From contig NC_083438.1 of the NCBI RefSeq assembly GCF_020745735.1, positions 38,421,949 to 38,485,948 on the forward strand: DNA of 64,000 nucleotides. Direction: 5' to 3'. Of this stretch, positions 1-64,000 are shown piece after piece. Position numbers and translations under genes: made by a program. Positions within the stretch are counted from its first letter, which is position 1; every line of letters starts with the position of its first letter. The DNA is from Hemiscyllium ocellatum (lineage: Eukaryota). The notes below the pieces were generated by a model. That model worked only from the letters and a program-made list of their open reading frames with translations, had not been told where the DNA came from and made no database searches.

Positions 1-185
1 GTGTGTACCATCCCCTACCCCCCCACCCCCCTCAGTAACAGCAGTGTGTACCATCCCCTCCCTCCCCCCACCCCCCTCAGTAACAGCAGTGTGTACCATC
101 CCCTCCCTCCCCCCACCCCCCCTCATTAACAGCAGTGTGTACCATCCCCTCCCTCCCCCACCCCCCTCAGTAACAGCAGTGTGTA
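1..185. repeat. ~34-37 bp minisatellite (CTCAGTAACAGCAGTGTGTACCATCCCCTCCCTCCCCC..), C-rich on +
   Basis: Tandem copies of cagtaacagcagtgtgtaccatcccct separated by C-runs; runs off the window start. Confidence 0.9.
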
Positions 186-425
186 CCAGCTACAAGACCC
201 ACTGCAGAAACTCACCAAAGACCCTCAGGCAGCACCTTCCAAACCCACGGCCCCTTCCATCTGGAAGGACAAGGGGCAGCAGGTACATGGGAACCCCACC
301 CCCCTGCAAGTTCCCCTCCCCTCACAATCCTGATTTAGGAATATATCAGCCTTCAGTGTCGCTCGGTCAGAATCCTGCAACTCCTACCCTCGCAGCACTG
401 TGGGTGTCACCCCACCACATGGATG
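170..425 (+). mobile_element. 3' fragment of a LINE ORF2 (L2/CR1-like), degenerate
   Basis: Translates to AVCTSYKTHCRNSPKTLRQHLPNPRPLP..HNPDLGIY; an inverted copy lies at 5320-5690. Clade assignment is from recall. Confidence 0.6.
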
Positions 426-607
426 GCAGCAGTTCTCGATCACTCGGGGTGTGGAATAAACGGGAATATTGCCAGCCCAGTCTCTGGTCAATGTCAAAAA
501 TTATCCAATATTCTGCATCAGGATATAGGAAGCGTGGGCTTGGTTTGAAAGCAGAAGGCTGGCAGAAAACATCTCTCAAAGTCGAGTGCTAAAGCTTGCA
601 AACATAC

Positions 608-656
608 CAGAGATTAGCGTGATGTACGCAGTTATCATCCAAATCATTAATGGCAT
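608..656 (-). CDS. Candidate signal-peptide (leader) exon of a minus-strand gene continuing left of the window
   Basis: ATG at 656 gives MPLMIWMITAYITLIS-G followed by a GTATGT donor (607-602); 49 nt, phase 1, hydrophobic, in non-repeat sequence. No downstream exon found. Confidence 0.3.
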
Positions 657-851
657 CCCGCACTGAGAATTCCTGTCTGTGGGTCTTTGTCAAACAGAAC
701 CTGACCCTCCTGACAATAAAGCACTCGTTCCCAAACCAAGCAGACTGCCTCTCTCTGACAAATCATGTATAACCTCTTGTGTTTGCAAAGGAAAGCAGAA
801 GTGACTTGAAATAGCAAATGATATGGGGAAGAGGTTCCTTAGTATATAAAT

Positions 852-1402
852 TGTGCTGGGATTGCAATCTGCTATAGTTCTACTTTGTGCTGGGAATATA
901 ATCTGCTGCTGTTTACTTTGTGCTGGGATTACAATCTGCTGTTGTTTTACTTTGTGTTGGGATTGCAATCTGCTGTTGTTTACGTTGTGTTGGGATTGCA
1001 ATCTGCTGTTGTTTACGTTGTGCTGGGAATACAATCTGCTGTTGTTTTACGTTGTGCTGGGATTGCAATCTGCTGTTGTTTACGTTGTGCTGGGAATACA
1101 ATCTGCTGTTGTTTTACATTGTGCTGGGATTGCAATCTGCTGTTGGTTACATTGTGCTGGGATTGCAATCTGCTGTTGGTTACGTTGTGCTGGGATTGTA
1201 ATCTGCTGTTGTTTTACTTTCTGCTGGGAATGCGATCTGCTGGTGTTTTACGTTGTGCTGGGAATATAATCTGCTGTTGTTTACGTTGTGCTGGGATTAC
1301 AATCTGCTGTTGTTTACGTCATGCTGGGAATACAATCTGCTGTTGTTTACGTTGTGCTGGGATTGCGATCTGCTGTTTTACGTTGTGCTGGGATTGCGAC
1401 CT
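852..1402. repeat. 33-34 bp tandem repeat (TGTGCTGGGATTGCAATCTGCTGTTGTTTACGT)
   Basis: About 16 diverged tandem copies; explains the Cys/Leu-rich ORFs at 853-1442. Confidence 0.9.
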
Positions 1403-1544
1403 GACATCCCATTTTGATCCCATCATCCAGTTGCCAGGATGAATCTAATCACTGAGCAACTGTAATTAAATCCTGATAAATGTGAGTTGATGGTCTCTGG
1501 AGAGTGGTACGGGCGACGTCCGCAATCTTGCGTTCAGTTGGGGT

Positions 1545-1985
1545 CTTGCACCAGTATCAAGACATTGTGAAACTTGAAAAGGTTCAGAAAAGATTTACAA
1601 GGATGTTGCCAGGGTTGGAGGATCTGAGCTACAGGGAGAGGCTGAACAGGCTGGGGCTGTTTTCCCTGGAGCGTCGGAGGCTGAGGGGTGACCTTATAGA
1701 GGTTTATAAAATCATGAGGGGCATGGATAGGGTAAATAGACAAGGTCTCTTCCCCCTGGGGTGGGAGAGTCCAGAACTAGAGGGGCATAGGTTTAGGGTG
1801 AGAGGGGAAAGATATAAAAGGGACCTGAGGGGCAACATTTTCATACAGAGGGTGGCCCGTGTATGGAATGAGCTGCCGGAGGAAGTGGTGGAGGCTGGTA
1901 CAATGACAGCATTTAAGAGGCATGTGTTGGGTATATGAATAGGAAGGGTTTGGAGGGATGCTGATAGGTGGGACTAGATTAGGTG
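1545..1985 (+). mobile_element. CR1 LINE 3' end fragment
   Basis: KLEKVQKRFTRMLPGLEDLSYRERLNRLGLFSLERRRLRGDLIEVYKIM, the typical CR1 ORF2 C-terminus. Confidence 0.9.
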
Positions 1986-2154
1986 AGATATCCTGACTCC
2001 CCAAAGCCTGTCCCACCACCGACAAGGCCCAAGGCAGGAGGGGGAAGGAATACTCCCCACTTGCCCCTGGATGGGGGCAGCTCCAACAACACTCGAGAAG
2101 CTCCACACCATCCAGGGACAAAGCAGCCCCCAGCTGGATTGGCCCCACACCCAC

Positions 2155-2322
2155 AAACATCCCCTCCCTCCCCCCACTGACGCTCAGTAACAGCAGTGTG
2201 TACCATCCCCTCCCTCCCCCCACTGACGCTCAGTAACAGCAGTGTGTACCATCCCCTCCCTCCCCCCACTGACGCTCAGTAACAGCAGTGTGTACCATCC
2301 CCTCCCTCCCTCCCCCCACTGA
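2155..2322. repeat. Short array of the same minisatellite as 1-185
   Basis: Repeats of ctcagtaacagcagtgtgtaccatcccctccctcccccc with a CACTGACG variant. Confidence 0.85.
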
Positions 2323-2879
2323 TGGGTTAGTCCGGAGGGTCTGTTTTTATGTTGTACACCTCTATCACTCTGAGAGGCATCACGACAAGGGAATGCTCAA
2401 TGAGTGATAGGGCACTGGGAAGCTCCGAGGAATACTGGGGGGGGGGGGGGGGGGGGGGTTGTCCATAGATTCTTAAAGGTGGTAGCGCAGGTTAATAGGG
2501 TGGTTCAGGAAGCTTGCCTTTATCAACTGGAGTGTAGATCCTGAGAGCAGGGAGGAGAGGCTGGAGCTGGACTGGACTTTGTAGGGGAAAAGGTCTGAGG
2601 CTTAACATGACAGTCTCGCCATTCTCAACCTCACCCTGGCCTGAGGAATGGTCGCTGTCAGGTCAAAACACCAGCAATCCTCTCTCTCTCTCTCTCTCTC
2701 TGACGAGATAGCCTTACTGTGGTCCTCAGGGACACTTCCAATCCTGGTGTGTGCAGTTCTGGGCCCCGAGAAGGACAGGGGCTGCACTGGTACAGAGGGA
2801 GGCAGACCAGGAAGTTGCCCTGGGATGGAGCAGTTCAGCGATGGAGGGGGAGTCTAGGGAAGAGCAGGCTGTTCCCTCT

Positions 2880-3200
2880 GGAACAGAGAATAGAGTCACA
2901 GAGATGCACAGCACAGAAAAAGACCATTCGGCCCAACTCGTCCATGCTGACCAGATGATCCTAAATTAATCCAGTCCCATTAGCCAGCACTTGGCCCATA
3001 TCTCACCAAACCCTTCCTATTCATATACCCATCCAGATGCCTTTTAAATGTTGCAATTGTACCAGCGTCCACCACATCCCCTGGCAGCTCATTCCATACA
3101 TGTACCACCCTCTGGGTGAAAATGTTGCGCCTTAGGTCCCTTTTATATCTTTCCCCTCTCGCCCTAAAGCTATGCCCTCTAGTTCTGGACTCCCCCCACC
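2880..3200 (-). mobile_element. CR1 LINE 3' end fragment
   Basis: Reverse complement of the CR1 C-terminal/3' UTR sequence seen at 1545-1985. Confidence 0.8.
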
Positions 3201-3404
3201 CCAGGGAAAAGATCTGTGAAGCGGAGGTTGAGGGGAGACCTGACAGAGGTGTAGACGGTTATGCAGGGCATGGACAGATTAGATTAGATTCTCTACAACG
3301 TGTAAATGGGCCATTTGTCCCAAAAACACACACCGAACCTCTGAAGGGGAACCGACACAGACTCATTCCCCTCCGACTAATGCACCTAACACCATGGGCA
3401 ATTT

Positions 3405-4782
3405 AGATTAGATGAGATTACTTACAGTGTGTAAACAGGCCATTCGGCCCAACAAGTCCACACCGACCCTCCGAAGAGCAACCCACCCAGACCCATTCCC
3501 CTACATTTACCCCTTCACCTAACACTATGGGCAATTTAGCATGACCAATTCACCTAACCTGTACATCCCTGGGCACTATGGGACAATTTCCCATGGCCAA
3601 TCCACCCTAACCTGCACATCCCAGGGCACTATGGGACAATTTCCCATGGCCAATCCACCCAAACCTGCACATCCCTGGACACTATGGGACAATTTCCCAT
3701 GGCCAATCCACCCTAACCTGCACATCCCTGGGCACTATGGGCAATTTAGCATGGCCAATCCACCCTAACCTGCACATCCCTGGACACTAGGGGACAATTT
3801 AGCATGGCCAATCCACCCTAACCTGCACATCCCTGGACACTATGGGACAATTTCCCATGGCCAATCCACCCTAACCTGCAAATCCCTGGACACTATGGGA
3901 CAATTTCCCATGGCCAATCCACCCTAACCTGCACATCCCTGGGCACTATGGGACAATTTCCCATGGCCAATCCACCCTAACCTGCACATCCCTGGGCACT
4001 ATGGGACAATTTCCCATAGCCAATCCACCCTAACCTGCACATCCCTGGGCACTATGGGACAATTTCCCATGGCCAATCCACCCTAAGCTGCACATCCCTG
4101 GACACTATGGGACAATTTCCCATGGCCAATCCACCCTAACCTGCACATCCCTGGACACTATGGGACAATTTCCCATGGCCAGTCCACCCTAACCTGCACA
4201 TCCCTGGACACTATGGGACAATTTCCCATGGCCAATCCACCCTAACCTGCACATCCCTGGGCACTATGGGACAATTTCCCATAGCCAATCCACCCTAACC
4301 TGCACATCCCTGGGCACTATGGGACAATTTCCCATGGCCAATCCACCCTAACCTGCACATCCCTGGACACTATGGGACAATTTCCCATGGCCAATCCACC
4401 CTAACCTGCACATCCCTGGGCACTATGGGCAATTTAGCATGGCCAATCCACCCTAACCTGCACATCCCTGGGCACTATGGGACAATTTCCCATGGCCAAT
4501 CCACCCTAACCTGCACATCCCTGGACACTATGGGACAATTTCCCATGGCCAATCCACCCTAACCTGCACATCCCTGGGCACTATGGGACAATTTAGCATG
4601 GCCAATCCACCCTAACCTGCACATCTTTGAATTGTGGGAGGAAACCGGAGCACCCAGAGGAAACCCACACAGACACGGGCAGAATGTGCAAACTCCAGAC
4701 AGAGAATTACCCCGAGACGGGAATCGAACCCGGGTCCCAGGCGTTCTGTGACGGCAGTGCAAACCACTGAGCCACCATGCCT
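3405..4782 (-). mobile_element. HE1-type tRNA-derived SINE with internal 53-bp tandem expansion
   Basis: TTAGA tail and CR1-like 3' part at 3405-3530, array at 3530-4625, then conserved core (tgtgggaggaaaccggagcaccc) and tRNA-like head to ~4782. Confidence 0.85.
3530..4625. repeat. 53-bp satellite array (~20 units)
   Basis: CTATG recurs at 3576 and 3629 (period 53); unit ctatgggacaatttcccatggccaatccaccctaacctgcacatccctgggca. Confidence 0.95.
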
Positions 4783-5319
4783 CCCTAGGGAGGAGGGGGT
4801 GGGGGAAAATGAAGTTGCTGAGCCTCTTACTCACAGGGTCAATGACAAGGTTGGGGGGTGTGGTGGGGATGCATCACTTAGAAATGACGGGCAGGAAATT
4901 GAGAGGGGATTTGAGGAGGGGCATTTTCACCCAGGGGGTAGGGGTGTATGGGTTTGGAATGAACTGCCTGGGGGTGGGGGTGGTGGGGAGGGTTAGTTGA
5001 GGTGGGAAACTTCACAACATTTGAAAAGCACATGGATGACTACTTGGGAAAGTCATAACATTCAAGGTGATGGGGCTAGAGCAGGCAAGAGGGCTTGCTG
5101 TTGATGGGTCAGTGCTAACCCGATGGGCCGAAGGGTCTCTCCCATGCTGCGTGGCTGCGCTGTCGACAGACAAGAGAAAATAGGAAGAGAGTCTGTCAGC
5201 CAGAACTAACCCTCAACGACACAATAAACTTCCATTTACAGAGAACGGAGGAGATCTTGCTTTCAAGTTGGAAGTGAGCGCACGAGACACAAGGCTAGCA
5301 ATTATTCTTATTCACTCAT

Positions 5320-5690
5320 AAGGAGGGGGTGTCATGTGCTGGCTGGGCCCAGTATTTATCACCCCCCTGTCCCTAGTTGCCCCCCTTGAGAAGGTGGGGG
5401 TGAGCTGCCTCCTTGACCCCCTGCAGTCCATGTGCTGTAGGGTAGACCCACAATGTCCCTGAGGGAGGGAATCGCAGGATTCTGACCCAGGAAGGAACGG
5501 CCGATATATTTCCAAGTCGGGATGGTGAGGGGAGGGGAACTTGCAGGGGGGTGGGGTTCCCATGGACCTGCTGCCCCTTGTCCTTCCAGATGGAAGGGGC
5601 CATGGGTTTGGAAGGTGCTGCCTGAGGGTCTTTGGTGAGTTTCTGCAGTGGGTCTTGTAGCTGGTACAACACTGCTGTTACTGAGGGGGG
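5320..5690 (-). mobile_element. LINE ORF2 3' end fragment (same family as 170-425)
   Basis: Minus-strand translation includes HHPDLEIYRPF and GLQGVKEAAHPHLLKG; mirrors 170-425. Confidence 0.65.
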
Positions 5691-6740
5691 GCGGTGGGGA
5701 GGGGATGGTACACACTGCTGTTACTGGGGGGGGGAGGGAGGGGATGGTACACACTGCTGTTACTGAGGGGGGGGTGGGGGGAGGGAGGGGATGGTACACA
5801 CTGCTGTTACTGAGGGGGGTGGGGAGAGGGAGGGGATGGTACACATTGCTGTTACTGAGGGGGGGTGGGGGGGAGGGGATGGTACACACTGCTGTTACTG
5901 AGGGGGGTGGGGGAGTGAGGGGATGGTACACACTGTTGCTACTGGGGGGGGGGGGGGGAGGGAGGGGATGGTACACACTGCTGTTACTGAGGGGGGGAGG
6001 AGGGAGGGGATGGTACACACTGCTGTTACTGAGGGGGCGAGGGAGGGGATGGTACACACTGCTGTTACTGAGGGGGGTGGGGGGGAGGGAGGGGATGGTA
6101 CACACTGCTGTTACTGAGGGGGCGTGGGGGGAGGGAGGGGATGGTACACACTGCTGTTACTGAGGGGGGTGGGGGGAGGGGATGGGACACACTGCTGTAA
6201 CTGAGGGGGGTGGGGGGAGGGAGGGGATGGTACACACTGTTGCTACTGGGGGGGTGGGGGGGAGGGAGGGGATGGTACATACTGCTGTTACTGAGGGGGG
6301 GTGGGGGGAGGGAGGGGATGGTACACACTGCTGTTACTGAGGGGGGGTGGGGAGAGGGAGGGGATGGTGCACACTGCTGTTACTGAGGGGGGGAGGGAAT
6401 GGAACACACTGCTGTTACTGAGGGGGGGAGGAGGGAGGGGATGGTACACACTGCTGTTACTGGGGGGGTTGGGGGGAGGGAGGTGATGGTGCACACTGCT
6501 GTTACTGAGGGGAGGAGGGGATGGTACACACTGCTGTTACTGAGTGTCGGTGAGGGTGGGAGGGAGGGGATGGTACACACTGCTGCTACTGTGCGTCGGT
6601 GGGGGGAGGGAGGGGATGGAGCACACTGCTGTTACTGAATGTCGGCGTGTGAGGGAGGGAACGGAACATACTGCGGTTATTGAGCGTCAGTGTGGGGAGG
6701 GAGGCGATGGTACACACTGCTGTTACAGAACTTTTGTGGT
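5670..6740. repeat. G-rich ~35 bp minisatellite (GGGGAGGGAGGGGATGGTACACACTGCTGTTACTGA)
   Basis: Roughly 28-30 tandem copies; reverse complement of the array at 1-185. Further copies at ~7950-8245. Confidence 0.9.
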
Positions 6741-6789
6741 TGGGGGGGATGGGGATGGTACAAACTACTGTTGTTGTGGTTCTGTTCGC

Positions 6790-8840
6790 CGACCTAGGAG
6801 TTTTTCTTGTAAATGTTTCATCCCCTTTCTAGGTGCCATCCTCAGTGCTTGGGAGCCTCCTGTGAAGCGCTTCTGTGATGTTTCCTCCGGCATTTATACT
6901 GGTTTGAATCTGCCGCTTCCGGTTGGCAGTTGCTGTGCCGGTATATAGGGTCTCGGTCGATGTGTCTGTTGATAGAATCTGTGGATGAGTGCCATGCTTC
7001 TAGGAATTCCCTGGCTGTTCCCTGTTTGGCCTGTCCTATAATAGTGGTGTTGTCCCAGGCGAATTCATGTTGTTTGTCATCTGAGTGTACGGCTACTAGG
7101 GATAGCTGGTCGTGTCGTTTCGTGACTAGTTGGTGTTCATGGATGCGGGTTGTTAGCTGTCTTCCTGTTTGTCCTATGTAGTGTTTTGTGCAGTCCTTGC
7201 ATGGGATTTTGTGCACTACGTTGGTTTTGCTCATGCTGGGTATCGGGTCCTTTGTCCTGGTGAGTTGTTGTCTGAGAGTGGCTGTTGGTTTGTGTGCTGT
7301 TATGAGTCCTAGTGGTCGCAGTAGCCTGGCTATCAGTTCGGAAATGCTCCTGATGTATGGGAGTGTGGCTAGTCCTTTGGGTTGCGCATGTCCTCGTTCC
7401 GTTGTCTTTCCCTGAGGCATCTGTTGATGAAATTGCGCGGATATCCGTTTTTGTTAAATACTTTGTATAGGTGTTCTTCTTCCTCTTTTTGTAGTTCAGG
7501 TGTGCTGCAGTGTGTTGTGGCCATTTTGAATAATGTCCTGATGCGACTTCGTTTCTGTGTGTTGGGGTGGTTGCTTTCATAGTTCAGGACTTGGTCTGTA
7601 TGTGTGGCTTTTCTGTATACCTTCATGGTGAATTCTCCATTCGGTGTTCTTTGTACCATCATCCACTGGGACTCATAACAGCACACAAACCAACAGCCTC
7701 TCTCAGACAACAACTCACCGGGACAAAGGACCCGATACCCAACATGAGCAAAACCAACGTAGTGTATAAATTCCCATGCAAGGACTGCACAAAACATTAC
7801 ATAGGACAAACAGGAAGACAGCTAACAACCCGCATCCATGAACACCAACTAGCCAAGGAACGACACGACCAGCTATCCCTAGTAGCCGTACACTCAGATG
7901 ACAAGCAACAACAACGAGCATCCGAGCTACAAATCTTCTCCCAAACTTTGAACACATTGCTGTTGCTGAGCGTCGGTGGTGGGAGGGAGGGGATGGTACA
8001 CACTGCTGTTACTGAGTGTCGGTGAGGGGGGGAAGGGAGTGGATGGTACACACTGCTGTTACTGTGCGTCGGTGGGGGGAGGGAGGGGATGGAGCACACT
8101 GCTGTTACTGAATATCGGCGTGTGAGGGAGGGAACGGAACATACTGCGGTTATTGAGCGTCAGTGTGGGGAGGGAGGGGATGGTACACACTGCTGTTACA
8201 GAACGTCGGTGGTGGGGGGGAATGGGGATGGTACAAACTACTGTTGTTGTGGTTCTGTTCGCCGACCTAGGAGTTTTTCTTGTAAATGTTTCATCCCCTG
8301 TCTAGGTGACATCCTCAGTGCTTGGGAGCCTCCTGTGAAGCACTTCTGTGATGTTTCCTCCGGCATTTATACTGGTTTGAATCTGCCGCTTCCGGTTGGC
8401 AGTTGCTGTGCCGGTATATAGGGTCTCGGTCGATGTGTCTGTTGATAGAATTTGTGGATGAGTGCCATGCCTCTAGGAATTCCCTGGCTGTTCCCTGTTT
8501 GGCTTGTCCTATAATAGTGGTGTTGTCCCAGTCGATTTCATGTTGTTTGTCATCTGAGTGTACGGCTACTAAGGATAGCTGGTCGTGTTGTTTCATGGCT
8601 AGTTGGTGTTCATGGATGCGGGTTGTTAGCTGTCTTCCTGTTTGTCCTATGTAGTGTTTTGTGCAGTCCTTGCATGGGATTATATGTTGGTTTTGCTCAT
8701 GTTGGGTATCGGGTCCTTTGTCCTGGTGAGTTGTTGTCTGAGAGAGGCTGTTGGTTTGTGTGCTGTTATATACCGGCCACTGCAGCGGACAGCAACTGAC
8801 AACCGGAAGCGGCAGATTCAAACCAGTATAAATGCCGGCG
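6790..8840 (-). mobile_element. Penelope-like retroelement remnants (RT C-terminus plus GIY-YIG endonuclease) with inverted and duplicated segments
   Basis: VYRKATHTDQVLNYESNHP..FNKNGYP (RT thumb) and NVVHKIPCKDCTKHYIGQTGRQLTTRIHEH (GIY-YIG). The endonuclease segment occurs three times: 6842-7420 (-), ~7665-7915 (+), 8315-8760 (-). Confidence 0.9.
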
Positions 8841-9569
8841 GGGTCTGCGACATTGTCTGTATGGTATGATTCCCCAAGTGTGGCTGTGTCAGGCTGTTGC
8901 TTGGCCAGTCTGTGGGACAGCTCTCCCAGTGTAGGCACTAGGCCCCCAGATATTAATGAGGAGGGCTTTATAGGGTTGGACAGGGGTCCTTCTGCTGGTG
9001 TCTTTTCCAATGCCTCAGTGGTCCATCTGGTTTCATTTCTTTGAGACTTTGTAGCGATTAGTAAAACTGAGTGGCTTGCTCGGCCATTTCAGAGGGCAAT
9101 TATGAGTCAAACCCATTGCAGTGGGTCTGGAGTCATGTGTAGGCCAGACCAGGTAAGATTTACTTCCCCGAAGGACATTAGTGAACCAGATGGGTTTTAA
9201 AATCACAAGAAATAACAAGGTGGAGGGTACATTTTTACTGTACAAAGGGGAGAGCACTGATTGACTGGCCAGTGGACTCTGATTTGTATCGACATTGCTT
9301 TGGGAAATGCACCAGTTGATGGTGACTGACAGTTAACTGCCGAGCCAGGTTTTATCCTAAGCAGCTGGATTCTGATTGCTCAAGTCACCAAGAAATGAAC
9401 CAGCGAATGACTCTCACCTGGTTTCTGTCAGCAAATGACAGTGCACTGTCCCTTGATATCTGTAACCCCAAGCCCAATTAGCAACGTGACTGCCCGTCTG
9501 TTTCGTGCATATTCAGGATTATTCAACATAAATTCACAATTAACTTCCAGTCATTGACATGGTGATAGA

Positions 9570-10150
9570 AACATAGACAATAGGTGCAGGAGTTGGCCAT
9601 TCGGCCCTTCCAGCCTGCCCCACCATCCAATACGATCATGGCTGACTGTAGAATCTCAGGATCCCATTCCCACCCTCTCCCCTTGATCCCTTTAGCCTCA
9701 TGATCCACATCCACCTCCCTCTTGGATGTATCTAATGAACTGGCCCCCAACAGCTTCCTGTGGGACAGAATTCCACAGGCTCCCAACTCCCTGAGTGAAG
9801 ACATTCTCCCTCATCTCAGTCCGGAATGGCTTCCCCCTTTATTCTGAGGCTGTGACCCCCTAGTTCTGGATTTCCCCAACATTTCTCCCACATCCAGCCT
9901 GTCCAGTCCCATCAGGATTGTATAGGTTTCTATGAGAATCCACCCCGACATTCCCCTAAATTCCAGTCAATCCAGCCTTCCCTCATGTGTCAGTCCCGGG
10001 AATCAGTCTGCTGAACCTTCGCTGGGATCCCTCAATAGCGGGAATGTCCCATCCTCAAGACTAGGAGACCGAATCTGCACACAATCCTCAAGGAGTAGCC
10101 TCAACAAGGCGCTGGGTAACTGCAGCAGGACGCCCTCACTGCAATACCCC
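9570..10150 (-). mobile_element. Degenerate CR1 3' fragment
   Basis: Starts with an inverted CR1 3' UTR (ataggtgcaggag..ggccattcggccc) followed by decayed ORF2 sequence. Confidence 0.7.
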
Positions 10151-11079
10151 AATCCTCTCGCTAGGGAGGCCAGCATCAGCTCCCCCTCACTGCTTGCTCC
10201 CCCCCACCGCCTGCCAACCTCAGAGACTGTTCCACTGAGACACCCAGGTGTTTGTCCCAAGTAGTGTCCAATCACATTCAATTGCAGGTAGCACCCAATT
10301 GGCACTCCCTGCTTGTACAATATATTCTCGTGATTCTTGCAAAGTGTCCTGATGTGCCGTAAGATGTAAAGCTCTGTTAAGATGTGTCCCTTTCTCTTTC
10401 GCGATACAAGTTCAACTTTGAAAGCCCTGCACTTGGAAGCCTGAAATGACGAGAGCACTCATCACTGGCGTTTCAGAGCTCACATGTTGTTTTGCAGGAG
10501 ACGCAGAGCTGAGACGGGACGAGACGTCGTGTGTGCATCAGGCCGGAGAGGCAAGAAAGTATGGGAGCAACACTTCATACGGCATGGGGAAAGGGAATGA
10601 TCAATTTGGGAGGGACATGCAGCAAGAAGTGCTCACTGAGAAGATCAGCGGAAGGATCATGAGGCTTTGAATTGTGATTAATTGTTGCATTGCCTCGTAG
10701 GAGGAGTAGGGGACCTGTTAACACCTTTTCTGCTTCGTTCACTGTAAACCGTGCATCATCGCGACAGGGGAATAGGGCAATGACACAGATCACTTGCCAA
10801 GTCTTAATTTAACCTTCTTCAGAAAGGAAGAGGGAGTGTATATACCAACACTCTGTCGTTGCTGATGTGTTAGGGAGGAGTCATATCTTTCGTTTGAAAA
10901 GGGATAAAACATTTGCAAATTTAAAATTTACTAACCATGCTTCTTATCTTCACACCCAAATGATTTATATAAATAAAAGCTTAGCACTGATCCCTGTGGC
11001 ACAGCACTGTTCACAGGCCTTCAGTCCAATAAGCAACCCTCTACCACCACCCTCTGTCTCCTACTTTCTTGCCAACCTT

Positions 11080-11310
11080 TAGATTAGATTAGATTACTTA
11101 CAGTGTGGAAACAGGCCCTTCGGCCCAACAAGTCCACACCGACCCGCCGAAGCGAAACCCACCCATACCCCTACATTTACCCCTTACCTAACACTACGGG
11201 CAATTTAGCATGGCCAATTCACCTGACCCGCACATCTTTGGACTGTGGGAGGGAACCGGAGCACCCGGAGGAAACCCACGCAGACACGGGGAGAACGTGC
11301 AAACTCCCTT
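11080..11310 (-). mobile_element. HE1-type SINE, head truncated
   Basis: (TTAGA)n tail, acagtgtggaaacaggcccttcggccc, conserved core. Confidence 0.9.
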
Positions 11311-12194
11311 GTATCCAATTAGTTAGCTACCTTGGATCCCAAGTGATCTAGCCTGACTAATCAGTCTACTGTGTGGAAATTTGATGAATGCTTTGGTGAA
11401 GTCCATATAGACAACATCTACCACTATGCTGTTAGGTCAAAGTAGTTCATATCAAATTGACATGAAAGACAGCTGAGACGTAAACGTTTTGTCCATTTCC
11501 TGAACAACTGAGCAGGTTGTGGCCTTGACAGAAGGTAGGATGTACATGCCAGCCTGATCTTGGAGGGAGTAAATTCGAGACCATTACTTTCAAAATAAAT
11601 TGTCTTCATCTCACCACTGGCTCATTGGCCAATTGCCTTCAATTGAATTTTTTTTGACAGTGAAAATATATTTCTTTTGTTCACTGATGGGATGTGGGTG
11701 TCACTGGCTGGGTCCAACAGTTCCTAGTTACCCTTGAGTTTCTACATTTTTATTCTATCGAAATCCTTCATAATTTTCACTAGCCTAATTAAAATTCTCC
11801 CTGGAGTCTTTCCTGATGTGATCAGAATAATTTATTTCTTTTTAGGTTCTACACCTTGCCCCAGTCTGAGTACCAAGCTCCTGATAAACCTCTGCCATCT
11901 TTTTTTTCAAGACTTTATCTAACATTTTTAATTTTGTATGGCCTCACCTTCAATTCCAAAACCCAAGCATCCCCCGATCCCTTTTTCAACAGCATCATAA
12001 TTTGTTCTGTGATTGCCAATTTCTGGATATAAACCCATTGCTTCTCCCCACCCCAGGAGGAATGTTGCTTTGTTCCTTAGGAGCCCACTTCTCTGCCATA
12101 ACGCATTGCAGTAAATTGGAGGATATTCCACTCTTGGCCACAGCATTACTTCCATCAGCACCGGAGCTCATTTGTGGGCTCTGCACATTTGCAG

Positions 12195-12810
12195 CTGTGA
12201 TCTCCAGCATCTGCAGACCTCATTTTTTACTCGAAGATTTTAACCTACTGCGAATCCTCTTGCAAGGATGCCTTCCTTGAAGAAGCTCTCTTCCTCCCTC
12301 TACAAGGATTTCAGTGAGTCTCTCTCTCACTGTACCCCCCAGGTCATCTCCTCTGCACAGAAGCTCTTCAGCCACATTCTCAAACAGACTCGTTACCACA
12401 GCCACATCTCCTTCCTCAGCACCTGTCTACGGAACCGACTGATCCCGCACGGACTCCGAACTACATTCCAACCAACAAAATTTGGACCCAACCAGGCCTC
12501 ATTTCCCCTCCCCCCACCTTGTCTCAGTCGGTTCCCTCAACTCAGCACCGCCCTCCTAACCTGCAATCTCCTTCCTGACCTCTCCGGCCCCACCCCATTC
12601 CGGCCTATCACCCTCACCTTGACCTCCTTCCACCTATCCCACCTCCATCACCCCTCCCCAAGTCCCTCCTCCCTACCTTTTATCTTAGCCTGCTTGGCAA
12701 ACTCTCTCTCATTCCTGATGAAGGGCTTATGCTCGAAACGTCAAATTTCCTATTCCTGAGATGCTGCCTAACCTGCTGTGCTTTAACCAGCAACACATTT
12801 TCGGCTCTGC
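12195..12810 (+). mobile_element. Internally deleted Penelope-like element (ORF N-terminus plus terminal repeat)
   Basis: Terminal-repeat end tctccagcatctgcagacctca at ~12200; ORF segment RYHSHISFLSTCLRNRLIPHGL resembles PLE N-termini; hammerhead core and terminal repeat at 12711-12810. Confidence 0.7.
12711..12746 (+). ncRNA. Minimal type I hammerhead ribozyme motif
   Basis: CUGAUGA(12715-21)-A-GGGC/UUAU/GCUC-GAAA(12735-38)-CGUC; core intact, stem I has a mismatch at its first pair. Confidence 0.6.
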
Positions 12811-13214
12811 CATTATGCAAGAAAAAGCTTTAGGAACAATCCAGATACCCCAAGAAGGTTCCTGGGGTTTCAAAGAAAGGACACCCGAATACAGGAGAGG
12901 GGTTGGGTCTAGCCTGTCAAACAGAATGAAAGTTGGAGTGGAATTGTGAGGGAGACGTCATCCTCAATGCACTCAGGACCCCATTTCCCCCAAATGAAGT
13001 GCTCCCTCCCTCTTCTTTTCCTACATTTATTTGACTCTGCACACTAGTTCAGTTGACCCTTTATTATTTATTTTCATGTGCTGGATGGGCCGTTGAAACC
13101 GGTGTTATGACTGAGCATAGCGGAGGAGGAAGAAGTGGCGGCCTAACATTTTTCCTGGATGAGGGCAGATAACGTCCAGCCCCACATCTCTATTTGTGCT
13201 TCAGTTTACACGTG

Positions 13215-13430
13215 CAAGGCTTTACCCCCTACCTAACACTACGGACAATTTAGCATGGCCATTTCACCTGACCCACACATCTTTGGATTGTGGGAGGAAA
13301 CCGGAGCACACCCACACAGACACGGGGAGAACGTGCAAACTCCACACAGTCAGTCGCCTGAGGCGGGAACTGAACCTGGGTCTCTGGCGCTGTGAAGCAG
13401 CAGTGCTAACCACTGTGCCACCGTGCCGCC
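13215..13430 (-). mobile_element. HE1-type SINE
   Basis: Core plus tRNA-like head ending ..ccactgtgccaccgtgccgccc. Confidence 0.9.
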
Positions 13431-14714
13431 CACTAATAGGTCTTTCTAATTCACCAGTCTGTGTCCTCCTGAAATCTATCTGTGTCCTCTTCACCATTGA
13501 CTGCTATTTCAAGTTTTGCACCATTTTCAAACTTTGCTTTGAACAATCAATTTGTGGTATTTAAAATAAATGAAGAAATATTGACTCTCAACTGTCTCTG
13601 GAGTGACACCACTTTGTTCCAGTTTAAGAGTAACCATTTACCACCATTCTCTCTTTCGTTTCCTTGCTAATTTCATATCCAGACCATGACTGTTTATTTC
13701 CAAGGGAAACTATGTGGTTTATTTCTCAAAATACTTTGTAAGTTCAGACCACATCACATTAATGAAACTTGTCCATTACTCCATCCAAGATCATTTTTTT
13801 AAGTTAGACGAACAAATTTGCCTTTCATTGATGTAACTGATATTTTCACAAAATGACCATTTTCCATCACTGTAGTTCTCTAAAGGTTCCCCTGCCACTG
13901 ACATTAGGGGAACTTACCATTAGTTCCTGGTTTCCTGATATTACCTTTTTAAACAGTGTTAAATTTCAACCCTTCAGTTCTCTGGCACTGTTCTTCCATC
14001 TAAGGAGGATTGGAATATTCTGACCACAGCCTCGACATTCGTTTCCTCAGCAGTCTTAGGGGCATCTCATCTAACTGGAGGATGTTATTTTTCCTTCAAT
14101 GTCTCAACCAACATTCACCCTTTGAGCATTAATATCAAAACAAATCATCCAGCTGCTGTGAGTACTTGAAGTGCATGAATGAAGATTGATTTTAAAATAA
14201 AGGTCAGGAGGTTGAGAGGGGGTTTGAGGAGATTTATTCACAGGGTGGGAGGAGTCTGGGATGTATTGCCTGGGCAGGTAGTAGAGGTGGGAAACTTCAC
14301 AACTTTGAAAAGATATGTGGATGAGCACTTGGAGATTCAGAACGTTCAAGGCTATGAAGGGACCTGGAGTTGTTTAGTGTAATCCTGGCAATTTAAACTC
14401 AATGAGCCAACATCTGTGTGGGTGGAAATAAGGACATGAGCAATCCTTAACAGCAGAGATTTGACACTCCAGAATACCTCTTCCCCAGAGAACAATATAA
14501 TGGGGTTTAGGGGTCATGGAATGCTCTTAAGGCAGAGGGCAGTTGAGATTGTTTTAATGAATCCGGGAGAAAATTAAAAATCACACAACACCAGGTTATA
14601 ATCCAACAGGTTTATTTGGAAGCAGTAGCTTTGGGAGGTGATTGTGGAGCAGAATCATAAGACACAGAATTTATAGCAACAGGGTCGCAGTGTCACGGAA
14701 TGTAATATTTAATA

Positions 14715-15215
14715 AATTTAGATTAGATTACTTACAGTGTGGAAACAGGCCCTTCGGCCCAACAACTCCACACCGACCCTCCGAAGAGCAACCCACCCAT
14801 ACCCACTCCCCTACATTGACCCCTTCAGCTAACACTACGGGCAATTTAGCACGGCCAATTCACCTAACCCGCACGTTTTTTTTGGGGATTGTGGGAGGAA
14901 ACCGGAGCACAATGAGTCACAGTGATCTTCCAAAGAGAAACCTACCCAGACCCATTCCCCTACTATCCTATATATTCTTGACTGATGCACCTAACCTATG
15001 TATCCCTGAACACTATGGGGCAACTTATTATGGCCAATTCACCTCTCCTACGTGCCTCTGAATTGTGGGAGGAAATCGGAGCACCCGGAGGAAACCCACG
15101 CAGACACGGGGAGAATGTGCAAACTCCACACAGTCAGTCGCCTGAGGCGGGAATTGAACCCGGGTCCCTGGCGCTGGGAGGCAGCAGTGCTAACCACTGG
15201 GCCACCCTGCCGCCC
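14715..15215 (-). mobile_element. Two adjacent HE1-type SINE fragments
   Basis: Tail plus partial core at 14715-14905; second copy with head at ~14935-15215. Confidence 0.85.
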
Positions 15216-15958
15216 GTTTAGCTTAAGTTTTTCATCGTTTCGAATGATCGTGTCAGTTTCGGTTCCTTCCTATGCAAATCCCAGAGCATTTTTGAAGTTA
15301 CATTCTCACGATAGCTTGAACAATAGGTGCCATCCCAATGCAGATAATGCATTGAAGATGTGAAGTTAAAGTCTGCCTGTGCCCCAATGTTAGGTCCCTG
15401 AGGCAGGGAGGTGGTGGTCCAGTGGTATTATCGCCGGATTGATAATGCAGCAATCTAAGTAATGTTCTGGGGAACAGAACCAGAAAATCCGAGAGAAACT
15501 CAACGGGTCTGACATCATCCATGGGAAGAAAGCAGGGATAGCATTTCGGGGTTGATGACATCCTAAGGAAGGTGGGATTGAATTCCACCTGGGGATGTGA
15601 GCTCCATTTTGTGATAAAACAGGGGACTGGAAGGAGGTGTCTAAGGCTGAATTGTTGATTGCTGGAAAAACCCATCTAGGTTCACCAATATCCTTCAGGG
15701 AAGGGAACTACCATCCTTACCTGGTCTGTGCCTACACGTGACTCCAGACCCCACAGCAATGTGGGTGACTCCTGGGCGATTAGGGATGGACAGTTGCTGA
15801 CCAGCGATGCTTACATCCTGTGGATGAGGAACAAAACAAGGCGCATCTCAGAAGCACCATCCTGCAAGAGTCCTCAAAGGGAGGCTGATCTTTGACTCCC
15901 TTAAACATCAGGGCCTCCGTGGGATTGTCCTGTAGAGATCCACCATTAGATTAGCTGT

Positions 15959-16625
15959 TGTTCCAGCACGGGGTAAATACTCCTGCTTAATTTTAACCAG
16001 CAACACAGAAAGGATTTCTCCTGCGCGGTAATCTGTGAAAATTCGAAAGGCCCAACATTACTTAAAGGAAAGATTAACTTTATTTCTTCAAGTTTAACGG
16101 AGAATAATTAACTCACAACTATTTACACCACCTTTCTCTAACCTACCTTTATCTACCCTTCCAGAATACTAGCCCGATAAAACTCCCAATTAAAATTTAC
16201 AAGAAAATTCAAATTTTAAAACCAGCCAATGACTGAATCTTTTCCTTATCGTTAAGTTGGCTCTCCAGGTCAGTGTTGAGATTTTTTTCTCTGTACAAAC
16301 TCCTTCTCTGGACAGGCACCTCTCAGAAAGTTCTGACTAGCAGTCTACAGCTGTTATTCTGGTCGCAGTTCTCCTCCCAACTGTTCAATTTTCCCCGGTC
16401 TTATGCCCCAAAGCATCGGATTGTGTCATTGACTTTTAAGATTGTCAATACTTGACTTGGTATTTTTGGGGGGGGTATAATTTAAACTGATTGGCCTAAT
16501 TTGAATCAGGTTTGTCATTTCCAGACAACTAGCTACCCATGTAGCTGGAGCACACGTGACATTGTGTCTTATTGAGAACATGTGGTGCTGTAACTGATAG
16601 CGTTTACTCTCTTAAAGGTACAATG
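15959..16625. mobile_element. Solo LTR (family of the LTRs at 26310 and 30648)
   Basis: Begins TGTTCCAGCACGGGGTAAA; shares blocks ctcccaattaa, ctcaactgttcaattttccccggtc, gggtataatttaaactgattggcc and ctcttaaaggtac with the paired LTRs. Confidence 0.7.
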
Positions 16626-17499
16626 GTGTTGAAGGAGGGTGTTAAATGCCCTGTTCCTGCTCTGAATTACACTGCGGCTATTCTTCCTGAGTTGTCATAG
16701 ATCTGGATTTTGACAGATTCAGGCAAGTCAAGATGTCAGCTGGGATTGTTGAAGGAGCACGCTGCCTGTGCCTTTAAGAGTCATGGAAGTCGACAGTGTG
16801 AAAACAGGCCCTTCGGCCCAACCTGCCCATGCGACCCATCTTTCACCATCAGTCTCATCCCATTTGCCTGCGTTGGGTCCTTACTCCTCCATACCCATCC
16901 CATCCAAGTCCCTGTCTCTCAAATTATACCAGTCCTCTCTGCTGACTCTGGACGCCCAATCCAAACACTCACCACCCTCTGTCTGAAAACATTTTTCCTC
17001 TGGACCCTCTTCCCTCTCACCTTAAACCTCTTCCATCTGGTTTTAGCTTCCCCCCCATTGCCCCATCACCACAGGGAAAAGCTGTCACATTATTCCATCT
17101 CCCTCATGATTTTATAAACTTCTACAAGGTCACCTCTCAGCCTCCGATGCTCCAGGATACATATCCCCAGACCCTATCCAGCCTCTCCCTTTCTCTCAAA
17201 CTTCTCAACCATCTTTTCTGAACTCTTCCTGGGTTAATAATATCCTTTCGAGAGGAGGGTGACCAAAACTTCACACAATACTCCAAAAGTGACCTTAACC
17301 AACAGTTGCATCAAGACATCCGAACGCCTTTATTCAACGCTCGTCCCTCACCACCATCGAGTATCGGAGTTAGTCCAATGGTACCGCAGTCCGGAGGGTA
17401 GGTACACTCCTCGCTAGGAGAGACACAGTGACTGTTTCTCTCAGAGAATACCCTCTTGCATGGAACTTAACTACAAGACTCATAGAGCGACAATGTGTC

Positions 17500-17677
17500 T
17501 GTGTAAGAGAGAGAGAGAGAAAACCACATGCGCATGACATCTGCCTACATTTTCTGAATTTGTTCCTTCCTCTTTGAAAATTGCAAAACGCATCAATTTC
17601 ATTTTTCCGAAGGTGGGAGTGAGCATCTGGAGGCGCTGGCTGCTTGTGGATATTGAGGAGGCATGTGGAATTGGGAA
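17500..17677 (+). promoter_or_regulatory. Putative proximal promoter / 5' UTR of the nectin-like gene
   Basis: (GA)n, AACCACA (RUNX consensus, 17522-28) and palindrome CATGCGCATG (17527-36, NRF1-like) ~150 bp upstream of the ATG. Motif matches only. Confidence 0.35.
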
Positions 17678-17744
17678 ATGGCTCCGTGGAAAATGACCTC
17701 CATGATGTGGAATACCCTTCTTCCAAGTGTTCTGCTCCTCTCTG
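17678..17744 (+). CDS. Nectin/PVR-family gene, exon 1 (signal peptide)
   Basis: MAPWKMTSMMWNTLLPSVLLLS-G then GTAAGT at 17745; phase 1 joins exon 2 in frame (G+TT=Val). The start ATG could also be 17663 or 17693. Confidence 0.75.
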
Positions 17745-17959
17745 GTAAGTGGACGAGTCCTTCGGGGAGATGTTGGCTGCTAGGCTTTTCGGTAAAGGAA
17801 TTAATTTACTTCCTCCCTCCTCCCGAATTTTACACAACGTCGCTGAGTGGATTGCACCAATATGTTTGCTTCCAGTTGTTGGTCAATAGTGTTCCCCATC
17901 GCTTAATTCCAGTGCAGTGGCTAAGTGTGGGCTGGCATTGAGAGATCGAGCAGAGAGAT

Positions 17960-18420
17960 GGAATCATAGAGATGTACAGCACGGAAACAGACCCTTCGGT
18001 CCATCTCGTTCATGCTGACTCAGATATCCTGACCTAATCTAGTCCCATTTGCCAGCACTTGGCCCATACCCCTCCAAACCCTTCCTAATCATGTTCCCAT
18101 CCAGATGCCTTTTAAATGCTGTCATTGTACCAGCCTCCATCACTTCCTCTGGCAGCTCATTCCATACACGTACCACCCTCTGGGTGAAAAAGTTGCCTCA
18201 TAGGTCTCTTTTAAATTTTTCCCCGCTCACCTATGCCTCTCTAGTTCTGGACTCCCCCACCCGAGAGAAAAGACTTTGCCTATTTACCCTATCCATGCCT
18301 CTCATGATTTTATAAACCTCTATAAGGTCACCCCTCAGCCTCCGACGCTCCAGGGAAAACAGCCCCAGCCTGTTCAGCCTCTCCCTGTGGCTCAGACCCT
18401 CCCACCCCGGCAACATCCTT
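17960..18420 (-). mobile_element. CR1 LINE 3' fragment
   Basis: RMLPGWEGLSHRERLNRLGLFSLERRRLRGDLIEVYKIM on the minus strand plus 3' UTR. Confidence 0.9.
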
Positions 18421-19134
18421 TTCTGAACCAGATGCACTCACCAAGCGGTTTATCTGACTCCATCCAGTGAGGGAATAGTCAACTCAGTGGGTGACTCAGC
18501 GCAAAACGGAGGCCACTCAATCCATCAGGCCTGTGCCGGTCCCTGGAAGAATTTTCCGATTCTCCCCACTGCCCGCTGTTCCCTTCTCACAACACTACCC
18601 CACCCAAGTCCTTCTGCAAATACTCTTTTCTGAACGGTATTCTTACAGAACACAGCAGCTCGTTATGTCTCCTCCTCTTCTCTTGCCCTAACCCCCTGCA
18701 GCTTTTTCTGATCTGCTCAAACTTGAGTCCCTTGAGTGACCAGTCCTTATGCTCTCACCGCCCTGTACCCTGGGTGTACTTTCATGCGACCGTACAGTAC
18801 AGCAGCAATGCTTGAGGTTCCTGGGGCTCTATATGACTTAATATTACTTCCCCCTTTTCCAAAATTCACCATCTCTCACTTCGCTGCATTAAAATCAATC
18901 CGTATATCGGTCCCATCCCATTGGTTTACCCTGCCATCCGGAGTGCGGTTCATGTACAAACTTTAATAGCTTGCCAACCCATGGAAGCCTGGGGCGACGT
19001 GGTGGCTCAGTGGTTAGCACTGCTGCCACCCAGCGCCATGGGCAATTTAGCATGGCCAATTCACCTGACCCGCACATCTTTGGACTGTGGAAGGAAACCG
19101 GAGCACCCAGAGAAAACCCACGCAGATACAGGGA

Positions 19135-19385
19135 NNNNNNNNNNNNNNNNNNNNNNNNNNNNNNNNNNNNNNNNNNNNNNNNNNNNNNNNNNNNNNNNNN
19201 NNNNNNNNNNNNNNNNNNNNNNNNNNNNNNNNNNNNNNNNNNNNNNNNNNNNNNNNNNNNNNNNNNNNNNNNNNNNNNNNNNNNNNNNNNNNNNNNNNNN
19301 NNNNNNNNNNNNNNNNNNNNNNNNNNNNNNNNNNNNNNNNNNNNNNNNNNNNNNNNNNNNNNNNNNNNNNNNNNNNNNNNNNNNN
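19135..19385. other. Assembly gap (251 N)
   Basis: N run; follows a SINE fragment. Confidence 1.
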
Positions 19386-20224
19386 AACAAAATTAGCTCA
19401 AAATCTCAGTGGTTCAGGCAGTGTCCGTGGAGTGAGAACAAGCGAATGTTTTGAGTCGAGATGACTCTTATCAAAGTGCTATCAGATAGGAATGTTTTGA
19501 TTTCAATACAGGCCCCTACATCTGCAATAATTTGAAAAAGAAAGGTAAAGGGGGATAGCGGTAGATAGCTGGACACACACAAAGATACATCTGCCTACAC
19601 ACAGGGAGATATGTAAAGGGAGAGAGTGATGAATAGATAAAGCGACAGATACTTAGATTGACAGATAGATCCACAGATAGATGGATACATAGACAGACCA
19701 ACAGACACACATGAACAGCAGGATAAATGGATTGATAGATAGATAGGCAGACAAACAGATAAAGAAGCAACCAGACAATAAGTGACATTAATTGGCCTGA
19801 AAAGATTCGGCTACTTTGGCTCATTTGGCTTAAAAACTTTCCCGATTACAAATAAGTGAATGACAGTCATCTGCAATTTCCTGTCAGGTCATCAGACGTA
19901 AACAGTCAGTCATTATTCCTGACTGCTTCATGGTCACATTAACCAGCTCCAGAGGACAGGACAGGACAGGACAGGAACATGTGGGCAACGGTGTTTCTTC
20001 AGAGTGCCTTGTGCAGGGTGTGGACTGCTCAATTTCTGACAAGTCGCTTTAGCTTCTGAGAAGAGAGAGGAAGGACGCAGAGAAGGGTGCTTTTTTTTAA
20101 ATACAATGTGGTTCTTGAATTAACTGATCAAAGAGAAAATAGGACCAGAATAGGGGGAAGTAGACTGTGACAATTGTTAAGGAACGGCAGTTCGTTTGGA
20201 TTTGTTCCAATAAGAATCCAGAGA

Positions 20225-21059
20225 AACCCTACGGTGTGGAAACAGGCCCTTCGGCCCAACACATACATACTGGCCCTGCCAAGAGTAACCCACTCAGACC
20301 CATTCCCCTACCATTTACTCAACATTTACCCCTGACTAATGCACCTAACCTCCATATCCCTGAGCACTATGGGATGATTCCCCATGGCCAATCCACCCTA
20401 ACCTGCACATCCCTGGACACTATGGAACAATTTCCCATGGCCAATCCACCCTAACCTGCACATCCCTGGGCACTATGGGACAATTTCCCATGGCCAATCC
20501 ACCCGAACCTGCACATCCCTGGGCACTATGTGACAATTTCCATTGCCAATACACCCTAACCTGCACCTGTGGGCAGCACGGTGGCACAGTGGTTAGCACT
20601 GCTGCCTCACAGCGTCAGAGATCCTGGTTCAATTCCCGCCTCAGGCGACTGACTGTGTGGAGTTTGCACGTTCTCCCCGTGTCTGCGTGGGTTTCCTCCG
20701 GGTGCTCCGGTTTCCTCCCACAGTCACAAAGATGTGCAGGTCAGGTGAATTGGCCATGCTAAATTGCCCGTAGTGTTAGGTAAGGGGTAAATGTAGGGGT
20801 ATGGGTGGGTTGCGCTTCGGCGGGTCAGTGTGGACTTATTGGGCCGAAGGGCCTGTTTCCATACTGTAAGTAATCTAATCTAATCTAATCCCTGGGCACA
20901 CTATGGGACAATTTAGCATGGCCAATCCACCTTAACCTGCACATCCCTGGACACCACGGGACAATTTTCCATGGCCAATCCACCCTGACCTGCACATCGC
21001 TGGACACTATGGGACAATTTCCCATGGCCAATCCACCCTAACCTGCACACCTTTGGACT
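20225..21059 (-). mobile_element. HE1-type SINE with short 53-bp array, interrupted by a second SINE
   Basis: Tail at ~20225-20340; array units at 20360-20565 and 20890-21050; ends at an N gap. Confidence 0.8.
20571..20890 (+). mobile_element. Full-length HE1-type SINE
   Basis: A box TGGCACAGTGG (20582-92), B box GGTTCAATTCC (20626-36), conserved core, CR1-like 3' part, (TAATC)n tail. Confidence 0.92.
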
Positions 21060-21287
21060 NNNNNNNNNNNNNNNNNNNNNNNNNNNNNNNNNNNNNNNNN
21101 NNNNNNNNNNNNNNNNNNNNNNNNNNNNNNNNNNNNNNNNNNNNNNNNNNNNNNNNNNNNNNNNNNNNNNNNNNNNNNNNNNNNNNNNNNNNNNNNNNNN
21201 NNNNNNNNNNNNNNNNNNNNNNNNNNNNNNNNNNNNNNNNNNNNNNNNNNNNNNNNNNNNNNNNNNNNNNNNNNNNNNNNNNNNNNN
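21060..21287. other. Assembly gap (228 N)
   Basis: N run. Confidence 1.
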
Positions 21288-21974
21288 TCTATGTATGTGT
21301 ATTTTTGTGTTGCGCTCTCAGGTCTGTGCCGGTTTGTATCATTGTGGTGAATCACTGCTCCCATATCCCATCCCACTTCCACAGCCTCGTTATTGCCTCA
21401 GTCCCAGGTCATCCTGGTATAACACGATGGCTGCGTTTCTCTGTCACCTGGCACGGCAGAAGATCCCGCTGGATAGGATCGCCAGTAGAAAATCACTCCA
21501 CCCTTTCAGCAGAAAGCTTGCATTATCCAAACAACATCACAATTTGGTGTAGCCAATTTGTGCGGACGAAATGTGCGTTAGAACAGTTGTCCTTGCTCGT
21601 CTGTTGCACGGTCACCTTTCACTGCATATTCTGTTTGCCTTGGTCATCATGCTCACTTCCTCTTCAGAAACCCTCTTCCCGTCGTCTGAAAGAAGAAAAA
21701 AACAGCAAATTGCCATAGGCTTTGGTGTATCTTTCATCTCTATTCTCACACCCATCCTGTCTTTTCCTTGGACTGGTCACTTTGAGATCCCTTTGGCCAG
21801 TCAGCCTTCCCATACACTTTGATTGTCATTAAACTGTATTGAGCTAAACACTTTTGAATTTACACTTCAAGCACCTGAGGGTGTTACAACTTATTCCAGA
21901 AAAAGAACATGCTTTATTTGGAAAGAGGAAGCAAAACTGAAGTTTATTTTAGGTTCGTATCAAGGAACCTAATG

Positions 21975-22830
21975 TTAAGTAACTAAAATGGTACATTTAT
22001 CAAATCTACTCCCAAAGAAGTCATCGAGTCCTACAGCACAGAATCCAAGCAATCTCTGCTGACCCTCACCCCAAGCTAACCTAGTTCCCCCCCACCCCCT
22101 CCACCTGCCTGCTCCTGGCCCACCTCCCTCCAACCCTTTCCTGTTCATGTCCTTATCCAAATCCCTTTTAAACGTTGTAACTGTTCCCACTACCCCCCCC
22201 ACTTCCTCAGGAAGATCATTCCACACAAGGACTACCCTTGCTGTAAAATGTTTGCCTCTTACCATTTTTAAATCTCTCTCCTCTCACCTTAAAAATGTCA
22301 CCCCGTAGTCTTTAAATCCACCACCCTAGGGAAAAGGCAACTGCCACCAACTCTATCTACGCCTGTCATGATTTTATAAACTTCTATCAGGTCGGCTCTC
22401 AATCTCCTATGCTGAAAATGTGATGCTGGAAAAGCGCAACAGGTCAGGCAGCATCCAAGGAACAGGAGATTCGACGTTTCGGGCATAAGCCCTTCTTCTG
22501 AAGAAGGGCTTATGCCCAAAACGTCGAATCTCCTGTTTCTTGGATGCTGCCTGACCTATTGTGCTTTTCCAGCAACACATTTTTCAGCTCTGATCTCCAG
22601 CATCTGCAGACCTCACTTTCTCCTCTCAATCTCCTACGCCCCAGTGAAAAAAGTCCCAGCCTTTCTTTATAACTCCAACCCTCCCATTCCCGGCCACATC
22701 CTTGGGAAACCTCTCCGGAACCCTCCCCAGTTTAATAATATCCTTCCTATAACAGGGCGCCCAGAACTGGACACAGTATTCCAGAAGGGACCTCCCCAAT
22801 GTCCTGTACAACATGACGTCCCCAACTCAA
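21975..22830 (-). mobile_element. Degenerate CR1 3' fragment, interrupted by a fold-back element
   Basis: LYRTLGRSLLEYCVQFWAP and RRLRADLIEVYKIM on the minus strand. Confidence 0.8.
22412..22622. mobile_element. Fold-back PLE terminal-repeat insertion with 16-bp TSD
   Basis: Head-to-head inverted copies; TSD ctctcaatctccta(t/c)g at 22396-22411 and 22623-22638. Confidence 0.8.
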
Positions 22831-23324
22831 AGACATTTGTACAAATTGAGAAAAACTCCTACGTTAGGAACATCCATCATCTTGATCAGAACAGGAATAA
22901 TAACAGGAAGAAACATGGGAAAGGAGAACATAGAGACAGGAGGGGGTCAATCAGGTCTTCAAGTATGCTGCACCATTCAATAGTGTCCATTCCTACCATA
23001 CTTTCTCATTGCTGAGGGAGATTGGATAGAGGCTTTGAAGACAATGGACAGAGTAGATAGAGAGAAGCTGTTCCCACTCACTAAAGGCACAAGAATTACA
23101 TGAAATTCAGGAGATGCACAAATGAAACAAGGATAAGGAAAATGTTTTCCATTAGTGTCAGGCCTGGGAACGCACTACCTGGTCAGCTCAAGCCTGCCAG
23201 ACACCTGGTGAGTGAATTCATCTCGACAGCATGGCTTCGGTTCCTACAGCGGCTGAGATTCTCAAGAAGGTCCTATCTCTAAACATCCCTCCCTGATCTG
23301 ATGCCTGCTAAGGTTAGATCACCA

Positions 23325-23512
23325 GGAGAAAGTGAGGTCTGCAGATGCTGGAGAGCAGAGCTGAAAAATGTGTTGCTGGAAAAGCGCAGCAGGTCAGGCA
23401 GCATCCGAGGAGCAGGAGATTCGACGTGAAGGGCTTATGCCCGAAAGGTTGAATCTCCTGTTCCTTGGATGCTGCCTGACCTGCTGCGCTTTTCCAGCAA
23501 CACATTTTCAGC
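23325..23512. mobile_element. Fold-back PLE terminal-repeat insertion with 15-bp TSD
   Basis: Inverted arms; TSD aaggttag(a/g)tcacca at 23310-23324 and 23513-23527. Confidence 0.8.
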
Positions 23513-24163
23513 AAGGTTAGGTCACCACCACCAGTCATTCCACCCCCCCTCCCCCCCTCTCTAATGAGAGAAGACCTCTCTTTGCAATTTCGCCTCATCT
23601 TCCAACTGAAATCTTCAATTCTGGTACAATATACATAGGATCAGCTCAGATTCAAGGGGCGATGAAGAGGAATTTCTTCTCTCAGAGAGCTGTGAGTCTG
23701 TGGAACCCCTTGGCCCCGAGAGCTGTGGGAGTGTAGAGGCCTTGTGGATATTTGAGGCTGAGATCGAACGATTCTTGCTCGGTCGGGGAATCAAGAGAAA
23801 GGGCAGGAAAATAGTCATGAGGAGTGTGTCAGATGAGCCATGATCTTATTGAATGGGGGAACAGCCTCAGGGATAGAATGGTCTACTCCTGTTCCTCTTT
23901 CCTTATGATCTTATGTATCATAGAGTCATAGAGTTACACTGCATAGGAAACAGTCCCTTCGGTCCCTCCAGTCCTAACCCCAAACTAAACCAGTCCCGCC
24001 TGCCTGCTCCTGACCCATCTCCCTCCAAACCTTTCCTTATCCAAATACCTTTTAAACATTGCAATTGTGTTTTGTTCAGACTCTGTATCTCTGACTCACT
24101 TTGAGTATACGTCCGTCTTCCAATGTCTTTCCCAAATGTGACTTTTCCTGTTGTCTTTCCTAG

Positions 24164-24502
24164 TTCCACCTTGTGTCGTTGGAAACAAGGTCTTCCTCAC
24201 GGCTCTTGTTGGGACCGAGGTACTGATCCCGTGCCAGCTAACACCAGAGAGGGGGAGGTTAGCACTACTTTCCTGGGAAAAAGAACATCAGGAGAAGGCC
24301 ATCGCTGTGTATAGCCCGAGGCTTGGGTTTACTGTCCAAAATGAAAACTATTCCGGACGGATAGAGTTGAGAAACCAATCTGCCCTGGATGCATCAATCC
24401 TAATAAAAGCGTTGGAAATGCAGGATGAGGGGAATTATACCTGTGATCTTGCGATATTCCCTGAAGGAAAACTGAGAAAAGCCATCCATTTAACGATTCT
24501 AG
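24164..24502 (+). CDS. Nectin/PVR-family gene, exon 2 (IgV domain)
   Basis: Acceptor ..ctttcctag, donor GTAGGT at 24503, 339 nt, phase 1-1. LIPC..LSW..AVYSPRLG..DEGNYTC..IFPEG: canonical V-set Cys/Trp/DxGxYxC plus PVR-family AX6G and (T)FP motifs. Confidence 0.93.
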
Positions 24503-24969
24503 GTAGGTACCTTAAATCAGGTCATGGTCAGAGTGGGACCATTCAGCGGGGCCGGATTGGCACAGACCCAGAACTGGTTTGTAGTTTGGAGTTATTATTA
24601 AAATAAAATATAACCCATTGAAATGATATTCCGTTGAAACTCAGGGAAGCAGACTCTAGAATACAGACACTTGTAAGAAGATTTAGTGAGCGAAATGACA
24701 CTGAGTATTTATGAGGAATTGCCCATGTGAATAAATGTCATATTTCTTTCATTTTTATTTTACTTTTTAACATTTTTACTGAAGAGGATAAACATTACTT
24801 TTCTTTTTATTGCTTTGATTAATGTTTGTAACTAAGCCTGAAAAGGAATAAATCTGAGCTGCGCCGGAACAGTTCCGCGTCTAAATGGGTCTGTACCAAA
24901 CCAGCCACGCCAAATTGGCTTTTCCGACTGGGCCTCCACCCGGTCATGTTCCATGTTAACAATATATCC

Positions 24970-25129
24970 NNNNNNNNNNNNNNNNNNNNNNNNNNNNNNN
25001 NNNNNNNNNNNNNNNNNNNNNNNNNNNNNNNNNNNNNNNNNNNNNNNNNNNNNNNNNNNNNNNNNNNNNNNNNNNNNNNNNNNNNNNNNNNNNNNNNNNN
25101 NNNNNNNNNNNNNNNNNNNNNNNNNNNNN
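24970..25129. other. Assembly gap (160 N)
   Basis: N run next to a TG microsatellite. Confidence 1.
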
Positions 25130-25420
25130 GTGTGCATGCTTGTGTGTGCACATAACATGTGTACATGTGTGTGCACATATGTATGTATGCACATGTGTAT
25201 GCATATGTGTGTCCATGTGCTTGTGTGCATACATGTGTGTGAATGTGCATGTGAATGTGAATATGTGAGCGCATGAGAATGTGTGTACATGGGTGAGCAT
25301 GTGTTTGTGTGTGTGCATGTCTGAGTGTGTGTGTGTGTGAGAGCATATGTGTGTGAGAGCATATGTGTGTGTATGTAAGCATGTGTGAATGTGTGTGTAT
25401 CTGTGCATGAGTATATGTGC

Positions 25421-25451
<31 letters not shown>

Positions 25452-25500
25452 TGTGAGTGTGTGTGTGTGCGTGTGTGTGTGTGCATGCGCGCGCATGCAT
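25130..25500. repeat. Imperfect (TG)n microsatellite
   Basis: Compound TG/TA/CA run; source of the His/Thr-rich pseudo-ORFs. Confidence 0.95.
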
Positions 25501-26309
25501 GTGGGTCTGCAGGGGGTGAGGTCTAAAGTATCCTGAGGAGTAGGTGGGATTACAGTAGATTGCAATCAGAAGTGAGCTCTTGTGAATTGTTGAGGGAGCA
25601 TTCCGGCTACATTTCAGCTCCACATCAAGGTTACTGGTGAAATTCTTGGTTAGTGAGTACTTGATGCTTTGAATGAGGCTTCATTGGTAGAAATGTTGGG
25701 CACCATGTCTTTAATCGGGTTCAGGTGCAGTGTATCCACCCCCTAATGTTACAACAAGAGTAGACAGTTTCTCCTACCCCTCCATGTGAGCTGGGAGACC
25801 CAGGGTCCAGTCCTACCACATGGCTGTGTTGCACAGTCTCTCTGCTTGGCTCGGATGATGTCCACGTTGAAGGTGAAGTTGCCACCTGCACGTTGCCCTC
25901 TATCGACCGTAACAAGGGATGGTTCTTGTGGTGATTGGAATGAGCTTAGCCAGGGATACCTCAGAGAGTCTGAGTTCCCTGACTGGGGCTGCCAACCTGG
26001 GTCCAATTGGGGAGCACTGCCTGGCTGTGTCTGGGGGGCTCTGTTCACTCTGAGTGATGACTCTGTGGGAGCTGGATCAGTGTCACGCACTCTCCCCATG
26101 TCAGTAATGGGGGACTTGGTGACCGGATATTGGCTTCAGTGGTGTTATTTCAGAAACCCCAGTGCTGGAGAGTATTGAGAAAATCCTCCTTCCACAGCCC
26201 AACAATGGCTACGTTTCTCACTTCCCAAATTACCCCTTAACTCTGTCTCATGCCTTCTCCAATCAGTTGGGTTCTTTGAAAAGATGTCTCTCTTTAACAC
26301 CATCCTATG

Positions 26310-27270
26310 TGTCTGGCATGGGGGTAAACCCTCCTGTTTAATTTAAAACCAGCCACACAGAACATATTTATCCCATGAAATAATCTGTAAGATTTGGAGT
26401 GGCCAATAAAGATTTAAAGTAAAAATTAACAACTTTGTTACTTAAAGTATAACAGAGACTAATTAGCTAACAACTATGTACAAGTCCTTACTCTAACCTA
26501 TGTTTTACCTTTCCTTCTATAACACTAATCTGATAAAACTCCCAATTAATACTTACAAATTAACATTTCTTATTTCTTTTCTCCTTGTTAGGAATCTCTG
26601 CATCACAGGTTACTGGTCGAAAAAGTACTTTTAAGAGAGTTTGTTTTAAAGCAGTCTTTGTTACATGCTAGGACTTGGAAGCTCTCCTCTCAACTGTTCA
26701 ATTGTCTCCTGGTCTTATTCACAGATTGTGTCATGGGCTTTTAAGATTGTCGGTGCACTCGGTTCAAACTTTTTTTTGGATTAGATTAGATTACTTACAG
26801 TGTGGAAACAGGCCCTTCGGCCCAACAAGTCCACACCGACCCACCGAAGCGAAACCCACCCATACCCCTACATTTGCCCCTTACCTAACACTACGGGCAA
26901 TTTAGCATGGCCAATTCACCTGACCCGCACATTTTTGGAGTGTGGCAGGAAATCGGAGCACCCGGAGGAAACCCACGCAGACACGGGGAGAACGTGCAAA
27001 CTCCACACAGTCAGTCGCCTGAGGCGGGAGTTGAACCCGGGTCTCTGGCGCTGTGAGGCAGCAGTGCTAACCACTGTGCCACCGTGCATTTGGTGTTTTC
27101 TCGGGGTATAGTTTGAACTGATTGGCCGAATTTGAATTATTTTTTGTCTCTTGGCAGCGAACTACTCGAGTTGTTCGACCCAGCGTTGACTTCTTGAGAA
27201 CGCTTGGTGCTGTGTCCAGTAGTTATGCTGTTTTTAACTATCTTAAAGGTACATCCACATCTTCATAACA
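26310..27270 (-). mobile_element. 3' LTR (interrupted by a SINE at 26780-27087)
   Basis: Aligns with 30648-32411; preceded on the minus strand by a polypurine tract. Confidence 0.75.
26780..27087 (-). mobile_element. Near full-length HE1-type SINE nested in the LTR
   Basis: Tail, core and head are all present. Confidence 0.9.
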
Positions 27271-28019
27271 CCTCACCCCTTAAGAAAAAATGAACCATTA
27301 TAATGAAAAGATGGCTTCTTTTTTTTCTACCTTTTAAACACATTACCCTAATATACTGATAACTTTCATATAGGTTCACCTTAACTTCTGTCCATCTACC
27401 AATATCTATATATCTATATCAAAACCCTTCTTTTTAAAGTTACATTCTCAGGTTAGCTGTTAACAATGGTGATAGCTAAACAATATGTTGAAGGTGTTAG
27501 CCCTCGTGTTCTCTGTCTATGAGCTGATGTTTAGATTGATTCTAATCTAAAAAAGTGAGATAAGTGTTTTACATAAATTCATGCAGTTTTTGAGCTCAGA
27601 GTTCTACATGAATGTATGCAGTTTTTGAGCAAAGTGCAATGTCTGGGGTGGGGGGTTGTGAGTGTGAGAAAGTGTCTGTGTGTGTGTGTGTGTGTGTGTG
27701 TAGTGAGTGCAAAGTGTCTGATGTCTGTGAGGGGGTGCATGTGTGAGGGTGTGTGTCTATAAGGGTGTGTGCGGGTGTCTGTGTGTACCTGTGTCCGTGT
27801 GTATGTGAGAGTGTGTGTGTGTTAACCATAACACCTCCTGTCTGTCTGCTACTGACAACACAGTCTGGTGCCCTTCGGCCCATGTCCCCTCTGCACTAAT
27901 CTGCCGTGGTCTCCATTTCCATCTGAGGAGTCTATCTTTCAGATAATAACCCTCCCTCCAGAATATTCTCTGTCTCCTTTGTGGGGTACACATCCATGTA
28001 TATATCTTTTCTCATCTTG

Positions 28020-29830
28020 CCTTACTGTTGCAGGTCTCTTAGCCTTTCAGGCCTGAACACTTCTGTCTGACCCTCTGCCTGTTCAGGTTTTTCCTGTACC
28101 ATTACGTCAAACAGGGTATCCGCTAACTGAACCTCAACTCCTTCACCTTTCTCGTCACTTTTTGCTTCGTACGGTGAAGTACGATCGAGCGATCTGGTCA
28201 CGACACAGTCTGGGAAAATACCCGGATATTTCTGTTTTAACTCCTCAGTTTCTTGGTCTTCTTCACAACAAAGGGGTGTCACTCCCACCTTGGATCCTGC
28301 CAAATCATTCCCAATAGCAGACTGGATTCCTGGAGCTGACACTCAGTCAATCACTCCTGTTGTAACGTCCTCAGCACTCCAACCTGATCTTACACAGGGG
28401 AGCGCTAAATTTCTGCCCATCTGTCCCACAAATTACCACACCCTTGGGTAACAGAACAGGACGAATGCATATTTGCTCGTCCCTCACTTTCAGTGACTGG
28501 TTCGAACCTGTATCTCTCAAAATTCTAACTTCTTGTCCTTCTCCCCCTGTTCTTTCTGACTAAACTTTACCCAGAGAGGTGAATTCTTTGTCGAGATCAG
28601 GCACTAACTCCATACCCAGCCCCTGCCTGGGCTGTGCGCTCTCCTGCAGCTCCTCAGCTCCTCTTGGGGTCTCCTTTACTACCTTCCCTAACGCTCCTTT
28701 TGCCACATCTTTTCCCACAGCGCCTTTCTTTAACGACCAGCACTGTGTCTTTATGTGTCCCACCTTCGGGCTGTGAAAACACCTTTTCCCAGTGCCCCTC
28801 TGAAACCACCAGGACTGTCATTTTCTGTGTCCCACTCCATTACAGTGAAAACTCCTGACACCTTTCACCTCCTGTCCACCCTGTTAGGCTGCTTTTTTGT
28901 CCTGTGGTAAATTCTTACCAGTGCTCTCTACTCTTGGTTTCGTAGTGTAGGATCTCCCCTTCTCCCCACTTCTATCCCTCACAGGACGAAATTCTGGCTG
29001 GAAGCTTGACTAATGCCCCAACATTTATTCATCTGCTAATTCTGCTGCCCTCCTCACTTCCTGTTCCTCCACACGAATTCTTACCATCTCTGGAGGTGAG
29101 GTTTTGAACTCCTCCAGCAGAATAATCTCTCTGAGAGCCTCAAAGGTCCTATCTATTTACAAAGCACACACCCATTGATCAAAATGACTATGTTTAATTC
29201 TTTCAAACTCAACATAAGTCTGTCCCGGTTCCTTCTTTGTGATTCTGAACTGCTGTCTATATGCTTCTGTAACCAATTCATAAGCACTTAAAATAACCTG
29301 TTTAACCTCGTCAAAATCTCTTGATCCCTCATCTGACAGTGCGACAAATATCTCACTGGCTCTGCCGACCAGTTGAGTCTGAACTAGCGTTTCCCATAAA
29401 TTCTCGGATCACTCCAAATTTTCACATGAAATAAAGAACGCTTCAGCATCTTTCTCATCAAAATGGGGCAGAGTTTTGACATATTTCGATATTATCACTA
29501 TCTTCTATTTTAATCTCCTTCCTGTTAACTTGACTTTGCTAAGTCACAACTTCTCAAGTTCAACTTATCTCTTCCTTTCACCCTCTTTTCTCTCTCTTCT
29601 CTCTCTCTCTCTTTCTCTCTCGCTTTCTTCTCTATCTCTCTCTCTTTGCTCAGCCAACAACCCCCCTCTCTCGCTCTTCTCTCTCTCTTCTGTCTCTCCT
29701 TCCCTTTCTCTCTCTCTCTCTCTCCCCCCCTTTCCCCTCTCTCTCTGTTTATCTTCCAACTCCATTTTCCTCAATTGTAATTTAATTTTTTCTATTTCTG
29801 CTGCACTTGTTTGTTTCTCTAACATACCTA
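28020..29830 (-). pseudogene. Decayed Gypsy gag-protease
   Basis: LPHFDEKDAEAFF..QLVGRASE..ILSAYELVTEAYRQQFR..IILLEEFK (gag capsid/SCAN-like); CFHSPKVGHIKTQC (knuckle, second Cys lost); ILRDTGSNQSL near 28500-28525 (retropepsin); GNDLAGSKV..CVVTRS. Contains stops and frameshifts. Confidence 0.85.
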
Positions 29831-29855
29831 AGTGTTTTGAGTAATTCCCTTACAA

Positions 29856-30063
29856 GGAGAAAGTGAGGACTGCAGATGCTGGAGATCAGAGCTGAAAATG
29901 TCTTGCTGGAAAAGCGCAGCAGGTCAGGCAGCATCCAAGGAGCAGGAGAATCGACGTTTCAGGCATAAGCCCTGAAGAAGGGCTCATGCCCGAAACATCG
30001 ATTCTCCTGCTCTTTGGATGCTGCCTGACCTGCTGCGCTTTTCCAGCAACACATTTTCAGAGC
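29856..30063. mobile_element. Fold-back PLE terminal-repeat insertion with perfect 14-bp TSD
   Basis: TSD taattcccttacaa at 29842-29855 and 30064-30077; ~65-90 bp inverted arms; hammerhead-like centre. Confidence 0.85.
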
Positions 30064-30294
30064 TAATTCCCTTACAAATCAGTTTTACTGGTTAATCCCA
30101 AAACTAAATTCTTTGCTAATTCTAAAATAATGGTCTTTTTCTTTCCTTCTAAGTTTTCTTGGCAAATTTGAGAATGATCTTCAAATCCCAGAACCGCTGT
30201 TGCAATTTTAAGAGCCTTTCCTCTCACTTTTAATTTAATTAATCACAAGTCACTGAACTTCAACAAATTGTCTCACCTACATTTCATTTAAAGA

Positions 30295-30530
30295 TCTGTG
30301 TGGAGTTTGCACGTTCTCCCCGTGTCTGTGTGGGTTTCCTCCGGGTGCTCCGGTTTCCTCCCACAGTCCAAAGATGTGCAGGTTAGGTGAATTGGCCATG
30401 CTAAATTGCCTGTAGTGTTAGGTAAGGGGTAAATGTAGGGGTATGGGTGGGTTGCGCTTCGGCGGGCTGGTGTGGACTTGTTGGGCTGAAGGGCCTGTTT
30501 CCACATTGTAAGTAATCTAATCTAACCTAT
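30295..30530 (+). mobile_element. HE1-type SINE, head truncated
   Basis: Core through to the TAATC tail. Confidence 0.88.
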
Positions 30531-30647
30531 AAAGTAATCTAATCTAATCTGTGACACTAACCTGCAAGTGGGTAAATCTGTTGGGATTTTTCGTACCCCC
30601 AAATCCAATCAAATCTGTTTAAACCAATTCAAATCACAGACCCAAAT

Positions 30648-32411
30648 TGTTACAACACAGGGTAAAGCCTCCTGCATAATTTAAACCCAGCAACACAGAA
30701 ATGATTTATCCCATGCAGTAACCAGTAAAAATATGAGTGATTTGAGAATGGGGTAAAGTAAAAATTAGCAACTTTATTTCTGAAAGCATAACAGAGAATA
30801 GTCACAGAGATGTACAGCACGGAAACAGACCCTTCGGTCCAACCTGTCCATGCCAACCCAGATATCCCAACCCAATCTAGTCCCACCTGCCAGCACCCGG
30901 CCCATATCCCTCCAAACCCTTCCTGTTCATATACCCATCCAGATGCCTCTTAAATGTTGCAGTTGTACCTCCACCACTTCCTCTTGCAGCTCATTCCATA
31001 CACGTACCACCCTCTGTGTGAAAAAGTTGCCCCTTAGGTCTCTTTTATATCTTTCCCCTCTCACCCTAAACCTATGCCCCTCTAGTTCTGGACTCCCCCA
31101 CCCCATGGAAAAGACTTTGCCTATTTACCCTATCCATGCCCCTCATAATTTAGTAAACCCCTATAAGGTCACCCCTCAGCCTCCGACGTTCCAGGGAAAA
31201 CAGCCCCAGCCTGTTCAGCCTCTCCCTGTAGCTCAGACCCTCCAACCCTGGCAACATCCTTGTGAATCTTTTCTGAACCCTTTCAAGTTTCACAACATCT
31301 TTCCAATAGGAAGGAGACCAGAATTGCACACAATATTCCAACAGTGGCCTAACCAATGTCCTGTACAGCCGCAACATGACCTCCCAACTCCTGTATTCAA
31401 TACTCTGACCAATAAAGGGAAGCATACCAAGCACCTTCTTCACTATCCTATCTACCTGTGACTCCACTTTCAAGGAGCTATGAACCTGCACTCCAAGGTC
31501 TCTTTGTTCAGCAACACTCCCTAGGACCTTACCATTTAGTGTATAAGTCCTGCTAAGATTTGCTTTCCCAAAGTGCAGTACCTCACATTTATCTGAATTA
31601 AACTTCATCTGCCACTTCTCAGCCCATTGGCCCATCTGGTCCAGATCCTGTTGTAATCTGAGGAAACCCTCTTCGCTGCCCACTACACCTCCAATTTTGG
31701 TCTCATTTGCAAACTTACTAGCTGTACCTCTTATGCTCGCATCCAAATCATTTATGTAAATGACAAAAAGTAGAGGACCCAGCATCGATCCTTATGGCAC
31801 TCCACTGGTCACAGGCCTCCAGTCTGAAAAACAACCCTCCACCACCACCCTCTGTCTTCTACAACTGTCTTTACTCTAACCCATCTTTTACCTTCCCTTC
31901 TATCATATTAGACTGATAAAACTCCCAATTAAGATTTACAAAACAACATTTCTTATCTCAAAACCAGGCAGCTGTAGGTTTTTGTCTTCGGATCTTCCCG
32001 TGTCTTCTTTTCTCCTTGTTAGGAATTCCTGCATCACAGGTTACTGATCGAAAGGGAGATATTTAAGAGAGTTTTTTTAAGCAGTCTGTTACATGCTAGG
32101 ACTTGGCAGTTCTCCTCTCAACTGTTCAATTTTGCCCCGGTCTTATACCCCAGGGCACTTGAATGTGTCATTGGCTTTTAAGATTTTCAATATACTCAAT
32201 TCAAACTTGATTGGAAATTGGTATTCTTTTCGGGATATAATTTAAACCGATTGGCCGAATTTGAATTTGATTTTTTTTGTGTCCATGCAATGACCTAATT
32301 GAGTTGTTCAACCCAGTATTATATTGTTGCCTTGTTGAGAATGCTTGGTGTTGTATCCAGTAGTTCTGCTGCTTTTAACTCTCTTAAAGGTGCACCTATA
32401 TCTTCAAAACA
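30648..32411 (-). mobile_element. 5' LTR (interrupted by a CR1 at 30793-31862)
   Basis: TGTTACA at 30648; LTR sequence resumes at ~31865 and ends cttcaaaaca at 32411. Confidence 0.75.
30793..31862 (-). mobile_element. CR1 LINE, 5'-truncated (RT C-terminal half)
   Basis: LGPLLFVIYINDLD..FANETKIGG..YCVQFWSP..VQKRFTRMLPG (ORF 31150-31785) plus 3' UTR. Confidence 0.92.
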
Positions 32412-32673
32412 TATTATCGCCATGACAGAGTTTTACTCCCCTGAGACTCCTTTCTACTCCCATACACTGAATACACTCCCCTTGCCTGCATGGTAACCTC
32501 TGGTCTACGACAACACTCTTTCTCCTGCCCAACGCAAGCCCCCTTGTGCCTGAAGAAGGGTCACTGGACCCCAAGCGTTAACTCTGCTTTGTCTCCACAG
32601 ATGCTGCAGTTTTTCCCAGGTAGACAGGCAGGAAGAACACAGCAAGCCAGGCAGCATCAGGAGCTGGAGAAAT

Positions 32674-33458
32674 TGTTACAATGCAGTGGTGAACCCTTCT
32701 GTTAATTAAACCAAACACCCAGAAAAGCTCACCTCACCTCGTAATCTGTCAACGTATGAGAGACAGAGAACTCCCAAATTCCACTATTTAAAGAAGAAAA
32801 TAAATTTATTCTTGAACTCTAAAAGTGAACATTAAACAACAACTGTTTACAACTCTAAACCCCCTCTTTCTCTTAACTGCTTGTTACCTTCCTCCAACTC
32901 CCTAACAATATGCTGTTCCAATAAAACACTTACTAAAATTACAACAACTTAATTTCAAAACCACACAGCAGCTGCCGGCTTTGGTGTCTATCTTCTCCCA
33001 GCTGAGATCTCCCTGGGTCGTCTTCTTTCTTTTTTCTGTGAAGATGTTTCATATGAAAAGGTACCTTGATAGAGTACGTTCCAGATAGCAATTGCTCTGT
33101 CAATGGCATTTGCACTACTGATGACAGTTACTCTCTCAATTATAGTAACTCTGTCTAACTTTCAAACTGCCTGCCTTATTATCCCCCTAACATCAGATCA
33201 TCTCCTTGGTTCGATGTTGGCAAAACAATAAATTCAAGCTAAATTGGGTTTTACTATCTTGGGGCATAATTTAAACTGGTTGGTTAAATTTGGATTGATG
33301 TCAAAATAGCAACCAACTCAGGTCCTCATTTCTCAGCTAAATGTTACATATTTTCAATTTTCCACTACTCTCTGAGACTGCTAGCTAGTCATTTGTTAGG
33401 TGCTTGTAAGCTCACAGTGCAAAACATCATACACTCTGTCTTAAAGCTACAGTACATA
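32674..33458. mobile_element. Solo LTR of a related family
   Basis: Starts TGTTACA; shares gggcataatttaaactggttgg and tgtcttaaagctac blocks with the other LTRs but is more diverged. Confidence 0.6.
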
Positions 33459-33464
33459 CCATAA

Positions 33465-35290
33465 GGCTATAAGACATAGGAGTGGAAGTAAGGCCAGTCG
33501 GCCCATCGAGTCCACTCCGCCATTTAATCATGGCTGATGGGCATTTCAACTCCACTTACCTGCATTCTCCCCGTAGCCCTTAATTCCTTGTGACATCAAG
33601 AATATATCAATCTCTGCCTTGAAGACATTTAGGGTCCCAGCCTCCACTGCACTCTGTGGCAATGAATTCCACAGGCCCACCACTCGCTGGCTGAAGAAAT
33701 GTCTCCGCATTTCTGTTCTGAATTGACCCCCTCTCATTCTAAGGCTGTGTCTACGGGTTCTAGTCTCCTCGCCTAACGGAAACAATTTCCTAGCGTCCAC
33801 CCTTTCGAAGTCACGTATTATCTTGTAAGTTTCTATTAGATCTCCCCTTAATCTTCTAAACTCCAATGAATCCAATCCCAGGATCCTCAGCCGTTCCTCG
33901 TATGTTAGACCTACCATTCCAGGGATCATCCGTGTGAATCTCCGCTGGACACGCTCCAGTGCCAGTATGTCCTTCCTGAGGTGTGGGGACCAAAACTGGA
34001 CACAGTACTCCAAATGGGGCCTAACCAGAGCTTTATAAAGTCTCAGGAGCACAACGGTGCTTTTATATTCCAACCCTCTTGAGATAAATGACAACATTGC
34101 ATTCCCTTTCTTAATCACGGACTCAACCTGCATGTTTACCTTTAGAGAATCCTTGACTAGCACTCCCAGATCCCTTTGTACTTTGGCTTTATGTATTTTC
34201 TCACCATTTAGAAAGTAGTCCATGCTTGTATTCTTTTTTCCAAAGTGCAAGACCTCGCATTTGCTCACATTGAATTCCATCAGCCATTTCCTGGACCACT
34301 CTCCCAACCTGTCTAGATCCTTCTGTAGCCTCCCCACTTCCTCAGTACTACCTGCCTGTCCACCTAACTTCGTATCATCGGCAAACTTCACTAGAAAGCC
34401 CCCAGTCCCTTCATCCAGATCATTAACATATAATGTGAACAGCTGCGACCCCAACACTGAACCCTGCGGGACACCACTCGTCACCGGCTGCCATTCCGAA
34501 AAAGAACCTTTTATCCCAACTCTCTGCCTTCTGTTAGACAGCCAATCCTCAATCCATCCCAGTAGCTCACCTTGAACACCATGGGCCCTCACCTTGCTCA
34601 GCAGCCTCCCGTGTGGCACCTTATCAAAGGCCTTTTGGAAGTCTAGATAGACCACATCCACTGGGTTTCCCTGGTCTAACCTACTTGTCACCTCTTCAAA
34701 GAATTCCAGCAGGTTTGTCAGGCATGACCTCCCCTTACTAAATCCATGTTGACTTGTTCTAATCCGACTCTGAAATCCCAAGAATTTAGAAACCTCATCC
34801 TTAATGATGGATTCTAGAATTTTACCAACAACCGAGGTTAGGCTAATTGGCCTATAATTTTCCATCTTTTGTCTTGATCCTTTCTTGAACAAGGGGGTTA
34901 CAACAGCGATCTTCCAATCATCCGGGACCTTTCCTGACTCCAGTGACTCTTGAAAGATCTCAACCAATGTCCCCGCGATTTCCTCAGCCACCTCCCTCAG
35001 AACTCTAGGATGTAACCCATCAGGGCCAGGAGATTTATCAATTTTAAGACCTTTTAGCTTTTCTTGCACTATCTCTTTTGTAACTGCAACCATACACAAC
35101 TCAACCTCGTGACTCCATTTAATTGTTGGGATATTACTCATGTCTTCCACTGTGAGGACTGATGCAAGGTACTTGTTAAGTTCTCCTGCTATTTCCTTAT
35201 CTCCCATCACGAGGCTTCCAGCATCGGTTTGAAGTGGCCCGATGTCTACTTTTGCCTGTCATTTGTTTCTTATGTATTGTGTATGTACCT
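33465..35290 (-). mobile_element. CR1 LINE, 5'-truncated, uninterrupted 554-aa RT ORF (33546-35210)
   Basis: KSPGPDG, YRPISLTS, LDFQKAFDKVPH, SGVPQGSVLG, FADDTKL; ORF runs to a natural stop with 3' UTR; no endonuclease domain. Confidence 0.95.
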
Positions 35291-35335
35291 TCACCTTCAA
35301 ACAAGGTCAACGTTTCGAGTGTAAATTCGCCACTT

Positions 35336-36210
35336 CCTGATGCTGCCTGCCTTGCTGTGTTCCCCCAGCCTCCTGCCTGTCCCTCCTGATGCTGCCTGCC
35401 TTGCTGTGTTCCCCCAGCCTCCTGCCTGTCCCTCCTGATGCTGCCTGCCTTGCTGTGCTCCCCCAGCCTCCTGCCTGTCCCTCCTGATGCTGCCTGCCTT
35501 GCTGTGTTCTCCCAGCCTCCTGCCTGTCCCTCCTGGTGCTGCCTGCCTTGCTGTGTTCCCCCAGCCTCCTGCCTGTCCCTCCTGGTGCTGCCTGCCTTGC
35601 TGTGTTCCCCCAGCCTCCTGCCTGTCCCTCCTGATGCTGCCTGCCTTGCTGTGTTCTCCCAGCCTCCTGCCTGTCCCTCCTGATGCTGCCTGCCTTGCTG
35701 TGTTCCCCCTGCCTCCTGCCTGTCCCTCCTGATGCTGCCTGCCTTGCTGTGTTCCCCCAGCCTCCTGCCTGTCCCTCCTGATGCTGCCTGCCTTGCTGTG
35801 TTCCCCAGCCTCCTGCCTGTCCCTCCTGATGCTGCCTGGCTTGCTATGTTCTCCCAGCCTCCTGCCTGTCCCTCCTGATGCTGCCTGCCTTGCTATGTTC
35901 TCCCACCCACCTGCCTGTCCCCCCTGATGCTGCCTGGCTTGCTGTGTTCTCCCAGCCTCCTGCCTGTCCCTCCTGATGCTGCCTGCCTTGCTGTGTTCCC
36001 CCAGCCTCCTGCCTGTCCCTCCTGATGCTGCCTGCCTTGCTGTGTTCCCCCAGCCTCCTGCCTGTCCCTCCTGATGCTGCCTGCCTTGCTGTGTTCCCCC
36101 AGCCTCCTGCCTGTCCCTCCTGATGCTGCCTGCCTTGCTGTGTTCCCCCAGCCTCCTGCCTGTCCCTCCTGATGCTGCCTGCCTTGCTGTGTTCTCCCAT
36201 CCTCCTGCCT
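35336..36210. repeat. 49-bp minisatellite (~18 units)
   Basis: Unit cctgatgctgcctgccttgctgtgttcccccagcctcctgcctgtccct; ORF starts at 35438 and 35487 confirm period 49. Confidence 0.95.
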
Positions 36211-36214
36211 GAAC

Positions 36215-37290
36215 TTAGAATCCCTATAGCACGTAAACATGCTAGAAGGCCCAGTAAGTCCTAACTGACTCTCCTAAGAGTATCCCACCCAGATCCATTC
36301 CCCTACATTCACCCCTGACTAATGCACGCAAACCTGCACATCCTGGGCACTATGGTACACTTTCCCATGGCCAATCCACCCTAACCTGCACATACCTGGG
36401 CACTATGGTACACTTTCCCATGGCCAATCCACCCTAACCTGCACATCCCTGGGCACTATGGGACAATTCCCCATGGCCAATCCACCCCAACCTGCACATC
36501 CCTGGGCACTATGGGACAATTTCCCATGGCCAATCCACCCTAACCTGCACATCCCTGGGCACTATGGTACACTTTCCCATGGCCAATCCACCCTAACCTG
36601 CACATCCCTGGGCACTATGGGACACTTTCCCATGGCCAATCCACCCTAACCTGCACATCCCTGGGCACTATGGGACAATTTCCCATGGCCAATCCATCCT
36701 AACTTGCACATCCTTGGGCACGATGGGACAATTTCCCATGGCCAATCCATCCTAACCTGCACATCCCCGGGCACTATGGGACAATTTCCCATGGCCAATC
36801 CACCCTAACCTGCACACCCTGGGCACTATGGGACAATTTCCCATGGCCAATCCACCTTAACCTGCACATCCCTGGAACCAATGGGACAATTTCCCATGGC
36901 CAATCCACCCTAACCTGCACATCCCTGGGCACTATGGGACAATTCCCCATGGCCAATCCACCCTGACCTGCACATCCCTGGGCACTATGGGACAATTTCC
37001 CATGGCCAATCCACCCTGACCTGCACATCCCTGGGCACTATGGGACAATTTCCCATGGCCAATCCACCCTGACCTGCACATCCCTGGGCACTATGGGACA
37101 ATTTCCCATGACCAATCCATCCTGCCCTGCACATGTTCGGACTGTGGGAGGAAACCGGAGCACTCAGAGGAAGCCCACACAGACACGAGGAGAATGTGCA
37201 AACTCCACACAGACAGTCACCCTAGGGTGGGATCGGACCTGGTTCCCTGGTGCCACGAAGCAGCAGGTGCTAACCACTGAGCCTCCGTGC
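36215..37290 (-). mobile_element. HE1-type SINE with internal 53-bp array (~15 units, 36330-37130)
   Basis: Tail, array, core and head in order. Confidence 0.85.
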
Positions 37291-37821
37291 AAAATTAATA
37301 CACTTTAATGTGTAGCTAATTTAGAATCTTAATCTACTTTAAACATATATGGAGAAACTGTTGAACAAATATATTACCTTAAACTACTCTGCCACCTGAT
37401 GGTGTGTGAGGAGGACTTTGCTGCCTTCTGGGTAATCAGAGCTGGTGAACAAACACCGGCCCACCCCGTGACAACCATATCCTGTGATTTAATTGGAAGC
37501 TCCAGGTTGGGAGCTGTGCTGGAAATGGCTTGAACTGGGTTGATTTATAAACATCTGTAAGTGAGCCATGCCACCTTGCTTACTCTTCAGCAGTTTGGGG
37601 GTAATGTCTCCAGCTCTGGGCCAGGAGTCGAAGGTTCAAGTCCCAGCATGCTCCAGTGGTGTGCAGGACCATTTCTGAATCAGGATGATGAGGAAACCCT
37701 CACCCACGATTACATCGGCCTGGAAATGGAATTGGAGCAGGTCGCTGTTGCTGTTTTAATGTGAAGGATCACTCTTTGATGGAAGCAGACATTGAACTAA
37801 TTTCCTGTTTATCCCTGACAG

Positions 37822-38115
37822 CGGTTCCCACCAACACAGCGACATCGGTCCCAGCAAAGGCTGGACTCTCCGAGGTCCCTGTGGCTCAGTGTATTGCGGC
37901 CTTTGGGAAACCAGCAGCAGATATCACCTGGAAATCCAGTCTCCATGGGAACCACACCACCATCCAGACGGCCAACAGCAACGGGACAGTGACTGTCAGC
38001 AGCCTGTACAAGCTGAGACCACGTCGTTCAGACAATGGTCAAACTGTGGCGTGTTTTATCACTCACCCAGCAACAGACAGCAGCAAGACATACCGCTTAC
38101 AACTGGAGATCTCCT
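37822..38115 (+). CDS. Nectin/PVR-family gene, exon 3 (IgC2 domain)
   Basis: Acceptor ..ccctgacag, donor GTAAGT at 38116, 294 nt, phase 1-1. VAQCIAAFGKPAADITW..NGTVTVSSLYKLRP..CFITHPA matches the nectin second-domain pattern. Confidence 0.93.
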
Positions 38116-38199
38116 GTAAGTCCCACATGGAAAGACAGACTGTAGCTGAGAAGATGAGTAGGGGGCACCATCAGCTCCTTGATAAGCCAGTCAATTCAA

Positions 38200-38720
38200 T
38201 CATAAAATCCCTACAGTGTGAAAGCTGGCCATTTGGCCCATCAACTGTACTGCAACCCTCCGAAGAGCATCCCACCTGGAGCCATTCCCCAACTTTATCC
38301 CGATAACCCTGCATTCCCCATGGATAACCTACATTGTTGAGATATCCCCGGATACTATGGGACAATTTCCCATGGCCAATCCACCCTAACCTGCACATCC
38401 TTGGGCACTATGAGACAATTTCCCATGGTCAATCCATCCTAACCTACACATCCCTGGGCACTATGGGATAATTTCCCATGGCCAATCCACCCAAACCTGC
38501 TCATTCCTGGGCACTATGGGACAATTTTCCATGGCCAATCCACCCGACCTACACATCCCTGGACTCCAGTGAACAATTTAGCATTGCCAATCCATCCTGA
38601 CCTGTACGTCTTTGGATTGTGAGAGGAAGCCCGCACAGACACAGGGAAAATGTGCAAACTCCACACAGGCAGGAATAGCTGGTGGAATCAAACCTGGGTC
38701 CCTGGCGCTGTGAGGCAGCA
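38200..38720 (-). mobile_element. Diverged HE1-type SINE with ~4-5 tandem 53-bp units
   Basis: Units at ~38350-38600, followed by a partial core and head. Confidence 0.75.
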
Positions 38721-39224
38721 GTGCTAACCACTGAGCCGCTGTGCTGCCTTAACTGCGGTCGATCTAATCTCAGCCTCAACCCACCTTCCTCCGCATTTCC
38801 TTCAACACCGTATTCATTAAAAAACAAATCCTCCTTAAACCTATTCAGTCGACCACACTCTGAGGGGAGTGAATTTCAGAGAATGATGACTCTTTGAAAA
38901 CAGTAATTCCACCTCAGCTCTATTTTAAATCTGCCTCCCTCTATCATCCTAAAGCTATGATCCCTCGTCCTGGATTGTCCCATCGGGAAACAGGGAACAA
39001 ACTCTTCCTAAACTGGAGAATAAAAATCAACTTTAACCCATGGGACGAGGTGGTTTCTTCCAGGTACCTGTGTAACAGGTTACTTGTGTTTTTGAATGTG
39101 GGTAAAATTGATTTGATTTGATTGAATCCATCTATTTATGAATTCAAGCTGAATATGTTTGAAAATCCAAAACAAAAACCTTATTCTTCTGGATTTTGAG
39201 TGTCTGTAATTCTGGTCTCCTTCC

Positions 39225-39710
39225 TATTGTGAAACTTGAAAGGGTTCAGAAAAGATTTACAAGGATGTTGCCAGGGTTGGAGGGTCTGAGCTACAGGGAG
39301 AGGCTGAACAGGCTGGGGCTGTTTTCCCTGGAGCTGAGGGGTGACCTTATAGAGGTTTATAAAACCATGAGGGGCATGGATAGGATAAATAGACAAAGTC
39401 TTTTCCCTGGGGTTGGGGAGTCCAGAACTAGAGGGGCATAGATTTAGAGTGAGAGGGGAAAGATATATAAAGGACCTAAGGGGCAACTTTTTCACCCAGA
39501 GGGTGGTACGTGTATGGAATGAGCTGCCAGAGGAAGTGGTGGAGGCTGGTACAATGACAGCATTTAAAAGGCATCTGGATGGGGACATGAGGTTTGGAGG
39601 GATATGGGCCAAGTGCTGGCAAATGGGACTGGATTGGGTTGGGAATATCTGGCTGGCATGGGCGAGTTGGACTGAAGGGTCTGTTTCCGTGCTGTATATC
39701 TCTATGACTC
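39225..39710 (+). mobile_element. CR1 LINE 3' fragment
   Basis: VKLERVQKRFTRMLPGLEGLSYRERLNRLGLFSLE plus 3' UTR. Confidence 0.9.
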
Positions 39711-40506
39711 AGTGACTATTCCGAGGGACATGGGCAGATTGCCACAGCAACTTAGTTGAAGGGTCATGAACAAAGTGAGACATCATTTTAAAGTGAATTT
39801 CAAACGCTCCTTCCTTTGTCTGAAGGAAATGGGGGGCATTTCCATCGTTCATCCACTTCCAAGCCGGATATTTCCACGTTTCCGGAGCAGACAAGAACGT
39901 GGATTGAGTGCAACATCCTTTGGTTCCAAGACGGTGCTTCCCTGTTGTGAACGCTCCAGTCACCCTCACGCTGTTCAGTTTGGGTTGGTTACAGAATCCC
40001 TGCAGGGGGGAAGCAGGCCATTCAGCCCATTGGGTCCTCCTGGCTGCCTCCATCTCCATCCTTCAGGTATACACCGGGTTAATGGGAGTTGCCTTTTCCC
40101 TCAGACAGGGGGCACATTTCTACGGTGAGAGCAGAGAGATTTTTGTAAAGATGTGAAGGGGGGCAATTTTTATTGAAACACAGAGAGTGATTTGTTTGTG
40201 GAATCGCCGTGTAGTGGATTGTTTAAAAGATATTTGGATCAGGACATGAACAGGAAAGGTTTGGAGGGAGATGGGTCAGGAGAAGGCAGGGGGGGACTGG
40301 GTTAGTTTGGGGTTAGGGTCAGCATGGACTGGATGGGCTGAAGGGTCTGTTTCCCTGCTGTGGGAATCTATGACTCTGTCAATTGTCACAAAGACACAAG
40401 TCTAACTATTTCTCCCACTGTGACACCACCCAATTCAATCATAGTTCTGGCTCCTTTTAACGACCGGGCTGAGATGTCCTGACCCTGTGACCCTTTCTCT
40501 CTGTAG

Positions 40507-40624
40507 ACCCCCCAGAGGTGACTATAACGGGATATGATCAGAGCTGGAGTGTAAACAGCCGCAATGTTGTTGTGACATGTCACGCAGATGCCAATCCTCC
40601 AGCGACAACGTACACATGGCGAGG
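40507..40624 (+). CDS. Nectin/PVR-family gene, exon 4 (first half of Ig3)
   Basis: Acceptor ccctttctctctgtag, donor GTAAGT at 40625, 118 nt. (Y)PPEVTITGYDQSWSVNSRNVVVTCHADANPPATTYTWRG; T from exon 3 + AC completes Tyr in frame. Confidence 0.92.
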
Positions 40625-40799
40625 GTAAGTTACAACGGGCGGAATTCATTCCGAAAGTCAGCTGACAGGTTTTCGGTAAATATCGGGTAATTGTATGTTC
40701 ATAAACTATTTGTGATCTGGGAACATGGAATATCGGAGTAGGCCACTCTGCCCATCGAGCCTGTCCTGCACCTTCATTGTGATCGTGGTTGGTCACCCA

Positions 40800-41330
40800 A
40801 CCCAGTTGCTGCTTTCTCATTCGAGCCAAAGGTAAAGGATCAGAATGAGGCCATTTGGCCCATTGGGGATACTGCACCATTCTATCCTGGCTGACATGTT
40901 TCTCAACCCCATTCTCCTGACTTCTCTCCATAACCTTTGACCCCCCTCTCTAATCAGCAACCTATCTATTTCAGTCTTAACCACACTCAGTGACGCGTCC
41001 CCCTGAAGCAATGAGTCCCACAGATTCCCCACCCTCCCGCGGAAGAAATCCCTCCCCATCTCAGTTCCAAAGGGCTGTCCCTTCCCCCTGAGGCAGTGCC
41101 CTCGGGCCCTGGTCTCTCCTCCTGGTGGGAACATCTTCTCCGTGCCCACTCTATTCAGACCCTCTCAGTGTTCTGTAAGGCTCAATCAGATCCCCCTCCT
41201 CACCCTTCACAACTCCATCAAGTACAGGCCCAGAGTCCTCAACGTCTCCTGGGAAGACCCGCCCTTCATCCCTGGGATTGTTCTAGTAAACCCACTCCAG
41301 GTCCCCTCCATAGACAGCACATCCTTCATT
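40800..41330 (-). mobile_element. Degenerate CR1 3' fragment
   Basis: MFPPGGETRARGHCLR..RVGNLWDSL..KTEIDRLL on the minus strand. Confidence 0.75.
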
Positions 41331-44300
41331 AGATTAGAATCTCTAAAGAGAAGAAACAGGCCATTTGGCCCATCAAGCCTGTTCTAACCCTCTGACAGGC
41401 ATCCCACCACACGTCCTACACATGTCAATGTAACCCCATATTTCCCATGGCCAATCCACCCTAACCTGCACATCCTGGGAATCTATGGGACAATTTCCGA
41501 TGGCCAATCCAACCTAACCTGCGCATCCTGGGAATCTATGGGACAATTTTCCATGGCCAATCCACCCTAACCTGCACATCCCTGGACATGATGGGACAAT
41601 TTCCCATGGCCAATCCACCCTAACCTACACATCCTGAGAATCTATGGGCCAATTTCCCATAGCCAATCCACCCTAACCTGCACATCCTGGGACACTATGG
41701 GACCATTTCCCATGGCCAATCCACCCTAACCTGCACATCCCTGGGCACTATGGGACCATTTCCCATGGCCAATCCACCCTAACCTGCACATCCCTGGACA
41801 CTATGGGCCAATTTCCCATAGCCAATCCACCCTAACCTGCACATCCTGGGACACTATGGGACAATTTCCCATGGCCAATCCACCCTGACCTGCACATCCC
41901 TGGGCACTATGGGACAATTTCTCATGGGCAATCCACCCTAACCTGCACATCCTGGGAATCTATGGGACAATTTCCCATGGCCAATCCACCCTAACCTGCA
42001 CATCCTGGGACACTATGGGACAATTTCCCATGGCCAAACCACCCTAACCTGCACATCCCTGGGGACTATGGGTCAAGTTCCCATGGCCAATTTTCCAAAC
42101 CTGCACATCCCTGGGCACTATGGGACAATTTCCCATGGCCAATCCATCCTGACCTGCACATCCCTGGGCACTATGGGACAATTTCCCACGGCCAATCCAC
42201 CCTAACCTGCACATCCTGGGACACTATGGGACAATTTCCCATGGCCAATCCACCCTGACCTGCACATCCTGGGAATCTAAGGGACAATTTCCCATGGCCA
42301 ATCGACCCTAACCTGCACATCCCTGGACATGATGGGACAATTTCCCATGGCCAATCCACCCTAACCTGCACATCCCTGGGCACTATGGGTCAATTTCCCA
42401 TGGCCAATCCCACCTAATCTGCACATCCCTGGGCACTATGGGACAATTTCCCATGGCCAATCCACCCTAACCTGCACATCCTGAGAATCCATGGGACACT
42501 TCCCCATGGCCAATCCACCCTAACCTGCACATCCCTGGGCACTATGGGACAATTTCCCATGGCCAATCCACCCTAACCTGCACATCCTGGGACACTATGG
42601 GACAATTTCCCATGGCCAAGCCACAATAACCTGCACATCCCCGGGCACTATGGGATAATTTCAGATGGCCATTCCACCCTAACCTGCACAACCTCGGAAT
42701 CTATGGGACAATTTCCCATGGCCAATCCACCCTAACCTGCACATCCCTGGGCACTATGGGACCATTTCCCATGGCCAGTCCACCCTAACATGCACATCCT
42801 GTGAATCTATGGGACAATTTCCCATGGCCAATTACCCTAACCTGCACATCCTGAGAATCTATGGGACAATTTCCCATCGCCAATCCACCCTAACCTGCAC
42901 ATCCCTGGACATGATGGGACAATTTCCCATGGCCAATCCACCCTAACCTGCACATCCCTGGGCACTATGGGACAATTTCCCATGGCCAATCCACCCTAAC
43001 CTGCACATCCTGAGAATCTATGGGCCAATTTCCCATAGCCAATCCACCCTAACCTGCACATCCTGGGACACTATGGGACAATTTCCCATGGCCAATCCAC
43101 CCTGACCTGCACATCCCTGGGCACTACGGGACAATTTCCCATGGCCAATCCACCCGAACCTACACATCCCTGGACTTGATGGGACAATTTCGCATTGCCA
43201 ATCCACCCTAACCTGCACATCCCTGGGCACTATGGGTCAATTTCCCATGGCCAATCCCCCCTATTCTGCACATCCATGGGCACTATGGGACAATTTCCCA
43301 TGGCCAATCCACCCTAACCTGCACATCCTGAGAATCCATGGGACACTTCCCCATGGCCAATCCACCCTAACCTGCACATCCTGGGACACTATGGGACTTT
43401 GTCCCATGGCCAATCCACCCTGACCTGCACATCCCTGGGCATTATGGGACTATTTCCCATGGCCAATCCACCCTAACCTGCACATCCCTGGGCACTATGG
43501 GTCAATTTCCCATGGCCAATCCCCCCTAATCTGCACATCCCTGGGCACTATGGGACAATTTCCCATGGCCAATCCACCTTAACCTGCACATCCATGGGCA
43601 CTATGGGACAATTTCCCATGGCCAATCCACCCTAACCTGCACATCCCTGGACACTATGGGACAATTTCCCATGGCCAATCCACCCTAACCTGCACATCCC
43701 TGAACACTACGGAACAATTTCCCATGGCCAATCCATCCTAACCTGTACATTTCTGGACACTATGGGACAATTTCCCATGGCCAATCCACCCTAACCTGCA
43801 CATCCCTGAACACTATGGGACAATTTCCCATGGCCAATCCATCCTAACCTGTACATTTCTGGACACTATGGGACAATTTCCCATGGCCAATATACCCTAA
43901 CCTGCACATCCTGGGAATCTATGGGACAATTTCCCATGGCCAATCCACCCTAACCTGCACATCCTGAGAATCCATGGGACAATTTCCCATGGCCAATCCA
44001 CCCTAACCTGCACATCCCTGGACACTATGGGACAATTTCCCATGGCCAAGCCACCATTACCTGCACATCCCCGGGCACTATGGGACAATTTCCCATGGCC
44101 AATCCACCCTAACCTGCACATCCCTGGGCACTATGGGTCAATTTCCCATGGCCAATCCCCCCTAATCTGCACATCCCTGGGCACTATGGGACAATTTCCC
44201 ATGCCAATCCACCCTAACCTGCACATCCTGAGAATCCATGGGACACTTCCCCATGGCCAATCCCCCTAACCTGCACATCCTGGGACACTATGGGACAATT

Positions 44301-47300
44301 TCCCATAGCCAATCCACCCTAACCTGCACATCCTGGGAATCTATGGGACAATTTCCCATGGCCAATCCACCCTAACCTGCACATCCCTGGGCACAATGGG
44401 ACAATTTCCCATGGTCAGTCCACCCTAACCTGCACATCCTGTGAATCTATGGGACAATTTCCCATGGCCAAGTACCCTAACCTGCACATCCTGAGAATCT
44501 ATGGGACAATTTCCCATAGCTAATCCACCCTAACCTGCACATCCTGGGACACTATGGGACCATTTCCCATGGCCAATCCACCCTAACCTGCACATCCCTG
44601 GGCACTATGGGACCATTTCCCATGGCCAATCCACCCTAACCTTCACATCCCTGGACACTATGGGCCAATTTCCCATGGCCAATTCACCCTAACCTGCACA
44701 TCCCTGGGCACTATGGGACCATTTCCCATGGCCAATCCACCCTAACCTGCACATCCCTGGACACTATGGGCCAATTTCCCATGGCCAATCCACCTTGACC
44801 TGCACATCCCTGGGCACTATGGGACAATTTCTCATGGGCAATCCACCCTAACCTGCACATCCTGGGAATCTATGGGACAATTTCCCATGGCCAATCCACC
44901 CTAACCTGCACATCCTGGGACACTATGGGACAATTTCCCATGGCCAAACCACCCTAACCTGCACATCCCTGGGCACTATGGGTCAAGTTCCCATGGCCAA
45001 TTTTCCAAACCTGCACATCCCTGGGCACTATGGGACAATTTCCCATGGCCAATCCATCCTGACCTGCACATCCCTGGGCACTATGGGACAATTTCCCACG
45101 GCCAATCCACCCTAACCTGCACATCCTGGGACACTATGGGACAATTTCCCATGGCCAATCCACCCTGACCTGCACATCCTGGGAATCTATGGGACAATTT
45201 CCCATGGCCAATCGACCCTAACCTGCACATCCCTGGACATGATGGGACAATTTCCCATGGCCAATCCACCCTAACCTGCACATCCCTGGGCACTATGGGT
45301 CAATTTCCCATGGCCAATCCCACCTAATCTGCACATCCCTGGGCACTATGGGACAATTTCCCATGGCCAATCCACCCTAACCTGCACATCCTGAGAATCC
45401 ATGGGACACTTCCCCATGGCCAATCCACCCTAACCTGCACATCCCTGGGCACTCTGGGACAATTTCCCATGGCCAAGCCACCATAACCTGCACATCCCCG
45501 GGCACTATGGGATAATTTCAGATGGCCATTCCACCCTAACCTGCACAACCTCGGAATCTATGGGACAATTTCCCATGGCCAATCCACCCTAACCTGCACA
45601 TCCCTGGGCACTATGGGACAATTTCCCATGGCCAGTCCACCCTAACCTGCACATCCTGGGACACTATGGGACCATTTCCCATGGCCAATCCACCCTAACC
45701 TGCACATCCTGAGAATCTATGGGCCAATTTCCCATAGCCAATCCACCCTAACCTGCACATCATGGGACACTATGGGACAATTTCCCATGGCCAATCCACC
45801 CTGACCTGCACATCCCTGGGCACTATGGGACAATTTCCCATGGCCAATCCACCCTAACCTGCACATCCCTGGACTTGATGGGACAATTTCCCATTGCCAA
45901 TCCACCCTAACCTGCACATCCCTGGGCACTATGGGTCAATTTCCCATGGCCAATCCCCCCTATTCTGCACATCCATGGGCACTATGGGACAATTTCCCAT
46001 GGCCAATCCACCCTAACCTGCACATCCTGAGAATCCATGGGACACTTCCCCATGGCCAATCCACCCTAACCTGCACATCCTGGGACACTATGGGACAATT
46101 TCCCATGGCCAATCCACCCTGACCTGCACATCCCTGGGCATTATGGGACAATTTCCCATGGCCAATCCACCCTAACCTGCACATCCTGGGAATCTATGGG
46201 ACAATTTCCCATGGCCAATCCACCCTAACCTGCACATCCCTGGACATGATGGGACAATTTCCCATGGCCAATCCACCCTAACCTGCACATCCCTGGGCAC
46301 TATTGGTCAATTTCCCATGGCAAATCCCCCCTAATCTGCACATCCCTGGGCACTATGGGACAATTTCCCATGGCCAATCCACCCTAACCTGCACATCCTG
46401 AGAATCCATGGGACACTTCCCCATGGCCAATCCACCCTAACCTGCACATCCTGGGACACTATGGGACAATTTCCCATGGCCAATCCACCCTGACCTGCAC
46501 ATCCCTGGGCATTATGGGACAATTTCCCATGGCCAATCCACCCTAACCTGCACATCCTGGGAATCTATGGGACAATTTCCCATGGCCAATCCACCCTAAC
46601 CTGCACATCCCTGGGCACAATGGGACAATTTCCCATGGTCAGTCCACCCTAACCTGCACATCCTGTGAATCTATGGGACAATTTCCCATGGCCAATTACC
46701 CTAACCTGCACATCCTGAGAATCTATGGGACAATTTCCCATAGCCAATCCACCCTAACCTGCACATCCTGGGACACTATGGGACCATTTCCCATGGCCAA
46801 ACCACCCTAACCTGCACATCCCTGGGCACTATGGGACCAATTCCTTGGCCAATCCACCCTAACCTTCACATCCCTGGACACGATGGGCCAATTTCCCATG
46901 GCCAATCCACCCCAACCTGCACATCCCTGGGCACTATGGGACCATTTCCCATGGCCAATCCACCCTAACCTGCACATCCCTGGACACTATGGGTCAATTT
47001 CCCATAGCCAATCCACCCTAACCTGCACATCCTGGGACACTATGGGACAATTTCCCATGGCCAATCCACCCTGACCTGCACATCCCTGGGCACTATGGGA
47101 CAATTTCTCATGGGCAATCCACCCTAACCTGCACATCCTGGGGATCTATGGGACAATTTCCCATGGCCAATCCACCCTAACCTGCACATCCTGGGACACT
47201 ATGGGACAATTTCCCATGGCCAAACCACCCTAACCTGCACATCCCTGGGCACTATGGGTCAAGTTCCCATGGCCAATTATCCAAACCTGCACATCCCTGG

Positions 47301-50300
47301 GCACTATGGGACAATTTCCCATGGCCAATCCATCCTGACCTGCACATCCCTGGGCACTATGGGACAATTTCCCACGGCCAATCCACCCTGACCTGCACAT
47401 CCTGGGACACTATGGGACAATTTCCCATGGCCAATCCACCCTGACCTGCACATCCTGGGAATCTATGGGACAATTTCCCATGGCCAATCCACCCTAACCT
47501 GCACATCCCTGGACATGATGGGACAATTTCCCATGGCCAATCCACCCTAACCTGCACATCCCTGGGCACTATGGGTCAATTTCCCTTGGCCAATCCCACC
47601 TAATCTGCACATCCCTGGGCACTATGGGACAATTTCCCATGGCCAATCCACCCTAACCTGCACATCCTGAGAATCCATGGGACACTTCCCCATGGCCAAT
47701 CCACCCTAACCTGCACATCCCTGGGCACTATGGGACAATTTCCCATGGCCAATCCACCCTAACCTGCACATCCTGGGACACTATGGGACAGTTTCCCATG
47801 GCCAAGCCACCATAACCTGCACATCCCCGGGCACTATGGGATAATTTCAGATTGCCATTCCACCCTAACCTGCACAACCTCGGAATCTATGGGACAATTT
47901 CCCATGGCCAATCCACCCTAACCTGCACATCCCTGGGCACTATGGGACAATTTCCCATGGCCAGTCCACCCTAACCTGCACATCCTGTGAATCTATGGGA
48001 CAATTTCCCATGGCCAATTACCCTAACCTGCACATCCTGAGAATCTATGGGACAATTTCCCATCGCCAATCCACCCTAACCTGCACATCCCTGGACATGA
48101 TGGGACAATTTCCCATGGCCAATCCACCCTAACCTGCACATCCCTGGGCACTATGGGACAATTTCCCATGGCCAATCCACCCTAACCTGCACATCCTGAG
48201 AATCTATGGGCCAATTTCCCATGGCCAATCCACCCTAACCTGCACATCCTGGGACACTATGGGACAATTTCCCATGGCCAATCCACCCTGACCTGCACAT
48301 CCCTGGGCACTATGGGACAATTTCCCATGGCCAATCCACCCTAACCTGCACATCCCTGGACTTGATGGGACAATTTCCCATTGCCAATCCACCCTAACCT
48401 GCACATCCCTGGGCACTATGGGTCAATTTCCCATGGCCAATCCCCCCTATTCTGCACATCCATGGGCACTATGGGACAATTTCCCATGGCCAATCCACCC
48501 TAACCTGCACATCCTGAGAATCCATGGGACACTTCCCCATGGCCAATCCACCCTAACCTGCACATCCTGGGACACTATGGGACTTTGTCCCATGGCCAAT
48601 CCACCCTGACCTGCACATCCCTGGGCATTATGGGACAATTTCCCATGGCCAATCCACCCTAACCTGCACATCCTGGGAATCTATGGGACAATTTCCCATG
48701 GCCAATCACCCTAACCTGCACATCCCTGGACATGATGGGACAATTTCCCATGGCCAATCCACCCTAACCTGCACATCCCTGGGCACTATGGGTCAATTTC
48801 CCATGGCCAATCCCCCCTAATCTGCACATCCCTGGGCACTATGGGACACTTTCCCATGGCCAATCCACCTTAACCTGCACATCCATGGGCACTATGGGAC
48901 AATTTCCCATGACCAATCCACCCTAAACTGCACATCCCTGGACACTATGGGACAATTTCCCATGGCCAATCCACCCTAACCTGCACATTCCTGGGCAGTA
49001 TGAGACAATTTCCCATAGCCAATACACCCTAACCTGCACATCCCTGGGCACTATGGGACAATTTCCCATGGCCAATCCACCCTAACCTGCACATCCCTGA
49101 ACACTATGGGACAATTTCCCATGGCCAATCCATCCTAACCTGTACATTTCTGGACACTATGGGACAATTTCACATGGCCAATATACCCTAACCTGCACAT
49201 CCTGGGAATCTATGGGACAATTTCCCATGGCCAATCCACCCTAAACTGCACATCCTGAGAATCCATGGGACAATTTCCCATGGCCAATCCACCCTAACCT
49301 GCACATCCTGAGAATCTATGGGCCAATTTCCCATGGCCAATCCACCCTAACCTGCACATCCTGGGACACTATGGGACAATTTCCCATGGCCAATCCACCC
49401 TGACCTGCACATCCCTGGGCACTATGGGACAATTTCCCATGGCCAATCCACCCTAACCTGCACATCCCTGGACTTGATGGGACAATTTCCCATTGCCAAT
49501 CCACCCTAACCTGCACATCCCTGGGCACTATGGGTCAATTTCCCATGGCCAATCCCCCCTATTCTGCACATCCATGGGCACTATGGGACAATTTCCCATG
49601 GCCAATCCACCCTAACCTGCACATCCTGAGAATCCATGGGACACTTCCCCATGGCCAATCCACCCTAACCTGCACATCCTGGGACACTATGGGACAATTT
49701 CCCATGGCCAATCCACCCTGACCTGCACATCCCTGGGCATTATGGGACAATTTCCCATGGCCAATCCACCCTAACCTGCACATCCTGGGAATCTATGGGA
49801 CAATTTCCCATGGCCAATCACCCTAACCTGCACATCCCTGGACATGATGGGACAATTTCCCATGGCCAATCCACCCTAACCTGCACATCCCTGGGCACTA
49901 TGGGTCAATTTCCCATGGCCAATCCCCCCTAATCTGCACATCCCTGGGCACTATGGGACACTTTCCCATGGCCAATCCACCTTAACCTGCACATCCATGG
50001 GCACTATGGGACAATTTCCCATGACCAATCCACCCTAAACTGCACATCCCTGGACACTATGGGACAATTTCCCATGGCCAATCCACCCTAACCTGCACAT
50101 TCCTGGGCAGTATGAGACAATTTCCCATAGCCAATACACCCTAACCTGCACATCCCTGGGCACTATGGGACAATTTCCCATGGCCAATCCACCCTAACCT
50201 GCACATCCCTGAACACTATGGGACAATTTCCCATGGCCAATCCATCCTAACCTGTACATTTCTGGACACTATGGGACAATTTCACATGGCCAATATACCC

Positions 50301-53300
50301 TAACCTGCACATCCTGGGAATCTATGGGACAATTTCCCATGGCCAATCCACCCTAAACTGCACATCCTGAGAATCCATGGGACAATTTCCCATGGCCAAT
50401 CCACCCTAACCTGCACATCCATGGGCACTATGGGACAATTTCCCATGGCCAATCCACCCTAACCAGCACATCCTGAGAATCCATGGGACACTTCCCCATG
50501 GCCAAGCCACCCTAACCTGCACATCCTGGGACACTATGGGACAATTTCCCATGGCCAATCCACCCTGACCTGCACATCCCTGGGCATTATGGGACAATTT
50601 CCCATGGCCAATCCACCCTAACCTGCACATCCTGGGAATCTATGGGACAATTTCCCATGGCCAATCCACCCTAACCTGCACATCCCTGGGCACTATGGGA
50701 CAATTTCCCATGTCCAATCCACCCTAACCTGCACATCCTGAGAATCTATGGGCCAATTTCCCATAGCCAATCCACCCGAACCTGCACATCCTGGGACACT
50801 ATGGGACAATTTCCCATGGCCAATCCACCCTAACCTGCACATCCCTGGGCATTATGGGACAATTTCCCATGGCCAATCCACCCTAACCTGCACATCCTGG
50901 GAATCTATGGGACAATTTCCCATGGCCAATCCACCCTAACCTGCACATCCCTGGACATGATGGGACAATTTCCCATGGCCAATCCACCCTAAACTGCACA
51001 TCCCTGGGCACTATTGGTCAATTTCCCATGGCAAATCCCCCCTAAACTGCACATCCCTGGGCACTATGGGACAATTTCCCATGGCCAATCCACCCTAACC
51101 TGCACATCCTGAGAATCCATGGGACACTTCCCCATGGCCAATCCACCCTAACCTGCACATCCTGGGACACTATGGGACAATTTCCCATGGCCAATCCACC
51201 CTGACCTGCACATCCCTGGGCATTATGGGACAATTTCCCATGGCCAATCCACCCTAACCTGCACATCCTGGGAATCTATGGGACAATTTCCCATGGCCAA
51301 TCCACCCTAACCTGCACATCCCTGGGCACAATGGGACAATTTCCCATGGTCCGTCCACCCTAACCTGCACATCCTGTGAATCTAGGGGACAATTTCCCAT
51401 GGCCAATTACCCTAACCTGCACATCCTGAGAATCTATAGGACAATTTCCCATAGCCAATCCACCCTAACCTGCACATCCTGGGACACTATGGGACAGTTT
51501 CCCATGGCCAATCCACCCAAACCTGCACATCCCTGGGCACTATGGGACCATTTCCCATGGCCAATCCACCCTAACCTTCACATCCCTGGACACTATGGGC
51601 CAATTTCCCATGGCCAATCCACCCTGACCTGCACATCCCTGGGCATTATGGGACTATTTCCCATGGCCAATCCACCCTAACCTGCACATCCTGAGAATCC
51701 ATGGGACACTTCCCCATGGCCAATCCACCCTAACCTGCACATCCTGGGACACTATGGGACAATTTCCCATGGCCAATCCATCCTGACCTGCACATCCCTG
51801 GGCACTATGGGACAATTTCTCATGGGCAATCCACCCTAACCTGCACATCCTGGGAATCTATGGGACAATTTCCCATGGCCAATCCACCCTAACCTGCACA
51901 TCCTGGGACACTATGGGACAATTTCCCATGGCCAAACCACCCTAACCTGCACATCCCTGGGCACTATGGGTCAAGTTCCCATGGCCAATTATCCAAACCT
52001 GCACATCCCTGGGCACTATGGGACAATTTCCCATGGCCAATCCATCCTGACCTGCACATCCCTGGGCACTATGGGACAATTTCCCACGGCCAATCCACCC
52101 TAACCTGCACATCCTGGGACACTATGGGACAATTTCCCATGGCCAATCCACCCTGACCTGCACATCCTGGGAATCTATGGGACAATTTCCCATGGCCAAT
52201 CGACCCTAACCTGCACATCCCTGGACATGATGGGACAATTTCCCATGGCCAATCCACCCTAACCTGCACATCCCTGGGCACTATGGGTCAATTTCCCATG
52301 GCCAATCCCACCTAATCTGCACATCCCTGGGCACTATGGGACAATTTCCCATGGCCAAACCACCCTAACCTGCACATCCTGAGAATCCATGGGACACTTC
52401 CCCATGGCCAATCCACCCTAACCTGCACATCCCTGGGCACTATGGGACAATTTCCCATGGCCAATCCACCCTAACCTGCACATCCTGGGACACTATGGGA
52501 CAGTTTCCCATGGCCAAGCCACCATAACCTGCACATCCCCGGGCACTATGGGATAATTTCAGATGGCCATTCCACCCTAACCTGCACAACCTCGGAATCT
52601 ATGGGACAATTTCCCATGGCCAATCCACCCTAACCTGCACATCCCTGGGCACTATGGGACAATTTCCCATGGCCAGTCCACCCTAACCTGCACATCCTGT
52701 GAATCTATGGGACAATTTCCCATGGCCAATTACCCTAACCTGCACATCCTGAGAATCTATGGGACAATTTCCCATCGCCAATCCACCCTAACCTGCACAT
52801 CCCTGGACATGATGGGACAATTTCCCATGGCTAATCCACCCTAACCTGCACATCCCTGGGCACTATGGGACAATTTCCCATGGCCAATCCACCCTAACCT
52901 GCACATCCTGAGAATCTATGGGCCAATTTCCCATAGCCAATCCACCCTAACCTGCACATCCTGGGACACTATGGGACAATTTCCCATGGCCAATCCACCC
53001 TGACCTGCACATCCCAAGGCACTATGGGACAATTTCCCATGGCCAATCCACCCTAACCTGCACATCCCTGGACTTGATGGGACAATTTCCCATGGCCAAT
53101 CCACCCTAACCTGCACATCCCTGGGCACTATGGGTCAATTTCCCATGGCCAATCCCCCCTATTCTGCACATCCATGGGCACTATGGGACAATTTCCCATG
53201 GCCAATCCACCCTAACCTGCACATCCTGAGAATCCATGGGACACTTCCCCATGGCCAATCCACCCTAACCTGCACATCCTGGGACACTATGGGACAATTT

Positions 53301-56300
53301 CCCATGGCCAATCCACCCTGACCTGCACATACCTGGGCATTATGGGACTATTTCCCATGGCCAATCCACCCTAACCTGCACATCCTGAGAATCCATGGGA
53401 CACTTCCCCATGGCCAATCCACCCTAACCTGCACATCCTGGGACACTATGGGACAATTTCCCATGGCCAATCCACCCTGACCTGCACATCCCTGGGCACT
53501 ATGGGACAATTTCTCATGGGCAATCCACCCTAACCTGCACATCCTGGGAATCTATGGGACAATTTCCCATGGCCAATCCACCCTAACCTGCACATCCTGG
53601 GACACTATGGGACAATTTCCCATGGCCAAACCACCCTAACCTGCACATCCCTGGGCACTATGGGTCAAGTTCCCATGGCCAATTATCCAAACCTGCACAT
53701 CCCTGGGCACTATGGGACAATTTCCCATGGCCAATCCATCCTGACCTGCACATCCCTGGGCACTATGGGACAATTTCCCACGGCCAATCCACCCTAACCT
53801 GCACATCCTGGGACACTATGGGACAATTTCCCATGGCCAATCCACCCTGACCTGCACATCCTGGGAATCTATGGGACAATTTCCCATGGCCAATCGACCC
53901 TAACCTGCACATCCCTGGACATGATGGGACAATTTCCCATGGCCAATCCACCCTAACCTGCACATCCCTGGGCACTATGGGTCAATTTCCCATGGCCAAT
54001 CCCACCTAATCTGCACATCCCTGGGCACTATGGGACAATTTCCCATGGCCAATCCACCCTAACCTGCACATCCTGAGAATCCATGGGACACTTCCCCATG
54101 GCCAATCCACCCTAACCTGCACATCCCTGGGCACTATGGGACAATTTCCCATGGCCAATCCACCCTAACCTGCACATCCTGGGACACTATGGGACAGTTT
54201 CCCATGGCCAAGCCACCATAACCTGCACATCCTCGGGCACTATGGGATAATTTCAGATGGCCATTCCACCCTAACCTGCACAACCTCGGAATCTATGGGA
54301 CAATTTCCCATGGCCAATCCACCCTAACCTGCACATCCCTGGGCACTATGGGACAATTTCAAATGGCCAGTCCACCCTAACCTGCACATCCTGTGAATCA
54401 ATGGGACAATTTCCCATGGCCAATTACCCTAACCTGCACATCCTGAGAATCTATGGGACAATTTCCCATCGCCAATCCACCCTAACCTGCACATCCCTGG
54501 ACATGATGGGACAATTTCCCATGGCTAATCCACCCTAACCTGCACATCCCTGGGCACTATGGGACAATTTCCCATGGCCAATCCACCCTAACCTGCACAT
54601 CCTGAGAATCTATGGGCCAATTTCCCATCGCCAATCCACCCTAACCTGCACATCCTGGGACACTATGGGACAATTTCCCATGGCCAATTACCCTAACCTG
54701 CACATCCTGAGAATCTATGGGACAATTTCCCATCGCCAATCCACCCTAACCTGCACATCCCTGGACATGATGGGACAATTTCCCATGGCTAATCCACCCT
54801 AACCTGCACATCCCTGGGCACTATGGGACAATTTCCCATGGCCAATCCACCCTAACCTGCACATCCTGAGAATCTATGGGCCAATTTCCCATAGCCAATC
54901 CACCCTAACCTGCACATCCTGGGACACTATGGGACAATTTCCCATGGCCAATCCACCCTGACCTGCACATCCCAAGGCACTATGGGACAATTTCCCATGG
55001 CCAATCCACCCTAACCTGCACATCCCTGGACTTGATGGGACAATTTCCCATGGCCAATCCACCCTAACCTGCACATCCCTGGGCACTATGGGTCAATTTC
55101 CCATGGCCAATCCCCCCTATTCTGCACATCCATGGGCACTATGGGACAATTTCCCATGGCCAATCCACCCTAACCTGCACATCCTGAGAATCCATGGGAC
55201 ACTTCCCCATGGCCAATCCACCCTAACCTGCACATCCTGGGACACTATGGGACAATTTCCCATGGCCAATCCACCCTGACCTGCACATACCTGGGCATTA
55301 TGGGACTATTTCCCATGGCCAATCCACCCTAACCTGCACATCCTGAGAATCCATGGGACACTTCCCCATGGCCAATCCACCCTAACCTGCACATCCTGGG
55401 ACACTATGGGACAATTTCCCATGGCCAATCCACCCTGACCTGCACATCCCTGGGCACTATGGGACAATTTCTCATGGGCAATCCACCCTAACCTGCACAT
55501 CCTGGGAATCTATGGGACAATTTCCCATGGCCAATCCACCCTAACCTGCACATCCTGGGACACTATGGGACAATTTCCCATGGCCAAACCACCCTAACCT
55601 GCACATCCCTGGGCACTATGGGTCAAGTTCCCATGGCCAATTATCCAAACCTGCACATCCCTGGGCACTATGGGACAATTTCCCATGGCCAATCCATCCT
55701 GACCTGCACATCCCTGGGCACTATGGGACAATTTCCCACGGCCAATCCACCCTAACCTGCACATCCTGGGACACTATGGGACAATTTCCCATGGCCAATC
55801 CACCCTGACCTGCACATCCTGGGAATCTATGGGACAATTTCCCATGGCCAATCGACCCTAACCTGCACATCCCTGGACATGATGGGACAATTTCCCATGG
55901 CCAATCCACCCTAACCTGCACATCCCTGGGCACTATGGGTCAATTTCCCATGGCCAATCCCACCTAATCTGCACATCCCTGGGCACTATGGGACAATTTC
56001 CCATGGCCAATCCACCCTAACCTGCACATCCTGAGAATCCATGGGACACTTCCCCATGGCCAATCCACCCTAACCTGCACATCCCTGGGCACTATGGGAC
56101 AATTTCCCATGGCCAATCCACCCTAACCTGCACATCCTGGGACACTATGGGACAGTTTCCCATGGCCAAGCCACCATAACCTGCACATCCTCGGGCACTA
56201 TGGGATAATTTCAGATGGCCATTCCACCCTAACCTGCACAACCTCGGAATCTATGGGACAATTTCCCATGGCCAATCCACCCTAACCTGCACATCCCTGG

Positions 56301-59300
56301 GCACTATGGGACAATTTCAAATGGCCAGTCCACCCTAACCTGCACATCCTGTGAATCAATGGGACAATTTCCCATGGCCAATTACCCTAACCTGCACATC
56401 CTGAGAATCTATGGGACAATTTCCCATCGCCAATCCACCCTAACCTGCACATCCCTGGACATGATGGGACAATTTCCCATGGCTAATCCACCCTAACCTG
56501 CACATCCCTGGGCACTATGGGACAATTTCCCATGGCCAATCCACCCTAACCTGCACATCCTGAGAATCTATGGGCCAATTTCCCATCGCCAATCCACCCT
56601 AACCTGCACATCCTGGGACACTATGGGACAATTTCCCATGGCCAATCCACCCTGACCTGCACATCCCTGGGCACTATGGGACAATTTCCCATGGCCAATC
56701 CACCCTAACCTGCACATCCCTGGACTTGATGGGACAATTTCCCATTGCCAATCCACCCTAACCTGCACATCCCTGGGCACTATGGGTCAATTTCCCATGG
56801 CCAATCCCCCCTATTCTGCACATCCATGGGCACTATGGGACAATTTCCCATGGCCAATCCACCCTAACCTGCACATCCTGAGAATCCATGGGACACTTCC
56901 CCATGGCCAATCCACCCTAACCTGCACATCCTGGGACACTATGGGACAATTTCCCATGGCCAATCCACCCTGACCTGCACATCCCTGGGCATTATGGGAC
57001 AATTTCCCATGGCCAATCCACCCTAACCTGCACATCCTGGGAATCTATGGGACAATTTCCCATGGCCAATCACCCTAACCTGCACATCCCTGGACATGAT
57101 GGGACAATTTCCCATGGCCAATCCACCCTAACCTACACATCCCTGGGCACTATGGGTCAATTTCCCATGGCCAATCCCCCCTAATCTGCACATCCCTGGG
57201 CACTATGGGACACTTTCCCATGGCCAATCCACCTTAACCTGCACATCCATGGGCACTATGGGACAATTTCCCATGACCAATCCACCCTAAACTGCACATC
57301 CCTGGACACAATGGGACAATTTCCCATGGCCAATCCACCCTAACCTGCACATTCCTGGGCAGTATGAGACAATTTCCCATGGCCAATACACCCTAACCTG
57401 CACATCCCTGGGCACTATGGGACAATTTCCCATGGCCAATCCACCCTAACCTGCACATCCCTGAACACTATGGGACAATTTCCCATGGCCAATCCATCCT
57501 AACCTGTACATTTCTGGACACTATGGGACAATTTCACATGGCCAATATACCCTAACCTGCACATCCTGGGAATCTATGGGACAATTTCCCATGGCCAATC
57601 CACCCTAAACTGCACATCCTGAGAATCCATGGGACAATTTCCCATGGCCAATCCACCCTAACCTGCACATCCCTGGACTTGATGGGACAATTTCCCATTG
57701 CCAAGCCACCATTACCTGCACATCCTCGGGCACTATGGGACAATTTCCCATGGCCAATCCACCCTATTCTGCACATCCCTGGACACTATGGGACAATTTC
57801 CCATGGCCAATCCACCCTAACCTGCACATCCTGAGAATCCATGGGACACTTCCCCATGGCCAAGCCACCCTCACCTGCACATCCTGGGACACTATGGGAC
57901 AATTTCCCATGGCCAATCCACCCTGACCTGCACATCCATGGGCACTATGGGACAATTTCCCATGGCCAATCCACCCTAACCTGCACATCCCTGGACACTA
58001 TGGGACAATTTCCCATGGCCAATCCACCCTAACCTGCACATTCCTGGGCAGTATGAGACAATTTCCCATGGCCAATACACCCTAACCTGCACATCCCTGG
58101 GCACTATGGGACAATTTCCCATGGCCAAGCCACCATTACCTGCACATCCCCGGGCACTATGGGACAATTTCCCATGGCCAATCCACCCTAACCTGCACAT
58201 CCCTGGGCACTATGGGTCAATTTCCCATGGCCAATCCCCCCTAATCTGCACATCCCTGGGCACTATGGGACAATTTCCCATGGCCAATCCACCCTAACCT
58301 GCACATCCTGAGAATCCATGGGACACTTCCCCATGGCCAATCCACCCTAACCTGCACATTCTGGGACACTATGGGACAATTTCCCATGGCCAATCCACCC
58401 TGACCTGCACATCCCTGGGCATTATGGGACAATTTCCCATGGCCAATCCACCCTAACCTGCACATCCTGGGAATCTATGGGACAATTTCCCATGGCCAAT
58501 CCACCCTAACCTGCACATCCCTGGGCACTATGGGACAATTTCCCATGGCCAATCCCCCCTATTCTGCACATCCATGGGCACGATGGGACAATTTCCCATG
58601 GCCAATCCACCCTAACCTGCACATCCTGAGAATCCATGGGACACTTCCCCATGGCCAATCCACCCTAACCTGCACATTCTGGGACACTATGGGACAATTT
58701 CCCATGGCCAATCCACCCTGACCTGCACATCCCTGGGCATTATGGGACAATTTCCCATGGCCAATCCACCCTAACCTGCACATCCTGGGAATCTATGGGA
58801 CAATTTCCCATGGCCAATCACCCTAACCTGCACATCCCTGGACATGATGGGACAATTTCCCATGGCCAATCCACCCTAACCTGCACATCCCTGGGCACTA
58901 TGGGTCAATTTCCCATGGCCAATCCCCCCTAATCTGCACATCCCTGGGCACTATGGGACACTTTCCCATGGCCAATCCACCTTAACCTGCACATCCATGG
59001 GCACTATGGGACAATTTCCCATGACCAATCCACCCTAAACTGCACATCCCTGGACACTATGGGACAATTTCCCATGGCCAATCCACCCTAACCTGCACAT
59101 TCCTGGGCAGTATGAGACAATTTCCCATAGCCAATACACCCTAACCTGCACATCCCTGGGCACTATGGGACAATTTCCCATGGCCAATCCACCCTAACCT
59201 GCACATCCCTGAACACTATGGGACAATTTCCCATCGCCAATCCATCCTAACCTGTACATTTCTGGACACTATGGGACAATTTCACATGGCCAATATACCC

Positions 59301-62300
59301 TAACCTGCACATCCTGGGAATCTATGGGACAATTTCCCATGGCCAATCCACCCTAAACTGCACATCCTGAGAATCCATGGGACAATTTCCCATGGCCAAT
59401 CCACCCTAACCTGCACATCCCTGGACATGATGGGACAATTTCCCATGGCCAATCCACCCTAACCTGCACATCCCTGGGCACTATGGGTCAATTTCCCATG
59501 GCCAATCCCCCCTAATCTGCACATCCCTGGGCACTATGGGACAATTTCCCATGGCCAATCCACCTTAACCTGCACATCCATGGGCACTATGGGACAATTT
59601 CCCATGGCCAATCCACCCTAACTTGCACATCCCTGGACACTATGGGACAATTTCCCATGGCCAATCCACCCTAACCTGCACATTCCTGGGCAGTATGAGA
59701 CAATTTCCCATGGCCAATACACCCTAACCTGCACATCCCTGGGCACTATGGGACAATTTCCCATGGCCAATCCACCCTAACCTGCACATCCCTGAACACT
59801 ATGGGACAATTTCCCATGGCCAATCCATCCTAACCTGTACATTTCTGGACACTATGGGACAATTTCCCATGGCCAAGCCACCATTTCCTGCACATCCCCG
59901 GGCACTATGGGACAATTTCCCATGGCCAATCCACCCTAACCTGCACATCCCTGGGCACTATGGGTCAATTTCCCATGGCCAATCCCCCTTAATCTGCACA
60001 TCCCTGGGCACTATGGGACAATTTCCCATTGCCAATCCACCCTAACCTGCACATCCTGAGAATCCATGGGACACTTCCCCATGGCCAATCCACCCTAACC
60101 TGCACATCCTGGGACACTATGGGACAATTTCCCATGGCCAAATACCCTGACCTGCACATCCCTGGGCATTATGGGACAATTTCCCATGGCCAATCCACCC
60201 TAACCTGCACATCCTGGGAATCTATGGGACAATTTCCCATGGCCAATCCACCCTAACCTGCACATCCCTGGGCACTATGGGACAATTTCCCATGGTCAGT
60301 CCACCCTAACCTGCACATCCTGTGAATCTATGGGACAATTTCCCATGGCCAATTACCCTAACCTGCACATCCTGAGAATCTATGAGACAATTTCCCACAG
60401 CCAATCCACCCTAACCTGCACATCCCTGGGCACTATGGGACCATTTCCCATGGCCAATCCACCCTGACCTGCACATCCCTGGACACTATGGGCCAATTTC
60501 CCATGGCCAATCCACCCTAACATGCACATCCTGGGACACTATGGGACAATTTCCCATGGCCAATCCACCCTGACCTGCACATCCCTGGGCACTATGGGAT
60601 AATTTCCCATGGCCAATCCACCCTAACCTGCACATCCTGGGAATCTATGGGACAATTTCCCATGGCCAATCCACCCTAACCTTCACATCCCTGGACACTA
60701 TGGGCCAATTTCCCATGGCCAATCCACCCTAACCTGCACATCCCTGGGCACTATGGGACCATTTCCCATGGCCAATCCACCCTAACCTGCACATCCCTGG
60801 ACACTATGGGCCAATTTCCCTTAGCCAATCCACCCTAACATGCACATCCTGGGAATCTATGGGACAATTTCCCATGGCCAATACACCCTAACCTGCACAT
60901 CCCTGGGCATTATGGGACTATTTCCCATGGCCAATCCACCCTAACCTGCACATCCTGGGAATCTATGGGACAATTTCCCATGGCCAATCCACCCTAACCT
61001 GCACATCCCTGGACATGATGGGACAATTTCCCATGGCCAATCCACCCTAACCTGCACATCCCTGGGCACTATGGGTCAATTTCCCATGGCCAATCCCCCC
61101 TAATCTGCACATCCCTGGGCACTATGGGACAATTTCCCATGGCCAATCCACCCTAATCTGCACATCCCTGGGCACTATGGGACAATTTCCCATGGCCAAT
61201 CCACCCTAACCTGCACATCCCTGGACACTATGGGACAATTTCCCATGGCCAATCCACCCTAACCTGCACATCCCTGGGCAGTATGAGACAATTTCCCATG
61301 GCCAATACACCCTAACCTGCACATCCCTGGGCACTATGGGACAATTTCCCATGGCCAATCCACCCTAACCTGCACATCCCTGAACACTATGGGACAATTT
61401 CCCATGGCCAATCCATCCTAACCTGTACATTTCTGGACACTATGGGACAATTTCCCATGGCCAATATACCCTAACCTGCACATCCTGGGAATCTATGGGA
61501 CAATTTCCCATGGCCAATCCACCCTAACCTGCACATCCTGAGAATCCATGGGACAATTTCCCATGGCCAATCCACCCTAACCTGCACATCCCTGGACACT
61601 ATGGGACAATTTCCCATGGCCAATCCACCCTAACCTGCACATCCCCGGGCACTATGTGACAATTTCCCATGGCCAATCCACCCTAACCTGCACATCCCTG
61701 GGCACTATGGGTCAATTTCCCATGGCCAATCCCCCCTAATCTGCACATCCCTGGGCACTATGGGACAATTTCCCATGGCCAATCCACCCTAACCTGCACA
61801 TCCTGAGAATCCATGGGACACTTCCCCATGGCCAATCCACCCTAACCTGCACATCCTGGGACACTATGGGACAATTTCCCATGGCCAATCCACCCTGACC
61901 TGCACATCCCTGGGCATTATGGGACAATTTCCCATGGCCAATCCACCCTAACCTGCACATCCTGGGAATCTATGGGACAATTTCCCATGGCCAATCCACC
62001 CTAACCTGCACATCCCTGGGCACTATGGGACAATTTCCCATGGTCAGTCCACCCTAACCTGCACATCCTGTGAATCTATGGGACAATTTCCCATGGCCAA
62101 TTACCCTAACCTGCACATCCTGAGAATCTATGGGACAATTTCCCATAGCCAATCCACCCTAACCTGCACAACATGGGACACTATGGGACCATTTCCCATG
62201 GCCAATCCACCCTAACCTGCACATCCCTGGGCACTATGGGACCATTTCCCATGGCCAATCCACCCTAACCTTCACATCCCTGGACACTATGGGCCAATTT

Positions 62301-62790
62301 CCCATGGCCAATCCACCCTAACATGCACATCCTGGGACACTATGGGACAATTTCCCATGGCCAAGCCACCCTAACCTGCACATCCCCGGGCACTATGGGA
62401 CAATTTCCGATAGCCAATCCACCCTAACCTGCACATCCTGGGAATCTATGGGACAATTTCCCATGGCCAATCCACCCTAACCTGCACATCCCTGGGCACT
62501 ATGGGTCAATTTCCCATGGCCAATCCACCCTAACCTGCGCATCCTGGGAATCTATGGGACAATTTCCGATGGCCAATCCACCCTAACCTGCGCATCCTGG
62601 GACACTATGGAGTACTTTCCAATGGATAACCCACTCTAACCTGCACATGTTTGAACTGTGGGAGGAAACCGGAGCACCTGTTGGAAACCCACGCAGACAC
62701 ACGGAGAACACACAAGGTCCCCACAGACAGTTGTCTGAGGGTGGAATCAAACCCGCGTCCCTGGTGCTGGGACGCAGCAGTGCTAACCAC
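41325..62790 (-). mobile_element. Single HE1-type SINE whose interior has expanded to ~21 kb
   Basis: SINE tail remnant at 41325-41440 (ttagattaga..aaacaggccatttggccc); core and tRNA head at 62645-62790 (tgtgggaggaaaccggagcac..gcagcagtgctaaccactgagcc); only 53-bp units between them. Confidence 0.8.
41441..62648. repeat. 53-bp satellite, ~400 units, with higher-order repeats
   Basis: Continuous tandem array; ~21200/53 is about 400 units; diagnostic variant blocks recur at near-multiples of 53. Confidence 0.97.
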
Positions 62791-62874
62791 TGAGCCTCTG
62801 TGTGACAATGGTGAAGGTACAGAGGACCAAAATACTCCTCACAGTGTTCCAAATGCAGTCTGACCAGTGCCTTA

Positions 62875-63024
62875 GGAGAAAGTGAGGTCCGCAGATGCTG
62901 GAGATCAGAGCTGAAAATATGTTGCTGGAAAAGCGCAGCAGGTCAGGCAGCATCCAAGGAACAGGAGAATCGACGTTTCGGGCATGAGCCCTTCTTCAGG
63001 AATCCTGAAGAAGGGTCCTTCCTT
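62875..63024 (-). mobile_element. PLE terminal-repeat insertion with short inverted end and 12-bp TSD
   Basis: TSD accagtgcctta at 62863-62874 and 63025-63036; inserted into a CR1 fragment. Confidence 0.8.
62966..63005 (-). ncRNA. Minimal type I hammerhead ribozyme motif, core intact
   Basis: Minus strand reads GGAUUC-CUGAAGA-A-GGGC/UCAU/GCCC-GAAA-CGUC^GAUUCU; perfect stem II, palindromic ACGU stem III, stem I with one U-U mismatch. Confidence 0.7.
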
Positions 63025-63454
63025 ACCAGTGCCTTACACAGCCTCAGCAGTACATCTCTACTCTTGTATTCTAGCCCTCTCGCAATGAATGCTAACATTG
63101 CATTTACCTTCCTAACTGCCAACTGAACCTGCATGTCAGATTTCAGGGAATCCTGAACCCGGACTCCCAAAGTCTCCATTACCATTTGATCCATTGAGCC
63201 CTAAGATAAAGGTATAGTCTCCAATCGGCTGCTCCCTCCTCAAACCAACCCCTGCCGGTCAGTGATTCAGACATTGAGCTGGATTGGTGAACCAAGGACT
63301 GCATCAGAAATCCTGGGATGAGTTTCGCCATTGGCCGATGCAGCGTACCATGTGATAGATCCAGTGGGTACTTGACCTGGAATTGTTCAGCAGTGTCATC
63401 AGGCGTTTGGTGGAATCCACAGGCCTCTCTGAAGAGCGGGCCTCTCTCTAGGAT

Positions 63455-63975
63455 CCTTCTTCAGGAATGCCCGAAACGTCGATTTTCCTGCTCCTTGGAT
63501 GCTGCCTGACCTGCTGCGCTTTTCCAGCAACACATTTTCAGCTCTGATCTCCAGCATCTGCAGTCCTCACTTTCCCCTCCTCCTTTACGTTTTTGGAGAT
63601 ATAAGATTTTCCTTTAAACAAGCAGACCTGGGAGTTCACCGTTCCTCGAAAGTGGAGTCGCGGGGAGACAGGGGAGAGAAGGTGATTTTTGGCACGCTTG
63701 GCATTGACTAGGAGAACATAAGAAGATGGAGCAGGAGTGGCCCACAGAGACTGCTCCACCGTTCAGTAGGATCATGGACTGAGCTCCATATTCCCGATAG
63801 GCCAAAGCGAGGACCACAGATGCTGGAGATCAGAGTCAAGATTAGAATGGTGTTAGAAAAGCACAGCAACATCCGAGGAGCAGGAATATCAATGTTTTGG
63901 AAAAACGAAACGCCGATTCTCCTGCTCCTCAGACGCTGCCCGGCCTGCTGTGCTTTTCCAGCACCACACTTTGAT
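63455..63975. mobile_element. Further PLE terminal-repeat fragments (63455-63580 and ~63800-63975) with CR1 debris
   Basis: gatgctgcctgacctgctgcgcttttccagcaacacattttcagctctgatctccagcatctgcag and a second inverted pair. Confidence 0.7.
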
Positions 63976-64000
63976 CCCCAGAATATGCCGTACTCACTTT

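What the first reader, a model, noticed from the sequence alone, without database searches (positions are those of the whole stretch)
3530..38600. The same 53-bp SINE segment is independently amplified in at least four other SINE copies
Seen: arrays of ~20 (3530-4625), ~7 (20360-21050), ~15 (36330-37130) and ~4-5 (38350-38600) units sit at the same position inside minus-strand SINEs, while other copies (11080, 13215, 20571, 26780) have one unit. Inference: either this segment is intrinsically prone to slippage, or a SINE subfamily retrotransposes with a pre-formed array and seeds satellites. The window shows a size series from 1 to ~400 units.
Basis: partly seen in the sequence, partly recalled or inferred. 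Interest (0 to 1): 0.7.

Follow-up and report, generated by a model that had tools for sequence, protein, structure and literature searches.

The report
Shark SINE arrays sharing local repeats
Copies of a common jumping element in this likely shark genome hold tandem arrays of one 53-base piece that are far more alike than the elements around them and come in neighbourhood-specific versions, so they likely swap repeats rather than grow independently, a new twist on a process already known from snakes and lizards.

Summary
The arrays are real: 20.9, 4.2+3.0, 15.2, 4.8 and 400.7 units at one position inside minus-strand copies of a tRNA-derived SINE. The 20567 copy is plus-strand and splits an array. 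Older subfamilies natively carry an imperfect direct repeat 51 bp apart; younger ones lost it. Arrays occur on several chromosomes: 18 arrays against 2 unamplified long copies in small-chromosome samples, 0 against 8 on large ones. Neither first-reader option fits alone. Array hosts are not one subfamily (AU p=0.0002). Nor are the arrays independent: 29 of 32 coordinate-sampled arrays use a 53-bp unit, while 0 of 74 unamplified copies carry both of its extra bases. Array consensuses differ by ~5% against ~21% for host heads, and variants cluster in megabase neighbourhoods (permutation p 0.0014 or lower). Best reading: the native repeat seeds arrays, which grow in place and likely exchange units by ectopic recombination. 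Two window arrays also have local paralogs (43 versus 401 units). It works like squamate SINE-derived satellites (PMC10702118). The scan noted similar shark arrays on other DNA before.

The parts
3523..4625 (-). 53-bp array, 20.9 units; the unit next to the tail is of the short young type
4626..4780 (-). tRNA-derived SINE head of that array (ARAGORN calls a tRNA-like fold at 4709-4791); closest to the mid-age long subfamily (11.7%)
3276..3523 (-). two SINE tails in series: a young short-type tail (3405-3523, 5.5% from a young copy) and an older one (3276-3397); likely a nested 5'-truncated insertion or a chimera
11079..11307 (-). 5'-truncated young short-type SINE, no native repeat, no array
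13219..13433 (-). young short-type SINE, tail cut
14718..14910 (-). 5'-truncated short-type SINE beside an older copy
14918..15215 (-). unamplified long-type (mid-age) SINE that keeps the spacer and the second partial repeat
20230..21059 (-). array-bearing SINE (long mid-age tail 20230-20343); array 20344-20566 plus 20888-21049; head runs into N
20567..20890 (+). full-length young short-type SINE inserted antisense into the array; no target-site duplication evident
26776..27087 (-). young short-type SINE, single
30296..30529 (+). 5'-truncated young short-type SINE
36215..37290 (-). array-bearing SINE with long mid-age tail; array 36331-37134, 15.2 units
38200..38748 (-). array-bearing SINE with old-type tail; array 38354-38604, 4.8 units; upstream paralog has 2 units, an insertion, then 7 units
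41328..62802 (-). array-bearing SINE with old-type tail; array 41440-62648, 400.7 units, including one perfect 37-unit duplication; upstream paralog has 43 units
37416..63456 (.). segment with an inverted paralog 5-12.5 kb upstream of the window start; divergence is mosaic, 0-20% per 100-bp bin
37821..38114 (+). exon-like frame encoding a CD80-like C2-set Ig domain (PF08205, E 1.4e-16); the 38354 array lies in the likely intron after it
40506..40622 (+). next Ig-domain exon-like frame (PF13927, below the curated cut-off); the 401-unit array follows it

Best explanation
The arrays are SINE-derived minisatellites that sit at a direct repeat native to older SINE subfamilies, likely grew in place by unequal exchange after insertion, and likely swap units with neighbouring arrays by ectopic recombination. 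Step 1 (shown): older subfamilies carry the start of the segment twice, 51 bp apart; younger ones lost the second copy and stay single. Step 2 (inferred from established repeat biology): misalignment between the two copies gives extra units. Step 3 (distribution shown, cause inferred): this runs on almost only in GC-rich parts of small chromosomes, presumably where recombination is high. Step 4 (pattern shown, mechanism inferred): conversion or re-integration between arrays has spread one derived 53-bp unit across hosts of different subfamilies, keeps local variants over megabases, and now and then adds array units to short-type hosts. Step 5 (shown for one paralog pair, subject to assembly): length keeps changing after duplication, 43 versus 401 units. 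No function is shown; the default is neutral intronic repeat turnover.
For: Native repeat: 31/40 and 28/40 identity; unit 51 bp in 21 of 34 old and 30 of 40 mid-age long copies. Distribution (arrays = at least 2 full units): 0 arrays and 8 long singles in 40 large-chromosome stretches; 18 arrays and 2 long singles in 56 small-chromosome stretches, one all N (Fisher p 1.4e-5); 15 arrays in the 184-kb walk. Array stretches are GC-richer, 0.506 vs 0.430 (14 vs 97 stretches, p 4e-4). Not one subfamily: 19 hosts need 12 changes on a 75-row tree, AU p 0.0002, mean host distance 0.29. Not independent: 29 of 32 coordinate-sampled arrays are modally 53 bp, consensus distance 0.057 versus 0.17-0.21 between native units; 0.047 versus 0.214 for host heads in 22 arrays (partly similarity-selected); 0 of 74 native copies carry both insertions. 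Local variants: pairs under 2 Mb apart differ by 0.021-0.026, others by 0.059-0.080, permutation p 5e-5 to 1.4e-3. All 6 arrays at C189 5.5-9.0 Mb share one haplotype across three tail classes. Short-type tails with spacer-bearing units: L028, L282, L284 (coordinate-sampled), L041, L042 (search-selected). Conversion between neighbouring Alus is reported in PMC8230782 (passages).
Against: Array-type bases in single short copies are not significantly enriched in array-rich regions: 6 of 48 vs 2 of 31, p 0.47. Heads discriminate the three older subfamilies poorly, so some 'short hosts' may be nested insertions or chimeras; the window's own 3523 copy is equivocal. Some arrays look locally derived: L097 has 51-bp units, and L182, L255 and L041 have 52-bp units. 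Reported Alu conversion acts over ~10 kb, not megabases. Small-chromosome grids were placed where arrays had already been seen, and arrays in one 10-kb stretch are not independent, so the p values overstate. Bootstrap had not settled (0.929) and 41 of 72 branches are open. No recombination map, second individual or second species was examined. The 401-unit length may be overcounted.
Confidence: 0.65

Rival explanations
1. Independent slippage at each copy with convergent change: every host amplifies its own unit, and the same insertions and substitutions recur because of mutation or GC-conversion bias, or because that unit expands best.
For: The native repeat is present in most hosts. Most native-to-array substitutions gain G or C. 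A few arrays keep 51-52-bp private units. Arrays favour GC-rich stretches.
Against: It does not explain different fixed haplotypes in different regions (C189 5.5-9 Mb vs C116 33 Mb vs C116 35-40 Mb), spacer units in short-type hosts, or the lack of host-private variants in most arrays. No structural advantage was found.
Confidence: 0.17
2. Array-bearing SINE RNA is retrotransposed, as a subfamily or from occasional local source copies, and seeds new arrays.
For: No run of four or more T on the SINE-sense strand in 4 of 4 window arrays checked, so Pol III could read through. Several arrays lack a head, as 5'-truncated retrocopies would (L125, L128, L130, L174, L187). The chimeric 3276-4780 copy could arise this way.
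Against: Monophyly is rejected. The closest non-paralogous hosts differ by 10% and average 29%. Of the 29 array-host heads aligned, none was clearly nearest the youngest subfamily's consensus. Retrotransposition would not normally give megabase-local variants.
Confidence: 0.12
3. Local segmental duplication spread a few array-bearing copies.
For: Two window arrays have paralogs in an inverted duplication. L039/L040 are a duplicated pair.
Against: The other window arrays have unrelated flanks and different tail classes. Arrays occur on several chromosomes.
Confidence: 0.04
4. The arrays are assembly artefacts.
For: A perfect 37-unit duplication lies in the 401-unit array. Earlier scan notes report overcounts elsewhere (unchecked).
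Against: Units vary (10 distinct of 20, 12 of 14, 39 of 42, 133 of 400), one array is split by a SINE, and a paralog shares the array.
Confidence: 0.02

Closest known systems
SINE-derived satellites (sSat1-3) of squamates, Vassetzky et al. 2023, PMC10702118 (read parts 1-4 of 5 of the text; supplements not seen)
   Same: An internal SINE segment repeated a few to hundreds of times at many loci; units more alike than the SINE copies (89% vs 64% in cobra); many loci share one unit; bias to distal regions; copy number varies at orthologous loci.
   Different: Different SINE and clade. The unit is shorter (53 vs about 67-290 nt). Both SINE ends are usually kept here, which is the minor form in squamates. 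A native direct repeat, host polyphyly, units in repeat-less hosts and megabase-local variants were not reported in the parts read.
HE1 V-SINE of sharks and rays with partner LINE HER1 (named in PMC4824008 and PMC3747384, passages only; my identification is recalled)
   Same: tRNA-like head; 3' end shared with LINE 3' ends in the window (78-93%); about 320-345 bp.
   Different: No HE1 consensus was available for alignment (PMC155270 not held). I found no mention of HE1-internal arrays in the passages seen.
Mouse VNTRs expanded from SINE B1 and MaLR LTRs; Alu-derived human minisatellites (table and reference list of PMC9659126, passages)
   Same: Dispersed elements seeding tandem arrays at one internal site.
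   Different: The B1 unit listed there is 6 bp. Exchange among arrays was not covered in the passages seen.
Non-allelic gene conversion between neighbouring Alus (PMC8230782, passages)
   Same: Distance-dependent homogenisation of dispersed SINE sequence.
   Different: About 10-kb range and no tandem arrays; here the signal spans megabases and is concentrated in the arrays.
SVA/LAVA VNTR composites (PMC4432496, search listing only)
   Same: A tandem array between head and tail of a non-autonomous retroposon.
   Different: SVA subfamilies move with their VNTR (own knowledge); here array hosts are not a clade.

Membership tests
SINE-derived satellite (sSat type) | Tandem unit is a part of a SINE, shorter than the SINE | tested here: met
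SINE-derived satellite (sSat type) | At least four middle monomers | tested here: met
   3523, 36331 and 41440 arrays, and 20344-21049 taken together; 38354 is borderline
SINE-derived satellite (sSat type) | Terminal monomer runs on into a SINE end | tested here: met
   usually both ends
SINE-derived satellite (sSat type) | Units more homogeneous than the SINE copies | tested here: met
   0.047-0.057 vs 0.17-0.21
SINE-derived satellite (sSat type) | Subtelomeric bias | tested here: inconclusive
   Window is 1.8 Mb from the end of a 40.2-Mb scaffold, but 0 arrays in 20 near-end stretches of larger scaffolds, and arrays at 5.5-9 Mb of C189
sSat1-3 proper | Derived from Squam1-3 SINEs in a squamate genome | not tested
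   No Squam consensus compared; this SINE and genome look elasmobranch (recalled), so it is filed as working like sSat, not as sSat1-3
HE1 / V-SINE | tRNA-derived Pol III head | tested here: met
   ARAGORN hit at 4709-4791; only 1 head in the window passed, and Rfam found no tRNA
HE1 / V-SINE | 3' tail shared with a partner LINE | tested here: met
   tail positions 48-103 match LINE-fragment ends at 16793, 17975, 30813, 40316; the CR1/HER1 label is recalled
HE1 / V-SINE | About 80-bp V-domain homology | not testable with these tools
   no V-SINE consensus held; PMC155270 not held
SVA-like VNTR composite retroposon | Array-bearing copies form a subfamily | tested here: not met
   AU p 0.0002, 12 changes
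SVA-like VNTR composite retroposon | Array-containing transcripts and target-site duplications | not tested
   no reads were laid; target-site duplications were not surveyed
G4-driven unstable minisatellite (CEB1 type) | Unit forms a G-quadruplex or stable hairpin | tested here: not met
   no canonical G4 match, G4Hunter maximum 1.16, fold z 0.45 and -1.96; CEB1 papers seen as a listing only

The most novel reading that the evidence does not exclude
The 53-bp unit has become a locally mobile repeat in its own right. It uses ordinary SINE copies as homology landing pads, by conversion or by re-integration of excised circles, so arrays invade copies that never had the direct repeat and each chromosomal neighbourhood carries its own unit dialect. 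The extra G that makes one vertebrate telomeric hexamer per unit, present in all 22 array consensuses, may be what lets it spread. The arrays would then be a ready-made map of ectopic-recombination neighbourhoods in a shark nucleus.
Probability: 0.3. Interest if true: 0.75.

Novelty: new variant of a known kind. Interest (0 to 1): 0.5.

Why it matters
The squamate study left open why some SINE segments become satellites, how one unit comes to dominate many loci, and whether this occurs outside reptiles. This family offers a tractable case. The seed (a native direct repeat present in old and lost in young subfamilies) is visible. The host head and tail date each locus separately from its array. 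The unit variants mark megabase neighbourhoods, so exchange between dispersed arrays can be measured from one good assembly. The arrays make up 20% of the 184 kb around this Ig-domain gene and are likely variable markers. I found nothing in print on these shark arrays in the searches; these cover open-access text only, and the original HE1 papers were not available.

Tried and rejected
1) G-quadruplex or hairpin drive: the array unit has about 3 (or 2) G-triplets against 1 natively, but no canonical G4, no significant fold, and arrays of the variant without the hairpin are just as long; rejected. 2) Conversion marks in single short copies: 6 of 48 vs 2 of 31, p 0.47; not significant. 3) A fixed insertion site for young antisense SINEs in arrays: two cases at one site (window 20567, L047); the third (L254) is elsewhere; too few. 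4) Faster divergence of repeats than unique DNA in the paralog pair: 7.8% (162/2090) vs 4.0% (85/2141); the duplication is mosaic, so not used as evidence. 5) Terminal versus internal units: 0.068 vs 0.058; no clear edge effect. 6) Rfam: only below-threshold hits in simple repeats. 7) Sequencing runs: no RNA holder listed; nothing was laid, so presence in other individuals or species is untested. 8) Other minisatellites are only weakly enriched beside the arrays (p 0.04). 9) Rows dropped: L049, L209, L212 (chain ran into the tail); duplicate loci L001, L031, L037, L061, L191, L221; two paralogs and two; arrays with cut or unclassified tails; 14 random natives per class in the tree. The motif-chain method missed the 38354 array, and 17 sampled copies stayed unclassified. 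10) No notes on this place.
Full report
Observation. TRF finds the four arrays named and the 401-unit array, all with a 53-bp period. Head, unit and tail queries cut from the window place each between the 5' head and 3' tail of one SINE family on the minus strand. The element has a tRNA-like head and a tail shared with LINE 3' ends. I take it for the shark V-SINE HE1, a recalled label that I could not align to a consensus. The window is G000:C116:38421949-38485948, 1.8 Mb from the end of a 40.2-Mb scaffold. The arrays from 38354 on lie after Ig-domain exon-like frames. The 20567-20890 copy is plus-strand and splits the 20344-21049 array.

Two kinds of unamplified copy. Aligning single copies gives 'long' older subfamilies and 'short' younger ones. 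In long copies the start of the segment recurs 51 bp downstream (31/40 and 28/40 identity; unit 51 bp in 21 of 34 and 30 of 40 copies). In short copies that second copy and the spacer are deleted. The native repeat sets the unit's ends, which explains why the same segment is always the one amplified.

Distribution. I sampled 10-kb stretches by coordinate and walked 184 kb around the window. In one search, with arrays defined as at least 2 full units, the counts of short / long / unclassified / array were: large-chromosome interiors 7/4/3/0; near their ends 7/4/5/0; C116 2-32.5 Mb 7/1/0/0; C116 33-40 Mb 19/0/1/8; C189 0.6-11 Mb 12/2/3/7; C189 14-30 Mb 2/0/0/0; C190, C193 and C188 3/0/2/3; scaffold starts 11/3/3/2; the walk 17/1/3/15. 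Long singles against arrays are 8:0 on large and 2:18 on small chromosomes (p 1.4e-5). The small-chromosome grids were placed where searches had shown arrays, so this shows strong regional contrast, not a genome-wide rate. Array stretches are GC-richer. PMC10620051 (abstract and passages) reports higher GC and more simple tandem repeats on short shark chromosomes.

Segmental duplication. The 38354 and 41440 arrays have paralogs in an inverted duplication just upstream, with 2+7 and 43 units. Those two arrays therefore predate the duplication or were copied with it, and length has since changed up to ninefold, subject to a possible overcount. The other window arrays have unrelated flanks.

Not a subfamily. 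Array-host heads are star-like and match the older consensuses. On a head-plus-tail tree of 19 hosts and 56 unamplified copies, hosts fall among old long, mid long and short classes: 12 changes, AU p 0.0002, closest pair 10% apart, mean 29%. Support on many branches is weak and the label is somewhat clustered (shuffled mean 17.2).

Not independent either. Among 32 coordinate-sampled arrays of 3 or more units, 29 are modally 53 bp, 2 are 52 and 1 is 51. Consensuses differ by 0.057 and single random units by 0.12, against 0.17-0.21 for native units. The 53-bp unit has two 1-bp insertions that occur together in 0 of 74 native long copies. Numbering the unit as the reverse complement of window 3568-3620, columns 27 and 30-31 sort by region. 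C116 33.0-33.5 Mb has the native state at 30-31 (3 of 3); C116 34.8-40 Mb has the derived state in 16 of 18; C189 5.5-9.0 Mb has native 30-31 plus a change at 27 (6 of 6). Near pairs are more alike than far pairs, also without the walk (p 5e-5) and with only the C116 and C189 grids (p 0.0014). Several hosts with short-type tails carry spacer-bearing units of the local type (L028, L282, L284; L041, L042). Against this: array marks in single copies are not significantly enriched, heads separate the older classes poorly, and the window's 3276-4780 copy is a chimera with an older head and two tails, open to more than one reading.

Mechanism. Shown: native repeat, regional concentration, host polyphyly, shared derived unit, local variants, length change between paralogs. 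Inferred: unequal exchange for growth, high recombination as the regional cause, and ectopic conversion or re-integration for the sharing. I put this at 0.65, convergent independent growth at 0.17, retrotransposed arrays at 0.12, duplication alone at 0.04 and artefact at 0.02. A G4 or hairpin drive was tested and not supported.

Known systems. It works like the squamate SINE-derived satellites (PMC10702118, parts 1-4 of 5 read; its supplements were not seen and may show similar sub-variants). That paper says it is uncertain whether such satellites are restricted to squamates. Earlier scan notes on other genomes describe 52-53-bp and 33-bp shark SINE arrays, one also suggesting unit swapping. 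These are unchecked and are not support. My reading of exchange was recorded, before I saw them; the overcount warning prompted. Presence of these arrays in other individuals or species was not tested.

Verdict. A real feature and a new variant of a known kind. The neighbourhood-specific unit variants are the part worth following, because they make exchange among dispersed arrays directly testable. Interest 0.5.

Noticed in passing
window 851-1397: 33-bp tandem array (16.5 copies) inside another repeat; possibly the DeuSINE 33-bp arrays of earlier scan notes.
   Followed up: no
window 1-188, 2158-2310, 5662-6726, 7952-8245; also L125 6170-6340: A 45-46-bp minisatellite amplified at several copies of another interspersed element, a second repeat-seeding family.
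   Followed up: no
window 35335-36211: 49-bp array (17.9 copies) abutting the SINE tail at 36215; the unit resembles the end of another common repeat.
   Followed up: no
window 37416-63456 versus 5.1-12.6 kb upstream of the window start: Inverted duplication including Ig-domain exon-like frames; about 1% divergence around the C2-set exon and up to 20% in 100-bp bins elsewhere, suggesting paralog conversion.
   Followed up: partly
window 20567-20890 and L047 1826-2136: Young SINEs inserted antisense at the same position of the array unit at two unrelated loci.
   Followed up: partly
G000:C116 34.489-34.536 Mb (L121, L122, L002-L007): A ~47-kb span with array at both sampled ends and hits between, head at one end and tail-like sequence at the other; hits recur at 583-bp (11-unit) spacing. 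The interior was not read in full.
   Followed up: partly
L188 (C193 8.0 Mb): Array of at least 181 more diverged units in which a fragment of another repeat recurs, i.e. amplified together with the array.
   Followed up: no
window 41440-62648: One perfect 37-unit (~2 kb) tandem duplication and many near-identical 20-unit blocks: very recent growth or assembly overcount.
   Followed up: partly
all arrays, unit columns 11-16: The extra G creates one vertebrate telomeric hexamer per unit, absent from the native consensus (motif recalled).
   Followed up: partly
window 6730-7950 and 8246-8769: Retroelement-like fragment with a local near-identical copy (95.7%).
   Followed up: no

What the first reader, a model, noticed from the sequence alone, without database searches (positions are those of the whole stretch)
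41325..62790. A 21-kb satellite grown inside a single SINE copy within a nectin-gene intron
Seen: the array is bracketed by the tail (41325-41440) and the core/head (62645-62790) of one minus-strand SINE. Its 53-bp unit aligns to the SINE internal segment (acactacgggcaatttagcatggccaattcacctgacccgcacatct at ~11190-11240). A ~320-bp element has therefore become ~21.5 kb and makes intron 4 at least 23.4 kb. Inference: a SINE-to-satellite transition with both parental flanks still in place.
Basis: partly seen in the sequence, partly recalled or inferred. Interest (0 to 1): 0.85.

Follow-up and report, generated by a model that had tools for sequence, protein, structure and literature searches.

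The report
SINE-derived satellite swelling a shark intron
One very old ~400-bp mobile element (a SINE) in an intron of an epaulette-shark nectin-like immune-receptor gene has multiplied a 53-bp piece of itself 400 times; whale and zebra sharks keep the same element at the same spot with only one or two copies, so the before and after states can be compared directly, although this kind of repeat is already known from lizards and snakes.

Summary
TRF finds 400.7 copies of a 53-bp unit at 41440-62648. The array is bracketed in phase by the tail (41328-41439) and by the edge unit plus tRNA-like head (62615-62806) of one minus-strand SINE. It lies in the intron after exon 40507-40624 of a nectin-1-like gene.

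At the homologous site, with both flanks collinear, the same SINE carries 2 units in whale shark. It carries 1 unit plus a diverged partial unit in both zebra-shark twin genes. Those introns are 3.4-4.1 kb, against at least 23.4 kb here.

Growth had two phases. Neighbouring monomers differ by about 10%. However, 300 of 400 monomers lie in multi-monomer blocks whose copies differ by only 0-1.2%.

It is not a one-off. Four smaller arrays of the same unit sit in other SINE copies in this window. This scan already met a 19-kb array of the same family elsewhere in this genome. Array consensus sequences group by shark lineage, not by locus, which points to concerted evolution between loci.

SINE-derived satellites are described in squamates (PMC10702118). 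I found no report for sharks. Array length could not be checked with long reads. Verdict: a real, well-dated new member of a known kind.

The parts
41328..41439 (-). 3' part (tail) of the host SINE. It contains the remnant of the native partial unit (...CCATGGGAAAT|ATGGGGTTAC...) and the terminal ATTAG-type simple repeat.
   Evidence: Read directly. Collinear with the SINE tail in whale shark L002 and zebra shark L003/L004. 55-64% identical to other SINE tails in the window, so it is very old.
41440..62614 (-). Array of 400 monomers of 53/52 bp. The unit in SINE sense is ATGTGCAGGTTAGGGTGGATTGGCCATGGGAAATTGTCCCATAGTG(C/T)CCAGGG.
   Evidence: TRF. Monomer split. Block structure. Private 3' haplotypes absent from the four other arrays.
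52715..56630 (-). Perfect tandem duplication of a 37-monomer (1,958 bp) block inside the array. It is either the youngest growth step or an assembly artefact.
   Evidence: Diagonal run of 37 monomers at lag 37 with 0 mismatches.
62615..62663 (-). Decayed native edge unit (U1) of the host SINE on the head side.
   Evidence: 11 differences from the array consensus. Homologous to U1 of the whale- and zebra-shark copies.
62664..62806 (-). SINE body and tRNA-derived head (B box GGTTTGATTCC; A-box-like GGCTCAGTGG).
   Evidence: Collinear with L002 36261-36633.
40507..40624 (+). Exon encoding the first half of the third Ig domain (..YPPEVTITGYDQSWSVNSRNVVVTCHADANPPATTYTWR..) of the nectin-1-like gene. 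Its donor opens the array-bearing intron.
   Evidence: Identical to residues of P0157, nectin-1-like isoform X2 of Hemiscyllium ocellatum.
37822..38115 (+). C2-set Ig exon of the same gene.
   Evidence: Pfam C2-set_2 6e-16. PDB nectin-1 5e-12. Splice sites read.
38354..38604 (-). Sister array: 4.8 units inside another old SINE (38200-38748) in the preceding intron.
   Evidence: TRF. Orthologous arrays have 4.5 copies in whale shark, 10.3 in zebra shark and at least 6.2 in C. punctatum.
36331..37134 (-). Sister array: 15.2 units inside a SINE (36216-37292).
20344..21059 (-). Sister array of at least 7 units. It is split by a young plus-strand SINE (20572-20888) and ends at an N run (21060-21287).
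3523..4625 (-). Sister array: 20.9 units inside a SINE (3406-4785). Its head is called tRNA-like by ARAGORN.
   Evidence: The C. punctatum homologue has a single unit.

Best explanation
This is one locus of a dispersed family of SINE-derived 52/53-bp tandem repeats of orectolobiform sharks, grown here to satellite size.

Shown: an ancient tRNA-derived SINE inserted antisense in intron 4 of a nectin-like receptor gene, before that gene was duplicated into its twin. The element natively carried one full copy of the segment plus a diverged partial copy directly behind it. That gives a built-in direct repeat one unit apart.

Inferred: misaligned pairing at this repeat (replication slippage or unequal sister-chromatid exchange) added units. 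Whale shark stands at 2 units and zebra shark at 1. The lineage of the epaulette shark first built an array of a few dozen monomers, which diverged to about 10% from each other. Then it multiplied blocks of 8 to 37 or more monomers several-fold in a recent burst; block copies differ by only 0-1.2%.

Shown: the result is 400 monomers (21.2 kb), and the intron grew from about 3.5-4 kb to at least 23.4 kb.

Inferred: the array is tolerated because the strand read with the gene has almost no GT or AG dinucleotides. The unit sequence is kept in step with the other arrays of the genome, probably by exchange between loci.
For: A single SINE that grew in place:
- Both flanks and both SINE halves are collinear with whale-shark L002. 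L002 35657-36411 matches window 40833-41587, 36261-36633 matches 62509-62874, and 36636-37033 matches 63048-63448.
- They are also collinear with zebra-shark L003 and L004.
- Units there number 2, 1 and 1, each plus a partial unit.
- Introns there are 3.4-4.1 kb.

One family:
- Five arrays in the window share the same unit consensus and the same head-side phase.
- Array 31-mers are held at 27-31% by DNA runs of two other organisms, and summed word depth on unit bins is 10^4-10^5 times that of the unique exon in three organisms.

Local growth:
- Private 3' haplotypes present in a large share of the monomers (about 150 of the 375 53-bp monomers) are absent from the other four arrays.
- 300 of 400 monomers lie in repeated blocks of at least 8 monomers, with a mean divergence of 0.83% between copies. 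Any two monomers of the array, adjacent or distant, differ by about 5.5 of 53 positions.
- Marker monomers recur 6-8 times.

Tolerance in the intron:
- The gene-sense strand has 92 GT and 134 AG, against 775 and 906 expected, and no GTRAG.

Lineage-specific unit type across loci.
Against: - Array length is taken from the assembly only. No long reads were available, and the listed contigs stop at 41358/41381, before the junction at 41440.
- The perfect 1,958-bp duplication could be an assembly artefact.
- Target-site duplications are not detectable, so the single-insertion claim rests on comparative collinearity.
- The direction of change (growth here rather than shrinkage elsewhere) rests on parsimony over three comparators.
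- The closest relatives (Chiloscyllium chromosome-level assemblies) and the paralogous twin in this species could not be read, so the expansion is dated only loosely.
- The 399 array units do not carry the 11 private differences of the local edge unit. The founder units may therefore have come from another locus rather than from this SINE's own copy.
Confidence: 0.82

Rival explanations
1. The founder units were imported. Ectopic gene conversion or recombination with another array-bearing SINE copy seeded or overwrote this locus, and it then expanded locally. Under this reading the satellite is not made of this SINE's own segment.
For: The array units lack the 11 private differences of the local edge unit and match the family consensus. 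All six hemiscylliid arrays share four derived changes. These occur even at loci whose orthologues in whale and zebra sharks keep the other type. Array 3523-4625 consists of the family-type unit, while its C. punctatum homologue has one native-type unit.
Against: An early local birth followed by within-array homogenisation, with decay limited to the edge units, gives the same picture at this locus. The GGGAAAT motif of the unit is native to the local partial unit in all four species copies. The C. punctatum record is a short-read scaffold that may have collapsed an array.
Confidence: 0.4
2. Assembly over-expansion: the array is real but much shorter, and the assembler inflated it.
For: A perfect 37-monomer tandem duplication lies at 52715-56630. 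Another array of the family ends at an N run. No listed contig bridges the junction.
Against: There are 133 distinct monomers in an irregular, non-periodic order with graded block divergence of 0-1.2%, which is not a simple loop. There is no N in the array. A second array of 19 kb was noted elsewhere in the same genome (not checked by me).
Confidence: 0.08
3. The array came in with the element: a SINE already carrying a long VNTR retrotransposed here, in the manner of SVA elements.
For: Every assessable array in the window has both SINE termini. The unit has no TTTT run that would stop RNA polymerase III.
Against: The same insertion in three comparators has 1-2 units. The flanks of array-bearing copies do not form a tight subfamily: heads are 73-84% and tails 55-78% identical. 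A 21-kb Pol III transcript is implausible.
Confidence: 0.02
4. The ancestor had a large array that shrank in whale and zebra sharks.
For: Tandem arrays contract as well as expand. The orthologous intron-3 array varies from 4.5 to 10.3 copies among species.
Against: It needs independent collapses to 1-2 units in the whale shark and in both zebra-shark paralogues. Those copies have old, decayed units: 7-8 differences from their lineage's array consensus in zebra shark and 2-5 in whale shark. The window's block copies differ by 1.2% or less, which indicates recent gain.
Confidence: 0.03
5. The array is a selected regulatory element, for example 368 CCAAT boxes and 304 TTAGGG motifs acting in the intron.
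For: Motif counts. The unit consensus is conserved between shark families.
Against: There is no expression, binding or constraint data. The same unit sits in many unrelated SINE copies. Copy number varies freely between species. The hairpin in the unit is no more stable than in shuffled sequences (z about 0).
Confidence: 0.03

Closest known systems
SINE-derived satellites (sSat) of squamate reptiles (Vassetzky, Kosushkin and Ryskov 2023, PMC10702118)
   Same: Tandem repeats whose unit is an internal part of a tRNA-related SINE. The terminal units run on into the SINE up to its end. There are many loci per genome, most with few units and rare loci with hundreds (320, about 950 and over 1,200 units are reported). 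Units are more alike within and between loci than the SINE copies are. Locus-specific subvariants occur in patterned order.
   Different: The host is a cartilaginous fish and the SINE family is different. The unit is 52/53 bp, against 67-215 nt. In every assessable array here both SINE termini are kept, which the paper calls a minor variant. The array lies in an intron of an expressed-type gene rather than in a shown subtelomeric site. The pre-expansion state is preserved at the same site in related species and in a paralogue. The authors state that they do not know whether sSats exist outside squamates.
SVA elements of hominids (SINE-VNTR-Alu composite retrotransposons; from general knowledge)
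   Same: A variable-number tandem repeat sits between SINE-related ends.
   Different: SVA moves as a whole and its VNTR is part of the transcript. Here the array grew after insertion.
Satellites born from tandem repeats inside LTR retrotransposons in plants (Vondrak et al. 2020, PMC7004042; title and abstract only)
   Same: Short internal tandem repeats of a mobile element act as seeds of long arrays.
   Different: A different class of element. Those arrays are usually freed from their parent element, whereas here both ends remain.
Higher-order-repeat satellites such as primate alpha satellite (general knowledge)
   Same: Neighbouring monomers are about 10% different, while multi-monomer blocks are near-identical.
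   Different: There is no regular period. Blocks of 8 to 37 monomers or more recur at irregular lags of 21-291 monomers. The array is only 21 kb and is not centromeric as far as can be seen.
Earlier finding of this scan, s1-207194 (19-kb, 363-copy array of the same unit elsewhere in this genome)
   Same: Same unit family and same architecture between the head and tail of one decayed SINE copy.
   Different: A different locus. For the present locus the homologous sites in two other species and in a paralogue were read, which dates the growth.

Membership tests
SINE-derived satellite (sSat sensu Vassetzky et al. 2023) | The tandem unit is homologous to part of a SINE present in the same genome. 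| tested here: met
   The unit consensus aligns to the internal segment of canonical copies at 41/53. BLAST of SINE copies against the arrays gives 79-87% identity.
SINE-derived satellite (sSat sensu Vassetzky et al. 2023) | The terminal unit(s) continue into SINE sequence up to the SINE terminus. | tested here: met
   The tail lies at 41328-41439 and the head at 62615-62806, in phase with the units. This holds on both sides here.
SINE-derived satellite (sSat sensu Vassetzky et al. 2023) | Many loci per genome, with units more alike within and between loci than the SINE copies are. | tested here: met
   Five arrays in 64 kb have consensus sequences 0-3 differences apart, whereas the host SINE flanks are 55-84% identical. 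Very high summed word depth on the units. Earlier notes report further loci.
SINE-derived satellite (sSat sensu Vassetzky et al. 2023) | Preference for subtelomeric regions. | not testable with these tools
   The chromosomal position of the window is not given.
tRNA-derived SINE (V-SINE/HE1-like, as earlier notes call it) | Pol III head with A and B boxes and a tRNA-like fold. | tested here: met
   B box GGTT(C/T)GATTCC and A box TGGCTCAGTGG in several copies. ARAGORN calls the head at 4709-4791(-) tRNA-like. The main copy keeps the B box, but its A box is degraded.
tRNA-derived SINE (V-SINE/HE1-like, as earlier notes call it) | The conserved central V-domain and a 3' end shared with the HER1 LINE. 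| not tested
   No HE1 or HER1 consensus was available. The defining paper (PMC155270) is not held, and Rfam has no match. The family name remains a lead, not a result.
Classical satellite DNA | Very long arrays in heterochromatin (centromeric or telomeric). | tested here: inconclusive
   21 kb lies at the lower edge of satellite size, and the array lies in a gene intron. Chromatin state is unknown.
SVA-like composite retrotransposon | The VNTR is mobilised together with its flanks, so new insertions carry the array. | tested here: not met
   The same insertion has 1-2 units in whale and zebra sharks. TSDs are not detectable.
Regular higher-order-repeat satellite | A constant multi-monomer period. 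| tested here: not met
   No dominant lag is seen. Blocks recur at irregular spacings.

The most novel reading that the evidence does not exclude
Thousands of short tandem arrays, embedded in separate euchromatic SINE copies, evolve in concert across the genome. All six hemiscylliid arrays read here share a 53-bp unit with four derived changes (..CCATGGGAAATTGTCCC..). Twelve of the thirteen whale- and zebra-shark arrays share the 52-bp form (..CC(A/G)TGCTAAATTACCC..). The split holds even at orthologous loci. That would require frequent sequence exchange between dispersed SINE-internal arrays, with occasional runaway loci such as this one. If so, an old SINE subfamily is a standing, genome-wide nursery of satellites whose before-and-after states can be read locus by locus across shark species.
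Probability: 0.4. Interest if true: 0.65.

Novelty: new member of a known kind. Interest (0 to 1): 0.45.

Why it matters
How satellites arise from mobile elements is mostly inferred from end products. Here the start state and the end state are both preserved, at the same site between the same flanks. The start is one unit plus a partial unit in an ancient SINE; the intermediate is 2 units; the end is 400 units. The monomer pattern also records a slow phase followed by a recent burst of block amplification. This extends SINE-derived satellites from squamates to cartilaginous fish. It also shows that such an array can enlarge a functional gene's intron about six-fold. Finally, it provides a set of orthologous loci for testing whether dispersed arrays exchange sequence. 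It does not reveal a new kind of element.

Tried and rejected
- **Target-site duplications.** None was detectable around the main SINE, and most younger copies also gave none. The only candidate is an approximate 8-bp repeat at the young SINE at 20572-20888, seen by eye. The test is therefore uninformative.
- **Regular higher-order repeat.** Base-level and monomer-level autocorrelation show no constant period.
- **Hairpin-driven expansion.** The derived unit forms ATGGGA-AATTG-TCCCAT (-6.5 kcal/mol, against -3.9 for the canonical segment). However, z is about 0 against shuffles for the unit and the dimer, and -1.2 on the other strand. This is not support.
- **Orientation bias.** All five arrays are antisense to the gene, but so are about 7 of 9 array-free SINE copies in the window. 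The bias is therefore not specific to arrays.
- **Rfam.** No family matched at gathering score in the window.
- **Read support.** Only Logan contigs were served. The flank-to-tail junction at 41328 is bridged in run X1 (record 41221-41358), but no listed contig crosses 41440.
- **Orthologues in the closest relatives.** The C. punctatum short-read scaffold ends at a point matching about window 39858, before exon 4. For the chromosome-level C. punctatum, C. plagiosum and H. ocellatum records, only gene ranges were returned and no DNA.
- **L001.** I first read it as a strict orthologue of the window's gene. Its exon-3 residues and the ITAM-type tail of P0151 fit the twin gene better. I therefore treat it only as a homologue at least as old as the species split.
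- **Literature.** No paper on SINE-derived satellites in sharks was found in the held library.
Full report
**1. What is there**

Tandem Repeats Finder reports one array at 41440-62648 with period 53, 400.7 copies, 88% matches and score 30,901. An independent split gives 400 monomers, 375 of 53 bp and 25 of 52 bp, of which 133 are distinct. The window's N runs all lie elsewhere, at 19135-19385, 21060-21287 and 24970-25129.

To the left, 41328-41439 is the 3' part of a SINE lying on the minus strand. It ends in the family's ATTAG-type simple repeat. To the right, a decayed native unit (62615-62663) leads into the SINE body and a tRNA-like head that ends near 62806. Both junctions are in phase with the repeat unit. 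The whole element spans 21,479 bp.

The unit consensus in SINE sense is ATGTGCAGGTTAGGGTGGATTGGCCATGGGAAATTGTCCCATAGTGCCCAGGG. It aligns to the internal segment of canonical SINE copies such as 11190-11245 at 41 of 53 positions.

**2. Gene context**

The plus strand carries three Ig-type exons:
- a V-set exon at about 24190-24504 (Pfam 2e-12; best solved relatives are nectin-1 D1 domains, 4e-13);
- a C2-set exon at 37822-38115 (Pfam 6e-16);
- an exon at 40507-40624 with acceptor tctgtag| and donor GG|gtaagt.

The last two exons are identical to P0157, annotated as nectin-1-like isoform X2 of Hemiscyllium ocellatum. Its cytoplasmic tail has ITIM-like IVYASL and TVYADI motifs. The next coding exon (GLPEGAVIND...) is not in the window. 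The array-bearing intron is therefore at least 23,376 bp, of which 21,209 bp is array.

**3. The decisive comparison**

I used the V exon to reach annotated relatives. I then fetched the homologous genes of three comparators:
- whale shark, L002 (GCF_021869965.1, NC_063378.1);
- zebra shark inhibitory twin, L003 (GCA_030684315.1);
- zebra shark activating twin, L004 (same assembly, adjacent gene).

All three are collinear with the window on both sides of the array. For whale shark the matches are:
- L002 35315-35695 with window 40390-40763;
- L002 35657-36411 with window 40833-41587;
- L002 36261-36633 with window 62509-62874;
- L002 36636-37033 with window 63048-63448.

The zebra-shark loci match equivalently.

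The same minus-strand SINE sits there between the same flanks. Whale shark has two full units followed by a diverged partial unit (...CCGTGGGAAAT|GTGAGGTTATGGGG...). Both zebra-shark genes have one full unit plus the same partial unit. Intron 4 measures 3,771, 4,051 and 3,368 bp respectively.

Three conclusions follow:
- The two flanks in the window are halves of one insertion.
- The insertion predates the duplication that made the twin genes.
- The simplest history is one unit plus a partial unit in the ancestor, then growth to 400 in the lineage of the epaulette shark.

**4. How the array grew**

Monomers differ by about 5.5 of 53 positions whether they are neighbours or far apart. There is no constant higher-order period. 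Even so, 300 of the 400 monomers lie in runs of at least 8 monomers that recur elsewhere in the array. The copies differ by 0.83% on average, within a range of 0-1.2%. One 37-monomer block (1,958 bp) is tandemly duplicated without a single change. Marker monomers occur 6-8 times. Two of them (R and S) always lie 10-11 monomers apart.

I infer two phases. First, a modest array of a few dozen monomers existed long enough for its units to diverge. Second, repeated unequal exchanges of multi-kilobase blocks multiplied it several-fold.

The homologous C. punctatum intron sequence differs from the window by 10-14%. The block amplification therefore looks far younger than that split. This dating is an inference from divergence, not a measurement.

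**5. The array belongs to a family**

The same unit forms arrays inside four other minus-strand SINE copies of the window:
- 3523-4625, 20.9 copies;
- 20344-21059, at least 7 copies, split by a young SINE;
- 36331-37134, 15.2 copies;
- 38354-38604, 4.8 copies.

All start at the same point on the head side, and their consensus sequences differ by 0-3 positions. Their host SINEs are old: heads are 73-84% and tails 55-78% identical to other copies. The young subfamily, 90-98% alike, carries no arrays.

The intron-3 array is orthologous across species, with 4.5 copies in whale shark, 10.3 in zebra shark and at least 6.2 in C. punctatum.

Sampled 31-mers of the main array are held at 27-31% by DNA runs of two other coded organisms, and at 14-17% by RNA runs of three. 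Summed contig word depth over unit bins is 10^4 to 10^5 times that of the unique exon in three organisms. The tool warns that this is not a copy number.

The main array also has private variants. Five 3' haplotypes, carried by about 150 of the 375 53-bp monomers, are absent from the other four arrays. This fits local amplification.

**6. An unexpected pattern**

Array consensus sequences group by lineage, not by locus. All six hemiscylliid arrays (five here, one in C. punctatum) have the 53-bp form with CATGGGAAATTGTCCC. Twelve of the thirteen whale- and zebra-shark arrays have a 52-bp form with C(A/G)TGCTAAATTACCC. The two forms differ by the same four changes even at orthologous loci.

The local edge unit of the main SINE has 11 differences from the array consensus, and the 399 array units do not carry them. 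The 20.9-unit array at 3523-4625 corresponds to a single native-type unit in the C. punctatum homologue. That record is a short-read scaffold and may have collapsed an array.

The GGGAAAT motif is native to the partial unit in all species. A recombinant of the partial and full units can therefore explain part of the derived form, but not all four changes. Exchange between dispersed arrays is the most economical reading. It is not shown.

**7. Tolerance in the intron**

On the gene-sense strand the array has 92 GT and 134 AG dinucleotides, where composition predicts 775 and 906, and no GTRAG. The opposite strand has 1,906 GT, 1,517 AG and 378 AGGT. I infer that this orientation offers almost no cryptic splice sites.

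The orientation itself is not special to arrays, because most array-free SINE copies of the window are antisense too. CpG is nearly absent: 52 against 1,271 expected.

**8. What is known**

SINE-derived satellites were defined in squamates. They have many loci, mostly of few units, and rare loci of 320 to over 1,200 units. Their terminal units run into the SINE, and their units are homogeneous within and between loci. The authors say they do not know whether such satellites exist elsewhere (PMC10702118). I found no report for sharks in the held library.

This scan had already noted a 19-kb array of the same unit elsewhere in this genome, and smaller arrays at other loci. I used those notes as leads. 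I tested the claims of species sharing (partly supported) and of a hairpin (not significant).

**9. Limits**

The array's length rests on the assembly. Only short-read contigs were served, and none of the listed ones crosses 41440. Target-site duplications are undetectable. The name HE1/V-SINE for the host family was not tested. The closest relatives' chromosome-level records returned no DNA.

**10. Verdict**

It is a well-dated shark example of a repeat class already described in reptiles. It belongs to a genome-wide family rather than being a singular event. The lineage-specific unit type across loci is the part most worth following.

Noticed in passing
window arrays versus L001 17985-18310, the L002 arrays and the L003/L004 arrays: Array unit consensus groups by shark lineage rather than by locus. 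The 53-bp ..GGGAAATTGTCCC.. form is found in Hemiscyllium and Chiloscyllium. The 52-bp ..GCTAAATTACCC.. form is found in whale and zebra sharks. This holds even at orthologous arrays and suggests concerted evolution between dispersed loci.
   Followed up: partly
window 3406-4785 versus L001 3990-4310: The SINE holding the 20.9-unit array has a homologue in the C. punctatum short-read scaffold with a single native-type unit. The same neighbouring 5'-truncated SINE follows it. This could be gain by import, loss, or assembly collapse.
   Followed up: partly
window 20572-20888 (+): A young canonical SINE (94-97% identical to other young copies) is inserted inside one of the 53-bp arrays, with an approximate 8-bp target duplication (CTGTGGGCA / CCTGGGCA). 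That array is therefore older than the young subfamily's activity. The array then ends at the N run 21060-21287.
   Followed up: partly
window 62875-63047: About 173 bp just right of the SINE head are absent at the homologous site in whale and zebra sharks. This is a later small insertion. It contains the stretch 62966-63005, which another note of this scan calls a hammerhead core.
   Followed up: no
window 17663-17745, 24190-24504, 37822-38115, 40507-40624: The window's gene is the ITIM-tailed member (P0157) of a nectin-like twin pair. In zebra shark the two twins are adjacent and divergently oriented (L003, L004). The twins are more alike within H. ocellatum (3 differences in exon 3) than the ITAM twin is to its C. 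punctatum counterpart (about 10).
   Followed up: partly
window 41098-41381 (read laying): Contigs in two individuals carry a copy of the left flank plus SINE tail that is 5-6% divergent. This is probably intron 4 of the twin gene, which has the same SINE in zebra shark.
   Followed up: no
window 35335-36211: A 49-bp tandem array (17.9 copies, 96% matches) directly abuts the tail of the array-bearing SINE at 36216.
   Followed up: no
window 1-188, 2158-2310, 5662-6726, 7952-8245; L001 8338-8443: A 45/46-bp tandem repeat (GTGTGTACCATCCCCTCCC...) occurs in both orientations upstream of the gene. It is also present in the C. punctatum scaffold.
   Followed up: no
L003 12451-13457; L004 6385-7159; L002 1685-2412: Interstitial telomere-like (CCCTAA)n arrays of 0.7-1 kb lie near the V exon in the zebra- and whale-shark loci. 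TRF lists none in the window.
   Followed up: no
L002 30836-31223 and L004 17007-17392: An inverted array in intron 3 shows the same 207-bp (four-unit) higher-order period in whale shark and in the zebra-shark activating twin. The window's intron 3 has no counterpart.
   Followed up: no
window 33549-35258 (-): A 570-aa open frame with a reverse-transcriptase domain (Pfam RVT_1, 4e-32) belongs to a LINE inside intron 2.
   Followed up: no
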